From a virus, in IMG/VR virus record IMGVR_UViG_3300046517_000355, positions 7,672 through 71,671 of that record: DNA of 64,000 nt, one strand, 5' to 3'. Shown piece after piece: positions 1-64,000 of the stretch (its first letter is position 1; every line of letters starts with the position of its first letter). Both the position numbers and the translations under genes were made by a program. The notes beneath the pieces are model-generated. The model was not told the DNA's origin and did no database searches. It was given only the letters and a program-made list of their open reading frames with translations.

Positions 1-561
1 CGTGGCAAAGGAACACGTCGTTCCTGTGGCGGACGTGAGATTGTCTGCCGTGAAGCCGGCAGGAGGATTGCCGCTTGTGAATGCCGCATTACTGTCGCAC
101 ACGGCTATCGCGATCACTAGCCGATTCGGACCTGATACTGTCGCGAAGTCTCGTGAAGGCGACGCAGTGGTTTGGGTTGTTGCACCATTTAGCGGCGGGG
201 AGGAGATCGTGTTGCTGTTGATGTGAGCGTCTTCCCACGGGTTACCTGTGTTCCTGCATCCACGGATGATGTACGACAGCGAGAACTGGTCAGTTCCCGC
301 CGCCGTGATCGTCGGCGCCGCGTCGTTCGTTGCCGTCGCACGTCGCCACCAGTAGGCGACATCAGGTGCATTCGAGTCACCGAGCTTGGTCCAGCCTGCG
401 GAGATCGACTGCGCGAGTGATGCTCCCGGCTGGTTCATCGACGCGATGATGATGATGTCATCGATCTGATGCGCAGGAACTGCCGGAACAGTGCTCGCCG
501 CGCCGGTAATATCCGTTGCTATCGTGCCGCCGTTTGAGATGAATGAAGGAGCAGTGGGCAT
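1..561 (-). CDS. Putative virion structural protein, beta-rich (runs off left end)
   Basis: Read manually: ATG at 561 abuts the upstream TAG; MPTAPSFISNGGTIATDITGAASTVPAVPAHQIDDIIII..., A/T/G-rich, open to the window edge; not in the ORF track. Confidence 0.65.
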   Translation of the reverse strand, partial: MPTAPSFISNGGTIATDITGAASTVPAVPAHQIDDIIIIASMNQPGASLAQSISAGWTKLGDSNAPDVAYWWRRATATNDAAPTITAAGTDQFSLSYIIRGCRNTGNPWEDAHINSNTISSPPLNGATTQTTASPSRDFATVSGPNRLVIAIAVCDSNAAFTSGNPPAGFTADNLTSATGTTCSFAT

Positions 562-936
562 CTAATTCTCAAGGTAATAGTAACCGCAGACAGTGCCCTT
601 GTATCGAGCACCGTTATACATGACTCCATCGAAGGCAAAGCAGTTCAAGCGCGTCGAGTAAAAGCCGTTGAACCTTGGAGGCTTTTTGTTCCTAGGAATA
701 GCGACGATCAGGACGTTGACTGGGTTCGACGTGTCTGCGGCAGGCGTGTAATACATCGCGGCATCTGTCGCGCTGTCTTGATCGAAGAAGTCGAAGGTCG
801 TTCCGTCAGGAACGCTCGATGCATAGAGGGCTTCTCCGTTGCTGACAGCGACGGCGAAGTCATAGTCGGTCATCTGCGCTAAAACGCCCGCTGTCGCGAG
901 CAGAAGCACGAGAAATAGAGGAATAATGCGTTTCAT
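562..936 (-). CDS. Secreted hypothetical protein
   Basis: Signal peptide MKRIIPLFLVLLLATAGVLA-Q; SD AAGGAG. Confidence 0.75.
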   Translation of the reverse strand: MKRIIPLFLVLLLATAGVLAQMTDYDFAVAVSNGEALYASSVPDGTTFDFFDQDSATDAAMYYTPAADTSNPVNVLIVAIPRNKKPPRFNGFYSTRLNCFAFDGVMYNGARYKGTVCGYYYLEN

Positions 937-956
937 AGTGTGTTGGTTCTCCTTGT

Positions 957-2705
957 CTAGTTTTGAAAGTCTTTAGCGTTTAACAAACCTTTGAATGCTG
1001 TCGGCGCGTATTCGTCGAACAGCTTGTCGGCATTGACGACATCTTCCGCAGTCATGCGCATGAGTTCGTCGATGATGATCTTGCGGTTAGCTCCAGGCTC
1101 TGCTTGTGCGTCTGCGGCGGCGACGGCGCCTGGGCTATTGCCTTGGATGCCGATCTTTGCGGCAGCCGCGCGAGGCTCAGGAACATCCGCCTTGTCTTTG
1201 CCTGCGGAGAGCTTCGCCATTTCGTCTGCGCTGATCGAGCCGTTGTCGTATTGAGTGCGCGCCGTCTCTGTCTCAAGAGCTTTGACCTGGGCGTCGCGAA
1301 GAAGCTCAGAAGCGCGAAGCTCAGAGAAGCGGAACTTCGCTTTTGCCTGAATGCCTTTCGCTTGCAAAGCGACATCGAAGTGATCTTCAAGGATCGATTC
1401 TGTGTAGTGCTGGATGCTCTTGATGCCTGCGGCGTATATCTCCCATTGGCGGTTCGCATTCGCTTCACTCACGCCGTCAGTCGTCGCCATGAGCAAAGGC
1501 ATCGTCTTCAGCGCTCGCGTCGCCATGCGTTCGAGCATCTTGAGCAGACCATCGACGACGCCGAGGCTCGATGCGTTCATCGTGCCTACTGGCTGGTTGA
1601 CAGTCACGACCTCAGTGTGGACGAAGGTGTCGTCAGGCTTCAGCTTGCAGTAAATATCCTGCACCTCAGCGACGATCTGATCTGCCATCGACTTGAGTGC
1701 CTTCATGTCTTTTTGCTGAGCCTGTGGCACCATGTTGCGAAGCTTGTCGATGTTGACAGCGATGTCCACACGCGGATATCCTTGCTGTCTGATCACTCGC
1801 CGAAGGTCTTGCAGTGTTGCGATCAAGAAGAAGCACACGAAGATCGCAGGACGTGCGAGAGGGCGTCCGCGGTTCGTTCTGAAGAAGCTGTGGATAGGAA
1901 CGTAGGCGACTGTCGGGATGTTGAGATCGACAAGCTGACCGAACTGCCGCTGGTATATCTTCCAGATCATGCCGCGTGTCGGATCGTTTATGCGATGCGA
2001 TTCGAGTGAGTCAGGATCGATCGGGCAGAGATCGACGAATTCTCTCCCTCGTTTGTCGAGCACGACTTCACTCGCCAGCCCGCCGCGCAGGAACGCGCTC
2101 ATGAAATACTTCACGAAGATCACCTCAGGCGCTTTGTAGAGGACCTTGAGGCGATTCATGCACTCCTGAAGGTAGTCCTGCCCTTGCGGTATCTGCTCGC
2201 CGTTCTCAGGATCCTTGACATCGACCGCATCGAGTTCCCAGCCTGGGCAACACATGATCAAGAAGTCAAAGAGCGCGCGAGACATCTCAGGCGACGCATT
2301 CGAGAGCATTTCGAGAAGCTTCGGCTGCCGCATGTTGCGGATCATGCGCTCGCTGTATTCGAAGATGTCGCGAGTGTCTTCGTCGGCACCGATCTGCATG
2401 AATTCTGTGATCTGAGTGTTCCAACGAATGTCAGCCTGGGACTCAACTGAGGCTCTGCCGCCAGATGCACCTGCGCGACCTACGTCATTGAGTGCCCGCG
2501 AGTCTTCTGTCTCGCTTTCGTAGCCATATTTCGGCTTTTTCTTCTTGAGATTGACCTTGCGGATGTCTTCTGCGCTGATCACAAAGCCGGCAAGCTCTTG
2601 TGCTGTAGGCATGCGTTCCTCAGTCAGATCGATGACTGTCATTTGAGATCGTAGGAGATCGCGGAGCGATAGGAAGGCATTTTTGATGCTTGAGCGAATT
2701 GACAT
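957..2705 (-). CDS. Portal protein
   Basis: 582 aa, helical; GRPLARPAIF and GYPRVDI segments typical of portals; in the late direction downstream of terminase. Confidence 0.8.
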   Translation of the reverse strand: MSIRSSIKNAFLSLRDLLRSQMTVIDLTEERMPTAQELAGFVISAEDIRKVNLKKKKPKYGYESETEDSRALNDVGRAGASGGRASVESQADIRWNTQITEFMQIGADEDTRDIFEYSERMIRNMRQPKLLEMLSNASPEMSRALFDFLIMCCPGWELDAVDVKDPENGEQIPQGQDYLQECMNRLKVLYKAPEVIFVKYFMSAFLRGGLASEVVLDKRGREFVDLCPIDPDSLESHRINDPTRGMIWKIYQRQFGQLVDLNIPTVAYVPIHSFFRTNRGRPLARPAIFVCFFLIATLQDLRRVIRQQGYPRVDIAVNIDKLRNMVPQAQQKDMKALKSMADQIVAEVQDIYCKLKPDDTFVHTEVVTVNQPVGTMNASSLGVVDGLLKMLERMATRALKTMPLLMATTDGVSEANANRQWEIYAAGIKSIQHYTESILEDHFDVALQAKGIQAKAKFRFSELRASELLRDAQVKALETETARTQYDNGSISADEMAKLSAGKDKADVPEPRAAAAKIGIQGNSPGAVAAADAQAEPGANRKIIIDELMRMTAEDVVNADKLFDEYAPTAFKGLLNAKDFQN

Positions 2706-2740
2706 GAAAAGAAGCCTCCGAACAAAAGGAATACGCTGAA

Positions 2741-2770
2741 AAGATAAGACGTTAGGCTACTTTGTGTCAA
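2741..2770 (-). promoter_or_regulatory. Putative leftward sigma70 promoter for portal
   Basis: TTGACA-N18-TATCTT on the minus strand, back-to-back with the rightward promoter at 2787. Confidence 0.5.
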
Positions 2771-2786
2771 ACAATGAGGAATTCTC

Positions 2787-2837
2787 TTGACATCATTTGC
2801 GGATCGTGTAAAATGCAGAGACGCACGCAAGTCGTGC
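2787..2837 (+). promoter_or_regulatory. Early-type promoter plus pentaloop hairpin (copy 1)
   Basis: TTGACA-tcatt-TGCGG, 16-bp spacer, TAAAAT; GCACG-CAAGT-CGTGC at 2823-2837. Confidence 0.8.
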
Positions 2838-2863
2838 CATGATCTGAAGAAAGGAGAAACACA

Positions 2864-3148
2864 ATGGGATCTTTAATTGGAGACGAAAAGCAGAAAGACT
2901 GCATTTGTGATCACGCTGTAGGAGCATGCACGAGGTTTTCGAAATGCGATATGATCGATTGCAAGTGTGCAAAACGCAACCGCGGAGAGAAGCACAGCGA
3001 CACCGCTCTGCGCTTCGCACTGAAGCAATGTCTGACGCTGGTCGCAGGCGTCGCGCTCATGACCGTCGCCGTGCTGATCTTCGTAGGATGCTTTCTGCTC
3101 AGCGAAAGCGAGGTCATCAAGATCAGAGAAGCGATCTTTGGAGGTTAA
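2864..3148 (+). CDS. Small Cys-rich membrane protein
   Basis: SD AAGGAG; CICDH...C...CKC then a hydrophobic helix. Confidence 0.7.
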   Translation: MGSLIGDEKQKDCICDHAVGACTRFSKCDMIDCKCAKRNRGEKHSDTALRFALKQCLTLVAGVALMTVAVLIFVGCFLLSESEVIKIREAIFGG

Positions 3149-3520
3149 ATGAAACAAATAGGAGAGAACACAGACTTCACCGTCGGCATTCTGCGCAAGC
3201 TATTTGCCAACAAGGTAGCAGTCGAGCGCATCGAGGAGGTGATCTTATTCGACACACAAGGAGATCCTCCGCACTATCGCGTCGCGAATTTTGACATCAT
3301 GCTTCCTGAAGCGGGACGTCCTCATTGGGAAGTGATCGCTTGGTACGGCGGCAATCAGACATTCGACAACCCAGAGGATCCTTCCGAGTGCGAGCTTGGA
3401 ACTTTTCGGACGTTTGAAGAGGCAGTCGCAAAGGTTTGGAGCACTATTGCCGCAGAGGAGCTTTCGAGCTTTTGGGAGAACATGATCGGCGATCTGATCG
3501 AGGAGCAACAAAATGTCTGA
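3149..3520 (+). CDS. Hypothetical protein
   Basis: SD GGAGG, abuts upstream stop, acidic. Confidence 0.7.
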   Translation: MKQIGENTDFTVGILRKLFANKVAVERIEEVILFDTQGDPPHYRVANFDIMLPEAGRPHWEVIAWYGGNQTFDNPEDPSECELGTFRTFEEAVAKVWSTIAAEELSSFWENMIGDLIEEQQNV

Positions 3521-3788
3521 CAGCATAGAAGCCGCGAGGGAGTTTTTAATGAGTCGAGCAGGATCGTTCCCTGAAGACCCACATCCGACTGTGATAGAAC
3601 TCGCCGCCTTCGCAGACCAGATATCCGAGCAGCGGGTAAAGGCTGAAAGGAAACGGCTGTACAAAGAGTTGGACAAACTAGGTAACCACTCGAATCATCG
3701 GGCAGATTTCGGATACAAAGTCGATTTATGGATGGAGACTGAATTTGCCGAGGAGATAGGAGGAACCGATGTATCAAAAGACGCATGA
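3513..3788 (+). CDS. Hypothetical protein
   Basis: SD GAGGAG, overlapping operon arrangement. Confidence 0.65.
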   Translation: MSDSIEAAREFLMSRAGSFPEDPHPTVIELAAFADQISEQRVKAERKRLYKELDKLGNHSNHRADFGYKVDLWMETEFAEEIGGTDVSKDA

Positions 3789-4188
3789 CTACATTCTCAC
3801 GTGGACGCCGAAAGGACAGCTTTGTGCGGCGATCTGCAAAGTGAAAATCTTTCACGAGAAGAAATACCTAGGAGTTGATCGATTCATCATCTTCGTCTCA
3901 GAGATGCCGAACAACCCAGGTATGAGCGTGACGAACGGCTTCGAACAGATCGCCATGGAGATCATCGAGCGCGACTTCTTAGAAATAGTGGCGCGCAACT
4001 TCGTCGGCACAAACTTTACTTGGGTTGAGCACTGGGCGAAGGATCCGAAGCTGAAGCTCGAAGAAACTTTCGACACTGTGACGCTGACATGGCGAGATCG
4101 TCGTCTGGCTCTGCCGCAGTGGAAGCGTGTAAGCTGGTACACACTGTCGCGTATATTAGAGATCGAAGGAGAATTCAAAGACACTTGA
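3769..4188 (+). CDS. Conserved-looking hypothetical protein (NPGMSVTN...WVEH motif)
   Basis: SD AGGAGG; motif recalled from uncharacterised phage/plasmid proteins. Confidence 0.65.
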   Translation: MYQKTHDYILTWTPKGQLCAAICKVKIFHEKKYLGVDRFIIFVSEMPNNPGMSVTNGFEQIAMEIIERDFLEIVARNFVGTNFTWVEHWAKDPKLKLEETFDTVTLTWRDRRLALPQWKRVSWYTLSRILEIEGEFKDT

Positions 4189-4240
4189 CACGATCTGCAA
4201 TCTGTGTATAATTCGAGCACGCAGTCACGAACTGCCACGA
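4185..4240 (+). promoter_or_regulatory. Early-type promoter plus pentaloop hairpin (copy 2)
   Basis: TTGACA-cgatc-TGCAA, 16-bp spacer, TATAAT; GCAGT-CACGA-ACTGC-CACGA at 4221-4240. Confidence 0.85.
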
Positions 4241-4264
4241 TTAACGACAAGGAGAATCAAAACA

Positions 4265-5602
4265 ATGAGTTTATCTGACGACGAATTTCGTGCCGCATTT
4301 GCCCGCGGAGCCAAGCGCGCTCGTGACGGTCGTGGTCCAGTTCCAGACGGAGCAAAGTTTCTCAGTGAATCCCTTCGCAATGGCGACAAGTTCGTCGAGC
4401 GCTTGGACAAGTCTAGTAAACGTGAGCTTGCAGATCACATGATCAACGAATGCGAGAAGCGTCCGTCACTGCTCGAAATGGCAGGAGCCAATGAATACAG
4501 ACTCGACCCGAACGACATGGGCTCTTTCCTACTCGGTCCGTCGATCAACTTGCTCAAGAGAAAGTCGCCTGAGGTATACGAGCTTTTCTTCAAGAAGATA
4601 TACAAACACGTTGATAAGTGGCACGACTGGCGGTGGCCGAGCTTCCTGCTCTCGTGCTATGCGGCGATGTTCATGGACGGCACCGCAGACCACACAGTCG
4701 ATGTGCGCGAGATGGCGATCTTTCTCGCTCAGTGGACGAAAGAGGACATGCCTATCTATTTCATCGAGCCTGATCTGCTCGAAGCGTGTCTTCAGACGAA
4801 CCCGCCGACAGACATCGACGTGTCTGATCTCAAGCTTCCGCACCCAGGCTTTATCATGATGTTGCCGAGGGGTAAGTTCAAAGAGGCGAACGAGGACATT
4901 CCCTACATCGCAGTCGCGCGATATGAGCCAGACTTCTTCAGACGTAAGCACTCGATCCATGGAACGACCATCGACGTTACCATCGAAGGAGACTTCGACA
5001 AACTTGATGAACCTGAGTTCACCGTCGCGACGACGCGAGAAGGCACCTTTCACACGACGACGATGCGCACCATCGCGAGCAAGATCCCTGAATTGCTGAA
5101 AGAAGATCACATCGACATCAAGTGGCGCACGACAGACACGGACGAGGTCATCGCTATCGCTAACCGCACGCGCATCCTGCACGTAGCGCTCAACTTGATA
5201 CTGGCTATGGAAGCCCGTCCAACGCTCATAGAGCGTGGAAGAAAGATCACTCAGCACAAGAGAGATCGTAAGCAGGAAATATGGCACCCGAACATCATCG
5301 GAAGCAAGTATCAGTTCAAGCATGTCACAGGCGGCGTCGAGAAAGGCAGTCACAGTTCGCCACGCTTTCACTGGCGCCGCGGACACTTCAGACGGCAAGG
5401 CATCGGTCCTCGGCTCAACAAATGCACCTGCGGTGATCTCTATGATCAGCACGTCAGACACGACGACGCGCCTGATGCATTCTGCAAAGTGACGGACTGC
5501 CGATGCACGAACTTCACACGAGCGGACAAGAAGTTCGACACATATCAAACGATCTGGATCGAGCCGATGATGGTCAACTTCGAGATCGAGAAAGCCACAT
5601 GA
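4265..5602 (+). CDS. Hypothetical protein with C-terminal SPRxHWRRGHxR...WIEP motif and inserted Cys/His Zn-type motif
   Basis: 445 aa, SD AAGGAG, own promoter. Confidence 0.8.
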   Translation: MSLSDDEFRAAFARGAKRARDGRGPVPDGAKFLSESLRNGDKFVERLDKSSKRELADHMINECEKRPSLLEMAGANEYRLDPNDMGSFLLGPSINLLKRKSPEVYELFFKKIYKHVDKWHDWRWPSFLLSCYAAMFMDGTADHTVDVREMAIFLAQWTKEDMPIYFIEPDLLEACLQTNPPTDIDVSDLKLPHPGFIMMLPRGKFKEANEDIPYIAVARYEPDFFRRKHSIHGTTIDVTIEGDFDKLDEPEFTVATTREGTFHTTTMRTIASKIPELLKEDHIDIKWRTTDTDEVIAIANRTRILHVALNLILAMEARPTLIERGRKITQHKRDRKQEIWHPNIIGSKYQFKHVTGGVEKGSHSSPRFHWRRGHFRRQGIGPRLNKCTCGDLYDQHVRHDDAPDAFCKVTDCRCTNFTRADKKFDTYQTIWIEPMMVNFEIEKAT

Positions 5603-5976
5603 GCCGCCCACAGAGGTGCGGAACGTGCGACTGCGATCATGAGACAGAGAGCTTCGAGACACGAGTGCCGAAGCTTCCAAAGCTGAGAGTGATCTGGTGC
5701 GGAGAATGCGTTCGAGTAAAAGGAGGAAGAGAGATGTCAAATCACAATAGCAAAAGCTCGCGAGATGCAAAGCTCGCATGGCTGTCAGATCACCGCGATC
5801 TCTGGGAGAAGCATCCGCCGCCAATGCCAGTCGGCAAAGAGCGATCTGCTTGGATGCAGAAATACGGCACGCAGATCGTCGCTCAGATGCAAGCGGCAGG
5901 ACTGATCAGCATCAAGACGAATGTTTACGATGTCAACGTGCCGCGCATGATATTCGAGATTAACGAACAAGGGTAG
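5599..5976 (+). CDS. Hypothetical protein (possible second in-frame start at 5734)
   Basis: ATGA overlap with upstream stop; CGTC...CGEC; internal AGGAGG before ATG 5734. Confidence 0.6.
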   Translation: MSRPQRCGTCDCDHETESFETRVPKLPKLRVIWCGECVRVKGGREMSNHNSKSSRDAKLAWLSDHRDLWEKHPPPMPVGKERSAWMQKYGTQIVAQMQAAGLISIKTNVYDVNVPRMIFEINEQG

Positions 5977-6023
5977 GAAGGTACGAGCGAGCAAGGGCAG
6001 TGATCTTAAATCTATCAATACGA

Positions 6024-6045
6024 AAGGAGAGTGAGGATGAAATAA
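6024..6045 (+). other. SD-led minigene ATG AAA TAA (Met-Lys-stop)
   Basis: AAGGAG 6024-6029, 7-nt spacer, ATG 6037, AAA, TAA. Confidence 0.5.
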
Positions 6046-6094
6046 ACTTTGAGAAAAAATAGGTTATAGTTTGCTTACCTATTAGGACGAAAGA

Positions 6095-6125
6095 AGAGGC
6101 TGATCAGCGCGATCAGCCTCTTTTT
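6095..6125. terminator. Intrinsic terminator between convergent operons, possibly bidirectional
   Basis: AGAGGCTGATC-agcgc-GATCAGCCTCT followed by a T run; AAGAA on the other side. Confidence 0.8.
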
Positions 6126-6148
6126 GCGTCATAGATCAAGCGGAGAGA

Positions 6149-6553
6149 TTAAACGCCGCCAGTCGTGTCATCGACAGGAAGCGTGCTGTCTGCGGCGCCA
6201 GTCGCCGGTTCAGTGACTTCCTGAAGATCAAAGCTCGTGACGTTCTCAGGTGCGGTGGTGATCGTACCTGTACCAACGACCGGAGCGACTTCATCGTCGC
6301 CTTTGAGCGGATCGCCATCAGCTTGCAGGGTGACCGTCGCCACGCTCGCGACAGTGTTGCCGTTATGTGTGACGCTGAGCGAAAGTTCATCGTTCGGATC
6401 CTGCGCGACTGAGTAGTCGGCAGACAGATCGCTTCCGTCGTCGAGCGCCGTCGCAGAGACAGAAGCCTTGGCGGTGCCGTGCTCGTAATCAGAACCTACC
6501 GGACCGACAGGCGTCGCCTTGAATTTTGTAGTTGCACCAAATGGTTTTCTCAT
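6149..6553 (-). CDS. Small Ig-like beta-sandwich protein, possibly virion-associated (frame open upstream to 6709)
   Basis: SD AAGGAG before ATG 6553; T/V/A/D-rich beta pattern. Confidence 0.6.
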   Translation of the reverse strand: MRKPFGATTKFKATPVGPVGSDYEHGTAKASVSATALDDGSDLSADYSVAQDPNDELSLSVTHNGNTVASVATVTLQADGDPLKGDDEVAPVVGTGTITTAPENVTSFDLQEVTEPATGAADSTLPVDDTTGGV

Positions 6554-6744
6554 TTCTAAATTTTCTCCTTTGATTGTTTGTCCGTCTATTTCAACGGCGA
6601 AAGCGAACCTCACACGCTGTCGGCGGTGACATCGAACTTCGTCGCCGTAGCCGATATATGCCAACCAGACGAGGAGGTCAAAAGCCTTGCGTGCGATGTG
6701 TCTATTCATGGATTTATAACACGCTGAGCGTGTCGCTCTTGATT

Positions 6745-7239
6745 CTATTCCACACGCAGACGCTTGTCAAAGCATCGATACATCAGCCCGCGCGCGATGT
6801 CTTCGAGGACCTTGGCACTGAGCTTTTGACTGTGGAGGCGCCGCATTGGTCGTCTCGATCTGAAGAGGAGACGGCTGTTCCAGACTCGAAACTCGATCAG
6901 TCCTGCGTAGTGCGGAAACGGATCGCCGCGCTTGAGCATGCCTTCAGGCGTGATAAAGGCATAGTAGTTAGGGCACCAGCGAAGCTCAGAGGGTTTGATC
7001 GTCTTCTCGTATGCAGAGCGAAGCACCTCATGCTTGTGCCTCTTTGATCCGGTCTTCGCTCGAAGCTCGCACATATAATCGGCACGACTCAGCTTGATCT
7101 CATAGTCGTAGGTGAAATGTGCGCGCGTGATCAAGAGCAGATCAGACTCAGCGGCGTGGACGTGAGAATTGCAGATCGCCAGGTATGGCGTCTTTTCACA
7201 GTAGAAATTATTCGCGACGATGCGCTCTGTGATCTTCAT
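6745..7239 (-). CDS. MmcB/DUF1052-like PD-(D/E)xK nuclease-fold protein
   Basis: ESDLL...YEIKLSRADY...PNYYAFITP...AGLI motifs. Confidence 0.7.
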   Translation of the reverse strand: MKITERIVANNFYCEKTPYLAICNSHVHAAESDLLLITRAHFTYDYEIKLSRADYMCELRAKTGSKRHKHEVLRSAYEKTIKPSELRWCPNYYAFITPEGMLKRGDPFPHYAGLIEFRVWNSRLLFRSRRPMRRLHSQKLSAKVLEDIARGLMYRCFDKRLRVE

Positions 7240-7405
7240 GTGTTGGTTCGACAGGAAAGATCGGTGCTCTGAATGCATCGCCACACTTCTCGGCGTGCTG
7301 TCTGTGCTCTTGGTTGACTGCATCGATGGCTGCCCAGACATCGCCGTCGCGAGTATCGACTATTCCAGAGAGACCGCATCTGCGGCAATTCCACTCAAGT
7401 TGCAT
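7208..7405 (-). CDS. Small Zn-binding hypothetical protein
   Basis: SD GAGGAGG; CRRC...H...C. Confidence 0.55.
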   Translation of the reverse strand: MQLEWNCRRCGLSGIVDTRDGDVWAAIDAVNQEHRQHAEKCGDAFRAPIFPVEPTHEDHRAHRRE

Positions 7406-7682
7406 CGCCGTTCCTCCTCGCATAGAGGACAGTGCCGTGAGGTAGATCATTCAGAGAATAAAGCTTCTCGATGATCGGACCATTCGAGTCTCCTTTCGTC
7501 GCGTCGATCATGCCTGCGGCGACAACATCTGCCTTCTCGAAGTCAAAGACTCGCGGCGTCACTGAGCACGTCTTGATCACATGCTGTGCGAAGGCTCTGA
7601 TCGCTTCGACTTCAGGCGTGCCTTCAGGATATCTCACACACAGATAGTCTTCGACAAAGCTCTCCCATGATGTTTGCTCCAT
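7395..7682 (-). CDS. Hypothetical protein
   Basis: SD GGAGG before MEQTSW. Confidence 0.6.
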   Translation of the reverse strand: MEQTSWESFVEDYLCVRYPEGTPEVEAIRAFAQHVIKTCSVTPRVFDFEKADVVAAGMIDATKGDSNGPIIEKLYSLNDLPHGTVLYARRNGDAT

Positions 7683-7687
7683 ATTCG

Positions 7688-7930
7688 TTATCCTCCGTAA
7701 GGTAGTGTTGCGGCGTCGTCTTTTGCCTCTTGTCCTGTCGTCTTGATCATCGGCTGGATCATGCACCAGTCGTTCCCTGTCGAGGCGTTCGGCGCGATGA
7801 TCGTCAGACCGCCTTGCGGCTTCCATCCGCCTTCTGCGAGCTTCGCCTTTACCTTCGAGACAAGATCAAGCGCCACTGCTTTGTAATCAGGGCCTTCAGA
7901 TACACATCCGTTATAGTCGGTTATTGTCAT
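7688..7930 (-). CDS. DUF1737-like protein
   Basis: V...LAEGGWKPQGG...QPMIK pattern. Confidence 0.65.
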   Translation of the reverse strand: MTITDYNGCVSEGPDYKAVALDLVSKVKAKLAEGGWKPQGGLTIIAPNASTGNDWCMIQPMIKTTGQEAKDDAATLPYGG

Positions 7931-7933
7931 TTT

Positions 7934-9715
7934 TCATTCTCCTCCAAACCATCCGTTTTTAGTTGAACCGAGCAAGAGCAAGCTCTGATCATCATTTTGA
8001 TCGAGATCATTGAGATCAGCAAGAAAGGCGCCATAGCATGACATCGACTGCGCGACAGCCGCGTCGATTCGCTTCGAGTCAACCGTAGTGCCTTTGACGA
8101 TGCGCAATTTCTCGCCTTCGCTGTATTTCGCTTTACACGCCGCGAGGTGCTCGTAGAAGTCCTCTCTGCCTTTCGGGATCCAGATCAGCCCGTCTTTGTA
8201 GAGGTGATAAAGCATCGTATCTGCTCTCGTGCGCATCTCGCCTTGGTTGAATTCGATCACGTCGATGCCATAATCCATGAGGTTGAGCCTGATCTGATGA
8301 AGCTGGTACGGATCGAAATAGACAGGCGTGATGTACTTCTCCTGTTTTGCGTCGAAGTAGGAGCGCAAGAGGTTCGCATCATAAAGCTCTTTGACTTTCG
8401 TCTCGACAAGCTCATGAAGATCGGCGTCCTGTCCGTGCGGATCGTGTATCTCGATGTACGGCGTGCAATAAGACTCGCCTTGTTTATCAGAGCCTACGAG
8501 AGCGATGCTGTCGTGTCGCATCGCCGCGTCCACAGCAAGCGTGAAAGGACGTGCATCTTTCTCGTAGGCTTTGATCCAGTTCGACTCGACTTTCGCCGCA
8601 TCGATCCACGCAGGCTCAAGCATCTCGCTCGAAGACGCTTGCCAGCGGTTCTGCATGAGTCTGATCGCTTCTGTCCTAGGCAGGTTACGTGACTCGCGCT
8701 TGTAGGCTTCATCAGTCTGCCATGGAAGTCGTCGATCATGATCCCAGAAGATGAACATCTCCTCCTCAGGTATCTCGACACATGCAGGCCGCTGATCTGT
8801 GATGATGTCGTCAAGCTCTGCGACGTAATAAGCGGCGCTCGTGTTCGGCTCGCTTCCGTCTTGCAGTTCCTTTTCGTCAACACTTGTCCACGCCTTCAGG
8901 AACAGGCGGAGAAGGGTTTTCGACTCGTCAGTGTAGCCAGCGTAAGTCTCGATCCAGCGCATCGACACGCGACGTGTCTCGACAGGCATCAACTCAGCAA
9001 AGAGTCTTTCATCAGTCTCGCTCTTGAAAGCCCATATTTCTGTCCACAGCGTGAGGCAATACGAGTCACCTGCCTCGGTGCTCGGATTGTTCGGCAGTGC
9101 TTTGACTTGCGTGCCGTTCGGCAGGAATATCTCAGGCTTTGAATTGACTGCCGTCTTCACGTCGCCTCCGAGAGCTTTCAGCATAGGCTTCATTGATCGA
9201 TAGACACGATCTTGCGCCTGATCTTTCTTGTTGGCTATCGCGAGCACGACATTAGGAGGATCGACAAGCGCGGCGAAGTAAGCTCCGACACATGCGGCGA
9301 TCTGCGTCTTGCCGCACTTCTTCGGCTGTGACCAGATGATCGTCGTGTACTTCGAGAGACGCCCATTGTAGCCTCCGGGTGGAAAGATGTGGCGCAGTAT
9401 GCGCTTCTGAAATTCTTCGAGGACGATCTTCTTCGGCGGCTTTCGAGGATCGTCGAGCTTGAGCGTGACTTCGTTCACCGAGGTATAGTCGTAGCAGTTC
9501 TCCTCGATCCATTCGTCGATCGGTTGCAAGAGATCGAAGCGCACGTCGCCGTCAGGCACGATCTGCTCGACGTGAGACGTGTTGCGAGCGCGATCATGTG
9601 CATCGAGCTTCGCGCGAAGCTCTGAGGCTTCTTGATCGTAAAGACGAATAACCTCTCGCGTGGAGAGGTTCGTTGGGAAGAAGAAACGATTAACCTTGAG
9701 GTCAGGCAGTGTCAT
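7934..9715 (-). CDS. terL: Terminase large subunit
   Basis: Walker A QPKKCGKT; nuclease motifs AVDAAMRHD, YFDPYQ, RIDAAVA; start at the ATGA overlap. Confidence 0.9.
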   Translation of the reverse strand: MTLPDLKVNRFFFPTNLSTREVIRLYDQEASELRAKLDAHDRARNTSHVEQIVPDGDVRFDLLQPIDEWIEENCYDYTSVNEVTLKLDDPRKPPKKIVLEEFQKRILRHIFPPGGYNGRLSKYTTIIWSQPKKCGKTQIAACVGAYFAALVDPPNVVLAIANKKDQAQDRVYRSMKPMLKALGGDVKTAVNSKPEIFLPNGTQVKALPNNPSTEAGDSYCLTLWTEIWAFKSETDERLFAELMPVETRRVSMRWIETYAGYTDESKTLLRLFLKAWTSVDEKELQDGSEPNTSAAYYVAELDDIITDQRPACVEIPEEEMFIFWDHDRRLPWQTDEAYKRESRNLPRTEAIRLMQNRWQASSSEMLEPAWIDAAKVESNWIKAYEKDARPFTLAVDAAMRHDSIALVGSDKQGESYCTPYIEIHDPHGQDADLHELVETKVKELYDANLLRSYFDAKQEKYITPVYFDPYQLHQIRLNLMDYGIDVIEFNQGEMRTRADTMLYHLYKDGLIWIPKGREDFYEHLAACKAKYSEGEKLRIVKGTTVDSKRIDAAVAQSMSCYGAFLADLNDLDQNDDQSLLLLGSTKNGWFGGE

Positions 9716-9960
9716 TTGCCACGATCTGTCTCGACTGCTGTGAGCACTTCTGGCGTACACGGCACATACGTCATCGTCGTGTTCCAATGTCCGTTGACGT
9801 ATAGCGTGACGAATGCAAAGCACTGGCTCGTCCTAGGATCTTGGTAATAGATCGTGTTCTGCTCCATCCGTGCAGTCGTGACACACGCCATGAAGATCAG
9901 CGGCGCGAGAAGCGCGAGCGTTATGTAGAGACCGAGCCAGATGGTTTTTGTCGCTTTCAT
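9712..9960 (-). CDS. Small membrane/lipoprotein-like protein
   Basis: Hydrophobic N-terminus ending FMAC; DPRTSQCFA. Confidence 0.6.
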   Translation of the reverse strand: MKATKTIWLGLYITLALLAPLIFMACVTTARMEQNTIYYQDPRTSQCFAFVTLYVNGHWNTTMTYVPCTPEVLTAVETDRGK

Positions 9961-9968
9961 AGTTCTCC

Positions 9969-10643
9969 TTACATCGCATCATGCTCTGGCAGATCAGACG
10001 CACGAGGTGCCGGCGTCTCTGGCGATGTTGTGACGAGCGGCTTCGAGAGATCGAAGTCTGGACGTTTGCGATCTGTCTCCATTTGCTTGAATGCGAGATC
10101 GACTCTTTGCTTTGCTTCAAGGAGCTTCGTGCTGAAGCCAACAAGTGTCTCGAAGACACGAGCCATCTTCTCAGGATCCTGCTTATCGACATACTCTTTG
10201 CGGCTGATGTGGATGGCGATCTGTTCGGCGCTTGTGAGGCAGGTGTTTGTGGCGTTGGCGATGCGTTGGTTGACGGAACCGAGTTCGGCCAGCTCGATCT
10301 TCTGCAATTGCTCTGGCGTCGCTTTCGAGCGCCATGTGCTTACAGTGCTCTTGGCGAGACCGAGCAGGTCTGCGACTTCAGTGATCGACATGCCGCCATA
10401 GATCATGAGAGCAAAGGCTTGATTTTTCAGGTAGTTTCGCATTGACGGCGAGAGGTACGACTTCTTGCCGAGCACGGCGAATTCTACTTGGTTGACTTCA
10501 TCGAAGTCGCCATCTTCGTTGATCTGGGACATGATCTTCGTAAATGGCGGTATGATCGCTTGACGTGAGAGCGAGGCTCCGATGCGTCCTTTCTCGGATT
10601 CTGATCCGTGATCTGCGTCTGAGTTCCCGTTTGTCTTTGCCAT
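9969..10643 (-). CDS. Terminase small subunit (HTH)
   Basis: HTH MSITEVADLLGLAKSTVSTW; upstream of terL. Confidence 0.7.
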   Translation of the reverse strand: MAKTNGNSDADHGSESEKGRIGASLSRQAIIPPFTKIMSQINEDGDFDEVNQVEFAVLGKKSYLSPSMRNYLKNQAFALMIYGGMSITEVADLLGLAKSTVSTWRSKATPEQLQKIELAELGSVNQRIANATNTCLTSAEQIAIHISRKEYVDKQDPEKMARVFETLVGFSTKLLEAKQRVDLAFKQMETDRKRPDFDLSKPLVTTSPETPAPRASDLPEHDAM

Positions 10644-10896
10644 AATTTTTGAGATCGGCGCGCTGATTTAACGCGAATTGTTTTTCTCGTATTCTGCAAT
10701 TGAGGTGAGTGTGCTGTCAAGAAAAGCATTTACAGCCGAGGTAGAGAAGAAGACGGCTCACAAGATCAGTGCTCTGCCACGAACAACTTGATCGAGTTCA
10801 CCTGAGCCGTCCTTTCGTTTGGTAGGTGTGCTCTTGATCTCTCTTAAGCGGTTGAGCCCCGCGATCTTGAGCGAGGTCAGTATAACAGACGCAGAA

Positions 10897-11006
10897 AATG
10901 GCGTCGAGTGATTACCAGTCGTCTCGGCGCCATTCGCTGTTTTTTTCAATAAGGAGGTTTAACAATGTCCCCATCAACGTCCAAGCACAACCAAAGACGC
11001 ATCTGA
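10897..11006 (+). other. Hairpin/U-tract followed by SD-led 13-aa micro-ORF (MSPSTSKHNQRRI, 10965-11006)
   Basis: 12-bp stem 10897-10908/10923-10934, T7 run, AAGGAGG, 7 nt, ATG. Confidence 0.4.
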
Positions 11007-11035
11007 ATTCAAAATCAACCGCTTTGATCTTAGCG

Positions 11036-11401
11036 CTACGGAGCGACTCGTGTCAACACACTTTTATTTTCAACGAAGTCGATCTCGAATCCGTCTCCGT
11101 TATCGAATGCAGTATTGAAGACAAACGCTGGCGGATCGAAGGTGTGAATGCGAGCTTTCGCGCTGATGACGTAATACTTGCAACACGGCACGAGCACAGA
11201 GTAGTAGCCGAAGCTCGAAGTCACGGCGAATGCGACTGGCAGTGCGAAGTCTGGATCATAGACAGTTATGATCGCACGAGAGATCGGCAGTCTGAGCCCT
11301 GTCGCTGTGAGTGTGTAGGCACGGCCTGAAACTACTGACTGAGCAGGCATGGTGATCGCGAGGATCGCGAGTAGTGAGATCAAGATGATCAGTTTCTTCA
11401 T
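11036..11401 (-). CDS. Secreted carboxypeptidase-regulatory-like (beta-sandwich) domain protein
   Basis: Signal peptide MKKLIILISLLAILAITMPA-Q; VSGR...TSSFGYY...IDFV pattern. Confidence 0.75.
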   Translation of the reverse strand: MKKLIILISLLAILAITMPAQSVVSGRAYTLTATGLRLPISRAIITVYDPDFALPVAFAVTSSFGYYSVLVPCCKYYVISAKARIHTFDPPAFVFNTAFDNGDGFEIDFVENKSVLTRVAP

Positions 11402-11537
11402 GTGTGGTTCCCTCCCTGGTTTGATCGCTCTGTGGGCGATTCGGCGAGAGCATAGCAAATTATTTTGCAAAAAGACACAAAAATGCGGAAAAAGTGTCGA
11501 AAAGGGCTGTTTTTCGATGTTTAGCCTAGGATAATGC

Positions 11538-11593
11538 TTGACACGTATTGCAAAGAGCGTAAAATAGAGCTTGTCAGCACGACTGACTAAGGA
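11538..11593 (+). promoter_or_regulatory. Early-type promoter plus pentaloop hairpin (copy 3)
   Basis: TTGACA-cgtat-TGCAA, 16-bp spacer, TAAAAT; GTCAG-CACGA-CTGAC-TAAGGA. Confidence 0.85.
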
Positions 11594-11601
11594 CGAAGAC
11601 A

Positions 11602-11838
11602 ATGGAAACAATCATCAAAACACACGCAAGATACAAGATAAACGAGATCAACTCGACATGCTTCACGCTTCATTACACGCTGATCAAGAATGGCAAGGCG
11701 TGGGGAACGTTCTACTACATTCGCAAGGGCGCCGACGCGATTGTCCGAAGTGAGTATGCAATTCATGAAGGGTGGTCGTCACGCGAGATCGTCGATGCGA
11801 AGATCGCAGAGAACGAAGCGAGACTCGCGAGCAAATAG
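11602..11838 (+). CDS. Hypothetical protein
   Basis: Monocistronic between promoter and terminator hairpin. Confidence 0.7.
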   Translation: METIIKTHARYKINEINSTCFTLHYTLIKNGKAWGTFYYIRKGADAIVRSEYAIHEGWSSREIVDAKIAENEARLASK

Positions 11839-11839
11839 C

Positions 11840-11866
11840 GAGAGGGCGAAAGCCTTCTCTTGTGTT
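11840..11866 (+). terminator. Putative terminator
   Basis: GAGAGGGC-GAAA-GCCTTCTC then TTGTGTT. Confidence 0.6.
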
Positions 11867-11921
11867 GACACGTTTTGCAAAGCGTGTATAATCATGACAG
11901 CACTCACGAAGTGCCAAGGAG
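11865..11921 (+). promoter_or_regulatory. Early-type promoter plus pentaloop hairpin (copy 4)
   Basis: TTGACA-cgttt-TGCAA, 16-bp spacer, TATAAT; GCACT-CACGA-AGTGC-CAAGGAG. Confidence 0.85.
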
Positions 11922-11928
11922 AAAAACA

Positions 11929-12402
11929 ATGACAACGAAAATAGAAGCAAGACGATCAGCAAACCGCGGCGACCTTTTCATCAAGCCTGGCAAAGACAAG
12001 CTTGTCCGCCAATACAATAGCGACGTGATCGACTACAACACAGGCTCATACTACTTCCCGACTGAGATCGAACTGGTCACGATCTTGAGGTCCGGCGATC
12101 TGACTCAGAAAGAACGAGACGAACTGAAAGTCATGTATGGCGACTTTGAACTGACGATGCACGAAGGCACGATGGGAGCACATCCTTCTGATCTCTCCTA
12201 TGCGACTGTCGATGATCTGATCAACGCCCTTCGAGCGTTCTCACCTGACGGCACGAAGCCTGTTGAGATCAGCCTCGGGCAGTACAACAAAAAGTATCCT
12301 GTCGCATACATGAAGATCGATTCCCTTCAGTCGAACGGGCAAGACATCCGCATCGTCTGCTCGCTTCCGAACGACATGAGAACATCGACACGCAAAAGCT
12401 AA
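11929..12402 (+). CDS. Hypothetical protein
   Basis: Start reassigned to the ATG after SD AAGGAG (MTTKIE). Confidence 0.75.
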   Translation: MTTKIEARRSANRGDLFIKPGKDKLVRQYNSDVIDYNTGSYYFPTEIELVTILRSGDLTQKERDELKVMYGDFELTMHEGTMGAHPSDLSYATVDDLINALRAFSPDGTKPVEISLGQYNKKYPVAYMKIDSLQSNGQDIRIVCSLPNDMRTSTRKS

Positions 12403-12429
12403 TCAGCAATGTCTCCCACGACATTTACA

Positions 12430-12451
12430 ATCGCCACGAGCGATCAAGGAG
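12430..12451 (+). promoter_or_regulatory. Intercistronic pentaloop hairpin abutting SD (copy 5)
   Basis: ATCGC-CACGA-GCGAT-CAAGGAG. Confidence 0.75.
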
Positions 12452-12457
12452 AAGAAA

Positions 12458-13297
12458 ATGAAAACGATCAAAGTCGAAAACAAAAAGTATAAATCGAACG
12501 AAGTCATGAGCACGATCACTTTTGCAGTCGCGAAGCGCGAGTCTGACAATGCGTCGAATGTGTTCATCAAGAGCATCGAATCAACCGGGCGTTATGCTGG
12601 CCTCCAGCGTATGTTCGAACAGCCTGACGTGCTCGTGAAGCGTGTCGGGCAGATCGAGCGGCTAGGCGACGGCACCTTCGAGGCGAAGCTCGCAAGTCGA
12701 TACAGCCCGAACGGGCCTCTGAGCTTCGTCAAAGAGACGCAGAAAGACGCTCTGATGGGGCTCGTGGCGTCGCTTGAATACTTCCAGAGTTATGCTGAGA
12801 AGCTTGTCGATCTCACGCTTCCTTATCTACAGTCGAAGCGCTTCGAGCACATGTGGACTGATCTTCGTCGCCAGTTTGATCGCGTCGGCGAACGGTACCA
12901 GAAGATGTTCGCCGAGATGACGACAGGGATGGATGCCGCGAATCCTGGAACAATCATTCATCAGCTTGAGTGGAGAGCAGACGAAATGCTTCATCTCGCT
13001 CACCTGCAAGGCTACGCACTGCGCATCATCAAGCAACTCGAACGGCTGACGGTCGCAGACGGCGAGACTGTGATCGTCAAGACGGCTGATGCACGACATG
13101 CGATGACGATCTTCAGAGACAAGCTTGTCGAGATTCGCGAGGAGCTTACTGAGTCTCTCCTGCGTCGCAAGTCGTGGGGACAGACATCGAGTGGCACTGG
13201 TCAGCGTATGAGCGCCTGTGCTGATGCGGATGCACAAGCTGACATGATCGATCTGCTCAAAGACGCGGTCCGATTGATCGATTCTGATCTCAAATAA
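12458..13297 (+). CDS. Hypothetical protein, helical C-terminus
   Basis: 279 aa, SD AAGGAG. Confidence 0.8.
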   Translation: MKTIKVENKKYKSNEVMSTITFAVAKRESDNASNVFIKSIESTGRYAGLQRMFEQPDVLVKRVGQIERLGDGTFEAKLASRYSPNGPLSFVKETQKDALMGLVASLEYFQSYAEKLVDLTLPYLQSKRFEHMWTDLRRQFDRVGERYQKMFAEMTTGMDAANPGTIIHQLEWRADEMLHLAHLQGYALRIIKQLERLTVADGETVIVKTADARHAMTIFRDKLVEIREELTESLLRRKSWGQTSSGTGQRMSACADADAQADMIDLLKDAVRLIDSDLK

Positions 13298-13301
13298 AGC
13301 G

Positions 13302-13697
13302 ATGCGATACACAATGACCAACCCGTGCAACCTTTGCCCTTTCAGAAACGACGACAAGCGTCTGACAGTGCATCCAGATCGTCTCCGCGAGTTCGCTCGC
13401 GGAGCTTTTGTTTGTCATCAGACTGCGGAGCTTTTCGAGAGTGACGACTATGAGGAGGAAAGCGGCTTTGTCGATGCAGGAGAATCGAGTCAACACTGTG
13501 CAGGCTCGTTGATCTTCCACGAGCATCTTGAGTGGCCGCATCAGATGATGCGAATCGCAGAGCGCCTAGGCATGTACGACAGGACGAAGCTCAACATGGA
13601 TGCACCTGTCTTCAAGTGCTGGGAGGAGGTCTACATAGCAGACGACATGGCAGATCAAGTCGAGTCTCAGGGGTTCATGAAGAAGATCACCGACTGA
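13302..13697 (+). CDS. Cys/His Zn-binding hypothetical protein
   Basis: PCNLCPFR...FVCH...HCAG motif. Confidence 0.75.
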   Translation: MRYTMTNPCNLCPFRNDDKRLTVHPDRLREFARGAFVCHQTAELFESDDYEEESGFVDAGESSQHCAGSLIFHEHLEWPHQMMRIAERLGMYDRTKLNMDAPVFKCWEEVYIADDMADQVESQGFMKKITD

Positions 13698-14070
13698 AGC
13701 TTGATCGAGAGCCTGACTTGCTGAGCGCCTCGCTGGAAAGCGGGGCGTTTGGCGCTTCTATCTCGACAAGAAAGCTTCGACCGTCGCCTCCGAGCGCGAG
13801 TGCGCAGTCGTCGCAGAAGTTCTCTCTCAGAAACGGCTTTTGGAAAGCGGTGCGCAGGTGCTCTGGAAGCTCTGAGATCGCTGTGTGTGTCGCGAGCGCA
13901 CTGCACTTGTCGCCGTCACGGAAAAGCCCTCCATCGCACTCCAGCTTCACGAGCGACGTGTTTATCCGCCCTGGCATCAGGCGAAACTCGATCACATTCT
14001 CTGGGATCGTGCTGGTCTCGATGTCTTTGCTCGCATTAAGCAGGTCCTTCAGTCGTTTCATCCACTTCAT
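13687..14070 (-). CDS. Hypothetical protein (Cys-containing)
   Basis: SD GAGGAG; CD...C...CDDC. Confidence 0.6.
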   Translation of the reverse strand: MKWMKRLKDLLNASKDIETSTIPENVIEFRLMPGRINTSLVKLECDGGLFRDGDKCSALATHTAISELPEHLRTAFQKPFLRENFCDDCALALGGDGRSFLVEIEAPNAPLSSEALSKSGSRSSFSR

Positions 14071-14680
14071 ATTCTCTCCTCATTTTGCGGTATATGTTGC
14101 TCGCAAGCTGATCGTTTCTCGCATTATCGACATATTTCGCGATGAAGTCATCGTCACCACTCTCGAAAGCCCTTCTCAGGGCGGCCGTCGCGTCGCAACC
14201 ACGCAAGCAACTGACAGCGATCTCCGCTTGCTTCTGATCGACGATCCTCATGATCGAGACGACTGCGAGCGCACTGTCTTTGATCAGGTCCTCGATGATC
14301 GTGTCGCCGTCGATCTTGATCTGGTTCTCAGCACACGCGAGACGAAAGGCACTGATCAGCTTGTCGCGCGTCTCGGCTTCTTCATCATTGAGGTCCTCTT
14401 TGTTGTTAAAGATCACCTGCGAGACGTGCGCGACGACATCGCACTCGATGGTTCCATTGATGTCGCTCAGATCCTTCGTCGTCATCTCTTTGACTCGGAT
14501 GCCCAATGTCGCCTGTGCGCCTGTGCTCAAGTCTTCGAGGTGCACAGTGAGCGGCTCCTGCGACACGAAGCTGGCTCTTATCAAGAGAAGCTGGTCGCGC
14601 CCGCTTGTCGTGAACATGATCGAGTCTTCGTCTCTCGTGCAGGTGCTCGCGAGATCGACATTTCCAGTGAACACTCTCAA
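14036..14680 (-). CDS. Hypothetical protein
   Basis: Probable TTG start overlapping upstream TGA, SD GGAGG. Confidence 0.65.
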   Translation of the reverse strand: MRVFTGNVDLASTCTRDEDSIMFTTSGRDQLLLIRASFVSQEPLTVHLEDLSTGAQATLGIRVKEMTTKDLSDINGTIECDVVAHVSQVIFNNKEDLNDEEAETRDKLISAFRLACAENQIKIDGDTIIEDLIKDSALAVVSIMRIVDQKQAEIAVSCLRGCDATAALRRAFESGDDDFIAKYVDNARNDQLASNIYRKMRREYEVDETTEGPA

Positions 14681-14955
14681 TATAGGAACCTCCCAATGAT
14701 AACGATGAAGCGTGTCGTCATGATGCCTCCGATCTGTGATACCGAATCGCTCCTGAGGTAAACAGCACAACGGGTTTGGTTGCCGTTTTCATAGAGGGCG
14801 CCAAACAACTCTTGTCCATGGAAGCTCGCCTTCGCCAGTGCTTCAGTGAGCGTCCTGTCCTTTACCTCGATGCCATAGCCGTGCGGCAAAAGCACGGCAT
14901 CCTTCTCTATGATCCCAACGTCTGGAATCTCGATGACAATCGTCGCCTCATTCAT
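14677..14955 (-). CDS. Hypothetical protein
   Basis: ATGA overlap, SD AGGAG. Confidence 0.65.
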   Translation of the reverse strand: MNEATIVIEIPDVGIIEKDAVLLPHGYGIEVKDRTLTEALAKASFHGQELFGALYENGNQTRCAVYLRSDSVSQIGGIMTTRFIVIIGRFLY

Positions 14956-15275
14956 AGTGCTCCTACAGGCAGAAAGCCTTTCATGATCAGAGTCTCCTTT
15001 GCGATCTGAAGCTCGCGAGCACAGACCTCGCAGAATGCAGAGCGCTCCTTGTCCATGATCTCCATCAGCCGCTTGACATTCTGAGTGTCGACCTCTGCCC
15101 ATGAGCGCTGAGCGCAGAAGCTTAAGAAGCCGTCAGTCTCAGTCAGTTCGAGCAAAGCGACGTGCCAGCGGTGGTGATCTTTCTTGAATTTGTAAAAGAG
15201 GATCTTCTTGCAGAAGAATTTTTCATTCTCTGGCGTGATCAGGTCGAAGTCCTCAAGGCGTTTTTCGTTTCCCAT
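14952..15275 (-). CDS. Hypothetical protein
   Basis: MGNEKRLEDF; CEVC near the C-terminus. Confidence 0.6.
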   Translation of the reverse strand: MGNEKRLEDFDLITPENEKFFCKKILFYKFKKDHHRWHVALLELTETDGFLSFCAQRSWAEVDTQNVKRLMEIMDKERSAFCEVCARELQIAKETLIMKGFLPVGAL

Positions 15276-15537
15276 ATACGAAATAATAAAACTTTTTGCC
15301 CGCATACTGCGCGAACAATGACGCGAGAGTCTCCTCGAAGGTCCACGATCTCTCTCGTGTATAGACGACAAGCTCCTGCAGGAGCTTCACCTTCGATGGA
15401 AATACCTTTGTGCTGAGAAAGATCGTGAGTGCTTCTTCGAAGTGCGTGTGGATGTGATCGACCTCGAATTCATAGACGGCGTGCTCTTTGATCGCCCAGG
15501 CAGGAACGTCGATCTGTGGTCGTGCATTGAGTTTCAT
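15253..15537 (-). CDS. Hypothetical protein
   Basis: MKLNARPQ; preceded by two hairpins. Confidence 0.6.
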   Translation of the reverse strand: MKLNARPQIDVPAWAIKEHAVYEFEVDHIHTHFEEALTIFLSTKVFPSKVKLLQELVVYTRERSWTFEETLASLFAQYAGKKFYYFVYGKRKTP

Positions 15538-15627
15538 GAGAATGCCGGCAACCTCTCCCACAAAGGCTGCCGGCTATTCGAGACAGACCGTTTCAAAAAC
15601 GTCTACCACGTCCGCCTGTCTCGAAAC

Positions 15628-16002
15628 TTATTCAACGTCGAGCTTATCGATCTCGCTCACGTTAGTCTTTTTTTTAGTGATCTTGATGCCCCACTTCTCA
15701 TTGAGGACGACCGTGTCGCCGTCGTCGAGATCGTATGTCGGAACATTCGTGCGGCGCATCTCCTCGATCAGATCGTCACGAGCGACGACATACTCATTCC
15801 GAAGCTGAAGCATGCCGTCGCGCTTCTGCTTGCAGAGATCGCCGAGCTTCTTCAGGCGCTTCGAGACGACCGGCTTCACGCCTGGTAGAAACGTATCTCC
15901 TTTCGAGTTCGCATCGACCTCAACCATTTCGTCGTCAGGATCAGGTATCAGGTTATCGTCGGCTATTTCTTCAGCTGGGGCCGACTTCTTCTTTCGTGGC
16001 AT
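15628..16002 (-). CDS. Hypothetical protein
   Basis: SD AAGGAGAACCAACAC-ATG (MPRKKK). Confidence 0.7.
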   Translation of the reverse strand: MPRKKKSAPAEEIADDNLIPDPDDEMVEVDANSKGDTFLPGVKPVVSKRLKKLGDLCKQKRDGMLQLRNEYVVARDDLIEEMRRTNVPTYDLDDGDTVVLNEKWGIKITKKKTNVSEIDKLDVE

Positions 16003-16021
16003 GTGTTGGTTCTCCTTTGTT

Positions 16022-16273
16022 TTAATTTTCGAGATGCAGGATCTCTGTGATCGTCGGTCGCGGTTCGCCATACTTGACCGTCTCGACGTGTTCTCTCGTA
16101 CAAATTGGTGGAGCAAGAAGTCGCTGTCGCTCATGATGCAGAGCAGTGACTTGCGACTGAAGTCGCGCGATCTTTTCGTCACGATCTGCGACTTGTGTGT
16201 CATAGAGCGACTTGATGACGAAATAACTGACGATGATCGACATCGTGCAGGCGATGATCACGAGCATGTTCAT
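16022..16273 (-). CDS. Small membrane protein with coiled coil
   Basis: N-terminal TM helix; ATGA overlap. Confidence 0.65.
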   Translation of the reverse strand: MNMLVIIACTMSIIVSYFVIKSLYDTQVADRDEKIARLQSQVTALHHERQRLLAPPICTREHVETVKYGEPRPTITEILHLEN

Positions 16274-16650
16274 CCTGTTATCGGTTCATTCTTTCTGCGC
16301 TTCGCTTCTTCGATGTGCGGATAATTCTCTTTGAAGTGCGCCTTCAGTTTTTCGAGACGGTAGAAGATCGCACCTTCTCTGATCTCGTAATGAACCTTCT
16401 CCTTGAGTTCGTTTTGCTCGCGCATCGCATAAAGCATCGTGCGTGATGCGCACCAGTCTTCCTTCGTCGCATCCTTCTCTTGAATGAATGCGTCTTTGTC
16501 CTTCACCTTCGAAGGCTTCGTCGCAAGCTCTGTGATGAAATTCTCGACGCGACGCACGAGTGTCGCACCTCCTCGCAGAGCATTCGAGCTTGCCCGATCG
16601 GCGATGTCTTTCTCGACGATGATCCTTAGATTTTTTGTCCCTGTGTTCAT
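16270..16650 (-). CDS. Putative transcriptional regulator (RHH-like N-terminus plus Xis/MerR-like HTH)
   Basis: KNLRIIVE strand followed by two helices; SRTMLYAMRE...HY...IFYRL; first gene of the divergent operon. Confidence 0.55.
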   Translation of the reverse strand: MNTGTKNLRIIVEKDIADRASSNALRGGATLVRRVENFITELATKPSKVKDKDAFIQEKDATKEDWCASRTMLYAMREQNELKEKVHYEIREGAIFYRLEKLKAHFKENYPHIEEAKRRKNEPITG

Positions 16651-16663
16651 AACACTGAGCACG

Positions 16664-16692
16664 ATTGTAAGAAGACGTTAACTGCAAGTCAA
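16664..16692 (-). promoter_or_regulatory. Leftward sigma70 promoter
   Basis: TTGACT-N17-TACAAT; very short leader, no SD. Confidence 0.75.
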
Positions 16693-16759
16693 GTAATTTT
16701 ACTAATATCTTCACAGCCTAGGATTAGACGAATTATGTTCCACGGCTCAAACATAGAAC

Positions 16760-16817
16760 TTGACATCATTTGCAATGTGTGTATAATCGAAGACAGCACT
16801 CACGAAGTGCCAAGGAG
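16760..16817 (+). promoter_or_regulatory. Early-type promoter plus pentaloop hairpin (copy 6)
   Basis: TTGACA-tcatt-TGCAA, 16-bp spacer, TATAAT; GCACT-CACGA-AGTGC-CAAGGAG, identical to the 11900 copy. Confidence 0.85.
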
Positions 16818-16824
16818 AATGAGA

Positions 16825-17094
16825 ATGCTACAAGTCAACTATTCAACATCGTTAGTAACTTTCAAGGACGGCGAGTTCGTCGCTGAAGCTTCGACGCTTG
16901 GGATCGCACCTGGGCGTCGCCCGTCGGGCATCACTCTCAAGAGCGACAAGACTGGTCGCTGTGCGACTTTTGCCTACATGACGACAGTCGTCAAGTTCGG
17001 CGAAGTCGTCGCGTGGCGCTACGTGCCGACACGTCTTGCATGGACTGACAATCGCAAACTACGAGGCACGAGCCTCGTGATCTTAAACGACTAA
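16825..17094 (+). CDS. Hypothetical protein
   Basis: ATG 7 nt after AAGGAG; FVAEASTL motif. Confidence 0.7.
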   Translation: MLQVNYSTSLVTFKDGEFVAEASTLGIAPGRRPSGITLKSDKTGRCATFAYMTTVVKFGEVVAWRYVPTRLAWTDNRKLRGTSLVILND

Positions 17095-17095
17095 C

Positions 17096-17117
17096 GCGAG
17101 CACGACTCGCCAAGGAG
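17096..17117 (+). promoter_or_regulatory. Intercistronic pentaloop hairpin abutting SD (copy 7)
   Basis: GCGAG-CACGA-CTCGC-CAAGGAG. Confidence 0.75.
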
Positions 17118-17123
17118 ATCGAA

Positions 17124-17528
17124 ATGAAACAAGGAATCCGAAAACCCATATTTGCTGACGGCGAGCGCGTCGTCAGATCAGTAGGCGAGAAGAAGATCGT
17201 CACGCTCAAAGGTACGCCTGAGTGGAACGGCACCACATTCATGTACGCCTGTGAAGAAGATGCGATGCGATGCGGAGAGGATTATCTTCGCATCACTCTC
17301 AAAGAGGACGCAGTGGCACAAGAGCTTGCTCCTCGTGCTCTTGAGCGAGAGAAATATGAGACGACGAAGGACTTCGCGAGCAGACTTTTGGCGAGCATGT
17401 TCCAAGAAGTCTTCGCACACACAGGACGCGAGATGCCTGCCGAGATGTTTGATCGTGTGAGCGACTTCACGACTCAGATGCTGGATGCGGTATATGACAC
17501 GTATCACGTCGAAGGGAGGTCATTGTAA
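17124..17528 (+). CDS. Hypothetical protein (SH3/KOW-like N-terminus possible)
   Basis: SD AAGGAG; IFADGERV pattern. Confidence 0.7.
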   Translation: MKQGIRKPIFADGERVVRSVGEKKIVTLKGTPEWNGTTFMYACEEDAMRCGEDYLRITLKEDAVAQELAPRALEREKYETTKDFASRLLASMFQEVFAHTGREMPAEMFDRVSDFTTQMLDAVYDTYHVEGRSL

Positions 17529-17830
17529 TGGCGACACGTCTGAATAAAACGATCAAGCGCGTCACTGAGAGCATCGTCTTCGAGCGAGGCAAGACTCGAC
17601 AGATCGTCGTCTCGATAGAGCCGACACGCGATGGCTCTTCCATTGGGCTGAAGCTTTTGGGCAATCGCGACACGTACCGCATCGGCACACAGTCTGTCCT
17701 CAACATGGCGATACGTCATCATCAAGACAAGATCGAGCGACGTACAAAAGCGATCATGAAGGCAGAAGGCATCAACCAGCGCTCAGCACGAGCACGAGCA
17801 CGCAAGGAGCTTGCGAAGGAGTTGAGATGA
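17528..17830 (+). CDS. Basic hypothetical protein with Arg-rich C-terminus
   Basis: TAATG coupling; NQRSARARARKELAKELR. Confidence 0.7.
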   Translation: MATRLNKTIKRVTESIVFERGKTRQIVVSIEPTRDGSSIGLKLLGNRDTYRIGTQSVLNMAIRHHQDKIERRTKAIMKAEGINQRSARARARKELAKELR

Positions 17831-18378
17831 AAGATTCACAGCGAGGCAAAGTCTATACCGCAGAGTGCGAACTGAAGAAGGAGGGAACGAGGTTCACCTC
17901 CTACAATGACATGGTGATCTTCATCGAGAAGATCAGATCAAACGCCTTCCTGCGAAGGCGTTACAACTCACAGCTTAAGCGTCCCATCGGACTGAAGATC
18001 AACAAAGGCAAACGTTGGGCGTGGGGCAATGCAGATCACATCACGATACCTGAGTTTGGCGCCTGGGCATGGATGCCCGCTGTCGTCTGTCATGAAGTCG
18101 CTCACACGATCACGCTTCGCACGCCTCGCATTCCTCTGATGCAGTATCAGTCCCACGGACGGCAATTCTGTGCCGTGTACCTGAACGTGGTCAGAGCGAT
18201 GATGGGACGCGAGTCATACGAAGAATTGAAGGCATGCTTCAAAGCTCACGGCGTCAAATTCACTCCCAAAAAGAAGACAGCGCCGCTGTCACCTGAGCGA
18301 CGACAGACCCTTGTCGCAAGTCTTGAGATAGCACGCGCGACGCTTCGAGTCTCGCTCGCAAACAAGGAGGAGAAATGA
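17827..18378 (+). CDS. HEXXH metallohydrolase (SprT-like/TIGR04338-like)
   Basis: DSQRGKVYTAE, CHEVAH, HGRQF. Confidence 0.75.
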   Translation: MKDSQRGKVYTAECELKKEGTRFTSYNDMVIFIEKIRSNAFLRRRYNSQLKRPIGLKINKGKRWAWGNADHITIPEFGAWAWMPAVVCHEVAHTITLRTPRIPLMQYQSHGRQFCAVYLNVVRAMMGRESYEELKACFKAHGVKFTPKKKTAPLSPERRQTLVASLEIARATLRVSLANKEEK

Positions 18379-18614
18379 GATTCACACAAGAGGAGCAGGT
18401 GATCGCCAATGCGATCTCCACACTGGCAGACGATCTCAATGAGAAGATGAAGATCGCAGAACGAAAAGGCATGCAGGTAAACGTCACGCCGACAAAGATC
18501 GTCGAGGACGGCAAAGAGGTGCGGCAGATCATGGTCCGCATCATGGCTGAGATCAGCGTCACGAAAGCACCGACACGCTTCAGACGCGATAGGGAGGCGC
18601 TAGGAAACCGATGA
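18375..18614 (+). CDS. Hypothetical protein
   Basis: ATGA overlap, SD GGAGG. Confidence 0.65.
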   Translation: MRFTQEEQVIANAISTLADDLNEKMKIAERKGMQVNVTPTKIVEDGKEVRQIMVRIMAEISVTKAPTRFRRDREALGNR

Positions 18615-18970
18615 TCATGCAGATGACGGCAAAATATGACAACACTGCTCATGAAGATCGAAACATGCTTCATGTCCTCGCTCACTGTATCAGCCGAGGA
18701 GCCGCATTTATGGTCAGCGATGATCGCCGGTACCTTCTCAAGTTCGCGGATACTCGTGGGGCTTTCACACGAAAGGACTTCGAGCTTGCCATAGGTGTCT
18801 GTGATCAGACTGCGGCGCATATCGAGAATCATATCGACGCTCTCCTCTCGAAGACAGGACGGGCGCCTGAGACGCACAAGGAACTGAAGATGAAATTCGA
18901 CGAACTTCAGACCTATTTTGTCGGCACTTTGTGCTTGATGCAGATCAAAGCACAGGCAGGAGAGAAATAA
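18611..18970 (+). CDS. Hypothetical protein
   Basis: ATGA overlap. Confidence 0.65.
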   Translation: MIMQMTAKYDNTAHEDRNMLHVLAHCISRGAAFMVSDDRRYLLKFADTRGAFTRKDFELAIGVCDQTAAHIENHIDALLSKTGRAPETHKELKMKFDELQTYFVGTLCLMQIKAQAGEK

Positions 18971-18972
18971 CA

Positions 18973-19521
18973 ATGGCAACACTTTTCGCACTCACAGGAC
19001 GCTGGCTCGAATTGAATGGACGACTGTTCAACTTCGACGGCGAGATCACAGACGCAGACAAAGAGATCGAGATGGATGCTCTGTTCGAGGAGCTTGAGCA
19101 GACTATCGATGACGTAGGAGAGAAGATCGATTCCTACATCTACGTGATGGCAGAGAATGATCTTCGAGCAGAAGGCATGCGTGCTGAAGCGAAGCGGCTC
19201 ATTGAGCTTGCAAACAGATCAGACGCGACGACTGAGTGGATGACAGCGAAACTCTTGAACTTCTTCAAAGTCACGAACCGCAAGGAGCTTCAGACGCCGA
19301 AGCACTCTCTGAAGATCAAAGGTGTAGGCGGTAAACGGGCAATGGAGCTTGATATGAAGGACGCGAGCGAGCTTCACAGCGAGAGCTTCACGAAGATGAC
19401 AGAGCCCGTCGAAGCGAAGCGAGTCATCGACAATGACAAGGTCAGAAAATACCTAGAAGAAGGAGGCGAGCTTTCATGGGCGCGACTGCGTGAGAAAGGT
19501 GAAAAGCTCGACATCAAATAA
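18973..19521 (+). CDS. Siphovirus Gp157-like (Gam-like) protein
   Basis: TLFALT, KIDSY, AEAKRL, IDNDKVRKYL, C-terminal LDIK. Confidence 0.8.
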   Translation: MATLFALTGRWLELNGRLFNFDGEITDADKEIEMDALFEELEQTIDDVGEKIDSYIYVMAENDLRAEGMRAEAKRLIELANRSDATTEWMTAKLLNFFKVTNRKELQTPKHSLKIKGVGGKRAMELDMKDASELHSESFTKMTEPVEAKRVIDNDKVRKYLEEGGELSWARLREKGEKLDIK

Positions 19522-20214
19522 ATGCAGATACAGCAAGCGAACAAAGCAAACAAGAAGCTCCGCATCGCTCTCTATGGCGACAGTGGAAACGGCAAGACGC
19601 ACAGCGCGCTCGACATGGCGCGTGCGTTCGGAGATCGCGTGCTCGTGATCGACAGCGAAGATGGAGCATCGAACAGCTTCAGCGATCTTTTCGCATTTCA
19701 TGTGCTGAAGATCGACGATCCTACGCTCGACACTTACGCTCTCGCGATAGACATGGCGATCAAAAACCAATCGCAGTTCGACTGCGTGATCATCGACAGC
19801 CTGAGTCATGCATGGCAGGACGCGCTGAAGCAAGTCTCGACATTCAGCAACACGACACTGGGCTGGGGCAAGATCACACCGAAGTGGGACTCGATGATGC
19901 ACAGGATCAAAAAGTTGAATTGTCATGTGATCGTCACGATGCGAGCGAAAACCCGTCAGGAGGGCAACCAATCGTACCTGACCTATGACTCTCGCGATAA
20001 CTCGGACTATGAGTTCGATCTGATGCTTCAAATGGTCGGCATCAAAAACGACAACGGCATCACAGTCGCGAAAGCACGAGTCACGAAGAATCGATTCAAC
20101 ACCGACAATCCTAAGCTCAAGATCAATGCAGAACTGAATGCAGGCGTCTCGCTGATGAAATACATCATCGAGTGGCAATCGACTGCCAAGGAGGTGACGG
20201 ATGCCAAAGCTTAA
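19522..20214 (+). CDS. Sak4-like AAA recombinase/ssDNA annealing protein
   Basis: LYGDSGNGKT, IDSE, IIDSLSHAW, HVIVTMRAK, YEFD. Confidence 0.85.
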   Translation: MQIQQANKANKKLRIALYGDSGNGKTHSALDMARAFGDRVLVIDSEDGASNSFSDLFAFHVLKIDDPTLDTYALAIDMAIKNQSQFDCVIIDSLSHAWQDALKQVSTFSNTTLGWGKITPKWDSMMHRIKKLNCHVIVTMRAKTRQEGNQSYLTYDSRDNSDYEFDLMLQMVGIKNDNGITVAKARVTKNRFNTDNPKLKINAELNAGVSLMKYIIEWQSTAKEVTDAKA

Positions 20215-20455
20215 AGACTTCGCAAAGGCAGCCACGATCTGCCAGACAGACGATGACTCGTATGTCGTCGAGGTGATCTACCACGGTGAGCGTCGCACGT
20301 TCACCACTCGAAGCCTGTCTCAGGCTTTTACTCACTGCGCGGCCGCTTTTCAAGTGCAACCAGGCCAGACTCGTGAGGAATGGCTCGCAGAGAACCGCGT
20401 CAGGTTCGCTAAGCGAAAGGAGAACAATGAACACGATACAATTCATCCACAATGA
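20201..20455 (+). CDS. Hypothetical protein
   Basis: SD AAGGAGGT. Confidence 0.65.
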   Translation: MPKLKDFAKAATICQTDDDSYVVEVIYHGERRTFTTRSLSQAFTHCAAAFQVQPGQTREEWLAENRVRFAKRKENNEHDTIHPQ

Positions 20456-21941
20456 GATTTGCATTTTCGACATCGAATTCGTTCCCGATGTGAAGCTCGG
20501 ACGTCGCCTGCTTGGCGATCATGTCGTCAGTACAGGCATTCAGAATGAAGGCGAGATCAAAGCGATTAGCGATCTCGACGACACACACGTCGCCGCGCTC
20601 ATGCAGGAGATGTATGGGAACGACCGAGGCATCATGAAGACGATGATGTACCAAGTCGTAAGCATCGCCGCTGTGATCAGGCGTTGGAACGGCGAGGTGA
20701 AGCTTCAGATCCTAGGACGTCCTGACATCGAAAAGCTCGAAGACTTCAGCGAGCGCGATCTGATCAGCAACTTCATGAATTACGTCGGAACGAAGAAGCC
20801 GCAGATCGTAGGCTACGCGACGCACACCTTCGATCTCGTGTCGCTGTGGCAGAGAGCGATTGTCAACAAGCTCCGTGTGCCTGAGTTCTGCTCGCGACCT
20901 GGGAAGCCTTGGGAGGATGCTCCTGACTACTTCGCGACGACGAAAGCGCAGAACGGATACAATGTCGATCTCTTGAAGGTGCTTGGGAATTTCAACCAAG
21001 AGCAACCGAAGCTGGAACAGATCGCGCTCAGTCTCGACATCCCAGCGAAGATCGGCGGCGACGGCTCGAAAGTCGCAGGCATGTGGTTCAACGGTCAGCA
21101 CAAGGAGATCATCCAGTACAACGAATGCGATGCGCTCTCGACATACATGCTCTGGCTCAACTTGGTGCACACGCACGGGCTTTTGTCCACTGATCAATAC
21201 GATGCAGAGCTTGAACTGTTCGGCGTGTTGCTGGCGAGCGAGCGAGAGAAGCGTCCGCACGTTGGATTGTTTCAGGACGAATGGCACCGACTCAGTGGAA
21301 AAGAGCGCATCATCGATTCGAAAGAGGAACGGATCGAGGTCACGAAAGCCGAGCTTGCTAAGGCGGCAGATGTTGTCGCCGCATGCGACACGTCGCAGAT
21401 CGACGAAAAACCTCCTGAGCAGGCTGGAATCGTCTGCATCCAGTGCAAAAAGCCTGCGCCAGAAGGAGCAACCAACGCGGCTTACAAGTGCGCAGACTGT
21501 TCACTCGATCCGACGCACGCATTCATCGCGAAAAACCTTGGCGATCTCGTGACAGGAAAGCAATTGGCGATGATCAAGTCGCTCTGCAAAACACTGAAGA
21601 CGACGCCTGAGGCGGCTGCCTACGATCTGTTCAAGTGCAAGTTCGACGAAATATCGAAGCGTGCCGCGTCTGATCTGATCTCTGATCTGCAAGAGCGTAT
21701 CGCACGAGCAGAGACGACGCCTGTGGAGAAGACGGAGCCGAAGGAGAAAGGCACGCTGTCTATCGCATTCGGCAATGATTTTTATCGTGTCGAAGTCGAT
21801 GCTGATCTCGTGCCGAAAGATAACGTCCACTCGATGCTATTCGACAAGGAGGGACCTGTCGTTCGATTCTACGATCTTGCAGGTATGGTGCTCGCTGAAG
21901 CTCCTTGCAAAGTGCTCAGCGTCGAAGACGTTCCATTTTAA
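20427..21941 (+). CDS. 3'-5' exonuclease (PolB-exo-like) with Zn-finger and helical C-terminal extension
   Basis: FDIE, VGY...FDL, YNECD; CIQC...CADC; KRAASDLI; C-terminal DVPF. Confidence 0.8.
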   Translation: MNTIQFIHNEICIFDIEFVPDVKLGRRLLGDHVVSTGIQNEGEIKAISDLDDTHVAALMQEMYGNDRGIMKTMMYQVVSIAAVIRRWNGEVKLQILGRPDIEKLEDFSERDLISNFMNYVGTKKPQIVGYATHTFDLVSLWQRAIVNKLRVPEFCSRPGKPWEDAPDYFATTKAQNGYNVDLLKVLGNFNQEQPKLEQIALSLDIPAKIGGDGSKVAGMWFNGQHKEIIQYNECDALSTYMLWLNLVHTHGLLSTDQYDAELELFGVLLASEREKRPHVGLFQDEWHRLSGKERIIDSKEERIEVTKAELAKAADVVAACDTSQIDEKPPEQAGIVCIQCKKPAPEGATNAAYKCADCSLDPTHAFIAKNLGDLVTGKQLAMIKSLCKTLKTTPEAAAYDLFKCKFDEISKRAASDLISDLQERIARAETTPVEKTEPKEKGTLSIAFGNDFYRVEVDADLVPKDNVHSMLFDKEGPVVRFYDLAGMVLAEAPCKVLSVEDVPF

Positions 21942-21945
21942 CTCT

Positions 21946-21975
21946 TTGACAAGCTCGCAAAGGTGCGAGTATATT
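21946..21975 (+). promoter_or_regulatory. Promoter for the initiator operon with an inverted repeat in the spacer
   Basis: TTGACA-N18-TATATT; CTCGCA-aagg-TGCGAG. Confidence 0.6.
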
Positions 21976-21982
21976 TCCGATC

Positions 21983-22149
21983 TCGGTGATCGCTTTTTGG
22001 ATGGCGGTCACCGACATTCTCAAAATTTAGACCAGATAAGTGCCTTTAACTCGGCGTCTTAGTGTCCGCGTGTCTTCGCCATCTGGTCGGCTAAGCTCCT
22101 CGCGTATTCCAAAGATGCGAGGCGTCGAGTTAAGGGCATTTTCCTTTTT
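21983..22149 (+). ncRNA. Structured leader or antisense-type RNA
   Basis: 11-bp hairpin, then an 18-bp basal stem (3 G-U) enclosing two arms, then a U-tract; internal complementarities to upstream segments. Confidence 0.55.
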
Positions 22150-22162
22150 CACCTACAAAATT

Positions 22163-22978
22163 ATGTCAATAAAATTGATGTCTTTGGTCTGGGACTCTCG
22201 ATACTCAAAATACCGACGCAACCCAAAAGGTAAGTGGATCAAGTCACATTCAAAGCTTCTCGTGATGCTCAAGCTCGCAGATCACGCGAGCGATGACGGC
22301 GATTGTTACCCGTCGCAGATCGTGATCGCAGATAAGGCAAATGTCTCACAGCGCGACATCACACGAGTGCTCCGAGAGTTGGCAAAAGACGGCAAGATCG
22401 TGATCACCAGAACCCGCAAAGGAAACCTCTATAAATTGAAATTCGACGATCTCGATGCTGACTTTCCAGATCAGACACAGTGTCTGGTCCTAAATTCAGA
22501 GCGATCAGACACAGTGTCTGGTGAAAGTGACGTCCATGTCACTTCCGGATCAGACACAGTGTCTGGTGCTTTATTAAGAGAACCATCAGAAGAACCACCA
22601 ACTAACCGTCCAAGACGCGCGGCGCGCGCGGAGAAGGCGGCGAAAGCGCGAGATCCTAGAGCCGATCATGTTGCGATCAAAGCGATCACTGCTCTCATGT
22701 CGATTTATCCTCCGAAAGAGCGCTGGGACGACATCATCGCGTGGTTCGGAACTGACTTCGATCAGTCTCGCCTCAAAGACTTCTGGCTCGAATGGATCGA
22801 CAACGGCTTCAGTCGAGTCTCGACGAAATGGCTTCGCTGGTATTTCAAAGGCGTCACTGACAAAGGCGGCACTCTGATCACGACGCATCCGCTGAATGTG
22901 AAATATGGCTTCTCGAAAGCAAACGGCAAGGCTCCTGTCAGGAACGCTCCGACAATCGAAGACGAATTAGGAATTTAA
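22163..22978 (+). CDS. Phage replication initiator (N-terminal HTH_36-like)
   Basis: MSIKLMSLVW, LKLADHA...CYPSQ..IA; internal iterons. Confidence 0.85.
   Translation: MSIKLMSLVWDSRYSKYRRNPKGKWIKSHSKLLVMLKLADHASDDGDCYPSQIVIADKANVSQRDITRVLRELAKDGKIVITRTRKGNLYKLKFDDLDADFPDQTQCLVLNSERSDTVSGESDVHVTSGSDTVSGALLREPSEEPPTNRPRRAARAEKAAKARDPRADHVAIKAITALMSIYPPKERWDDIIAWFGTDFDQSRLKDFWLEWIDNGFSRVSTKWLRWYFKGVTDKGGTLITTHPLNVKYGFSKANGKAPVRNAPTIEDELGI
22469..22567. repeat. Three 20-bp iterons (probable origin)
   Basis: GATCAGACACAGTGTCTGGT at 22469, 22503, 22548; each contains the palindrome CAGACAC-A-GTGTCTG. Confidence 0.85.
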
Positions 22979-22981
22979 CGC

Positions 22982-23009
22982 TTGACACGATCTGCAAAAA
23001 GCGTTAAAT
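22982..23009 (+). promoter_or_regulatory. Early-type promoter (no full hairpin; CACGA at 23016)
   Basis: TTGACA-cgatc-TGCAA then TTAAAT at 16-bp spacing. Confidence 0.7.
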
Positions 23010-23043
23010 GTAAAACACGACAACCGTCAATAGGGAGAATTCA

Positions 23044-23652
23044 ATGTCAATTTACGACGACCTACTCAAAAACTTTGTATTGCCTGACTCATTTCGCTTT
23101 GCTATCGAGACGCCTTTCGTCACGAGGCACGATGTGAACAAAGTCGCGGCGACTGATGGACACACGCTCATGATCTGCAATCGAGCGAACTGCGACGAAC
23201 AATATCCGACGCAGGACGCGAAGCACGACTTCCCGAATGTGGAGAAAGCACTCAACAAAGGCAAGATGATCGAGCCTATCGAGTTCGACATCGCCACTCG
23301 CTGTCAGTCGCTTAAGGACGACGCTGATCTGTGGCGAATGCTCTGCGGCGAGAATGAGATCAGCATTGATGGGGACACCATGGTTTGGTTCTATGACTCG
23401 CTGATCGACTTCAGGTACCTGCGGCGAGTGCTCGATGTCGCCGTCGCGATAGCCGACGGCAAAGTCATCTTGACGCATACAGGCTTTATGGAAAACTCAG
23501 CAAGCAGTGTTGGCGGTGCTCTCCAGTTTCTCATTGGCGAAGACACGATCATCCTGATCATGCCAATGCGAGGCGACAAGCTCAATGCGAGGGCTCTGAT
23601 CTTGGACAGCACGCCGCCAACACCGCGTGAGGACGAGGTGCACAATGGCTGA
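23044..23652 (+). CDS. Truncated beta-sliding-clamp-like protein
   Basis: AATDGHTL, FPNVEKAL, DFRYL, LIMPMR resemble DnaN domains II-III. Confidence 0.7.
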   Translation: MSIYDDLLKNFVLPDSFRFAIETPFVTRHDVNKVAATDGHTLMICNRANCDEQYPTQDAKHDFPNVEKALNKGKMIEPIEFDIATRCQSLKDDADLWRMLCGENEISIDGDTMVWFYDSLIDFRYLRRVLDVAVAIADGKVILTHTGFMENSASSVGGALQFLIGEDTIILIMPMRGDKLNARALILDSTPPTPREDEVHNG

Positions 23653-24196
23653 ACTGATCAAAGACATCGAGGCGATCAGCGAGATCGCCGCACGGCTTGA
23701 GTTCCCGCACTGGTTCGGCGTCGTCTCTCAGATCAGAGACAAAGGCAACCTCTACATCGGAGCGATCTGTGACGCAGAGACAGTGAAATGCACGAAGGAG
23801 CTTGACTATCCGCATCGCAAGGTTTTCTTTCGCACTGTGCCGAAGTGGACCGATGTTTACTCGTACAAAGAGCGCACGGTCAGTCTCGCGCTCTCAGTTT
23901 ATGCTCTGCTCGTAAAGCTCGACGTGTCGCTCGTGATCACGAAGCCGCAGGATGAAGTCTTCTTCAGCATGATCGCACTCCCGTGGTTCTCGACTGAGAG
24001 CGATCTTGGCATCGGCTATCTGCGACGTGCGTCACGATCTGCGGGCAAGGAGGTTGAAGGCTACGGGTCGCCGTTTCTCGCACCCTCCAACAAGATTTGT
24101 GATCTTTGGGCAGAGCCCGTCGCGTCGATCATTCAGGAGAAGATCGAGCATCGAAACGTCACCGAATTCGATCCTCGGCAAGACTCGCTTTTCTAA
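23645..24196 (+). CDS. Hypothetical protein ending in clamp-binding-like QDSLF
   Basis: SD GAGG; lies between the clamp-like gene and DnaB. Confidence 0.7.
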   Translation: MAELIKDIEAISEIAARLEFPHWFGVVSQIRDKGNLYIGAICDAETVKCTKELDYPHRKVFFRTVPKWTDVYSYKERTVSLALSVYALLVKLDVSLVITKPQDEVFFSMIALPWFSTESDLGIGYLRRASRSAGKEVEGYGSPFLAPSNKICDLWAEPVASIIQEKIEHRNVTEFDPRQDSLF

Positions 24197-24199
24197 AAA

Positions 24200-25750
24200 A
24201 TGACTTCACAATTCGATAAGGAACAGCGCGAACAACTCGCGAAAGAGACGGACTTTTTGCGGCAAGATTATCTTTTGCCGTACGATCTCGACACTGAGAA
24301 GGACGCGCTTGGGCTGACGATGCTCGACGAAAAGTGGCGTCTCGCGATGATCAGCGCGCTCAGGCCCGAGGATTTTTATTGCGCACCATACCGTCACACA
24401 TTCGAAGCGATCTCCTTTCTTGAGACTCAAGGACTCGAAGTGACGCCGATCACGATCGGTGGCATTCTCAAAGGCAGAGGCTTTCTCGAAAAGATGGGCG
24501 GCATCACAGGCATCTCGAACCTGACGCAATATTCTGGACGATACGGCTCGCGCAAGCTTGTCGATGAATATGCGCAGAAGCTTCGCGATCTGACAGTCAA
24601 GCGGAATGCATTCGTGCTCGCGAAGACTCTCGCGCTCAGTGCGTTCGATCAGACGAAGACAGCCTCACAGGTGCTCGATCTCGCCGACGAGGAGATGTCG
24701 AAGCTTCGAGCGAAGAAAGAGACGCGCCGCACGGTGCAGACATACGCAGAGATCGCCGTCGAGGCGCGCATCGAGCTTGAACAATATCGAGCAGGAACAG
24801 CACGAGGCATCCGCACAGGCATCCCAGAGCTTGATCGTCGTCTTCGCATGCGAGGACTCGCACGCAAGGAGCTTTATTATTTTGGAGCGATGTCGTCGAT
24901 GGGAAAGACTGCTCTCTTGCTCCAGATTCTCGACTACATCAACATGCAGGGGCTTCGCTCGCTTTTCTTCAGCATTGAAATGTCGAAGATACTGCTCCTC
25001 TTTCGAACGATCCAACGCATCACGTCCGGCTTTGAGATCAGTCCCTACACGATCAGAGAGATCAAGGAGCCGAGAAACGAGCGCGAGGAGAAGCGAAAGC
25101 GGTACGGCGACTATGTTTACCGCAGAGCGCTCGAAGTGCTGGTCACGATCTCAGAATGGAAAGGCTTGGTCGATGATGAAACTCGAAGCTGGCAAGACAT
25201 CAAGGCGAAGATCAGAGAGGAGCATCGAGCGCATCCACTCGACGTGATCGGCGGCGACTACATACAACTGGCAGAGATCAAGCTTGAATCGAACCAGTCG
25301 CGGCGTGATCTCGAAGTCGGAAAGATCAGCACTGACAGCAAGGCACTCGCGAAGGAGCTTGATGTGCCATTTATCTGGCTCTCTCAGCTTCGCCGCATGA
25401 AAGATCGAGCGCATCGACCTGAGATGGACGACTTCAGAGAGACAGGTCAGATCGAGAATGACGCGGACTTCATGGGCATTATTTACGGCGACGGACCTGG
25501 GAGCGACAACAAAGCCAACGTCAAGCTCTATTGCCCAAAGCAGAGAAACGGAATGGCTGGCTGGGAGATCGAAATGGACTTCGACAAGAAGCGCCAATTC
25601 TTCAACACCGAGGAGCTTCAACGGCTCATAGACAACTCGAATCCCACAGATGATGAAATTTTCTTGCGCGAGTTTTTATCCGAGCGCGATGATGCTCCTC
25701 AGCTTCATACGATAGCACCACCGCCGACAAAAGGAGAGATATTATTTTGA
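24200..25750 (+). CDS. dnaB: Replicative DNA helicase
   Basis: LRPEDFY, GAMSSMGKT, FSIEMS, DYIQL, LSQLRR, ENDAD, KQRNG. Confidence 0.93.
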   Translation: MTSQFDKEQREQLAKETDFLRQDYLLPYDLDTEKDALGLTMLDEKWRLAMISALRPEDFYCAPYRHTFEAISFLETQGLEVTPITIGGILKGRGFLEKMGGITGISNLTQYSGRYGSRKLVDEYAQKLRDLTVKRNAFVLAKTLALSAFDQTKTASQVLDLADEEMSKLRAKKETRRTVQTYAEIAVEARIELEQYRAGTARGIRTGIPELDRRLRMRGLARKELYYFGAMSSMGKTALLLQILDYINMQGLRSLFFSIEMSKILLLFRTIQRITSGFEISPYTIREIKEPRNEREEKRKRYGDYVYRRALEVLVTISEWKGLVDDETRSWQDIKAKIREEHRAHPLDVIGGDYIQLAEIKLESNQSRRDLEVGKISTDSKALAKELDVPFIWLSQLRRMKDRAHRPEMDDFRETGQIENDADFMGIIYGDGPGSDNKANVKLYCPKQRNGMAGWEIEMDFDKKRQFFNTEELQRLIDNSNPTDDEIFLREFLSERDDAPQLHTIAPPPTKGEILF

Positions 25751-27948
25751 TCACCGACGAAGTTAAAACACGAATTCAGAAGGCGCTCGCAAATTGCAAC
25801 CGACGCACGATCTCCGTACCTGATGAAAAGGATCCGAAGAAGATGCTCGATGTCGTCATCGAAGGCGATTTTTACGATTGGACGCCGTCGCATCTCAATG
25901 CACAGGCTCTCGCTGATCTCGATGCAGTCGCGGAGAAGTTCTGCGAAGGCAACGCGACAGAGACAGAGATGCGAGAAGCAATCAAGCGGCTGCGCGATCT
26001 GTCGCAGGTCGCCTACATCGACCTGCACATGCGAGCGAGCGAGCCATCGATCAAAGACGCAGAGATGCTCCAGCGTTTGTTCGACGCGAAGGAGGACGAA
26101 TATCTCAACCCGACCTACACGGACAACGAAGGTCGCGACGTGTACCTGCTCGAAAAGACTGCGCGCTGTCTCGATCTCTATCTCGAACAGTTCAAATACG
26201 ACCGCAGTGGACACGTCACGCTCGGACATCACCTACTCAAGACGCATCGGCAGTTCAAGATCCTCTGGCGAAGGTGTCTCGGACGCCCAGGCTATCAAAT
26301 GAGCGAAGCTGTGAAGCGTCTCTCGACTGAGTACAAAGAGCGCGACTTCAATGAGCCGAACAATGACAAGGGCCCTGTCGAGATGCTTGCAGAGTACAAG
26401 ATCGACGACATCGAGCTTTCCCGCGACTACTATCCGCCTGAGCCTGAGATCGTGGTCGCTCTCGATCAGACGGCCGGACCTCAGCGCCTAAGCATGACGC
26501 TTGAGGATGTGCCGTTCGACGCAGAGATCGCACCGACGACTCGCTTCGAGGAGCTTCAGAAGATCATTCCTCCGAGCGGAGGCAGCCTGTTCGATAGTGT
26601 CGAGCAGATCAAAGAGGAGATGATCGAGACAGCGGTTGCCGTCATTGCACTGACCAACGAGCCAGCGCGCGTCGAATCGAGCACGCTCACTATCGAAAAC
26701 CCTGTGGAAGCCCTCCAGCCCTCTGGAACCATAGAATCTGAGCCGGTCGATCTCGAAATGGACACTGAATATCAGGCTTTATCTCAAAAAGTGTATTGCG
26801 GACTGAGAATCGAGCGAGCACAGGAGCAGGAGATCGTGCTGTCAGATGACGAAAAAGCCCTTGCAGGTGCTCTCGCGGAAGACGACGACGGCTCTGAGCC
26901 TGACGAAGATCAGGAAGAAGTGCAGGACACGCTGTTCTCCGACATGGCGCTCGGCGTCAAGAAAGAGAAAATCAAGATGTTTACCGCAGAGCAGAAGATC
27001 GATGCGGCTTTCGAATACCACAGACGCATGGGCTTCCCTTATCGAGATGTGAGTCCTGCGATGGCGATGCGCGAGCTTGAGGCACTGGCAAACGTCGATG
27101 GGAAAGCTCTGATCTCGACGCGGTTGTGCTATCAAGTCGCGGACACTTTTCATCGTCATCGACTCGCCGCATCTGCGAACGGCATGAAGTCTCCGCTCGA
27201 CTCGTACCACGACGACAAGAAACTGCGAAAGGCGATCACGCTCGAACTGAAGCTTGGCGGAAAGCCTCGCATCTTTGCCGGCGGCATGATGACGCTTGTC
27301 AACGGTACGCAGGCATGCTCGAACTTTCGCCCAGGCTTCGCATCGTACCTATACCGCGAACACTGTCCTGATGATGCTGTCGTGCTCGACACCTCGACAG
27401 GTTACGGCGGACGCATGCTCGGCGCTGTCGCGTCGCGCAAGGTGAAGCATTACATCGGCATCGATCCGAATGTGCCGACCTACAAAGCCAACATCGAAAT
27501 GATCGAGAAGCTTGATCTGAGATCGATCATGGAATTCACGCTGTACAACTTACCTGCCGAGGATGTCGATGTGAATCTCGTGCGCGATCTCTGCGACTTC
27601 AGCTTCACGTCGCCGCCTTACTTTGCTAAGGAGATTTATTCGCAAGACGACACGCAAAGCTGGAAGCGATACTCGACCGGCGAGCGATGGCGTGACGGCT
27701 TTCTGAAGAAGATGCTCTATCTGACATTTGTTGCACTGAAGACAGGCTCGACAGCCATCGTCAACATCGCAGACGTGACAGTCAAAGGCAAGAAGTATCC
27801 TCTCGCGCAGTGGACAATCGAGTGCGGTCAAGAGGTAGGATTCACCTACATCGAGACGCAGAGCTTTCCAATGATGACTAGATTCGGCGCCAACATGGCT
27901 GAAGGCGTCGCGACAGAGCCTGTGATCGTTTTCAAAAAGGAGAAATAA
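25747..27948 (+). CDS. Amino-DNA methyltransferase with a long N-terminal region
   Basis: C-terminal VLDTSTGYGGRMLGA (motif I) before FTSPPYF (motif IV). Confidence 0.8.
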   Translation: MITDEVKTRIQKALANCNRRTISVPDEKDPKKMLDVVIEGDFYDWTPSHLNAQALADLDAVAEKFCEGNATETEMREAIKRLRDLSQVAYIDLHMRASEPSIKDAEMLQRLFDAKEDEYLNPTYTDNEGRDVYLLEKTARCLDLYLEQFKYDRSGHVTLGHHLLKTHRQFKILWRRCLGRPGYQMSEAVKRLSTEYKERDFNEPNNDKGPVEMLAEYKIDDIELSRDYYPPEPEIVVALDQTAGPQRLSMTLEDVPFDAEIAPTTRFEELQKIIPPSGGSLFDSVEQIKEEMIETAVAVIALTNEPARVESSTLTIENPVEALQPSGTIESEPVDLEMDTEYQALSQKVYCGLRIERAQEQEIVLSDDEKALAGALAEDDDGSEPDEDQEEVQDTLFSDMALGVKKEKIKMFTAEQKIDAAFEYHRRMGFPYRDVSPAMAMRELEALANVDGKALISTRLCYQVADTFHRHRLAASANGMKSPLDSYHDDKKLRKAITLELKLGGKPRIFAGGMMTLVNGTQACSNFRPGFASYLYREHCPDDAVVLDTSTGYGGRMLGAVASRKVKHYIGIDPNVPTYKANIEMIEKLDLRSIMEFTLYNLPAEDVDVNLVRDLCDFSFTSPPYFAKEIYSQDDTQSWKRYSTGERWRDGFLKKMLYLTFVALKTGSTAIVNIADVTVKGKKYPLAQWTIECGQEVGFTYIETQSFPMMTRFGANMAEGVATEPVIVFKKEK

Positions 27949-28113
27949 ATGACGGCAGAAACAAAGAAAGGACTGATCTCTTTCGGCTGGTTTCTTTTTG
28001 CCTATCTGCTTATAGCTTTAACGCTGTGGGAGGGCGGATCGAGCGTGCGTGAATTGAAGCCAGCAGAACAGGCAATTCTTTTCATGCTTGCTTTGGTCTA
28101 TTCACAAAAATGA
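27949..28113 (+). CDS. Small membrane protein (54 aa)
   Basis: SD AAGGAG; two hydrophobic segments; read manually. Confidence 0.6.
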   Translation: MTAETKKGLISFGWFLFAYLLIALTLWEGGSSVRELKPAEQAILFMLALVYSQK

Positions 28114-28364
28114 TAAGGCGAATAGTTCGAATCTACACGAAAGATGAAGTGCCTGAGCCTGATCGTGCGATCTTATGCTTCGAGAAGCCATCGCAGATCC
28201 GAATTCAGCACAAGATCGTCGAGGGGCACGTCCATCCAAAGCCCGTGCTCTATGACGCAAAGCGTCGAGGCTTCTTCTGGCATTACATGCAAGTGTTCCC
28301 AGACTTTTGGTGTTATTGTTCCGATTTACAGTATGAGGAGGACCTCGATAATGGCGAAGTTTAG
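28110..28364 (+). CDS. Hypothetical protein
   Basis: ATGA overlap. Confidence 0.6.
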   Translation: MIRRIVRIYTKDEVPEPDRAILCFEKPSQIRIQHKIVEGHVHPKPVLYDAKRRGFFWHYMQVFPDFWCYCSDLQYEEDLDNGEV

Positions 28365-28542
28365 AGTTTTGGAGAGCAAGATATTCCCAGGCGAATGGCT
28401 GTGGGTGCTCGAAGATACCGACGGCACCGATGTCGTCAAAAACGATCACAACTTCAAGAGCGAGAAGGAGGCACTTGAGCACATCAAAAAGCTGAAGCGA
28501 GTCTTCCGCTCTCGATGCATCAAGGTGGAGGTGGAGAAATGA
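28351..28542 (+). CDS. DUF1508/YegP-like small protein
   Basis: GEWLWVL...G...FKSEKEALEHI; SD GAGGAGG. Confidence 0.6.
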   Translation: MAKFRVLESKIFPGEWLWVLEDTDGTDVVKNDHNFKSEKEALEHIKKLKRVFRSRCIKVEVEK

Positions 28543-29849
28543 GTTTCACACTGAGAGACTATCAAGCGCACGCAGTCGAGAAGATCCTCTGGAGCATGAA
28601 GCTCGACGGCAATGATCTGTGCTGTCTGCCTACTGGAAGCGGAAAGAGCATCGTGATCGCTGAAGTCGCGAATCGTCTGAAGCGCGACATCCTGATCACA
28701 CAGCCGTCAGTCGAGATACTTCGCCAGAACGTCTCGAAGCTCAAGGAGTATGTTGACCCGTGGGAGGTCGGTATCTATTCAGCGAGCGCGAAGCGCAAGA
28801 CTGTCTCGAAGTACACCTTCGCCACGATCGGCTCGATATACGAAAAGCCTGAATTATTCGACCACATCGGACTCGTGCTGATCGACGAAGCTCACCTTGT
28901 CAATGTGCGAAGCGCAGGCTCGATGTACAACTCATTCCTCAACGCTATCGGCAAACCCAAGTGCATTGGCTTCACCGCGACGCCATACCGAAACGTAACA
29001 GGGTACCACAAAGTGGCTGGCGGACTCGAAGCGGCTGTCACGCTGAAGCTCTTGACTCGAATGTGGAGCCCAAAGCAACCCTTCGTCTGGAACCGTCTGC
29101 TCGTGAATATCAACATTGGCGATCTCATGCGCGACGGCTATCTCTGCCCGCTGGAGTATGAGCAGATCGTTACGCTTCGCCACGAGGAACTGAAGCTCAA
29201 TAAAGCAGAGACAGACTTCGATCTTGACGACTACGAAGTGCGGCTTGGCTCTCGCGAGCGACAGATCATCGAACGCATCGCGAAAGCGACTGAGGAGCAC
29301 AAGTCGATCCTTGTCTTTTGCACCTCTGTCAGACAGGCAGAGAAGTTCGCCGAGTGCTTTCCTAACGCCTACAGCGTGAGCGCGAAGACAGACGCGAAGA
29401 CTCGCGATGCGATCATCGACGGCTTCAAAGACGGACGCATCAAGCTCGTTTTTAATATGGGAGTCCTGACGACAGGCTTCGACCATCCTGCGCTCGACTG
29501 CATCGTGCTCATTCGTCCGACTCGATCTGTGTTGCTCTTTGCGCAGATGGTAGGACGCGGCGTGCGTAATGCAGAAGGCAAGACCTCATGCAAGTTGATC
29601 GACTTTTCTGGCTGTGTCGAATCGATCGGACGCATCGAGACGATCAGACTGCATAAGGGCGAGGAGAAAGGCGACAAGTGGGAGCTTTACACTGAGACAG
29701 GCGAGTGGCACAATAAGCCGCTTTACAAGTATTTCATCAAACAGTCGAAGATGAACCATCGAGCGACAGACATCGCCGCGGCGGCAAACTCGACCGCAGA
29801 GCAGAAGAAACCAGACAGACCTGAGCCGCTATTCGACGGCTGGGCATAG
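28539..29849 (+). CDS. SF2 DEAH helicase (YejH/RadD-like)
   Basis: LPTGSGKS, DEAH, TAT, LTTGFD, QMVGRG. Confidence 0.9.
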   Translation: MSFTLRDYQAHAVEKILWSMKLDGNDLCCLPTGSGKSIVIAEVANRLKRDILITQPSVEILRQNVSKLKEYVDPWEVGIYSASAKRKTVSKYTFATIGSIYEKPELFDHIGLVLIDEAHLVNVRSAGSMYNSFLNAIGKPKCIGFTATPYRNVTGYHKVAGGLEAAVTLKLLTRMWSPKQPFVWNRLLVNINIGDLMRDGYLCPLEYEQIVTLRHEELKLNKAETDFDLDDYEVRLGSRERQIIERIAKATEEHKSILVFCTSVRQAEKFAECFPNAYSVSAKTDAKTRDAIIDGFKDGRIKLVFNMGVLTTGFDHPALDCIVLIRPTRSVLLFAQMVGRGVRNAEGKTSCKLIDFSGCVESIGRIETIRLHKGEEKGDKWELYTETGEWHNKPLYKYFIKQSKMNHRATDIAAAANSTAEQKKPDRPEPLFDGWA

Positions 29850-29856
29850 GAGGATT

Positions 29857-29973
29857 ATGGAACGCTTTTTACTTTGGCTTACAACCGATCCGCGAAAACT
29901 GATCACGGCATTCGTCCTGCTAGGATTCGTCCTAGGCTTCGGCGCCTTTTACCTTATCGATAAAATATTTTGA
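29857..29973 (+). CDS. Small membrane peptide (38 aa)
   Basis: SD AGGAGG; single TM; read manually. Confidence 0.55.
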   Translation: MERFLLWLTTDPRKLITAFVLLGFVLGFGAFYLIDKIF

Positions 29974-30015
29974 GATCGATGAACAATCGACAATTCTGAT
30001 CACACATAGAAGCGT

Positions 30016-30228
30016 ATGAAAAAGAAAAGCACAACCCGACTGCAACCGCGAGAGTGGCAGATGAACAGCAAAAACATCACGACTGCCGAGGTTCAATTCT
30101 GGTCCGCTGGCGTCATGTCGTCACGCATGCCGCTCGACGAAGCCCGCACGCTAGTCGATAACAAGCAAGCCTTCGTCATCGCAGACAACTCGATCGGACT
30201 GCTCACGAACGGACGCATGGACTCCTAA
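30016..30228 (+). CDS. Hypothetical protein
   Basis: TAATG coupling to rusA; start uncertain. Confidence 0.5.
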   Translation: MKKKSTTRLQPREWQMNSKNITTAEVQFWSAGVMSSRMPLDEARTLVDNKQAFVIADNSIGLLTNGRMDS

Positions 30229-30746
30229 TGGCATTCAGACTTGATCCAGTCAAAGACAAGGACCTGATCGATAAGCTCTCGAAGCGAACCGGTCAGGACC
30301 TTGGCAAGCTCATGCATCGCGAGCGACAGACTGCCGCGCAAAAGAAGCTCAAAGCGCTCGACGCTCCACCGCCGTTCGAGCACACAGATCGTGTGATGAA
30401 GTTCGTCTTCGCTTATCCGATCTCGACGAACCACCTTTATGTGTTCGGCAAAGATGGGAAGCGACATCTTACTGAAGCCGGCAAATCGTACAAGAAGGAT
30501 GTCGCGGCGCAGGCTCACATCCAAGGAGCTTTCAAGATGACAGGACTTGTCGAGTTGACTGCGCACGTCTATCGACCTCTCCGCCGAGGCGATCTTTCGA
30601 ACAGAGTGAAGCTTGTCGAAGACGGGCTCAAAGGCATCGCGTGGCACGACGACGAACAGGTCGCCATCCTTCACATGTATCGACACTTAGACAGAGAAAA
30701 CCCACGAATTGAGATAGAGATCAGACAAATTCACCAAAACACTTGA
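30228..30746 (+). CDS. rusA: RusA-family Holliday junction resolvase
   Basis: YPISTNHLY, DLSNRVKLVEDGL, DDEQV. Confidence 0.85.
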   Translation: MAFRLDPVKDKDLIDKLSKRTGQDLGKLMHRERQTAAQKKLKALDAPPPFEHTDRVMKFVFAYPISTNHLYVFGKDGKRHLTEAGKSYKKDVAAQAHIQGAFKMTGLVELTAHVYRPLRRGDLSNRVKLVEDGLKGIAWHDDEQVAILHMYRHLDRENPRIEIEIRQIHQNT

Positions 30747-30770
30747 CACGATCTGCAAAAAACGTAAACT
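30743..30770 (+). promoter_or_regulatory. Early-type promoter (possibly leaderless transcript)
   Basis: TTGACA-cgatc-TGCAA, 16-bp spacer, TAAACT; GTG start 7 nt downstream. Confidence 0.75.
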
Positions 30771-30777
30771 GTAAAGC

Positions 30778-30981
30778 GTGAACATTCTGGTTATACAGGC
30801 AGAGAACTTGGTGAAGAAGCTCCAGCTGATGCGAGAGACAGCACACGCTCGAAAGCTGAAGCTCCACAGATCAGCGACGACAGCCAACACAGTCATCGAC
30901 TGGAAGATCGCGGAGCTTCGACGCATTCATGAAGCCGCAGTCAGACGACTCGGACGGAGGCAAAACAAACATGGAGAATGA
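30778..30981 (+). CDS. Basic hypothetical protein
   Basis: GTG at the predicted TSS. Confidence 0.55.
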   Translation: MNILVIQAENLVKKLQLMRETAHARKLKLHRSATTANTVIDWKIAELRRIHEAAVRRLGRRQNKHGE

Positions 30982-31264
30982 AAGCATAACGCTCGCGCAA
31001 CTTGCAGAGGTCGTCAAAAACATTGAGCCGATGCAGTTCCTTGGATTCACGTTTTCGCGAAAAGGCTGGGAAGCGATACGGCCGCAAATATCGCACGATC
31101 TTCTCGATGTTAAAGGACTGGCATTCGGTGTTCCTTTCTATGTCGTCGAGACTCAGCGTGCGGACGTTATCGAGTGGAGAGACCGCGTGGAAATGGAACA
31201 ATATGTCGCAGGCAGTTCAATTCTTCATAAGCATTTTCAGGAGAGAAAATATGATCACGGCTAA
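30971..31264 (+). CDS. Hypothetical protein
   Basis: SD GGAGG before MENES. Confidence 0.6.
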   Translation: MENESITLAQLAEVVKNIEPMQFLGFTFSRKGWEAIRPQISHDLLDVKGLAFGVPFYVVETQRADVIEWRDRVEMEQYVAGSSILHKHFQERKYDHG

Positions 31265-32453
31265 AGAGGTGAAGAAGTTCATCAAACGGACAGCGGCGGC
31301 CTTCGACAACGGGTCGCCATTTTCAGCACTGCGCGAGAATGAGATCGTCGAGCTTGAGCGAAAAGGCAGGCTCTTTCTCGCTGATGCGAACTATGACGGG
31401 CTTTTCACGAAGATCGACAGCGTGTCTGATCTCTGCGCGGTTTACATCGCGAGAGAGTGCATCAGCGACGCGACACATCGAGACTTCGCACAGCGCGTGA
31501 TCAAGATCAAAGCGGGCACTGTCTTTGTGAGCGATGTCTTCTGCTCGCCGGAAGTCGAGGCGAAAGATCGAATGTGCGACTTCATGCGCATAGCCGACAA
31601 GCTCGACAACATCTGGCTCAATGTCGAATGCTACGCAGAGGACGACAAGACTGTCGAAGCTCTCAAGCTGATGAACTTCGAGCGCGTGATCTCGAAGGTC
31701 TCTGCCTTTGCTGAAGTCAAAACGATTTACACGAACACTGAGGTGGATCATCCGTGGTTCGATCCTGTCGAAGACGTGACGCTCGCGCAAATCAACCCTG
31801 CCTTTATCTCTGAGTATGAGAAAAACTTCGTCCTCGCTGAGCTTGACGACGCGAGCGACTACGGCGGCAAGTTCGCCAACCACTATTCGATTTATAACAA
31901 GGACAATAAGTGGAGCGGCATCACGCTTCGCGGCTACGACAAGAATGATCCGAGCTTCATCGAGAAGCCGACAGAAATGAGCAAGCGATGGAAGAAAGAG
32001 CATCCTGAATTACTCGCAAACGAATGCGAGGACACGATCATCGCTCCGCACTTCGCCTTCACGCTTCGCCGTGTCCGCGATCTTTTCGGAGAGCAGATCG
32101 AGCGCGTTCGCATTCTGAAGCTCGACGAAGAAGGAACGATCCTGCGCCACTGCGACATTCAAGATCGAGACGCAGGCATCGCAGACGGCAAGATCGCGCG
32201 CTTCCACATTCCACTTCAGACGCACGAGAACGTCACCTTCAAGTCGTGGGACGCAGACGGCGATCTGATCGAGATGAAGATGCCAGAGTGCTCGCTGTGC
32301 TATCTCGATCACAGAAAGCCCCACAGTGTCGTCAACGCAGGCGGAGAGCGATTGCATCTCGTGATCGATGTCTTCAGTGACGCACGCATCAGGAACTACC
32401 TGCGCCGAGCCGCAGGCATACCAGACAGAGAACAGGAGGGAACCAATGCTTAA
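31251..32453 (+). CDS. 2OG-Fe(II) oxygenase (Asp/Asn beta-hydroxylase-like) with a possible GNAT-like N-terminus
   Basis: RVRILKL...HCD...RFHIPL...KPHSVVN...RLHLVID. Confidence 0.8.
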   Translation: MITAKEVKKFIKRTAAAFDNGSPFSALRENEIVELERKGRLFLADANYDGLFTKIDSVSDLCAVYIARECISDATHRDFAQRVIKIKAGTVFVSDVFCSPEVEAKDRMCDFMRIADKLDNIWLNVECYAEDDKTVEALKLMNFERVISKVSAFAEVKTIYTNTEVDHPWFDPVEDVTLAQINPAFISEYEKNFVLAELDDASDYGGKFANHYSIYNKDNKWSGITLRGYDKNDPSFIEKPTEMSKRWKKEHPELLANECEDTIIAPHFAFTLRRVRDLFGEQIERVRILKLDEEGTILRHCDIQDRDAGIADGKIARFHIPLQTHENVTFKSWDADGDLIEMKMPECSLCYLDHRKPHSVVNAGGERLHLVIDVFSDARIRNYLRRAAGIPDREQEGTNA

Positions 32454-33081
32454 TCAATACATACTAGGCGACTGCTTGAATGAGATGCCGAAGCTCACAG
32501 AGCGCTCGGTCGATCTGATCTTCACGTCGCCTCCACACATCAGCGAAACGAAATATAAAAACCTGAAGGACATGCGGCAATTCCAATTGTCGTTTTGCAC
32601 GCAGATGGTGAACGTTATCAAGAAGGACGGCTTCATCGTGATCTGCCAAGCGAATCACAGATATAAAGCCGAGGTCGTCTCAAATTACGCGCTCTATTAC
32701 GAGCTTTTGAGATCGTTCGGCATGAAGCTCAAGGACGAGAAGATCGTCTACCGACGACCGCCCGTCGGACGCAAGGACCTGTACCGTTTCACCTATCAGA
32801 TCATGACGATCTGGACGCTCGCTGGAGGGTTCAAGCGATCAGGCGACTTCTTAGCGGACACGCTGATCGACGAACAGGCTCCAAAGGGCGGAGCGACGCA
32901 CTGGACTGTTCCATTCTGCGAGCTTGTGATCAACGCTCTCACGCAGAAAGGCGAGCTTGTGCTCGATCCATTCGCATCCAGTTGCCCTGTCTTGATCGCG
33001 GCAAAGAATCTCAAGCGCGACTTCATCGGCATCGAGGTCGATCCTGTCGTCCACGAACAGTTCAAGGAGGTGCTCGCATGA
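32446..33081 (+). CDS. Beta-class N6/N4 DNA methyltransferase-like protein with atypical motifs
   Basis: GDCL, DLIFTSPPH, VLDPFASS, FIGIE. Confidence 0.8.
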   Translation: MLNQYILGDCLNEMPKLTERSVDLIFTSPPHISETKYKNLKDMRQFQLSFCTQMVNVIKKDGFIVICQANHRYKAEVVSNYALYYELLRSFGMKLKDEKIVYRRPPVGRKDLYRFTYQIMTIWTLAGGFKRSGDFLADTLIDEQAPKGGATHWTVPFCELVINALTQKGELVLDPFASSCPVLIAAKNLKRDFIGIEVDPVVHEQFKEVLA

Positions 33082-33167
33082 TCACAGACGCCGACACTGA
33101 TCTCGCTCTGCTCGTGTTCATCGTGATCATTCTCGTGATCTTGGCGAAAGGAGGACGAAGACGATGA
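33078..33167 (+). CDS. Small hydrophobic peptide (29 aa)
   Basis: SD AAGGAGGT; single TM with basic tail. Confidence 0.55.
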   Translation: MITDADTDLALLVFIVIILVILAKGGRRR

Positions 33168-33430
33168 GCTTGCCTGATCGATACGACGAAGACGACGAAT
33201 ATAGGATCAATTGGGCGCGCCGTCCTGGGAATTCGTTCGGGCTCGAATATCCTGTCCGATTCGATCACGATGTCCGCATCGGATGGTTCGTCTATGTTTT
33301 TGAGACTGGTCAGCTTCTTGCAGAGAACCTGCGCGAGTGGGAGGTGCAAGGCGTCTGCATTCGTGAGAACGAAAAGCGCGTGAAGCACAAGATCGAACCT
33401 GACATCTCTGCGATTGATTCAACTCCTTAA
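33164..33430 (+). CDS. Hypothetical protein
   Basis: ATGA overlap, SD GGAGG. Confidence 0.6.
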   Translation: MSLPDRYDEDDEYRINWARRPGNSFGLEYPVRFDHDVRIGWFVYVFETGQLLAENLREWEVQGVCIRENEKRVKHKIEPDISAIDSTP

Positions 33431-33443
33431 GGAGAACCAACAC

Positions 33444-34469
33444 ATGCCAACATTTGATTTTTCAAAAACATTCACACAGTCGCGTCGCGAGGAGTTCGCT
33501 CGCATCCTTCTCGATCTTCAGCACAAGATCGGCTTCAAAATATCGAGCCGAGGTTGGTGCTACATCATGGAGAATGCGCGCTACATCAACAAAAACCAAT
33601 TCAACAAAGTCGAAGCGGCGATCAATAACTGCCGCCGCGACGGATATCTTCCAGTGGACTTTGTCGCCGAAGAAGACGCGAGAGCATTCAGTGGCGTCGA
33701 GAGCAAGAGCAAAGGCACTGTCAAAGACACTTTGAAGTGGATGCTCAGCGACGTTCTCAACGGCTCGCACTATTACACGCCTGATTGGTGGGAGGGCGAA
33801 GAAGTTTATATCCAGATGGTCGTCGAGAAGATCGATCTGAAGACTTTGTTCCAGCCTGTCTGCGAGGAGTATCACATCGCGATAGCCAACTCGAAAGGCT
33901 GGTCTTCGATCCTTCAGCGAGCAGAGTATGCGAAGCGCTTCAAAGACGCAGAGAACAAAGGACTGGAATGCGTGCTCTTGTATTGTGGCGATCACGATCC
34001 TGACGGACTTCGCATCAGCGACACGCTTCGAGCGAACCTCGACCAGCTTCGATATGTCCGATGGTCGAACGGCGAGAGTGGATATAATCCACGTGATCTC
34101 CGCATCGAGCGCTTCGGCTTGAATTACGACTTCATTGAGGACAACGGATACACGTGGATCGATAATCTGATCACTGGCTCTGGCAAAGACCTTGCAGATC
34201 CGAATCACAAAAACCACGGTCTCGGATATGTGCAGGAATATCTCAGCGAGATAGGAGAGCGCAAGTGCGAGGCGAATGCTGTCGTCACGACACCAGACGA
34301 AGCACAGCAAATGTGCCGCGACGCTATCGAGTCATTTGTAGGATCCGACGCGCTTGATCGCTTTGCGGACAAGCGTGCTCAAGTTGATCAGGACTACGAC
34401 GACCTACTCGAAAGGCTTGATCTCAAAGAGCGCATCACCAAGATCATAGAAGAAAACGACGAAGAATAA
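33444..34469 (+). CDS. Topoisomerase VI-A/Spo11-like winged-helix plus TOPRIM protein
   Basis: SSRGWCY, VVEK, KGWSS, LYCGDHDPDG, CEANA. Confidence 0.75.
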   Translation: MPTFDFSKTFTQSRREEFARILLDLQHKIGFKISSRGWCYIMENARYINKNQFNKVEAAINNCRRDGYLPVDFVAEEDARAFSGVESKSKGTVKDTLKWMLSDVLNGSHYYTPDWWEGEEVYIQMVVEKIDLKTLFQPVCEEYHIAIANSKGWSSILQRAEYAKRFKDAENKGLECVLLYCGDHDPDGLRISDTLRANLDQLRYVRWSNGESGYNPRDLRIERFGLNYDFIEDNGYTWIDNLITGSGKDLADPNHKNHGLGYVQEYLSEIGERKCEANAVVTTPDEAQQMCRDAIESFVGSDALDRFADKRAQVDQDYDDLLERLDLKERITKIIEENDEE

Positions 34470-34473
34470 TTCC

Positions 34474-34836
34474 ATGGCATGCTTCAATTGCCAGCTCGAA
34501 CAGTGCACCTGTCTGAATGGTCCTTATGTCATTCAGATAGGTCGCTTCAATTCGTCCGATGAGGATCCTCCTCAGATTGGCATACCTGGCTATTGTCCTG
34601 GGACACTGTACCTGAATGCGGAAGAAGAAAAGATTTTTCTCGCATACCGCAAAGAGCATAAATATATTTCACCCATAGCGGAGTTTGATAAAGCGCTTGA
34701 GGAGTTTCGCATTGCGATGATCGGCCTCTTCCCTCCTGAGACTGAAGAAGAAAAGAGCGCGCGCGCGCGACAAGAGCTTGAGAATGAGAGACAATTTGTG
34801 CTCGCTCAAAAACGTCACCGACACAAAAATAGATGA
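34474..34836 (+). CDS. Hypothetical protein (N-terminal Cys cluster)
   Basis: CFNC...CTC. Confidence 0.55.
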   Translation: MACFNCQLEQCTCLNGPYVIQIGRFNSSDEDPPQIGIPGYCPGTLYLNAEEEKIFLAYRKEHKYISPIAEFDKALEEFRIAMIGLFPPETEEEKSARARQELENERQFVLAQKRHRHKNR

Positions 34837-36575
34837 AAATTAAATACCTTCAAAAAGCGGAATCGATCCGAGACGTGCGCGATCAGATCATGCAGTCGCG
34901 CGTCCTCGGCATCGACACCGAGACGACTGATCTCGATCCTCTCAAAGGCGAGCTTCGTCTCCTACAAGTATCACCTGATCCAGAGACATCGATCATCTTC
35001 GATCTCAAGAAGATCGATCCTCGCGAGACTGAGTTGGACTTCTTGCGCGACACATTCGAGTCTCCAAACTTCGTGAAGATGTTCCATAATGCGAAGTTCG
35101 ACCTCAAGTGGCTCAAGAAGCATTTCGGCGTCGGCATGACTGAGTGCGTCTTCGACAGTTACCTAGGCTCTCAATTGATCAACCCTGACGAAATAATGAT
35201 CAACCACAATTTGAAAGATGTGGCGGCGCGTTATGCATTCACTGATCTCACGAAAGGCTTCGGCAAGTCTGATTGGTCAGGAGACATCAGCGACGATCAA
35301 CTCAGATATGCCGCATTCGACTCGACGACACTGCATCCGATCAGAGAGAAGATGAACCAGCACTTCGACGCAGGTGATCTCAGGCGCGTCGCGCTGATCG
35401 AGTTCAATGCTGTCGATCAAGTCGCGGAGCTTGAGCTTGCAGGCTTCTATCTCGATGAAGCGATGTGGATGTCACGAGCGAACCAAGACGAAGTGGTCAA
35501 GGCTCAGCTTGCGGCAAAGCTCCATGAAGCGTTCGAGAAGGTGAGCGATCAGCAAAACTTTTTCGGCGGCTCGCAATTTAACCTCGACTCGACAGACGAC
35601 ATCCGCGATGCTCTGATCAAGCTCGGCGTTCCGCTCGACGCGAACGCGAGCACGCAGGCTTTCCGCATCGATCACCTGAAAGAGAAGCATCCGATCGTCG
35701 CAGACGTGATCGCCTATCGAGAAGCGGCGCAGGCTGTGAAGACCTACGGTCGTGCATATCCTGACTTCATCAGTCCGAAGACAAGGCGCGTCCACGCAGA
35801 CTTTCGACAGATCGGTGCTCCTACTGGACGCTTCTCGTGCGCAGAGCCGAACCTTCAGCAAATTCCTCACGAGGATGAATATCGTCATTGCTTCAAGGCA
35901 CAGGGCGACGGACGCAGGCTTATCATCGACGACTACTCACAGATAGAGCTTCGCATCATGACTCAATTCAGCCGTGATCCTAAGCTGATGCATGCCTATC
36001 TGAATGATGCCGATCTTCATGCTCAGACAGCGAAGGAGGTAGGAGTTGATCGTGATCTCGGAAAGCGCCTCAACTTCGGCACAGCCTTCGGCATTGCCGC
36101 CAAGCGCTTCTCTCTCGTGTCTGGACTCAAAGAGAAAGAGAGCGAGAAGGTGCTCAAGAAGTTCTGGGAGGTATATTCTGTGCTCGACTCGTATCAAAAA
36201 GAGAATGAGCGCATCGCTCGCGAAGATCGTGAGATGCGCTCGTGGAGCGGACGCACGCTCCGCATCGACTTCAATCTGCAAGATCGCTCAGCGATCGGCG
36301 CCATCGAACGACTAGGCAGGAACCTGCCGATTCAAGGAACGTGCTCAGACATCCTGAAGCGCTTTCTCTACCTGTGGAATAGAAAGCGCCGCGAGTTCAA
36401 TAACGCAGACTTGGTCAACATCGTCCACGATGAAGTGATCACGGAGTGCGACGCTGATCAGGCTGAGGAAGTTATCAAAGCGCAAGAGCAGTGCATGATC
36501 GACGCAGGGAACGAAGTGCTGACCGTCATCCCTTGCAAGGTCGAAGGAAAGATCAGCACGAAATGGGAGAAATAA
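34833..36575 (+). CDS. polA: Family A DNA polymerase with 3'-5' exonuclease
   Basis: IDTET, HNAKFD, YAAFD; TGRFS..PNLQQIP, DYSQIELR, KRLNFG, VHDE. Confidence 0.95.
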   Translation: MKIKYLQKAESIRDVRDQIMQSRVLGIDTETTDLDPLKGELRLLQVSPDPETSIIFDLKKIDPRETELDFLRDTFESPNFVKMFHNAKFDLKWLKKHFGVGMTECVFDSYLGSQLINPDEIMINHNLKDVAARYAFTDLTKGFGKSDWSGDISDDQLRYAAFDSTTLHPIREKMNQHFDAGDLRRVALIEFNAVDQVAELELAGFYLDEAMWMSRANQDEVVKAQLAAKLHEAFEKVSDQQNFFGGSQFNLDSTDDIRDALIKLGVPLDANASTQAFRIDHLKEKHPIVADVIAYREAAQAVKTYGRAYPDFISPKTRRVHADFRQIGAPTGRFSCAEPNLQQIPHEDEYRHCFKAQGDGRRLIIDDYSQIELRIMTQFSRDPKLMHAYLNDADLHAQTAKEVGVDRDLGKRLNFGTAFGIAAKRFSLVSGLKEKESEKVLKKFWEVYSVLDSYQKENERIAREDREMRSWSGRTLRIDFNLQDRSAIGAIERLGRNLPIQGTCSDILKRFLYLWNRKRREFNNADLVNIVHDEVITECDADQAEEVIKAQEQCMIDAGNEVLTVIPCKVEGKISTKWEK

Positions 36576-36576
36576 A

Positions 36577-36879
36577 ATGTTTGTTCAAATGCGATGCAAG
36601 GAGTGCCACGTGAAGCTCACTGTCGAAGTGCCGCCACGACACAAGATGACGACGCTTGAATATTGGATGATGCAGATCGTGTCGCCGCGCATGTACCTGA
36701 AGCACCGCGAGCACTCGCCGTTTTGTAATGCTGTCCAATTCGATCTCGCGATACAGGTCGAGAAGGAGGCTCTCTCAGGAGAGTCAGGACTGATCGGAGA
36801 GGAGCCTACGAATCCAGACCCGTCGGTCGACATCTTCGAGAAGTTCGACAAGAAAAAGGAGAATGAAGATGAAGCCTGA
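36577..36879 (+). CDS. Zn-binding hypothetical protein
   Basis: CKEC...H..HSPFC. Confidence 0.65.
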   Translation: MFVQMRCKECHVKLTVEVPPRHKMTTLEYWMMQIVSPRMYLKHREHSPFCNAVQFDLAIQVEKEALSGESGLIGEEPTNPDPSVDIFEKFDKKKENEDEA

Positions 36880-37072
36880 TCCACTGAAGCCTGACTCACT
36901 CTTGCTGATGAAGCTCGGCTCTGCGCTCGTGCATGCCGAGGAGTTTCTATCAGACAATGGACATCCTGTGGACAAAGTCGCCTTTGACACGATCATGATG
37001 AAGGAGCCGACAGTCAGAGCATGGCTCGATCAGATGACGGAACTTGCCTTGGTGCCTGTAAAACGAAGTTAA
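36863..37072 (+). CDS. Hypothetical protein
   Basis: KLGSALVHAEE...PVKR; SD AAGGAG. Confidence 0.65.
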   Translation: MKMKPDPLKPDSLLLMKLGSALVHAEEFLSDNGHPVDKVAFDTIMMKEPTVRAWLDQMTELALVPVKRS

Positions 37073-37102
37073 AATATATTCCACCTCCAGCCTACTTTTC
37101 TC

Positions 37103-37158
37103 TTGACATGCTTTGCAACTCGTGTTAAATTTAGAGCAGTCAGCAAGTCTGACCACGA
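37103..37158 (+). promoter_or_regulatory. Early-type promoter plus pentaloop hairpin (copy 8)
   Basis: TTGACA-tgctt-TGCAA, TTAAAT/TAAATT; GTCAG-CAAGT-CTGAC-CACGA. Confidence 0.8.
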
Positions 37159-37186
37159 AAAACAAACACTAAGGAGAATAAAAACA

Positions 37187-38257
37187 ATGCCTAGAATCGC
37201 AACCGCAGACCAAGGAATCAACGCAACCGCCATCAACATCATGAACGGCGGCAACAAACAATATGCATCAATTTACGCACTAGGAACGAAGATCGACGCT
37301 GACAACATGAAAGATGCTGTCAAGCAGTCGAAGATCGATTGGACAGTTTCGAAAGTTCAACACGTCTCGCCGTTCGACGGTAACCCAGTTCCCAGCTGGG
37401 GCGTCTATCGCGACGACTCGAAACAATTTCTTGGGCAAGTTGGCTCAGACTGGACCGCAGTTCAAACCCTCGACCAGTTCTCATTCGTTGACGATCTCAT
37501 TCAGCACATCCCGGGCGCTCGCTACACAGCCGCAGGCACGACAGAGAACAACCAGAAAGTTTTCGTATGTGCCAACATTGGCGACTTCGAAGTTGGCGCA
37601 GAAGGCGACAAGCATACTGCTTATTTAGTCGTCTCCGATTGGAAGAATTCGCGAGGCTCGTGCCGTGCTCAGCTTTCAGTCATCCGCGAGATTTGCGGCA
37701 ACGGAATGAGCGTCATGATCGACAACAAAGTGATGACGTTCAAGCATACGAAGTATGTGAAAGAGAGAATGGACAGCGTGTCGCAGTCAGTGAACAACAT
37801 CACCGACGCTTATCTCTCGCTCAAGTCGAAGCTCGACACTATCGCGACTCGCACGATCACGAGCAAGGACACAGTGATCGCGATCTTCGACAAGCTGTTC
37901 CCTGAGACTGAAGCGGAAAAGAATGGCCGCGCCAACAACCGCCGCGCCGAGACGCAAGCTTTCGTCGCTGACCTGCTCGCGAAGAATGACGACAATGCGT
38001 TCCCATCAGAAGCAAAGACGCCTCTCGCAGTGTTCAACTCCTACACGAATTTCATCGATCACTACATGCCGATGAAGCAAAGCCGTACGGGCATCAAAGA
38101 GGAGCTTCGACGTGCTGACTCTGCTCTGTTCGGGAACGGTGCTGAATTGAAAAATCGTGCTCTTGAGATCATCCTCGAAGAAACTCGCGACCTGCCTTCG
38201 ATCACGAAGGGAGCGAGCTTGCTCGACGCAGTTCTCACGAACGCATCACGCAACTAG
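37187..38257 (+). CDS. DUF932-family protein
   Basis: IDWTV, LGQVG..W..VQ, IREICGNGM, FKHT, NSYTNFIDH, ALFGNG. Confidence 0.85.
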   Translation: MPRIATADQGINATAINIMNGGNKQYASIYALGTKIDADNMKDAVKQSKIDWTVSKVQHVSPFDGNPVPSWGVYRDDSKQFLGQVGSDWTAVQTLDQFSFVDDLIQHIPGARYTAAGTTENNQKVFVCANIGDFEVGAEGDKHTAYLVVSDWKNSRGSCRAQLSVIREICGNGMSVMIDNKVMTFKHTKYVKERMDSVSQSVNNITDAYLSLKSKLDTIATRTITSKDTVIAIFDKLFPETEAEKNGRANNRRAETQAFVADLLAKNDDNAFPSEAKTPLAVFNSYTNFIDHYMPMKQSRTGIKEELRRADSALFGNGAELKNRALEIILEETRDLPSITKGASLLDAVLTNASRN

Positions 38258-38282
38258 ACAGCCTTGATCATCTAAACTTTGC

Positions 38283-38309
38283 GGGAGCCTTCGGGCTCCC
38301 TTTTCTTTC
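38283..38309 (+). terminator. Intrinsic terminator
   Basis: GGGAGCC-TTCG-GGCTCCC-TTTTCTTT. Confidence 0.85.
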
Positions 38310-38335
38310 AACTTACAATAAGGAGATACAAAACT

Positions 38336-38578
38336 ATGGCAGACGTAATGCTTCAACAAAGATGGCACTTAACCCTTTCACAGCACGAGCTTCGGCTGGT
38401 CAGTCGAGCGCTCAGACTCAGACTCGACGAAGACAACCCTGAGGAGATCGCCGCGGCAAAAGCGCTTTGCGATCAGATCGTCCTCGGCAAGTCTCAGACA
38501 GTCGATCAGATCAAACACGAGCTTGATAAGCACAAGTCGAATGTCGAGGCGTCGCAAGGAGGTACCGATGCCACTTGA
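38336..38578 (+). CDS. Hypothetical protein
   Basis: SD AAGGAG. Confidence 0.65.
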   Translation: MADVMLQQRWHLTLSQHELRLVSRALRLRLDEDNPEEIAAAKALCDQIVLGKSQTVDQIKHELDKHKSNVEASQGGTDAT

Positions 38579-38999
38579 GCGTAAATGCGGAACGTGCACC
38601 GCGTGTTGCACGTATATGGAGATCGCAGAGATCGACAAGAAAGCAGGGACGCCTTGTCCGAACCTCTGTGCGGCAGGCTGTGGAGTGTATGAGACGAAGC
38701 CCGCGGAATGTTCGAGCTTCAAGTGCATGTGGCTCCACGAGAAGCTCCACTTCAGATTTAAGCCTGACGCGATTGGACTGCTTTTCTTCTATCACATCGC
38801 GAAATTCGGACCCTGTGTGATCTGTATCGAGATGCGAGAAGGAGCCGCAGAGCAAGGCGACGGCGAGGCGGCGATGACTCAAGTCATGAAAGAGCACACA
38901 GTCATCCTGTGCCGATTCGATGGGAAGCGAACGATCAGGACGAACAATCACCAGCATCTTGCGCAGATCGAGCGCATCACGAGGAGGATCAATGCTTAA
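38568..38999 (+). CDS. YkgJ-like Cys-cluster (Zn/Fe-S) protein
   Basis: CGTCTACC...CPNL...CGVYETKP.EC..F.C.W. Confidence 0.8.
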   Translation: MPLERKCGTCTACCTYMEIAEIDKKAGTPCPNLCAAGCGVYETKPAECSSFKCMWLHEKLHFRFKPDAIGLLFFYHIAKFGPCVICIEMREGAAEQGDGEAAMTQVMKEHTVILCRFDGKRTIRTNNHQHLAQIERITRRINA

Positions 39000-39297
39000 C
39001 CGCACCACTTATCTTTTCGTTTGTGTGATCGAAGAATGTGCTGAAGTCATCCAGCGAGCGTGCAAGATCATCAGATTCGGCTCGCTGGAGGTCGAGCCTG
39101 GGCATAAGGTAGACAATCTTGCGCGATTCAGCGTCGAGTGGAATGACCTGATCACGGTCGTCCGTCTGCTCAAAGAGAGAAAGGTCGATGTTTTCGAAGA
39201 TGGTTTTCTGCAAGAGATGAAGCGCGAGAAAGTGAAGAAGTACATGAATTATTCCGCAGAGCTTGAGATCGTCGAGCCTGAGGAGGTGACAAAGTGA
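38992..39297 (+). CDS. MazG-like NTP pyrophosphohydrolase
   Basis: EECAEVIQ..CK..RFG...EWND. Confidence 0.7.
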   Translation: MLNRTTYLFVCVIEECAEVIQRACKIIRFGSLEVEPGHKVDNLARFSVEWNDLITVVRLLKERKVDVFEDGFLQEMKREKVKKYMNYSAELEIVEPEEVTK

Positions 39298-39509
39298 CAC
39301 GACACATCTGGGAGACGCAGTTTTTGAACGACGACCCTGAGGACTTTCGCTGTGTGATGATCTGCTCGCTGTGCAGGCTGACTGAGAACGAAGTGGACAT
39401 CGACTCAGCTTGCAAGGCAGGAAAAGCTGAAGGGGCTGAAGATCAGCCCCGACAGAAGGATCCTCGCGCGAGGGAACCAACACCTAACCGACACGAGGAT
39501 CCAACCTAA
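39294..39509 (+). CDS. Hypothetical protein
   Basis: GTGA overlap; H.W...CSLC...C. Confidence 0.5.
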   Translation: MTRHIWETQFLNDDPEDFRCVMICSLCRLTENEVDIDSACKAGKAEGAEDQPRQKDPRAREPTPNRHEDPT

Positions 39510-39514
39510 GATCG

Positions 39515-39967
39515 TCAGAGATGACTACCTAAGAGGATGCCGCCGGCGAGAGTGACGGCGGTTTTCAGCGCGTCGAGAAACTTATCCCAACTAGACTTCG
39601 GCTTATTGAGGCGAGCAGTGAGATCGAGAAGTATTTTTTGTTGCATCTCGACGACCTCCTTGAACATCGTCTTGATGTCTTTGAGATCAGTTATCATACC
39701 TTCTTGGACAGCGATCAGCTTGTCATAGGCGGCATATACTGCTTGAACTGTCGCACGCTCTTTGTCCGTCATCACACGTTCATTGGCAGCCTTCATCAGA
39801 GCATCCTTCGCCGCGATCAATTGCTGAGCGACAGACGCACAAGCATCGATATCCTTCTGCGGTACGAGTTGCCAGCCCGGGGGCACATTGATCTGTGGCG
39901 GTGTTGGTTGTGGCGTCTGCGCGAGTGCGCCGAGAGCCAGCATCAAGATCACGAAAATAGTCTTCAT
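39515..39967 (-). CDS. Spanin-like exported coiled-coil protein
   Basis: Signal peptide, coiled coil, hydrophobic C-terminus; last gene of the late operon. Confidence 0.55.
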   Translation of the reverse strand: MKTIFVILMLALGALAQTPQPTPPQINVPPGWQLVPQKDIDACASVAQQLIAAKDALMKAANERVMTDKERATVQAVYAAYDKLIAVQEGMITDLKDIKTMFKEVVEMQQKILLDLTARLNKPKSSWDKFLDALKTAVTLAGGILLGSHL

Positions 39968-40368
39968 TGGTTCTCTCCTTGAGCTTTTCTCAGAATTTCT
40001 TCCAAGTCCTTTACGGCGACATTTGTCTGAGCATCATCCTTCGCCTTCTGTATATTCGCGACTGCGCGATCTGTCTCAGCACGCGCCGCATTGGTTGCAT
40101 TGGTTGCATCGAGACTGTCCTTGACTGCCTCCTTGAGTTGTTCTGCCGCGACTGCCTTATTGACCTCATCATTGGCGATCTTAGTTTCTTGATTCGCGAT
40201 CTGTTTGAGCTTGGCATTGACATTCTCCGCCGCGGCTTGCTGTCGTGACTTGAAGCGACACGATTCTGCTTTTGTCAGAACATACCAAAGCAGAATGAGA
40301 CCTGCTATGCATGCGATCACGATCCACGTGATGCGGTGCGTGAAGATCGATTTAACAGTTTCCCACAT
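39964..40368 (-). CDS. i-spanin-like protein
   Basis: N-terminal TM plus Ala-rich coiled coil. Confidence 0.6.
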   Translation of the reverse strand: MWETVKSIFTHRITWIVIACIAGLILLWYVLTKAESCRFKSRQQAAAENVNAKLKQIANQETKIANDEVNKAVAAEQLKEAVKDSLDATNATNAARAETDRAVANIQKAKDDAQTNVAVKDLEEILRKAQGENQ

Positions 40369-40375
40369 AAATCTC

Positions 40376-40543
40376 CTACTTAAAAGTGAGGTAGAGGTAG
40401 ACGATCATGCCGGCTAAGAATGCCCAGCCGGAAAGATCATGGATCGATGCTCGAATAAAATCCCAGCGCCCTGCGTTCGGCGGCGGCGGTGCTGAGAACG
40501 TGAACACGAGAGCGAAGATCACAACTAAAATCAAAAGCGTCAT
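40376..40543 (-). CDS. Small 2-TM protein, holin candidate (55 aa)
   Basis: MTLLILVVIFALVFTFS...WAFLAGMIVYLYLTFK; SD AGGAGG; read manually. Confidence 0.55.
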   Translation of the reverse strand: MTLLILVVIFALVFTFSAPPPPNAGRWDFIRASIHDLSGWAFLAGMIVYLYLTFK

Positions 40544-40551
40544 AGTTCCTC

Positions 40552-41844
40552 CTATAAGGTTAGTCCGTATTCTGAGAGAGCGTAGCCGACCAGCGTCGTC
40601 AGATCAGCACCGGCGATGCCTCCATTGAAGAAGTCGAATTCCTTAAAATCGACTTGTCCAAAGACCGTGTTCGACGTGTCCTTTCCTATGACGATCGGCA
40701 CTGTGTTGAGAGCAGTCGCCGGAACCGTCGCGGTGTGCGACACGCCATTGAAGCGGATCGTCTTCGTCGTTCCTATTCGCTGAATGAGAAAGGCGATCCA
40801 CGTGCCGAGAGTGTAGGTGTAAAAGTCTCCATAAGGAGCAGAGCTTTGGACGATGCCGCCGCCAAGATTTCCTGCACTCAGCGCATCAGTGCCTATCCAG
40901 AAGCCGTCAGTAAATTGCTTATCCAAGACTCGCGTCGCGGCCTCAGTCGTGTTGAAAAGACGAAAGACGCCGAACACTGCGAAGTCGCCGAAAGCATTAT
41001 TGATGCCTGTCGAGAGAAAATCATCAACTCCGTCGAGCGAGATATAAGGATCGACGCCGTTCGCTTTATAGATTGGACGTGCGGTGCCTGCGGCTGTCGC
41101 ATCATGACTTCCGATCGTATCGACAAGCAGTCCGACAGGATCGTTATCATGAAAGCCTTGCTGGAGCTTTGCCTTATACTGCGTCATGTTCGAGCCGATA
41201 TTCAGCGAGAAGTCGTCGTAGGTCTCTGGGATCGAGATCGTCGGCATCTTGTATTGTTTGATGATGCAGTTCAACTCGAAATTGTTCCCGCCGTTCGTCT
41301 TCACTTTGACAGAACTGTCGAAGCGCACCAGCTGAGTCATCTCAAGTTCAGGATCGATAAAATAGAATTCAAGATCGATGTCGTGAAAGAATTCAAACTC
41401 CTTGACGACGCTCACATCCATGATCGAGCGGTTAAGAAAAGAGAGCGGCCAGCTTCCAGAATGCGGCATGCGCCTAAAATATGGCGTATTGTCTTTCGCC
41501 TGCACGACTTTCGATCCGACAGGCGTGTCCATTTCTGTTCCAGCCTGCGGTTGAATTGGGAAGGTGCCGACGACGCTCAGAGTGTGCTCGACAAAGCCGA
41601 GCGTGTCCGTCGCTCTGATCGTGACTGTCTGCGAGCGATTCGCAGGAATGTACTCGAAGACAGATCCGCTGATCACGTTAAACGTGCCGCCTGCTCCGTT
41701 GTCGCTCATGATCACCGCACCTGTCGCACCTGCAATCGTCACCTGCGGAGGCGCAAGCTCTGGCGCGATGTGCGACGGCTCGATGCTTGCGAACTTCGAG
41801 CCTGAGCGGTAGACAAGTTTCGACAGCGTGAAACTAATTGCCAT
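40552..41844 (-). CDS. Minor tail protein (Dit/gpM-like segment) fused to a ConA/LamG-like lectin domain
   Basis: WPLSF...EF..FH...FYFIDP...VRFD; C-terminal DGVDDFL...GTW...NG...IG...YGL. Confidence 0.55.
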   Translation of the reverse strand: MAISFTLSKLVYRSGSKFASIEPSHIAPELAPPQVTIAGATGAVIMSDNGAGGTFNVISGSVFEYIPANRSQTVTIRATDTLGFVEHTLSVVGTFPIQPQAGTEMDTPVGSKVVQAKDNTPYFRRMPHSGSWPLSFLNRSIMDVSVVKEFEFFHDIDLEFYFIDPELEMTQLVRFDSSVKVKTNGGNNFELNCIIKQYKMPTISIPETYDDFSLNIGSNMTQYKAKLQQGFHDNDPVGLLVDTIGSHDATAAGTARPIYKANGVDPYISLDGVDDFLSTGINNAFGDFAVFGVFRLFNTTEAATRVLDKQFTDGFWIGTDALSAGNLGGGIVQSSAPYGDFYTYTLGTWIAFLIQRIGTTKTIRFNGVSHTATVPATALNTVPIVIGKDTSNTVFGQVDFKEFDFFNGGIAGADLTTLVGYALSEYGLTL

Positions 41845-42310
41845 TTGCTTTCGTCTCCTCTGGTGTTAGTTCCTGCGTCATCTCCTCAAGCAGGAAGCGC
41901 TTCACTGCTCTGATCAGCGTAACAGGTTCGTAAGGCTTTCGGAAGATCATCTTCACGCCAAGCTCCTCTTTCGCCATCATGATCGGATCGAATTGATTCC
42001 TGGGATCAAAGTCGAACCCAGTGAACCAAAACACCTCAATGCGTCGCTCTTTGCCCCACAGGTTTTCGTTTTGCCTGACCAATCTCGTGAGCGTGATGCC
42101 GTCCATAACAGGCATCGAGAGATCGCAGATCACTGCATCGACGTTATATTTCAGATCATTGAGAAATTCGAGGGCGCTAGGGCCGCCTTTCTTGATAGCG
42201 ATCACTGTGTCCTCGATCTCTGCCACAAGCTCATAGATCGGAACCATGTCAAGATCATCATCGACGATCATGATGCGCCGTTTCGTTTCGCTCATTACCA
42301 TTATCCCCAT
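41834..42310 (-). CDS. Single-domain response regulator (CheY-like receiver)
   Basis: IMIVDDD, ICDLSMPVMDG, FTG, FRKP. Confidence 0.9.
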   Translation of the reverse strand: MGIMVMSETKRRIMIVDDDLDMVPIYELVAEIEDTVIAIKKGGPSALEFLNDLKYNVDAVICDLSMPVMDGITLTRLVRQNENLWGKERRIEVFWFTGFDFDPRNQFDPIMMAKEELGVKMIFRKPYEPVTLIRAVKRFLLEEMTQELTPEETKANGN

Positions 42311-42792
42311 TATCCGTCAAGGTTAAAGAGATCGTCTTCGTGTCCGTCCCATTTACCTGCAAGCCGTTGCTGTTTGAGTATCGCTTTTGCCTGCAAATTC
42401 TGTGTTACCACAGCGCCGTTCGAGACGGTGAGTCCTTTTATCTGAAACCGCAACTCCTTGACCGTGATCTCTTGGTCCGTTTTGTAGTCAGAAAGCTCGG
42501 TTTTCAAATCGTCGAGACGCATTTCCTTTGCCTCTAAGACTCTTGTAAGGTCGGCATTCGCCTCAATGATCTTTTCATATTTCTTTCGTGAGAAAAAACT
42601 CCACACGATATTGACAATGATCGTCAGTACCGCCATACCTGAGATGATCCACGTGAAGACCAGCAAGACGCCGGACCTCTCAGGATCCTGAGAGGTCTGT
42701 GCGACTGCAACCGTGTAGAAGATGCCGATCAAGATGATGATGATCGACGACGGAATGAAGCTGAGCTTCCTCTTTCGAATTATCCCAAACAT
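42310..42792 (-). CDS. Membrane protein with coiled coil (holin/antiholin-like)
   Basis: Two hydrophobic segments then a coiled coil; TAATG-coupled to the receiver gene. Confidence 0.65.
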   Translation of the reverse strand: MFGIIRKRKLSFIPSSIIIILIGIFYTVAVAQTSQDPERSGVLLVFTWIISGMAVLTIIVNIVWSFFSRKKYEKIIEANADLTRVLEAKEMRLDDLKTELSDYKTDQEITVKELRFQIKGLTVSNGAVVTQNLQAKAILKQQRLAGKWDGHEDDLFNLDG

Positions 42793-42803
42793 CGTTTGCT
42801 CCT

Positions 42804-44087
42804 CTAAATCAATGCTATGAGAACGATCACCGCAAAAGTCGCGAAAGCGGCTGCCAGAAATGAGACAACCGGATTCGTCGAGAGAGCTTGTGTGAGCTTC
42901 GACTTTGGCGGCTCGGTATAGACGACATCCTTCGTCGTCTGGTCAGTGTTCGTCTTGACGAATAGTTCGTCACGCTTGAACAGATCGAGCTTCTTCGTGA
43001 AGTACCAGATGCCGACAAGTATCAGACCTCCGATGATCAGATACGGAGCGACGACTTTCAGCAAGTCAAGTTGTTTGTCTGAGAGATCGAGCTTCGGAAT
43101 CGTGTAGGTGCCGGCGAGTATGCCGAGCACGACGCCCCAAGCTTTCGAAAATAGTCCGACTTTCTGCTCTGCCGGTATCGAAACGGGCTCGGATTGCTTT
43201 GCCTTCTCGATCTTCTTCTCCTCGGATTTGTCAGCTTCCACGGTGACAGTTTGCTTCACAGAGTCTCCAGACGGCGTATCCGCGACATTGATCACCTGAG
43301 AATCGCCCGAATTGCCTGCTGGAGGCTCGCTGGGGAGGTTTTCGGTACTACTCGTGCTAGATACAGACGGTTCGCTCTCCGCGGTGTCGTCAGGCGTCAC
43401 GAACGGCGTCGCGTCTGATCCAGCGATCAGCGACGCACGCAGACACTTCGCGAACGCTGTCGAGTCATTGACGATGTGCGTGCCGACACTCACAGTGTCG
43501 CCTTTGTCGTGGTACGCTTTGTCGCCATTCACGATCTCGCGCGCCATGTAATAGTCGTTCCTGACGGGATTGATGTACCGATCAAGAGTCTGACCTGGGC
43601 GATAGAGTCCGAGATGCATGCCGAGCGTCGTCGCGGCCATCGAGACATCAGGATCGAAAAGCAGATCAGGCGTCTTCACGAGATCGAAGTCAGGAAAGCG
43701 GGCGGCTATCTCTGGGAAGTATTTTTTGATGTACGCAGTCAGCTTCTTGTAGTTCGCCTCCCATGTGTTTTGCACATGACCGCGTCCGAAGAAAGGATAA
43801 TATCTGAGATGCTTCCAGAAGCGCCGCACTCGATCTGTATTGCCTTGATAATACCCAGGCTCGTCGGCGTCTCCTAGATAGTAGCCTTCAGCGCATGGCT
43901 CGAACGAATGAGCAGTCTCGCGCTTGATCTGCGCGAGTGCATTCGCCATCTGCTCAAGCATGTCCCACCAGCCAAAATACTTCTCGAAGAAGTTGAGGAT
44001 CTGTGTGAGCGACGCGACTTGATCCTTCGACGGCGAGTCAAAATGTTTTTTGTATTCATCAAAGAAAATCTTGCGATCAAATTTCAT
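42804..44087 (-). CDS. Endolysin, GH19/lysozyme-like, with C-terminal TM segments
   Basis: LAQIKRET, FFGRGHVQNTWEANY, AREIVNG; hydrophobic C-terminal helices. Confidence 0.8.
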   Translation of the reverse strand: MKFDRKIFFDEYKKHFDSPSKDQVASLTQILNFFEKYFGWWDMLEQMANALAQIKRETAHSFEPCAEGYYLGDADEPGYYQGNTDRVRRFWKHLRYYPFFGRGHVQNTWEANYKKLTAYIKKYFPEIAARFPDFDLVKTPDLLFDPDVSMAATTLGMHLGLYRPGQTLDRYINPVRNDYYMAREIVNGDKAYHDKGDTVSVGTHIVNDSTAFAKCLRASLIAGSDATPFVTPDDTAESEPSVSSTSSTENLPSEPPAGNSGDSQVINVADTPSGDSVKQTVTVEADKSEEKKIEKAKQSEPVSIPAEQKVGLFSKAWGVVLGILAGTYTIPKLDLSDKQLDLLKVVAPYLIIGGLILVGIWYFTKKLDLFKRDELFVKTNTDQTTKDVVYTEPPKSKLTQALSTNPVVSFLAAAFATFAVIVLIALI

Positions 44088-44115
44088 GTTGGTTCCTCCT
44101 CTGGTAAAGTTCGAA

Positions 44116-44541
44116 TTATCCTGCGGCGGCCGCAGTCTGCGCCTCCGGCTCCTGCTCTTGATCAACGTCGATGATCAGCCAGTCGAGCAGGTCGAGGTCC
44201 ATTGTGGTGAATGAGATCGAGGCATTGAAGTTCGCGAGCTTCAGCGTCGAGGCATTGATCTCGATGTCAACTTCGACAAGCTCCTTGAATTCAGCATCGA
44301 ATGCCGCACGCGCTTCAGGCGTCGGAAAGTCCCAGATTTGCGTCTGCTCATTCAGCTTTGCATCGACCTTCTTCAGCATTTCGACACGAGATGTCTCATA
44401 GTTCTCCATGATCGGAGCCGTCTGCTTGATCAGGTTCCTCAGCTTGAAAGCTGTCTTGATGGGAAGCTCCTTCGACGCGAGACGCGCGAGTGCTCCGCTG
44501 TTCACTGCATTAACAAGTTTCGAGAGTGTTGTCCTTATCAT
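44116..44541 (-). CDS. Hypothetical protein (DUF1617-like)
   Basis: LPIKTAFKL...EL...L.WLI pattern common after tail fibres. Confidence 0.6.
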   Translation of the reverse strand: MIRTTLSKLVNAVNSGALARLASKELPIKTAFKLRNLIKQTAPIMENYETSRVEMLKKVDAKLNEQTQIWDFPTPEARAAFDAEFKELVEVDIEINASTLKLANFNASISFTTMDLDLLDWLIIDVDQEQEPEAQTAAAAG

Positions 44542-44810
44542 CCTATGTCTCCTGGGTCTTGAACTGCGGCTATTGCCGTGGCGGCTGCCGCACCTTGTGT
44601 CTGCCGCATATATATCGACTTGAAGTCGCGAGCGATCTTCTGCTTTGCGAACTGTGCCTTTGTCTGTGGGTTTGGGATCTGCGGTCCGGTAGGATTCTGC
44701 GGATCGATGATCGTTGACTGATAACCCCACTCCTTCGCGAGTGCGTCGAGCATCGCATTGACTGTGATGCCTGCCGGCAGGTCGAAAGGCGGGATCGTGA
44801 GTTGCGCCAT
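44538..44810 (-). CDS. Hypothetical protein after the tail fibre
   Basis: SD AAGGAGG; IPNPQTKAQF. Confidence 0.7.
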   Translation of the reverse strand: MAQLTIPPFDLPAGITVNAMLDALAKEWGYQSTIIDPQNPTGPQIPNPQTKAQFAKQKIARDFKSIYMRQTQGAAAATAIAAVQDPGDIG

Positions 44811-44827
44811 AAGTGTCCTCCTTTAGT

Positions 44828-47800
44828 TTATGTTAGTAGAACTTTCTTGATCGTACCACTGTCATTGTAAGCTAAGAACACATCGCCACTAGAAGTGTTC
44901 CTGTGAATGCCAAAATCTTTATTCGTCGTCAACTGCGTGGTAGTGGGGTTGCCGGCCGATGATGTGAATCCTATACATCGTAGGGTTCCGGCGGAAAGCG
45001 TCGCCGCAAATAGATCGTTGATACTATTTATATCATTCGATCCGAGGTTGATGTCGCTGTTGAAAGTCGTTGGGTTATTGAACGTGAATCCCGCACCAGA
45101 GCCAACCGAATCAAACGTCACACCGCCCGTCGCGCCTATAGTGGTTTTCAAGTAGTTCGAGGCATCGTATCTTTGCCTGATCTCGCGGCCGGTGAAATAC
45201 AGGACCTGGTTATTGAACTCGCCGTAGATCAACGGCGTCGTCGTGTTGGAATTTGATATATAGAGCCGATTCGAGTTTGTCTCTGAATATCCCGCCTGAT
45301 AACCGATAAAGACGCTGGCTGATCCGCTCACGTTTGAGAATCCAGCATTGCTACCAATGAAGGTATTCTGTCCTCCTGTAGTTGTCGAGAATCCCGCCCA
45401 CGTACCGAACCCTGAATTATTAGCACCAGATGATATTGAGAAAAATGAAATATATCCGAATGTGCATAATTCCGTCGCCGTAGAGCCTGCTGTTCCTTGA
45501 CCTGCATTGCCTCCTACCGCTGTGTTATAACTGCCTAATAAATACTGACCAGTAGGCACACCGATGTAGGTATTGCTACTGCCTGTTGAATTCAAGGACA
45601 TAGCACTAGAGCCAATGGCCACGCATGAACTGCCTGACGTTAATGATCCTGCGGCCTGCAAGCCGATAGCTACCGTTGAATCGGCGGTCGTTAAGGCTCC
45701 TGCCGCGAGATACCCGATCGCGATGTTGTAGTTGCCTGTGGTGAGAACAGGTGCGGCCTGTAAACCGATCAACACATTTGCGCCGCCAGAGGTAACATTC
45801 GCTCCTGCCGAATACCCAATGGCGATGTTTCCATCGCCCGTCACAACACCAGCCATTGCCGAGTTACCAATGGCGACGTTGAACCTCCCTGCTGTTATCG
45901 CGGCTCCGGCTCCGACTCCGATTGCTGTTGTAAAGAAACCTGTGTAACCTCCGCCATGCGCCGCGCCGATAAAAATATCACCAGATGCAGGAGAATCGAT
46001 GATCGCCGCGACGCCTACTGTTAATTTATTCCCATCGAATAATAGATTGGCGCTTGTCGCGAAATTCTGCGAGCCGTCGAGGTACGCAACACGATTCGCC
46101 GCACCTCCTGACACTGCTCGTCCTACTGTCAGTGGGTTCGCCCACTTGATGCCTGTCGAGAGTGAACTGTCTGCGGTCAATACGAGATTATTTGCGCCGA
46201 CTGTTCGGATCGCGGCAGCTCCTGCGCCAGTGCCGGCAAGCAGATCGCCTTTTGCGGTCCACGCAGGATCCGCAGTGATGCTCGGCGCAGTCGTATTGAT
46301 CACGTTGCCACTCGCATCAAAAGTCAGGTATTGTCCTGTGAGAGGACTCGTGATCGCAAACGGAGGAATGTTATAGACAGGGTTCTCTCCTATGTGCGCA
46401 TTCTCGACAAGTTGCATCGCGAGTTGCGGCACGTTTCCCGCCGGCGTGAGTTGCGTCGTGAAAGGCTTGATCACGACGATGCTGTTCACTGTCCAATGAG
46501 TGCCGATGCTCCCGTTGAATGCGATGTCGAGCACGAGCGCATTATTTTTGAGCGATGTAGGCGTCGAGAGCCACGTAAAGATCGGCGCATCATCGACAGA
46601 GACAAAGAGGTTCCCGTGCTGAGTGCGTCCGATGAAGATCGACTCGACGCCAAGAAGCCCTGAAACGCCGCCTGCGGACGGTGTCGGGTTGTGATCGAGG
46701 AGCGTGTTGTTATTGTAGGTATCGAGCGAGCCGTCATCATTGCAGACGACTCGAAACGGCATCGATGTCGTATTCTGATCTGGATCCGTGTTGCTCAGTC
46801 CTACAGTCGTGCCTTGGCCGCCGGTGATGCCTAGTCCGCCTGTCGCCTGAAAGTAAAAGCCGCCTGCTTGATCGGCAGGAATGCCGTCGATAGACAATCC
46901 ACTACTTCCCCACCCAGTGCCTCCTGTACGAGCGGCATTGCCTGTCGTCGAGTTATATGAAGCATTGACAAGGTTCTGCGCAGTCGGAACGATTGTCTGA
47001 ATGTTGTCGGCAAGGTTTCCTACAAGCAAAGGCAGAAGATCGATCACTGTTCCGATGCCCGCGCTCGTGAAGCCGCGGACATACATGTGCGACGCTCCGC
47101 CTGTCGAAGGGTCGACGCCGTAGTCATGCACGACAGTCTCGATAATAGTGTGCCCGACAGTCTTGCGGCGATAGAGCTTGCAGGTCGTCCCAGGTGTGAT
47201 GTCGATCACATACTCCTCACCGACAACATAGGAGCCAAACGAGGAATTGCCTGGGACTGTTCCGAACGTGCCGTCGGCATTGAAGTAAACCGCGATATAA
47301 AACGCATCAGGAAACCAAGTGCGTCCTACATCGAGAGCGATGCCTTGACTGACATTGTTTTTATGAGGAGCAACATAGACGCGATTCTGCACCGGTTGCA
47401 TGATCAGCGCTGTGCTCAGCGTCGCTCCGCGGTAGGTACCTGTCGCGCTGATCACTTTGAGCGTGTGATCGTCTTGCGAGACTGTCTCGTGGAGATCAGT
47501 CCATGCGAATCTGAAAGGCAGGACGAATGAGAACGTCGCGAACAGCGACGACACTGCTCCAATATTCGTGACTGCATAGACTCTGCGAGTGATGATCGGC
47601 TCAGTCGTCCGCACCTCAGAATACTCAGGAACGAAAGTGATCGCGATCAGACGATCAAATTCATCCGTCACTCGATACGAGGTGACATCTTTCGTCGTGC
47701 TCGGATCCCACGTCCACCTGATGCGTGTTCCGTCGAACGTCGAGCGCATATTCATCGGTGGGTTCGGGTTGATCTGCTGGACGACGATCTCGCTGATGAA

Positions 47801-50512
47801 CTGAGGATGCGAATCGAATGGGAAAGAAGCACCGATGCGGTTCTCAGTGACAGCCTTCACGAAATGCTGGCCGAGTTGCGCAGGCACGATCTCAAAGACT
47901 GCGTGCTGTGCGATGTCAGGAACCAAAGTGATCCCAGGCCCTTCCCAGTCGCTTAGGACATGCGCTCTGATCCTGAATGTACCGACAAAGCCGAGCGGCG
48001 ATCCTGCGAGCGTCGCGCTCACCTGAAAGCCTGAGCTTGTCGCATTGACGACATACAGCACAGTGCCGACTACATTCAGCGAGTTCTCTGCCGGCAAGGC
48101 GTCGTCGCCTGCGAGAAAGACAACCTGATCTCCATTGACGAAGTTATTGAAGGCATTACTGAAGATGTCCGTCGCAGGATTCATCACGACGGCTCTGATC
48201 TCGGTTGTTGGATGGCGTCTCCATACACGAGCACGCTGACCGTCGTACGGCGTGAAGGTAACGTCGCCAGTCAGCGCATACGTCCACGAGCCGTCGGCAA
48301 GCTGTCGAGCGCTCTCTCCCAATGCAATCGTTTGCACGAGCGGCGCCGGTCGACGGAATGTGTTGTCGATCGGCGGGATCAGCGGCACCGCCGGTCCGTG
48401 ATCTGTATCTTGATACCAGTCTTTCGTGATCACCTGAAGCGAGAAAGCTCGCACCGGCACTGTGTCCGTGACAACGTTCTCCTCAGTCACGAGAAAGAGT
48501 ACAGGTGTCAGAAGATCATACCCAGGCGTGTCGTCGCTCACATTCACATAGTCGCCTATTGCCGCGACGTATGACTGAAAGAAGGAGCTGATCGTTGCGA
48601 AGACAGGGAGATCAGACAAGAGCCTCGCCTGCGCACTGAGAATGCGCTGGCCTTCGCTCTGGTTCATCACGCCGAACTGGAGAAGCCCGCTGTCTCGAAG
48701 TGTGCCTCCTACGTCTGACCTCAATTGATCGCGATCAACGAAGACAGGCACCTGCTTCAGGAACATGTCCTGCGTGTCTCTGATCACTGCTCGGTAGAAG
48801 TTCGTGCGGTTCTCAGGATCAATGCGCGTCATCTTGACTCCGGCCTGCACAATGTTCGACACGACGCTGGTGTCGGGATCGTATTTGAAGAAGAATGCCT
48901 CCGCACGAGTCATGTCCGTGAGCATCTTCAGCGCGCCATTGACGTCCTGCTTCTCGACGCCTGGGCTTCGTTTGAGCACACCATCGACCGCGTCCTGCAT
49001 GAGCGTCGGCTGAGGATAGACAACATTCGACGTAAAGCGAGGAATGTTGATCGGTGCGCCTCCAGCGGAGCCTGGGACGACAATTGCCGAAGAGATCGCC
49101 GCATTCGTGCTGTCAGAACCATGTACTTGGAAATACATCGTCGATGCCGGAGCAACCGTAGCAGGAACACCTACGAGCCTGACGCCATTCTGATAGCCGA
49201 CAAAGACTCTGTTCTCTATCGCAAACTTAATGCGATCTCCATTTGCCCATGTTCCAATCTGCGTATTTCCGAGCGCGGTGTTGTAATAGAGCTTGCCATC
49301 TGGCGCCAGTAGCAGGCCGGAGATATTCCCTGGATTGGCGCCAACATTTGTACTCACAAAGCCTGGTATGATCTGTCCGGCGACCATCGTTATTTCGACA
49401 GAATAATCTTTCTCAGTCGAAAGGATCGCGCGTCCGACTGCGTTCGCGTGTCCTCCGCTGAAGGTCGTTCGACTTGCGGCTCCGATCGTGTTGTCAACCG
49501 TCATCGGACCATTCGTCGTGATCCACTGCATCGTGCCTTGCGCCTGCGGGCCGCTTGTCCACGGCAGTGTCGCATTGCATCGATCTCGATAGTCCTTCCA
49601 CGTCTGCCCTCTGAAGCGTGGCACAGTGATGCCTAGGTGCGTGTAGGAGGTCGGCATCTTCGCATCATTGAGGTAGAAGTCGAGGATCTCAAGCGCGTTA
49701 TTCACGCCGTACGTCGCAGTGCCTACTGCATTGAGTGTGATGATGTCAGTCGAAGGATCGACAGTGAAGTCTCGAAGCTTCTTGCCTTGGACGATATAAC
49801 GCATGTCATCTGGCGCGAAGTCTGTTTGGAACCGTGCAGGCACTTGCATCTCGATGTAGGCAATGCCTGAAAGCGTGAAGTCGAGCCCAGGCCAGAACTG
49901 CGGACGACCTTGATCAGGATCATCGAAGCCTGCATTCGCTTTGTAAATTCTGATCGTACCTGCTCCGACAGTCGTGAGATCGATTGCCGCACCGCCGACA
50001 GTGAGCGAGAGGTCGATGTCGAATGTCGTGCCTGAGACAAGTGTCTTGCTCTTGATGTAATAGGGAGCATGTTCATCGACAAGCGGAGCCGGAACGGCAG
50101 GCTGTGTGACTGCGTTCGAGCCTTCAGCGATCACCTTGTAAGTGTCACCGACAGCGACAGAGACAGCGAGAATGCCTGACGGATCATTGAATCTGATCTT
50201 ATTCCCACTCGTATCTACCGAGACGGCCGTCGCATAGACAGGAATCTTCGTCATGCGTCCGTCGTGAAAGCGCCAGTTTCGGACGCCGCCTTCGATCTCA
50301 GGAATGACAAAGCCTCGGTAGGTGACCATCAGCATCTTGTCAACCGCCGCATCGCCGTCGCGTCGCGAGCCTTCACAGATGATCGTCAAGAGCAGATTCG
50401 GAGAAGTGAATTCGACATCGAGTCCGCGCGTGATGCCGACACCGTAGAGCCGAGTAAGATTCGGGTTCTCAGTGTCGCCGTCAGTTCGAAAAACGTATGA
50501 GCCTGTTCCCAT
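44828..50512 (-). CDS. Central tail fibre/host-specificity protein
   Basis: 1894 aa; gpJ-like N-terminal half, FN3-like segment, C-terminal NxAIGxxA beta-helix repeats. Confidence 0.8.
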   Translation of the reverse strand: MGTGSYVFRTDGDTENPNLTRLYGVGITRGLDVEFTSPNLLLTIICEGSRRDGDAAVDKMLMVTYRGFVIPEIEGGVRNWRFHDGRMTKIPVYATAVSVDTSGNKIRFNDPSGILAVSVAVGDTYKVIAEGSNAVTQPAVPAPLVDEHAPYYIKSKTLVSGTTFDIDLSLTVGGAAIDLTTVGAGTIRIYKANAGFDDPDQGRPQFWPGLDFTLSGIAYIEMQVPARFQTDFAPDDMRYIVQGKKLRDFTVDPSTDIITLNAVGTATYGVNNALEILDFYLNDAKMPTSYTHLGITVPRFRGQTWKDYRDRCNATLPWTSGPQAQGTMQWITTNGPMTVDNTIGAASRTTFSGGHANAVGRAILSTEKDYSVEITMVAGQIIPGFVSTNVGANPGNISGLLLAPDGKLYYNTALGNTQIGTWANGDRIKFAIENRVFVGYQNGVRLVGVPATVAPASTMYFQVHGSDSTNAAISSAIVVPGSAGGAPINIPRFTSNVVYPQPTLMQDAVDGVLKRSPGVEKQDVNGALKMLTDMTRAEAFFFKYDPDTSVVSNIVQAGVKMTRIDPENRTNFYRAVIRDTQDMFLKQVPVFVDRDQLRSDVGGTLRDSGLLQFGVMNQSEGQRILSAQARLLSDLPVFATISSFFQSYVAAIGDYVNVSDDTPGYDLLTPVLFLVTEENVVTDTVPVRAFSLQVITKDWYQDTDHGPAVPLIPPIDNTFRRPAPLVQTIALGESARQLADGSWTYALTGDVTFTPYDGQRARVWRRHPTTEIRAVVMNPATDIFSNAFNNFVNGDQVVFLAGDDALPAENSLNVVGTVLYVVNATSSGFQVSATLAGSPLGFVGTFRIRAHVLSDWEGPGITLVPDIAQHAVFEIVPAQLGQHFVKAVTENRIGASFPFDSHPQFISEIVVQQINPNPPMNMRSTFDGTRIRWTWDPSTTKDVTSYRVTDEFDRLIAITFVPEYSEVRTTEPIITRRVYAVTNIGAVSSLFATFSFVLPFRFAWTDLHETVSQDDHTLKVISATGTYRGATLSTALIMQPVQNRVYVAPHKNNVSQGIALDVGRTWFPDAFYIAVYFNADGTFGTVPGNSSFGSYVVGEEYVIDITPGTTCKLYRRKTVGHTIIETVVHDYGVDPSTGGASHMYVRGFTSAGIGTVIDLLPLLVGNLADNIQTIVPTAQNLVNASYNSTTGNAARTGGTGWGSSGLSIDGIPADQAGGFYFQATGGLGITGGQGTTVGLSNTDPDQNTTSMPFRVVCNDDGSLDTYNNNTLLDHNPTPSAGGVSGLLGVESIFIGRTQHGNLFVSVDDAPIFTWLSTPTSLKNNALVLDIAFNGSIGTHWTVNSIVVIKPFTTQLTPAGNVPQLAMQLVENAHIGENPVYNIPPFAITSPLTGQYLTFDASGNVINTTAPSITADPAWTAKGDLLAGTGAGAAAIRTVGANNLVLTADSSLSTGIKWANPLTVGRAVSGGAANRVAYLDGSQNFATSANLLFDGNKLTVGVAAIIDSPASGDIFIGAAHGGGYTGFFTTAIGVGAGAAITAGRFNVAIGNSAMAGVVTGDGNIAIGYSAGANVTSGGANVLIGLQAAPVLTTGNYNIAIGYLAAGALTTADSTVAIGLQAAGSLTSGSSCVAIGSSAMSLNSTGSSNTYIGVPTGQYLLGSYNTAVGGNAGQGTAGSTATELCTFGYISFFSISSGANNSGFGTWAGFSTTTGGQNTFIGSNAGFSNVSGSASVFIGYQAGYSETNSNRLYISNSNTTTPLIYGEFNNQVLYFTGREIRQRYDASNYLKTTIGATGGVTFDSVGSGAGFTFNNPTTFNSDINLGSNDINSINDLFAATLSAGTLRCIGFTSSAGNPTTTQLTTNKDFGIHRNTSSGDVFLAYNDSGTIKKVLLT

Positions 50513-50514
50513 GT

Positions 50515-51723
50515 TTAGTAATACTGGCCAATGTCTATTTTATTGTGACCTTCAATCGTCAAACCTTTTTCCATGCCTGCGTTATAGTGAGCGGTCTTCG
50601 AATTTGCCAGCGTGATCTTGACCACATCGCCTTTTCCAGCGTCCTTGATGTCGGTGATCAATGCTGACAAAGCCTTGCTCGAATAGTGAGAGAAGCCAAC
50701 GATGTTCTCTCCTATCTGAAGATCGCTCACCACTTTCCCAGGCACATCATCCTTCGAGCGGACAACGGGATGATCGTGACTGCATCTCAGCCACGCGCCT
50801 GAATCGAGAAAAAGATCGTATTTCTGAATGTTCGGAATGATCGAGTGCTTCTCGACGACGCCACATCGGTCGAAGCTGTCGATCAAGATCATACCGACTT
50901 CCACGTCTGCGGCTTTGAGAGAGACGCGTTTGCCTCGCGTGAGATAGACATCGACGAACGCTTCAGGATCAGGGCAGCCTCCTCCACCTCCGCCTCCGCC
51001 AGTGCCGATCGGTCCGCCGCCTGTCGGACCTCCGCCGCCACTTCCCCAGCCACCATTGCCGCTGAGGTTTGTGTTGAGTTGCAAGATCGGGACGCCCCAG
51101 AAGCGGAACTGCCAGCGCTTCGACAAACAGCCGTTGACAGGATCGTCGTAAATCTTCGAGCACGTCTCTAGTGGGGCGATCAATCCTGCAGGACGTCCGC
51201 ATCTATCGTCTCCGTAGACGGCAAGGCATCTCTGTGTAAGTGATCGATTTGCGACGCTCACAGATCGCGAGTCCGTGTCTGCGATGAATTCGACCGTGCA
51301 GGTATCGTCGTCTGCCTCAGCGCTTCGAACGACGCCGACGAAATAGATGTCCGCTTCAGCCGTGCCGTCTGCCTTGATAAAGCAATTAGAGATCACGATG
51401 CGACTGCCTTCGAGCACATTCGAAAGCTGAGACACATTGATGCCGAGCGCGTGATCGAGATCGATGATGTCGATTGTTCCTGTGTTCGGTGACGTTCCTC
51501 TCGTGAATTTCGGCGCGGCTGTCTTCGCGATCTTCCCAGGATAGAAGACCGGCGTCACTGAGACAGACGTACCAAGCAGGTTGAGCGACGACACGACAAG
51601 CTCGATCTCTCCGCCTCTGATCACAGTCACGCCGTCGCGCAGTGTGATGTCAAAGCACTGGAACGAATTGTGCGTCTGCGTCGCGATTTGTCCGAGAATG
51701 AATGGCGAAAGATCGCGTGGCAT
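50515..51723 (-). CDS. Tail-tip protein (gpL/DUF2163-like, Cys cluster) with C-terminal Hint domain
   Basis: C...YGDDRC...CSK...C; Gly linker; C250-PDPEAFV...CSHDHPV...GHN-K. Confidence 0.75.
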   Translation of the reverse strand: MPRDLSPFILGQIATQTHNSFQCFDITLRDGVTVIRGGEIELVVSSLNLLGTSVSVTPVFYPGKIAKTAAPKFTRGTSPNTGTIDIIDLDHALGINVSQLSNVLEGSRIVISNCFIKADGTAEADIYFVGVVRSAEADDDTCTVEFIADTDSRSVSVANRSLTQRCLAVYGDDRCGRPAGLIAPLETCSKIYDDPVNGCLSKRWQFRFWGVPILQLNTNLSGNGGWGSGGGGPTGGGPIGTGGGGGGGGCPDPEAFVDVYLTRGKRVSLKAADVEVGMILIDSFDRCGVVEKHSIIPNIQKYDLFLDSGAWLRCSHDHPVVRSKDDVPGKVVSDLQIGENIVGFSHYSSKALSALITDIKDAGKGDVVKITLANSKTAHYNAGMEKGLTIEGHNKIDIGQYY

Positions 51724-51724
51724 A

Positions 51725-54700
51725 TTATCGAGTGGTCTCCCTTATAAAGTCTCCAACGAAGCCATCGAAGCCAGTCTGTCTGACGTGGATCGACATCTTG
51801 CGTGCGATGGTCCCTGGTCGTGATCTCTGGACGATAGCATCGGCTGCCTTGTCGTCTCCTACGAGCACGAACAATTGATTTGCCTCTTGGCTGCCTCCAT
51901 TCTGTGTCGGCGAACTGAGCGACATCGATCTCGATGCACTGCCTGTGAGAGGCACTGACGGCATTGATGCAGAACTGTATCCGCGAACGCCGGCTCTCTG
52001 CATCGCTCCTGCACCTCCGAGAGCGGCTACATCCCGCTGAGTTAGCACGAGTTCATCGTCACGAGTTGCGATCATTGCTCTCTCGCCTCCTTGGGAGCGC
52101 GACACAAAGTCGATGTTTCCTCCTGATGCGAAGGTCGGGACGAGAAGCTTGAAGCGTTCGCTCGCCGCATCACTCTCGTAGCCTGCGGACTGGATCTGAC
52201 TGATGATCCCATCGAGTTCGCGCACTGTCGCGACAGCGATGTTGCGCGTCTTCTTGTCTTTAAGTGCCCCGACTTGCGTCAGGTAGTCTGCTCTGATCGC
52301 TTGAGCATTCGCGAGAGCCGTCGCGCTGTCGATGCGACCTCCTCGCAGATCGTCGAGTATCGATGTGAGCTTCGACTTAGAATCTGTCAGGATCGCCGTG
52401 CGCTGTTTTTCTTCCGTCTTTCTGAGCTTGTCGCGTCCGAGCAACCAAGCTCCGATGATCAGCGGCACTGCGACTGCGGCAAGGATGCCTGTCGCGGCGA
52501 GCGTGCCGCCCAAAGCACCGACAAGGCCGCCAATAATGCCGCCTGAGGCGCCGATCGCTCCTGTGCCGATGCCGACTGCGAGTCCGCCAGCGAGTCCGCC
52601 AATGCCGCCGAGGATGTTTCCTGTGATCGAGCTTCCGCCGACTTGAGAACCAAGAGCGAGTCCGAGCAGAGGCGCCGCTTGCCCAAGACCTTTGCCGAGT
52701 TGACCGAGCGAGCCGCCTCCGAATATCTGTGAGAGCAGTCCGCCACCTGCGCCGACTCCTGCTCGTGCGGCGCCGCCCACAGCGCTTCCTCCTGCGCCGG
52801 AGATCGATGTAGATGAAAGAGACGGACCGCCGAGTCCGAGCAGAGCTTGCACTGAAGGAGCGGCAAAGGGATTGCCTCCGTGCCCAAGCGCGCCGCCCAA
52901 GAAGCCGCCGCCTGTCGAGCCTCCTCCTGATGGAGCGAAGAAGTTACCGACGAAGGGCGGCGTTCCTCCGACTGTCCCATTCGAGAAGATGCCTCCAGAC
53001 GATGCGGATCCGCCGCCACCTATCGCTTGTAGCAGTCCGCTCAGAAAACCTCCTCCACCGCCTCCAGAGCCTCCTGCTGATGCGGATCCGCCTCCTTGCT
53101 GGTTCAATCCGAACAGTGAAAGGAAGAATTTGTTCAAAGATGCCTTGATCAGCGTCGAGAGGAGGTCTTTTAGGATGCTTCCGACGGCGCCAAGTTTCTG
53201 CGTCACTTTGTCGAGTCCTTTGTCGATCAAGCTGTATGTGCCTTGGATGACGCCGATCTTCGCGTCTGCGACTGCATCCGTGACGGTCTTTTGCTGTGCA
53301 AGGAATTCGAGCACCTTCGCATTAGCCTGATCCGAGTGATAGATCGTCGCATCTGCGATCTTAACCTGCGACGCGATCATTGACTCGCGCGCCGCGATGT
53401 CTGCCTCCTTGACCGCATCGAGAGCCTTCAGCCATGCGTCTTCATATCGAGCCGCTTCATCTTGAGCACGGTTACCGATGTCGTTCGGATCGACAGAGAA
53501 CAGCTTGCGGCGAAGATCGAGGATCTCCTGCTGGACTTGAATCGCTTTGCTTGCTCGCTCTGAGTCTTCACGAGCACTCTCTTTTCCGAGAGCAGTAGGA
53601 TTCCCTACTCGAAGCTGGTTGAGGAATTCGATTGTCGCTTTCGTGCGACCGATCACATCATCCACATCGTTGATCGCATTGCGCTCGCGCTTATATGCAA
53701 GCTCGATCTTGTCCGCAGACTGCTCGGCGGCGTGCGCGAAGTCGTCGTCAAGGAGATTCAGTTCGATGGCTATCGCGCGAGCTTGAGTCAGCCGCCTCAC
53801 CTGGTTGTCAGATCGAGCGGCTTCGACATCTTTGTCGAGGTCGATCAGCCCTGCCTTGAGCAGAGCTTCATTTGCCAAAATGCGTTTGTTCGCGTCGGCT
53901 GTCGCTTTCTCTCGCGCCGCGAGTGCCGCAAGGTTCGCATTCTGCGTGATCAGTTCGCGCGCATTGACGCCAGCTTGCTTCGTCGAGACAGTGACGATGC
54001 CTTGCTCCTCAGGAACTTGATCTTGTGGAACCTGCACGCCGCCGACAGTCACGACTGGCAAGCTCGCTGTGTAGGCATTATTCTTCGGGAGCTTCTTGAT
54101 CCAGTCAGGCGTCGATCCTTTGATCGGTCCCATCTTCAGATTCGAGCCAGCGACACGCTGACCAGTCGTCGCGTCGATGAAGCTGTCAGAGTTCGTTGTC
54201 GCCGCAGGAGTCCCGCCGCCGAAGTGATTCGCGATCTTCTGCACATCCGACATGATCGATGTCGTGTTGCTCGCTATCGTCTGGATCTCTGTCGGCGTCT
54301 GGATGTCTTTGAGGCTGATCTGAGACTCGATCTTCGCCTGAATATCTCCTTCGTTGCCTGCGAGTATGAGGTTGAATAGCTTGTTGGACTCAAGCTCTTT
54401 GTTCAACGTCTCATTCTCCTTGAGCAAGTTGAGCCGCAGGTCCTGATAGGCACGGAACGTCGTCGCCGTTTCGTCACGAATGCGGTCTTGCCTGAGCTTC
54501 GACTGCACGATCACGTCCGCAGTGAGTTGCTGGTCAGAGTTCGCGAGATCGCGCACGGCTTTCGAGTATCCGATCGCGGCACGAGTTGCGGCGTCGACCA
54601 CAGGAAGGTTCTGCGTCTGAAGTGCTATGGCAAGATCCTTCTCTGCATCCAATTGCTCATTCGTCGCCTTAGTGACAGCTTCTTTCACATCGACCAGCCG

Positions 54701-56929
54701 CTTCAATCTTTCGATCTCCTGATCGAGAGCTTGAGCACCTTGAGGAAAGCCTCCGTCGAGCGGAAGCGCCAGTTCGCGGCGAAGCGTGATGATCTTTTCG
54801 AAGTCAGCCTTCGTCCGAGATAGGTCTTCTTTTTGGAATCGAAGTTGAAATTCTTTCGATGTAAGATCCTGAAAGGATGCGATCTCTGCATTGAGCCGAG
54901 CGACATCATCAGTCAACTTCTGGAATTCCGTCTTCTCTGATCTGCGCTGACTGGGAAAGAGCAGGTCTTCAATCGCCTTCTTCGCATCTTTCGAAAGCTT
55001 CTCTGCATCGACCAATGCCTTTAACTGAGGCGAAAGATTCTGCGCGAAGCGAGCCGCGGCTGCCTTTGGATTCTCACCCGGCCCGACGCCAGCCTCCGTG
55101 AATTCAGCGAGAGCACGATCAATGATCTTGCGGCGCTCAGAGCTTCGCTCGACCACGTCGGTCAGTTCGTTGTATTTATCGATCATCTGATCGATCTGTG
55201 AAAGATTTTTCTCGCCTTGATCGTGGTTGTCCTTCTGGGATCCAGTCAGGTCGATATATTTCTTTTTAAGGTCCTCGACTGAGAGCGAGAGATCACCGTG
55301 AGCTTTGGCATTTTCGAGCGCCTTGTCCGCAGTGACGCCTGTGATCTGGCTGTACCTACTGAGAGCAGATGCCGCCTCTGCCAGTCGCTTCTGATTTTCG
55401 TCGATCTCGCCATTCACCTTCGTGAAGATTTGCAGGTTGATCGCCTTGAGTTGCGGATCGTCGCTCGCGTTATAGAGTTGCTGGGCCTGCGTTCGCAATT
55501 CAGTCAGATCGATGTTTTGCTGTAAAGCCGCATTAAGCTCCTTTGCTCGCGAGATTCCTTCTGTCTCGATTGCCAATTGATCTGAGGCGAGAAGGTTCGC
55601 CCGTTCTGCGACAAGTTGCTTCGTCTGCTCTGTCTCGCTTTCGAGGATCGAGACGCGCGCCTTTGCAACAGGATTCAGGTCTTTGTAAATCTCAGCAAGT
55701 CTCTTTTGCTGATCAGCATTTTCGACGACGCCGTCCGTCAGAGTATTCAAGAATTCCGCTTCTTTCGTGAGCGCGTTCGAGTGCTCGACAGTCGTCTTCA
55801 ATTGATCGTCGGTGAGTGGCTTCAGTTCATTCGCCTGAGCAATATATTTACCTACCGCATAAGTGACGCCTGCGAGCACTGCGATCAAGGCGACCCAACC
55901 TGCGGTCGCCAAGGCGATCTCTCCTACAGTGCCTGCGGCTATCACGAGGTTAAGGTTGGTCATCAAAAATGCGAGATTCGCCACACTTTCGATCAATGTT
56001 CCAAGTATAGGAAGAGATGCGATCTGTGCCGTGTTCATTGCTATGATCGCGACAGTGAACAGCGCGACGCCAGCCGTCGCGGCGACGAACGCTTCCGGCG
56101 CGGCTGTGAAAATCTGTAAAAACTTCGTGAAGACCACTACGGCGACGCCTAGGATAGGAATGAACTGTCCGCCAACGGCATCCATGAAGTCCTGCTGGAT
56201 GCGTTCGAGTGAGCGCATCTGCTTTGCTGTCGTATCCATTGCGAGACCGTATAGACCCGTCGCTCGTGTGCCGAATTCGAGAATGCCATTGAGGACGGCG
56301 AGTTGCTTTTCTTCTGTCGTCAGTTCGAGCACGGACTTGCCGTGCTGTTCTGCCCATGCTTTCTCTGCATCCTTCGCTTGCACATAGACGCCGCCAGTGC
56401 GGAGCACGCGGTTGTTTAATGTCGTGATACCGACGATCAGTCTTTGAAATTCCTCAGAAGACGACACGCCTGCGATCACGGCGAGATCCTTTGCGACGTT
56501 TGCCAGAGGTGTCGCTTTCTCAAGTGGGAGCCCTGCCGCGATGTACTGAGAGAGAACTTGTCGAGCCGTCTGCGTCGCGATGTTCGCATCCTTCAGCGAC
56601 TTCTCGACCTCTTTGATCGACGATGCGGCGATGTTGTTCACCTTTGAGAGCCCAGTCAGAGCGACGCCAAGCTCCTCAGTGCGTGCGGCGAATTTCGTCA
56701 TCTCCAAAAAGCCTGACGTTAGATTCGACGCGAACGCATCGACAGCATCCTTCGCGAGTCCTGCGAAGAAGTTCGCACCAAAGAAGGTCGAGAAAGACAG
56801 CGCCGAAGCTTGCGCTGTCTGTGTGGCGACCTTCGTGATCTGGTTCATCTGAGTCGTGTAGGCATTGACGCCTTGATTGACGCCTTGCGAATTGACTGAG
56901 ATGTTGACGACTACCTGGTATGCATTCAT
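51725..56929 (-). CDS. Tape measure protein
   Basis: 1734 aa, Ala/Leu-rich helical with TM-like segments and Gly-rich C-terminus; canonical position. Confidence 0.9.
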   Translation of the reverse strand: MNAYQVVVNISVNSQGVNQGVNAYTTQMNQITKVATQTAQASALSFSTFFGANFFAGLAKDAVDAFASNLTSGFLEMTKFAARTEELGVALTGLSKVNNIAASSIKEVEKSLKDANIATQTARQVLSQYIAAGLPLEKATPLANVAKDLAVIAGVSSSEEFQRLIVGITTLNNRVLRTGGVYVQAKDAEKAWAEQHGKSVLELTTEEKQLAVLNGILEFGTRATGLYGLAMDTTAKQMRSLERIQQDFMDAVGGQFIPILGVAVVVFTKFLQIFTAAPEAFVAATAGVALFTVAIIAMNTAQIASLPILGTLIESVANLAFLMTNLNLVIAAGTVGEIALATAGWVALIAVLAGVTYAVGKYIAQANELKPLTDDQLKTTVEHSNALTKEAEFLNTLTDGVVENADQQKRLAEIYKDLNPVAKARVSILESETEQTKQLVAERANLLASDQLAIETEGISRAKELNAALQQNIDLTELRTQAQQLYNASDDPQLKAINLQIFTKVNGEIDENQKRLAEAASALSRYSQITGVTADKALENAKAHGDLSLSVEDLKKKYIDLTGSQKDNHDQGEKNLSQIDQMIDKYNELTDVVERSSERRKIIDRALAEFTEAGVGPGENPKAAAARFAQNLSPQLKALVDAEKLSKDAKKAIEDLLFPSQRRSEKTEFQKLTDDVARLNAEIASFQDLTSKEFQLRFQKEDLSRTKADFEKIITLRRELALPLDGGFPQGAQALDQEIERLKRLVDVKEAVTKATNEQLDAEKDLAIALQTQNLPVVDAATRAAIGYSKAVRDLANSDQQLTADVIVQSKLRQDRIRDETATTFRAYQDLRLNLLKENETLNKELESNKLFNLILAGNEGDIQAKIESQISLKDIQTPTEIQTIASNTTSIMSDVQKIANHFGGGTPAATTNSDSFIDATTGQRVAGSNLKMGPIKGSTPDWIKKLPKNNAYTASLPVVTVGGVQVPQDQVPEEQGIVTVSTKQAGVNARELITQNANLAALAAREKATADANKRILANEALLKAGLIDLDKDVEAARSDNQVRRLTQARAIAIELNLLDDDFAHAAEQSADKIELAYKRERNAINDVDDVIGRTKATIEFLNQLRVGNPTALGKESAREDSERASKAIQVQQEILDLRRKLFSVDPNDIGNRAQDEAARYEDAWLKALDAVKEADIAARESMIASQVKIADATIYHSDQANAKVLEFLAQQKTVTDAVADAKIGVIQGTYSLIDKGLDKVTQKLGAVGSILKDLLSTLIKASLNKFFLSLFGLNQQGGGSASAGGSGGGGGGFLSGLLQAIGGGGSASSGGIFSNGTVGGTPPFVGNFFAPSGGGSTGGGFLGGALGHGGNPFAAPSVQALLGLGGPSLSSTSISGAGGSAVGGAARAGVGAGGGLLSQIFGGGSLGQLGKGLGQAAPLLGLALGSQVGGSSITGNILGGIGGLAGGLAVGIGTGAIGASGGIIGGLVGALGGTLAATGILAAVAVPLIIGAWLLGRDKLRKTEEKQRTAILTDSKSKLTSILDDLRGGRIDSATALANAQAIRADYLTQVGALKDKKTRNIAVATVRELDGIISQIQSAGYESDAASERFKLLVPTFASGGNIDFVSRSQGGERAMIATRDDELVLTQRDVAALGGAGAMQRAGVRGYSSASMPSVPLTGSASRSMSLSSPTQNGGSQEANQLFVLVGDDKAADAIVQRSRPGTIARKMSIHVRQTGFDGFVGDFIRETTR

Positions 56930-56933
56930 CCGT

Positions 56934-57527
56934 TTACCATCCTGATGCTTGTCGAATTAGATCAGCTTTCTTCTTCGCGTCGTCGCGCTTCTTATTCCTA
57001 CGAGCCTGCGCTTCGTACATCTCACGCTTCTGGTCGTCAGTCCACTTGAATGCGAGAGAGTCACCGCTTTCCCAACCACGACCAGGCTGGTTCTTAGGCG
57101 CATTCTTCTCGCGATCTGCATCTTGATCTTCATCGCGTTTGATCTGGACGATCCGCTCCGCTCGGTTGAAATACCGAAATGCATCAAGCTCCCACTGTGC
57201 GAAGTCTCGATCTCTGACTGGAAGCCCGTCTGCAACTCTCTCCTTGATCCTGAGAGCGGCTTCGAGCAGAGCTTCGTATGGCTTAGGCACCGACGCTGGC
57301 TTCGTGAAGTAAAGCACGCATTTGCCTTCGTCAGGACGGCAGTATTCGTAGAGAGTTGTGTTTCTCTGGAAACAGATACCTCCTGACGTGCAAATTTCTT
57401 CACCTGGGCATTCTTCATCGAGTTTGAGCTTGTCGAGTGATGTCTTGCGCTTCGTGCAATAATCCTCGAACGATTCGAACGGCTCTGCCGCTTCGAAAAG
57501 CGACTTGTCCTCATCTTTTGAGAAAGT
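56934..57527 (-). CDS. Tail assembly chaperone T-like frame (no start codon for 70 codons; probable frameshift product)
   Basis: Open +1 frame SKDEDKSLFEAAEPF...ECPGEEIC...CVLYFTKP overlapping the end of the G gene. Confidence 0.65.
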   Translation of the reverse strand, partial: TFSKDEDKSLFEAAEPFESFEDYCTKRKTSLDKLKLDEECPGEEICTSGGICFQRNTTLYEYCRPDEGKCVLYFTKPASVPKPYEALLEAALRIKERVADGLPVRDRDFAQWELDAFRYFNRAERIVQIKRDEDQDADREKNAPKNQPGRGWESGDSLAFKWTDDQKREMYEAQARRNKKRDDAKKKADLIRQASGW

Positions 57528-58476
57528 TCATGTAAATGAACACCGCGTCAGTCTTCAGCCTAGGAGCGATCTTTTCAAGTCTCGAATCTCCCTTGCTGAT
57601 CTGAAGCACCTCCTTCCCATCGACGCTTCCACCTTGCACGCAATTGATCAGGCGATCATAAAGGCTTGCGGCAGCCTCGACATTCAGCGTCGATCTCGAT
57701 TCCGGTTGCTGACCTTGCTGTCTGATGCGAGTCTTCGATGTCTCGCACTTGCTGAAGTCAGCGAGATCCTTCGCGCTCGCTTCGTCGAAGTGATGCGCGA
57801 CGACTTGCGACGGCTTCTTGAGATCGCCGTTTTCATCGCGCTCGATGCCGAACATCTGCTTGACAATGTATTCACGCTTTGCCTTGATCGACTTCATGCG
57901 TCTGCCTTTCTCGCTGATGACGTAATTCTGCGACGCATAGACCATCGCCGCGACTTTGATCTTGTCCGCATCGGGAATGAATTCGATCAGCGTGCGTGCC
58001 GGCTCAGGATCACGATCAGAGTCTTCTGACCGCACTTCTGCCTCTTCGACGATCCGCTTCACATCTTCCCAGTGCTCGCCATTGTCGTCATCGTCGATCG
58101 GATAGCCCCAGACTTCGATCACTAGCGAGTCATAGAAACGTCGGAGAGCGTTCGACGGCTCTCGATCAGATTGCACGAGATCATCGCCTTCGAAGCGTCC
58201 TGCGTTCGATCTGATCGTCGGAGCCATGGCCTCTTTGCGAATTTCATCGACGATCTCTGGCATCTTCAGCTTGTGTTTATACTTCACGCCGAAGACATCG
58301 ATCTCGAAGACGTGCTCGCGTTCGTCAAAACGAAAGAGCTTCAGATCAGCGATGTCGCTGAGCCGGTGCTCCTCAATTGCCTTGTCGAGGTCCTTTTGAA
58401 ATGCACCCAAGGCGCTCTCCTCGCGAAGTTGTTTCTCTTCCGAGGATTCATCTGTCTGCATTGCTGTTCCTTCCAT
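57511..58476 (-). CDS. Tail assembly chaperone G-like protein
   Basis: Acidic; between tail tube and tape measure; SD AAGGAGAACCAACAC. Confidence 0.7.
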   Translation of the reverse strand: MEGTAMQTDESSEEKQLREESALGAFQKDLDKAIEEHRLSDIADLKLFRFDEREHVFEIDVFGVKYKHKLKMPEIVDEIRKEAMAPTIRSNAGRFEGDDLVQSDREPSNALRRFYDSLVIEVWGYPIDDDDNGEHWEDVKRIVEEAEVRSEDSDRDPEPARTLIEFIPDADKIKVAAMVYASQNYVISEKGRRMKSIKAKREYIVKQMFGIERDENGDLKKPSQVVAHHFDEASAKDLADFSKCETSKTRIRQQGQQPESRSTLNVEAAASLYDRLINCVQGGSVDGKEVLQISKGDSRLEKIAPRLKTDAVFIYMNFLKR

Positions 58477-58503
58477 TGTGTTGGTTCTCCTTTACTTTTA
58501 ATC

Positions 58504-58544
58504 AAAAAGGACCACTGTCACGAATGTCCGTGAACAGTGATCCT
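58504..58544 (-). terminator. Putative terminator after the tail tube region
   Basis: Imperfect hairpin AGGATCACTGTTCACG/CGTGACAGTGGTCCT followed by a T run on the minus strand. Confidence 0.55.
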
Positions 58545-58577
58545 CGTATGCCCTACGGGAGGAGGTTCTGTTATCTG

Positions 58578-59033
58578 TTAGCTGGCTCCGCCTGAGGAGC
58601 CGCCTGATGGTGCAGAACCTGTTCCGCTTGAGCTTGCTGAAGGCGCCGTGGCGCCGGAGGGTGCTCCTGTCGAAGGAGCAGCGCTTGGTCCTGTCGAGGT
58701 GCCGCCGTTCGAAGCACTCTCCGCAGGGGCGGGAGCAGGCTCAGGAGGTTTGTTCGCTTCGAAGTCAGAGACGACTTGCTCTCGCACCTTGACGCTCTCC
58801 TCGAAGCGTTCCTGCATGCCGTCAGGAGACATGCCACTCGCGAGTTCGACATTGTGCTCGTGGCTGTCGATCTCTCGCTGATAAACACGATCACCGAGGA
58901 TCGAACGACGCTCCTCTTGCCTTTGCTTTGCGAGATCGTCCTCTTCAGGCTTGAACGTCGCATTTGGAGGCAAGGTCATCGCCTCTGCTTGCTGAAGGAT
59001 GTCTTCAGCCTGTTTCTTGATCTGATCTGCCAT
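58578..59033 (-). CDS. Hypothetical protein with Ala/Ser/Gly/Pro low-complexity tail
   Basis: SD GAGGTG. Confidence 0.65.
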   Translation of the reverse strand: MADQIKKQAEDILQQAEAMTLPPNATFKPEEDDLAKQRQEERRSILGDRVYQREIDSHEHNVELASGMSPDGMQERFEESVKVREQVVSDFEANKPPEPAPAPAESASNGGTSTGPSAAPSTGAPSGATAPSASSSGTGSAPSGGSSGGAS

Positions 59034-59052
59034 CTTTATTCACCTCTCAAAA

Positions 59053-60192
59053 TTAAACTATCGCAGTCGCGACGTTATTGACAACATCGATCCTCACGAA
59101 GTCAGGATCTGTCGATGATCCGCTCGACACTGGAAACACAGCAACATCGACAAACTCGGCTCCGTTGTCTGAAGCTCTGCGCACGTTTCGGAAATACGCT
59201 TTGTCGAAAATGCAGTCAAACGTATTGCGAGCAGTGGTAGGAAGCGCCACGTCGAGAATGCTTCCGAAGAAGCGGCAGTGGAACGCCGTGATTATTTCAT
59301 CATTCAGCGCGGCGATCAGTTCGTCTGCCGTGTCTGTCGATTGTCCGACGCCTACGCGAAACTCACCTTGAGCAGTGCGGTTACCGTGTAGCAGGTAGGA
59401 GAGTATCCAGCCTGCCTTCGGATCCGCCGCGACAAGGCGCTTCGCACCTGCTCGGCGATCAGCGGTGTCGAGCGCGTTATTGACCACAGTCAAGCTGACC
59501 GACTTGAGCACTTGCGGCGCGGCGGCGTTCACCTTCGCGAGGAATTTAGTTCCCGCTACGTGCGTGTATTCAAGCTCAGTCTCTGCTCCGTCACAGATCG
59601 CGGCAGTGTTGTCAACGGGAACGGTCGGCGAGCCGAAGCCGCCGATCGACGCCACTTTGATGTAGCCGCCAGAGCCGATTGCATCGACTGTGATCTGCGG
59701 CGTGTCGGCACCTGTCTGCGCGACTTGCATCTGTGACACGCAAACTCCGGTATAAAGGTAATCAAGGTTTCCATTCGACGCGATGACCGACGAAGACGGA
59801 AGCTGTCTGCCGGCGGCAGTATGGTTCCCAAGCAGTGCGAAGTGATGCTTGAATGCGAGTCCGGCAGAGATGATGTCGCCTCCGGCGGGCGTCGGATCTG
59901 CTTTGCCAAGCGCACGTCGAGCGAACTTCGACCAGATGCCTGTATCGACATCGCTCGCGAACTGAAAAGATGGCGGCGACACGAAGCCAGATCGCTGGAC
60001 TGTCGCGCCCTCTTGCTGAAGTCCAATGAAGCCGGTGTTGTCGAATTTCTCCTTGTCAGGATTCGGCAATGTCGCGCTTCTGCAATAGAAATACGAGTAA
60101 AGCGAAGCCGTCGCCGGATTAGTGTTATATGACGCTTCCACGGCTGTCGAAATTCCTAGAATTTCGTCTTGTGTCAGTGGTTCAAACCCCAT
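59053..60192 (-). CDS. Major tail tube protein
   Basis: 379 aa, beta-rich; LPS...Y.G..V pattern; position. Confidence 0.8.
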   Translation of the reverse strand: MGFEPLTQDEILGISTAVEASYNTNPATASLYSYFYCRSATLPNPDKEKFDNTGFIGLQQEGATVQRSGFVSPPSFQFASDVDTGIWSKFARRALGKADPTPAGGDIISAGLAFKHHFALLGNHTAAGRQLPSSSVIASNGNLDYLYTGVCVSQMQVAQTGADTPQITVDAIGSGGYIKVASIGGFGSPTVPVDNTAAICDGAETELEYTHVAGTKFLAKVNAAAPQVLKSVSLTVVNNALDTADRRAGAKRLVAADPKAGWILSYLLHGNRTAQGEFRVGVGQSTDTADELIAALNDEIITAFHCRFFGSILDVALPTTARNTFDCIFDKAYFRNVRRASDNGAEFVDVAVFPVSSGSSTDPDFVRIDVVNNVATAIV

Positions 60193-60216
60193 AGTTATTC
60201 TCCTTTCTTAAAGTTT

Positions 60217-60780
60217 CTAGCGTCGTATGACGACCCCTATACTGCATTGCGCGACTACCACGTCATTGCCTTCAGAGAATGCGTGGACGTCGATGTTGTT
60301 AATTTGAAGCGGCCTGACGTGTCTGATCTCGACCGGCTTCGGATCAAAAAACATATTATTGCCATTTGCCTTGAGCAGATCAGCGATGTCTTCGCACTCT
60401 TTCTCCGCAGTCTCAAGCGACGGCTCAAGGTTCGTCGCCGTATCGCCTATGCGATAGTCCCAAAAGCCCCACATGTCGAATGTCACGAGACGATCACCAA
60501 CAGCGCTTCCGAGTCCTATAAACGGAAAGTTCCCCTCCTGATTGGTCATCGTCTCGATCTTCTGACTGCCAACCATCCACGCATGGATGCGGTTCGTCGC
60601 TTCGACAGTCAAAAGCGCGACAGTCTTGCCGAGATCAGTGCGAAGCACCCATTCAGGATAGACATTCGCAGGATTCGACGCACGTACCGCCGCGGCTTGC
60701 GCGATCACTGCGAGGTTGTTTCTGATCGCGGCGAGCGTCAGACGACCTGAAGGCTGGTATGGCGGTATGACTGGCGGCAT
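60217..60780 (-). CDS. Tail terminator/completion protein
   Basis: Position and size. Confidence 0.6.
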   Translation of the reverse strand: MPPVIPPYQPSGRLTLAAIRNNLAVIAQAAAVRASNPANVYPEWVLRTDLGKTVALLTVEATNRIHAWMVGSQKIETMTNQEGNFPFIGLGSAVGDRLVTFDMWGFWDYRIGDTATNLEPSLETAEKECEDIADLLKANGNNMFFDPKPVEIRHVRPLQINNIDVHAFSEGNDVVVAQCSIGVVIRR

Positions 60781-61340
60781 TACTTGAAAATATCCTTCGA
60801 GAAATTTATTCCTAGAACTTCAATGGCACTCTGCCACGCTGTCTCGCTTGCTTTGACTGCCCTGATCTGCACCTCGCGTGGCTTTATGCCTCGGCGTCCT
60901 ATTGCGAGAGCGATCGGCATCCACAGCGCTCGACGAATGCCGAGAGCGAGAAACCATTGCACGAGTCCATCGACAGGCTCGAACCACTTCGAGACTCGAC
61001 CAGACGGCGATGTCTTCGTGCCGAGATACTTGATCGGAGCTTTCCCAGGCTTGCGTCCGAACTGAATGAAGATGATCGATCTCAGAGAGACGACTTGCCT
61101 GATGATCATGCCTCTGGACGGGCTTTCGAGCACCATCTGGTCTTGCACACTGCGGATCGTCGAGCCTGTTGCAATCGCGCCTACGCCTGCGATAGAGAGC
61201 TTCAGGTTGTTCTGGTAAGCCTCGCTCATACGCTTCGCCATAGGTACGGCAAACTTGAATAGGGTTTGCTGGATGCGCACAGGATCAGGATTGATCGCTT
61301 GTGGCGTCGGGCTCGTGACTGTGAAGCTCTGCGAGATCAT
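60780..61340 (-). CDS. Neck protein (HK97 gp10-like)
   Basis: ATGSTIRSV, QFGRKPG, IGRRGIKPR. Confidence 0.7.
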   Translation of the reverse strand: MISQSFTVTSPTPQAINPDPVRIQQTLFKFAVPMAKRMSEAYQNNLKLSIAGVGAIATGSTIRSVQDQMVLESPSRGMIIRQVVSLRSIIFIQFGRKPGKAPIKYLGTKTSPSGRVSKWFEPVDGLVQWFLALGIRRALWMPIALAIGRRGIKPREVQIRAVKASETAWQSAIEVLGINFSKDIFK

Positions 61341-61699
61341 GCTGTGATCGGTGTCCTCTCGTTTTTGATCATGACGACTGTGCCGAAGCCGAAGATCGTT
61401 TCATATTGCGGCGTCGTTCGTTTGTCTTCGAAGCGGTACCGCGTCGTGCGTCCTCTGACTTGCAGATCGATGACTGAAGCGCTCTCGAATGCCGCGAGCT
61501 TTTCATCTGAATCGAGTCTGACCGTGATCTTGTCGGCATACGCTCCAATCGCTGAGTCAAATTGCTTCGTGACTGTGAAGTCACTCGCGAGCGTCGCAGT
61601 CTCGACAAGAGATCGCTGGACGTCCTTCAAAAATGTCAATGTTGATCCTACTCCATGAAGCCTCAGCCGCATGAAGTTGAGATTCATGTTTTCTAGCAT
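61337..61699 (-). CDS. Head closure-like protein
   Basis: Position; start overlaps the upstream stop. Confidence 0.55.
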   Translation of the reverse strand: MLENMNLNFMRLRLHGVGSTLTFLKDVQRSLVETATLASDFTVTKQFDSAIGAYADKITVRLDSDEKLAAFESASVIDLQVRGRTTRYRFEDKRTTPQYETIFGFGTVVMIKNERTPITA

Positions 61700-62130
61700 G
61701 GCGGATCCCACCATCGCGTGCATGCAGGTGCGACGCTGAATTGACCAATCGTCGCGGCAACATCGAACGCTTCTCCGATCTCTGACGGATCGCCGTGCTC
61801 GCTGTCTAAGATCGCACCGTCTGCAAGAGCACAAAGCTCCTCAGCACGGGCGTCCCAATCTCTGCTCTTGATCGAATAGGTATATCCTGCATTCGATTCG
61901 CTGAGAAGTTGCTTGATCGAAGGTATCGCGAGATACGCCATCCGATAATAGACAGCGATGATCGCAAAAGTGTCTTCGTTGCCTGTGCGAACACCTACAT
62001 AGGCAAGTGCCGCATCTTTGTAGATCGGCAGATCAAGGACCGCGTCAGGAAGATCACTGTCCGTGAATGACACGTCAATGAGCTTCCTGACGGAATCGTA
62101 AGGTGCTGAGATTTTATCAGCGAGCGCCAT
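61693..62130 (-). CDS. Head-tail adaptor-like protein
   Basis: YDSVRKLI...LPDAVL; position after the capsid genes. Confidence 0.6.
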   Translation of the reverse strand: MALADKISAPYDSVRKLIDVSFTDSDLPDAVLDLPIYKDAALAYVGVRTGNEDTFAIIAVYYRMAYLAIPSIKQLLSESNAGYTYSIKSRDWDARAEELCALADGAILDSEHGDPSEIGEAFDVAATIGQFSVAPACTRWWDPPC

Positions 62131-62412
62131 TTATTTCTTCGCAGGTGCCTCCGCAGATGCTTCAGCCTGTGCGTCCTTTCCAGCGACGACAGCTTCCTTG
62201 ATGTCTTTCGGAACTGCGCCTACGACTTCGATGTCGCCCTTCTGAAGGGCTGTCGTGACGGCATAAGTCTTGCCGACTTCTACCTCTGACGGACCTGCGA
62301 CGAATGCTTCTCCGTCAGGATGCGCTTCGTCCTTCTCCCATACTGCGACAGGATAGCTCCCATCTTTGTTGGCGGGAGCAGTTCCTTTGACTGTGATCGT
62401 ATCTTTCGCCAT
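62131..62412 (-). CDS. Hypothetical head-associated protein
   Basis: VAVWEKDEAHPDGEAFVAG; SD AAGGAG. Confidence 0.7.
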   Translation of the reverse strand: MAKDTITVKGTAPANKDGSYPVAVWEKDEAHPDGEAFVAGPSEVEVGKTYAVTTALQKGDIEVVGAVPKDIKEAVVAGKDAQAEASAEAPAKK

Positions 62413-62433
62413 GATCTTTCTCCTTGTCTCTGT

Positions 62434-62457
62434 GAAAATGAGGCGGCTGTCCGCCTC
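62434..62457 (-). terminator. Putative terminator after the major capsid gene
   Basis: GAGGCGG-ACAG-CCGCCTC-ATTTTC on the minus strand. Confidence 0.6.
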
Positions 62458-62484
62458 GACCTATGTGTGATCTCCCGTCTCAGC

Positions 62485-63780
62485 TTATGCCAAGAGGTTG
62501 AGGAGCTTGCGAGCGTCTTTGTCGAGAATCGCCCATCCTTCCGTCTCGGTCAGTGTGAGTACTTCCGACTGGCGAGTGATGAAGCGATCCGTCTCGCTGA
62601 TTGACGCGCCGATCTCATACACATGCTCAAGAGCAAGGCGAGTGTCGATTCCGAGGATCTTCGACGCTGGTGCCAGCGTGGTGAATCCAAACGGAATGTT
62701 GTCGCTCGTGCGGTTGATCAGTCGAACGCCACCGAAGCCGGCAAGACCTGCATACATCATGAGCGGGATGTTGGCACTGCCTGTGTTGAGCAGGAGCAAT
62801 TGTGCCGCCACGTCAGACTGCATCAGCATGAGGTTAAGCTGGTACGGTGATTCGAATTTCAGCTGGTAATTGACGTATGCCTTCAACGTCAGATTAGGAG
62901 GCGTCGCGGCGGCGTCGAGTGTCGTCAGGTTGAACACCGTCGCGGCGTTCGAGTTGCCGTCTCCATTCACGAGTACTCCGATCGCTTCTTCAAGCTTGTC
63001 GTTCTCTGCTTGCAGAGCCATCAGCTGGATCAAGATCGCCACCATGTCGATGGACATGCGTCGCATCGTTTCATAGGACATCTCGATAGCCCGGCCATAC
63101 TTGTAGAGCGAGACTGCCTGCTCACGACCTTTGATCTTCGTGCGTGGAATCTCACCAAGCTCGGTGACGCGCTTCATCTTCTGTGCCTCGGCGTTCTGAT
63201 CGATGTAAAACCCTCGATAAGAATCCGTATTGATGCCAGTCGTCTTTGCGACGACAGCACTCACAGGAATCGGAGCGATCAGCGGCTGAGTGACGATGCC
63301 TGCGCGCGTAGCATACGGACGCATGATCGAATTCAGCACGTAGTCGCTCGACAGGAACGAAGACGATGCACGAGCGTCGGAACTGTTATTCACAGCCCCA
63401 CGATAGAAGCGAGAGATCAACTCAGGGATCAAGAGCTTCGTCGCGCGAGACTTTTCAAGGTCTTCGAGCTTCGATGCCCAGATGCCACGAGACGGATCGC
63501 TCTGCATACGAATGCCAGAGGCACGCAGGAGACGCTCGAATGCATCGAGACTGGTTTGCTGATGCTCAGCGCTCGGATCGAGCATTTCGCACAGCGTCGT
63601 CAAGTTGACGCCATTCGAGTAAGCCATGCGGTAAGGATCGAGATCCTTGTCAGCAAACTTCTTGAGCAGTTCGACAGATCGCTCGTAGGGCTTCTTTGTG
63701 AGAAGCGTCGCGCGAATCTCTTGTACCTGTTCATTGCCGCCGGCACTTGAAAGATCATCAAGATTTGGAACAACTTTCAT
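62485..63780 (-). CDS. Major capsid protein (HK97 fold)
   Basis: RVTELGEIP, KYGRAIEMSYE, terminal GWAILD; position. Confidence 0.85.
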   Translation of the reverse strand: MKVVPNLDDLSSAGGNEQVQEIRATLLTKKPYERSVELLKKFADKDLDPYRMAYSNGVNLTTLCEMLDPSAEHQQTSLDAFERLLRASGIRMQSDPSRGIWASKLEDLEKSRATKLLIPELISRFYRGAVNNSSDARASSSFLSSDYVLNSIMRPYATRAGIVTQPLIAPIPVSAVVAKTTGINTDSYRGFYIDQNAEAQKMKRVTELGEIPRTKIKGREQAVSLYKYGRAIEMSYETMRRMSIDMVAILIQLMALQAENDKLEEAIGVLVNGDGNSNAATVFNLTTLDAAATPPNLTLKAYVNYQLKFESPYQLNLMLMQSDVAAQLLLLNTGSANIPLMMYAGLAGFGGVRLINRTSDNIPFGFTTLAPASKILGIDTRLALEHVYEIGASISETDRFITRQSEVLTLTETEGWAILDKDARKLLNLLA

Positions 63781-63821
63781 TTTTCTACTCCTTTAATAGA
63801 TTTAAGAAATTGTGCTCGGCT

Positions 63822-64000
63822 TTACATTCCAAGAAGCACTTGTACCGCAGTCGCAACCGTCGCATCAATGATGGTGCCACGTCCGTTTTGCTGATCCGTT
63901 GCGGCTGCCTGAGCATACGCACCGGCTACGTCAGCCGCATTTCGAATGCGACCCTTCTCTGCCGCTGGACCAACGGCACCGACAATACGCTTGCCGGCTG
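63822..64000 (-). CDS. Head decoration-like protein (3' part)
   Basis: ...AGKRIVGAVGPAAEKGRIR...GRGTII...VLLGM-stop, directly upstream of the capsid gene. Confidence 0.55.
   Translation of the reverse strand, partial: AGKRIVGAVGPAAEKGRIRNAADVAGAYAQAAATDQQNGRGTIIDATVATAVQVLLGM

Follow-up and report, generated by a model that had tools for sequence, protein, structure and literature searches.

Conserved-loop hairpins in the mRNA leaders of an uncultivated soil phage: a candidate bipartite operator within a portable promoter-hairpin-SD cassette

The early promoters of phage N4 are DNA hairpins with variable stems and 3-nt loops, and in phage lambda the nutL and nutR sites lie just past a promoter or between cistrons. 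The N proteins of lambda and P22 recognize boxB through its pentaloop (PMC9074901), and RegA of phage T4 is a repressor of about 30 mRNAs, its sites lying on the AUG or just 5′ of it (PMC3014915). PeSLs are described in PMC2839356 as strong sigma-70-like promoters with stem-loops, the latter possibly downstream of the −10 box, which flank ORFans and mediate modular shuffling. The hairpins reported here, eight copies in a 71.7-kb uncultivated soil phage, have the 5-bp stem and pentaloop of lambdoid boxB but not the GNRA-like loop that defines it; nor do they carry GGA, the defining loop feature of CsrA sites, which bears out an earlier note on this DNA in setting both families aside, and no Rfam family matched them. 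The eight elements are best explained as mRNA-leader modules that act in cis, form a family specific to this lineage and have a candidate function.

Every hairpin listed in the earlier note was found exactly as written, at its coordinates and on the + strand, when the sequence was checked directly. Three copies are separated from their SD: GCACG-CAAGT-CGTGC followed by CATGA (2823..2842; covariance score 22.2 bits, pair probability about 0.6), which has its SD 15 nt past the stem and leads a 94-aa ORF (2864-3148); GCAGT-CACGA-ACTGC followed by CACGA (4221..4240; 27.2 bits), with the SD likewise 15 nt past the stem, leading a 445-aa ORF (4265-5602); and GTCAG-CAAGT-CTGAC followed by CACGA (37139..37158; 26.3 bits), where the SD lies 19 nt past the stem and the gene led encodes a DUF932 protein (37187-38257). 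In the remaining five the motif behind the stem is itself the start of the SD. Three of these follow a promoter: GTCAG-CACGA-CTGAC then TAAGG (11573..11592; 31.6 bits), leading a 78-aa ORF (11602-11838), and two copies of GCACT-CACGA-AGTGC then CAAGG, one at 11900..11919 (36.6 bits) in front of a 157-aa ORF (11929-12402), the other at 16796..16815 (36.7 bits) in front of an 89-aa ORF (16825-17094). The last two are intercistronic, between a stop codon and the next SD, as had been claimed: ATCGC-CACGA-GCGAT then CAAGG (12430..12449; 33.6 bits) leads a 279-aa ORF (12458-13297), and GCGAG-CACGA-CTCGC then CAAGG (17096..17115; 35.4 bits), which starts 1 nt past the upstream stop codon, leads a 134-aa ORF (17124-17528). 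A −10 box at the expected distance is absent from the sequence upstream of the 12430 copy, a degenerate TCGACACG being read 45 nt upstream.

The copies make up a real and complete family. When every match to N5-CAnG[AT]-revcomp(N5) was collected, there were nine on the + strand and three on the − strand. The nine are the eight copies and a match at 35001, which does not belong to the family but to a 7-bp palindrome in the ORF of the DNA polymerase. Shuffling the whole 71,671-bp genome 300 times with dinucleotides preserved gave the pattern 0.83 times on average (sd 0.86, maximum 3), against the nine observed on the + strand; for the CACGA loop alone, six matches stand against a shuffle mean of 0.17 (maximum 2). 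A covariance model of 27 positions, applied without filters to the two strands of the window (the whole stretch of 64,000 nt that was analysed), recovered the eight copies at 22.2-36.7 bits, the next match scoring 12.4 bits. The six different stem sequences pair perfectly, 40 of 40 pairs being Watson-Crick across the eight copies, although this figure and the covariation statistics are partly so by construction because copies were chosen for perfect stems.

The anatomy of the hairpin is uniform. The stem has exactly five Watson-Crick pairs in 16 of 16 copies when the phage and its close relative are taken together, and in none of the 16 is a sixth pair or a smaller loop possible. As the earlier note had it, the loop is a CAnGW pentaloop throughout (CACGA in six copies, CAAGU in two), and a second motif, a YAnGR pentamer, directly follows the stem in all eight; it coincides with the SD start (YAAGG) in five. 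The other three copies, with the SD 15-19 nt beyond the stem, have CATGA, CACGA and CACGA there; since the pentamer is kept in them, the SD is not needed for the second motif. Mean pairwise identity is 0.83 in the loop and 0.72 in the 3′ pentamer, as opposed to 0.42 in the stems and 0.28 in the 5′ flank, and the description of the family as non-random and conserved in structure, with loop and 3′ motif conserved in sequence, thus stands. Judged from these comparisons, the loop appears to be under selection and the stem sequence does not; a conserved loop and 3′ pentamer, free stems and an invariant length of 5 bp together make up the signature to be expected of a recognized hairpin. In context the hairpins are predicted to fold with pair probabilities of 0.6-1.0 and a ΔG of −3.6 to −5.7 kcal/mol, and the SDs are mostly unpaired in the predicted fold of the leaders. 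Special intrinsic stability of the loop offers no obvious cause of its conservation, as neither CACGA nor CAAGU turned up in term searches of two surveys of pentaloops (main text of PMC9074901 and PMC9830547). There is no G-U among the 30 distinct stem pairs, so that the pairs themselves favour RNA over DNA in nothing.

A promoter search that made no use of the hairpin found seven sites, all on the + strand, against none expected, and an eighth at 30743. They form a near-consensus sigma-70-type class with TTGACA, a 16-nt spacer containing a conserved TGCAA/GTG, and TAAAAT. Six of these eight independently defined promoters are followed by a hairpin 7-8 nt past the −10 hexamer, which agrees with the spacing given in the earlier note and with its placing of the family in mRNA leaders next to a common promoter: the promoters at 2787..2814, 4185..4212, 16760..16787 and 37103..37130 have it 8 nt and those at 11538..11565 and 11865..11892 7 nt past the −10, and the ones at 4185, 11865 and 16760 match the hexamers at 12 of 12 positions. 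The two promoters of this class without a hairpin, at 22982..23009, where an unpaired CACGA lies 6 nt past the −10, and at 30743..30770, a near-duplicate of the former, speak against the reading favoured below. All hairpins are in sense orientation. The hairpin belongs to a portable promoter-hairpin-SD cassette, which had been missed earlier, with its elements in the order promoter, hairpin at the predicted +1/+2, and a strong AAGGAG SD; in most rightward operons, whose contents are replication genes and ORFans, it is this cassette that drives the first gene. The spacing from the −10 suggests that the hairpin forms the 5′ end of the transcript, and from the same promoter geometry the genes led are presumed to be early ones; no RNA run was found to contain the phage. 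On the + strand, a terminator-like hairpin with a T-run (11840..11859) closes the one-gene unit driven from 11538, and a strong one of nine pairs (seven GC) with a T-run (13383..13404) does so for the 11865 unit. A third, again strong (38283..38300; seven pairs, six of them GC, then TTTTCTTT), lies inside the 37103 operon and is followed by four more + strand genes without a recognizable promoter.

Only this phage and one close relative (G001) carry the element; neither more distant relatives nor pattern scans across IMG/VR showed it. Intermediate relatives (TerL 58-68% identical) were represented by proteins only. Conservation of the loop across the two carriers adds little, since their DNA is about 90-96% identical. 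What had been termed a regulon has two near-identical genomes as its only basis. At the site of the 11900 copy the relative has GCGAG, a stem already present at 17096, instead of GCACT, and this lone stem difference between orthologous sites may be due to cassette exchange and not to compensatory mutation step by step. Cassettes also mark mosaic breakpoints, that is, non-homologous replacements between the two phages: homology stops at 11593, just past the third hairpin; the relative has a 406-bp insert of a cassette plus an ORF between 16745 and 16757; and the gene behind the 17096 hairpin is replaced from 17175.

Tentatively, and as a plausible rather than an assured reading, we regard the element as a bipartite mRNA-leader operator for an RNA-binding factor, carried within the portable cassette. 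Loop and 3′ pentamer together would be the two parts of a docking site, used by a candidate trans-acting RNA-binding factor of phage or of host origin, and the 5-bp helix would be the ruler that spaces the loop motif and the second motif 10 nt apart. Binding would compete with the 30S subunit in the five copies of the eight in which the second motif is the SD, and might thereby set translation and, through translation, mRNA stability of a group of genes. This proposed working mode resembles the two-site logic of CsrA and the shut-off of early messages by RegA of T4. Direct occlusion of the SD cannot be the general mode, because the hairpin tracks the promoter and not the SD; in the three long-leader copies it stays beside the promoter with the SD 15-19 nt away. 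Passive protection from 5′-end-dependent decay is a further possible effect; RppH of B. subtilis requires at least two unpaired 5′ nucleotides (PMC3997798), and papers on 5′-terminal stem-loops that stabilize E. coli mRNA are in the reference list of that source.

In the search for a binding factor, six-frame searches of the phage revealed no homologues of CsrA, RegA, lambda N (N36), RegB, Csy4, Hfq or CSD proteins, and Pfam and PHROGs gave nothing RNA-related among the hairpin-led genes, their neighbours and the minus-strand ORFs tested. Atlas look-ups of two small basic proteins provided no lead, and neither did a fold search with a 100-aa protein of pI 11.5, encoded at 17528-17830 in the 16760 operon, which has an arginine-rich C-terminal helix.

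That the cassettes mark mosaic breakpoints opens another explanation, rather unlikely in our estimate, namely that the hairpin is a passive 5′ stabilizer or RBS insulator within PeSL-like mobile regulatory cassettes and requires no trans factor. Any helix would then suffice, provided that it lies at the 5′ end or immediately 5′ of the SD; it would block 5′-end-dependent decay (by RppH/RNase E or an RNase J-type exonuclease) and keep the SD free of upstream pairing, while recombination would spread and homogenize the cassette of terminator, promoter, hairpin and SD, loop identity being due to common descent or gene conversion. The constant 7-8 nt from the −10 in six of six promoter-linked copies, irrespective of how far off the SD is, fits with this, as do predicted 5′ ends with 0-2 unpaired nucleotides, the breakpoints at 11593, 16745/16757 and 17175, the reuse of an existing stem at the orthologous site and, following PMC2839356, the likeness to PeSLs in promoter and stem-loop, ORFan flanking and shuffling. 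However, a passive helix should vary in length and strength and its loop should drift, yet all 16 copies have exactly five pairs, and the loop is far better conserved than the stem (0.83 vs. 0.42) though a loop change takes one mutation and a stem change two. Gene conversion would homogenize stems and 5′ flank too, and these are the least conserved parts (0.42 and 0.28). Furthermore, the conserved CAYGA past the stem of the long-leader copies is left unexplained, the helices, at −3.6 to −5.7 kcal/mol, are weaker than a dedicated stabilizer should be, and the PeSL stem-loops, as described in PMC2839356, act as terminators and are rich in GGGG...CCCC, whereas the phage hairpins have no T-run.

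Processive antitermination is improbable. A boxB/nut-like hairpin in the nascent RNA would recruit an N-like phage protein and host Nus factors to RNA polymerase, and transcription from the cassette promoters would then pass downstream intrinsic terminators. The geometry of 5-bp stem and pentaloop fits, the position past promoters or between cistrons resembles that of nutL and nutR, the 38283-38300 hairpin with four promoterless genes beyond it is what such a system would have to overcome, and the basic 100-aa protein is a lead only. Against this, the loop is not GNRA-like, and C1 with A/U5 cannot make the sheared G-A pair (as described in PMC9830547); the promoter-linked copies leave no space for a boxA on their 5′ side, an alignment of the copies yielded no conserved boxA-like sequence, and the six-frame search found no member of the N family. 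Only one internal terminator in need of read-through was seen, those at 11840 and 13383 ending their units or preceding a promoter, and the fixed 2-nt distance to AAGGAG in five of eight copies, both intercistronic ones included, speaks for the ribosome and not for the polymerase.

It is very improbable that the inverted repeat acts as an extruded or single-stranded DNA hairpin, whether as an N4-type promoter used by a virion RNA polymerase, as a site of recombination or nicking, or as a signal for priming. Kept pairing with free stem sequence, as in the N4 promoters, is what a structure-specific DNA enzyme would demand too, and exclusive Watson-Crick pairing and the breakpoints at cassettes agree with a role of the DNA, but such a role predicts nothing of the sense orientation and the location between −10 or stop codon and SD that hold for every copy, the loops have 5 nt and not the 3 nt of N4, the conserved single-stranded 3′ pentamer suits an RNA tail better than duplex DNA, and the scanned ORFs, giant ones included, revealed no RNA polymerase. 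Of the two giant ones, of 1734 and 1894 aa, neither had a match in Pfam or an informative one in the PDB (one weak match, to an antibody light chain, E 0.0023); the 1734-aa ORF had none in PHROGs, where the 1894-aa ORF matched virion-structure families only.

All eight hairpins described in the earlier note are present on the plus strand, starting at positions 2823, 4221, 11573, 11900, 12430, 16796, 17096 and 37139 of the window (hairpins 1 to 8 in this order). The exact pattern N5-CAnG[AT]-revcomp(N5), that is, a 5-bp stem closing a pentaloop of the CACGA/CAAGT type, is found nine times on the plus strand and three times on the minus strand; in keeping with the proposal of a genuine family, nine occurrences compare to a mean of 0.83 and a maximum of 3 in 300 dinucleotide shuffles of the whole genome, and the version with the CACGA loop was observed six times versus 0.17 in the same shuffles. 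Among the pentaloops carried on perfect 5-bp stems anywhere in the genome, CACGA is the commonest (6), the next loop reaching 4. The ninth plus-strand match, at 35001, lies within a 7-bp palindrome in the polymerase gene, is missed by the covariance model and was rejected as a member. This model, built on 14 copies (eight from the window and six from a relative) and searched with filters off, scores the eight copies at 22.2–36.7 bits and the next match at 12.4 bits; it follows that the family is closed, imperfect members being absent. Pairing is 100%, all five pairs are changed on both sides, and the covariation score was reached in none of 500 shuffles; these statistics are partly circular because the copies had been selected for perfect stems. 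The test free of this selection bias starts from the promoters: six of the eight promoters of the class described below are followed by a perfect 5-bp/5-nt hairpin, which starts 7 or 8 nt after the −10 hexamer. A chance origin of the family is excluded, and a comparison of both strands of the whole window with Rfam gave zero matches at E ≤ 1, consistent with the novelty claimed for it.

The pentamer CACGA is also in general excess (304 versus 225 expected). The rightward operons carry this excess on their sense strand, with codon phase 2 accounting for 24 of 39 occurrences within large ORFs; since codon phase explains it, this excess was rejected as evidence and is regarded as a codon-usage effect separate from the hairpins. 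Two further occurrences lie close to family members. At 17069–17086, in the 3′ end of the ORF at 16825–17094, CACGA again occupies a hairpin tip, here on a 7-bp stem (ACGAGGC/GCCTCGT) with the loop ACGA that precedes hairpin 7 by 10 nt; another CACGA is located at 12417–12421, 8 nt before hairpin 5.

The conservation along the element is uneven. For the eight copies, pairwise identity averages 0.28 for the 7 nt preceding the stem, 0.42 for each stem arm, 0.83 for the loop, 0.72 for the pentamer following the stem, and 0.47 for the next 7 nt; pairing is kept in every copy, so that, as had been claimed, structure is conserved over stem sequence. In all 16 copies from two genomes there are exactly five Watson–Crick pairs and a 5-nt loop, pairing being impossible both for the flanking bases and for loop positions 1 and 5. 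The second motif said to follow the stem is likewise there: it is YAAGG, the start of the Shine-Dalgarno (SD) sequence AAGGAG, in five of the eight copies, and CATGA, CACGA and CACGA in the remaining three (2823, 4221 and 37139), where the SD follows 15–19 nt on. Because these long-leader copies carry CATGA or CACGA at this place, the second motif is more than the SD alone. The helices, of 5 bp with three to four GC pairs and no T-run, are elements located 13–33 nt 5′ of the AUG. When folded from the predicted transcript start, seven copies have pair probabilities of 0.93–1.0, except for the outermost pair of the 12430 copy (0.74), and the 2823 copy has probabilities of about 0.6; predicted hairpin stabilities range from −3.6 to −5.7 kcal/mol, and the SDs are largely open.

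The link to promoters postulated in the earlier note holds for six copies, which start 7–8 nt after the −10 box of a class promoter, and does not extend to those at 12430 and 17096, which are intercistronic, each between a stop codon and the next SD, and lack a −10 at the right distance. The promoter pattern alone finds seven sites, all on the plus strand, versus none expected, and an eighth lies at 30743; the eight class promoters (2787–2814, 4185–4212, 11538–11565, 11865–11892, 16760–16787, 22982–23009, 30743–30770 and 37103–37130) share both hexamers and spacer. The layout of the whole cassette is TTGACA, a 16-nt spacer, TAwAAT, 7–8 nt, the hairpin and an AAGGAG SD, often with a terminator ahead. 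The promoters at 22982 and 30743, which are near-duplicates of one another, carry no hairpin, nor do promoter-like sites on the minus strand. A degenerate −35-like sequence, TCGACACG, 45 nt upstream of the 12430 copy, suggests a decayed cassette. The 16-nt spacer of the eight rightward promoters contains a conserved (T)TGCAA, plus GTG right before the −10, and might serve as the operator of a DNA-binding regulator. Elsewhere, at 21946–21992, a promoter-like TTGACA, 18 nt, TATATT is found in which the spacer itself is a stem-loop (CTCGCA...TGCGAG) and which is followed by a small terminator-like hairpin, an arrangement resembling that of the PeSL cassettes of T4-type phages.

The record to which the window belongs (as bases 7672–71671) comprises 71,671 bp, has direct terminal repeats of 127 bp and is rated complete; the G+C content of the window is 52.9%. 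Rightward genes on the plus strand (2.8–6 kb, 11.5–13.4 kb and 16.8–39.5 kb) form a replication and recombination module with many ORFans, encoding a DnaB-like helicase, a PolA-type polymerase, a PolB-type exonuclease, RusA, Gp157, AAA_24, a ResIII/DEAD helicase, DNA methylases and a DUF932 protein, and the leftward genes are those for portal, terminase, capsid and large virion proteins. Megablast with 7 kb of the phage found no close cultured relative; the top tblastn matches were 30% identical for the major capsid protein and below 28% for the DNA polymerase, and blastn of one cassette returned only a 21-nt match, taken as chance. The public runs containing the phage are DNA metagenomes from soil and rhizosphere, with no RNA run among those listed for 11400–17600, and contigs from four DNA runs are identical low-depth fragments in which the hairpins have no variants. 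A host assignment from a TerL relative in a Pyrinomonadaceae MAG contig was rejected, 34% identity being too distant to name a host. One contig from two soil runs (80% alignment threshold) joins 8194 to 9297 via 40 other letters; it is probably the diverged terminase of another phage, aligning only by its conserved ends.

IMG/VR contains one close relative, represented by a 20.9-kb fragment (G001; loci L007, L009 and L179) with 89–96% DNA identity where aligned; it has eight hairpin copies with the same six stems. At its site orthologous to 11900 the loop is the same and the stem is GCGAG, versus GCACT here; because GCGAG is also the stem at 17096, this difference may reflect cassette exchange, not stepwise compensation. 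A search with a 279-aa protein retrieved only G001, and the DUF932 protein led to no relatives. A TerL profile collected 44 metagenome, 22 IMG/VR and 2 genome loci, all with at most 40% TerL identity except G001; the covariance model run over 65 of the metagenome and IMG/VR loci (629 kb) had a best E of 0.11, the exact-stem scan of these relatives found no leader copy, and none of their other loops shows a similar over-representation. The repeated set of consensus promoters is absent from the relatives examined, where three scattered consensus-like sites were seen, none followed by such a hairpin; relatives with 58–68% TerL identity exist as protein records only. In scans across IMG/VR, the combination of −10, CACGA and SD occurred in eight records, with the stem in G001 only, and the promoter-class pattern gave 72 sites, again with the hairpin only in G001. 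Among the matches listed for CACGA-N5-CAAGGAGAA, 1 of 120 (slightly wider pattern, fetched loci) had a 5-bp stem; this single copy, in an unrelated 44.7-kb record, was taken as chance. The family is shared with G001 and is absent from the more distant relatives examined and from the pattern scans, for the CACGA-N5 scan among the matches listed; only two uncultivated genomes, nearly identical to each other, are known to carry the element.

Comparison of the two genomes places three replacement or insertion borders at cassettes. Homology to G001 breaks off at 11593, immediately downstream of hairpin 3 with its SD, and returns at the terminator at 11837; G001 has an additional promoter-hairpin-ORF unit of 406 bp between 16745 and 16757; and the gene after hairpin 7 is replaced in G001 from 17175. 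From the sequence comparison, it seems that ORFans are exchanged in modules bounded by cassettes, and the same border-at-cassette behaviour is described for the PeSL cassettes (PMC2839356). Against locus L009 of the relative, the replacement after hairpin 7 has its borders at 17174/17527, and a further pair of borders is 13297/13680.

The signal is clean, and the constraint on the loop over the stem is striking. The stem is free in sequence and invariant in length, the loop is fixed, as is a single-stranded pentamer 10 nt past the loop motif, and the orientation in leaders is sense; together these features make up a pattern which, as far as sequence can tell, matches that of a recognised RNA hairpin, unlike that of a mere structural helix. 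We tentatively favour a bipartite leader operator read by a trans-acting factor, which would recognise loop and tail, with the 5-bp helix as the spacer between them; because the tail is the SD in five copies, the simplest output would be competition with the ribosome. A trans-acting factor is favoured because the loops are conserved even though a loop change takes one mutation and a changed stem pair two, and because gene conversion would have made the stems and the 5′ flank uniform, too. Against such a factor speak the three long-leader copies, where the hairpin stays by the promoter and not by the SD, and the two class promoters without a hairpin.

Candidates for the factor were sought in several ways, and that none emerged also speaks against it. 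Pfam and PHROGs indicated no RNA-related domains in 50 ORFs in all (six of them by PHROGs only), and six-frame searches of the phage for CsrA, RegA, N36, RegB, Csy4, Hfq and CSD were empty. The most basic small protein, of 100 aa with a pI of 11.5 (17528–17830), gave a model with a pLDDT of 74.6 and no PDB fold match at E ≤ 0.001; two Atlas look-ups of candidate binding proteins provided no lead. The main texts of two pentaloop surveys (PMC9074901, PMC9830547) do not contain CACGA or CAAGT loops, which their supplements could list. With regard to an antisense partner, a scan for hairpin loops with UCGUG or ACUUG produced only a background-like list.

That the hairpins are passive 5′ stabilisers or insulators within mobile cassettes appears rather unlikely, and it is the alternative that fares best, explaining as it does both the anchoring of the hairpin to the promoter and the mosaic breakpoints. 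In the promoter-linked copies at most 0–2 transcribed nucleotides are predicted from promoter geometry to lie 5′ of the stem, and a helix so close to the predicted 5′ end, followed by a strong RBS, is what ompA-type stabilisers present (papers cited by PMC3997798); 5′-terminal stem-loops stabilising mRNA of E. coli are the subject of papers cited in the same source, according to which RppH of B. subtilis requires at least 2 unpaired 5′ nucleotides (PMC3997798). However, stabilisers need no set loop or stem length, the family is twice found away from any promoter, and the fixed loop, the fixed length and the tail would all be left unexplained. If the 5′ helix is passive only, the cassette amounts to an ordinary leader design with an unexplained loop constraint.

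Antitermination through a boxB/N-like site is improbable. The geometry is indeed that of lambdoid boxB, where a 5-bp stem with a pentaloop forms on nascent phage RNA, either just behind an early promoter or in the gap separating two cistrons, and where the loop and not the stem is recognised (a property predicted here). Some support comes from 38283–38300, where a strong intrinsic-terminator-like hairpin (GGGAGCC-TTCG-GGCTCCC, then TTTTCTTT) lies directly after the DUF932 gene, inside the operon of the 37103 promoter and ahead of four plus-strand genes (38336–39509) without a recognisable promoter. Yet the loops, as noted earlier, are not GNRA-like: CACGA and CAAGT have C at position 1, versus GNRNA with a sheared G–A pair between positions 1 and 5 (definition in PMC9830547). 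The promoter-linked copies, with at most 0–2 transcribed nucleotides predicted on their 5′ side, leave no room there for a boxA, no conserved boxA-like block is present in the 27-column alignment, and no N-family protein is encoded, N36 (PF11438) giving zero matches in six frames at E ≤ 1, a result compatible with an unrelated arginine-rich protein. The lambda genome has two nut sites, and here there are eight copies, five fused to the SD; this fixed SD contact points to the ribosome. A role at the level of DNA, finally, is very improbable, as it does not predict placement between a −10 or stop codon and the SD.

Returning to the operator read by a trans-acting factor, it is possible, and put forward with more reserve, that the hairpins define an undescribed phage post-transcriptional regulon in which a structure-plus-sequence-specific protein, without homology to N, CsrA, RegA, RegB, Csy4, Hfq or CSD, switches the promoter-proximal rightward genes as a block, its operator travelling with the mobile promoter cassette. 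Such a protein would read two features, a CAnGW pentaloop on a helix of exactly 5 bp and, at a distance of 10 nt, a CAnGR tail; the block switch would act on the translation, stability or resistance to termination of most of the genes nearest the promoters in the rightward operons, and new ORFans would join the regulon on arrival. If a factor does read the hairpin, an uncultivated soil phage would provide a new RNA-recognition pair, compact like N/boxB: the RNA would measure 15 nt and be fixed in the loop alone. Pairs of this type can serve for orthogonal tethering, a use to which N/boxB is already put (PMC11786793). A single portable cassette, moving ORFans from genome to genome, would then couple transcriptional wiring (the shared promoter) with post-transcriptional wiring (the shared leader operator) in the phage.

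For each family considered (boxB, CsrA sites, RegA operators, PeSL, SAS/ESAS, N4 hairpin promoters and Rfam) a defining feature fails; by analogy, the element would work most like a boxB- or CsrA-type operator in a PeSL-like cassette, its layout being comparable to that of CsrA sites and its purpose, putatively, to that of T4 RegA/RegB. Operators of CsrA/RsmA likewise combine a motif exposed in the loop of a 5′-proximal hairpin with a similar one over the SD, a layout that suits a dimeric binder; here, YAAGGAG directly follows the stem in five of the eight copies, and CAAGGAG resembles the CsrA core. Unlike in CsrA operators, the motif starts are merely 10 nt apart, the phage has no CsrA gene, and GGA, which CsrA regulators bind (PMC4894983, PMC13443453), is in none of the eight loops, a mismatch already pointed out in the earlier note. 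As with T4 RegA/RegB, one putative factor would address a phage-wide set of early-gene translation initiation regions, and the SDs consist of GGAG followed by an A-rich tract. RegA sites, however, are unstructured, AU-rich and located on the AUG or just 5′ of it, whereas the elements here are structured; RegB needs no hairpin, and secondary structure shields from its cleavage (PMC3014915). Neither family is encoded here, PF01818 (RegA) giving zero matches. The SD region of the DUF932 gene (37173–37183), in the leader with the 37139 copy, reads GGAGAATAAAA and fits the strong-site consensus of T4 RegB, GGAGRAYARAA (PMC3014915).

PeSL cassettes (PMC2839356, PMC4122927) are similar in that repeated strong sigma-70-like promoters with a stem-loop are found upstream of ORFans, at the borders of exchanged modules; their stem-loops are described there as G/C-run terminators in variable position relative to the promoter, in contrast to the weak 5-bp helix here, which has a fixed leader position, a conserved loop and no T-run, with separate terminators ahead of some promoters. 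The SAS/ESAS elements of Cluster K mycobacteriophages (PMC3203893) are also dispersed motifs of one orientation, located just upstream of the start codons of some of the non-structural genes, and include the SD; an upstream inverted repeat accompanies about half of the SAS copies, and their function was not known as of 2011, a role in translation being suspected (PMC3203893). SAS is, however, a conserved 13-bp sequence 3–8 bp before the start codon, and the arms of ESAS are 17-bp sequence-conserved inverted repeats with a variable spacer (PMC3203893), whereas the arms here are free, the loop is fixed, and there is neither a conserved 13-bp block nor sequence similarity.

The promoter of an N4-type virion RNA polymerase is a DNA hairpin with a 3-nt loop; the loops here have 5 nt, and no RNA polymerase signal was found in the ORFs scanned, which included the giant ORFs of 1734 and 1894 aa, although distant polymerases could escape such a scan. 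These two minus-strand ORFs (51725–56929 and 44828–50512, respectively) have no Pfam match, and against PDB sequences there was a single weak match, to an antibody light chain (E 0.0023); the 1894-aa ORF has weak PHROG matches only, to virion and tail-spike proteins in its C-terminal part.
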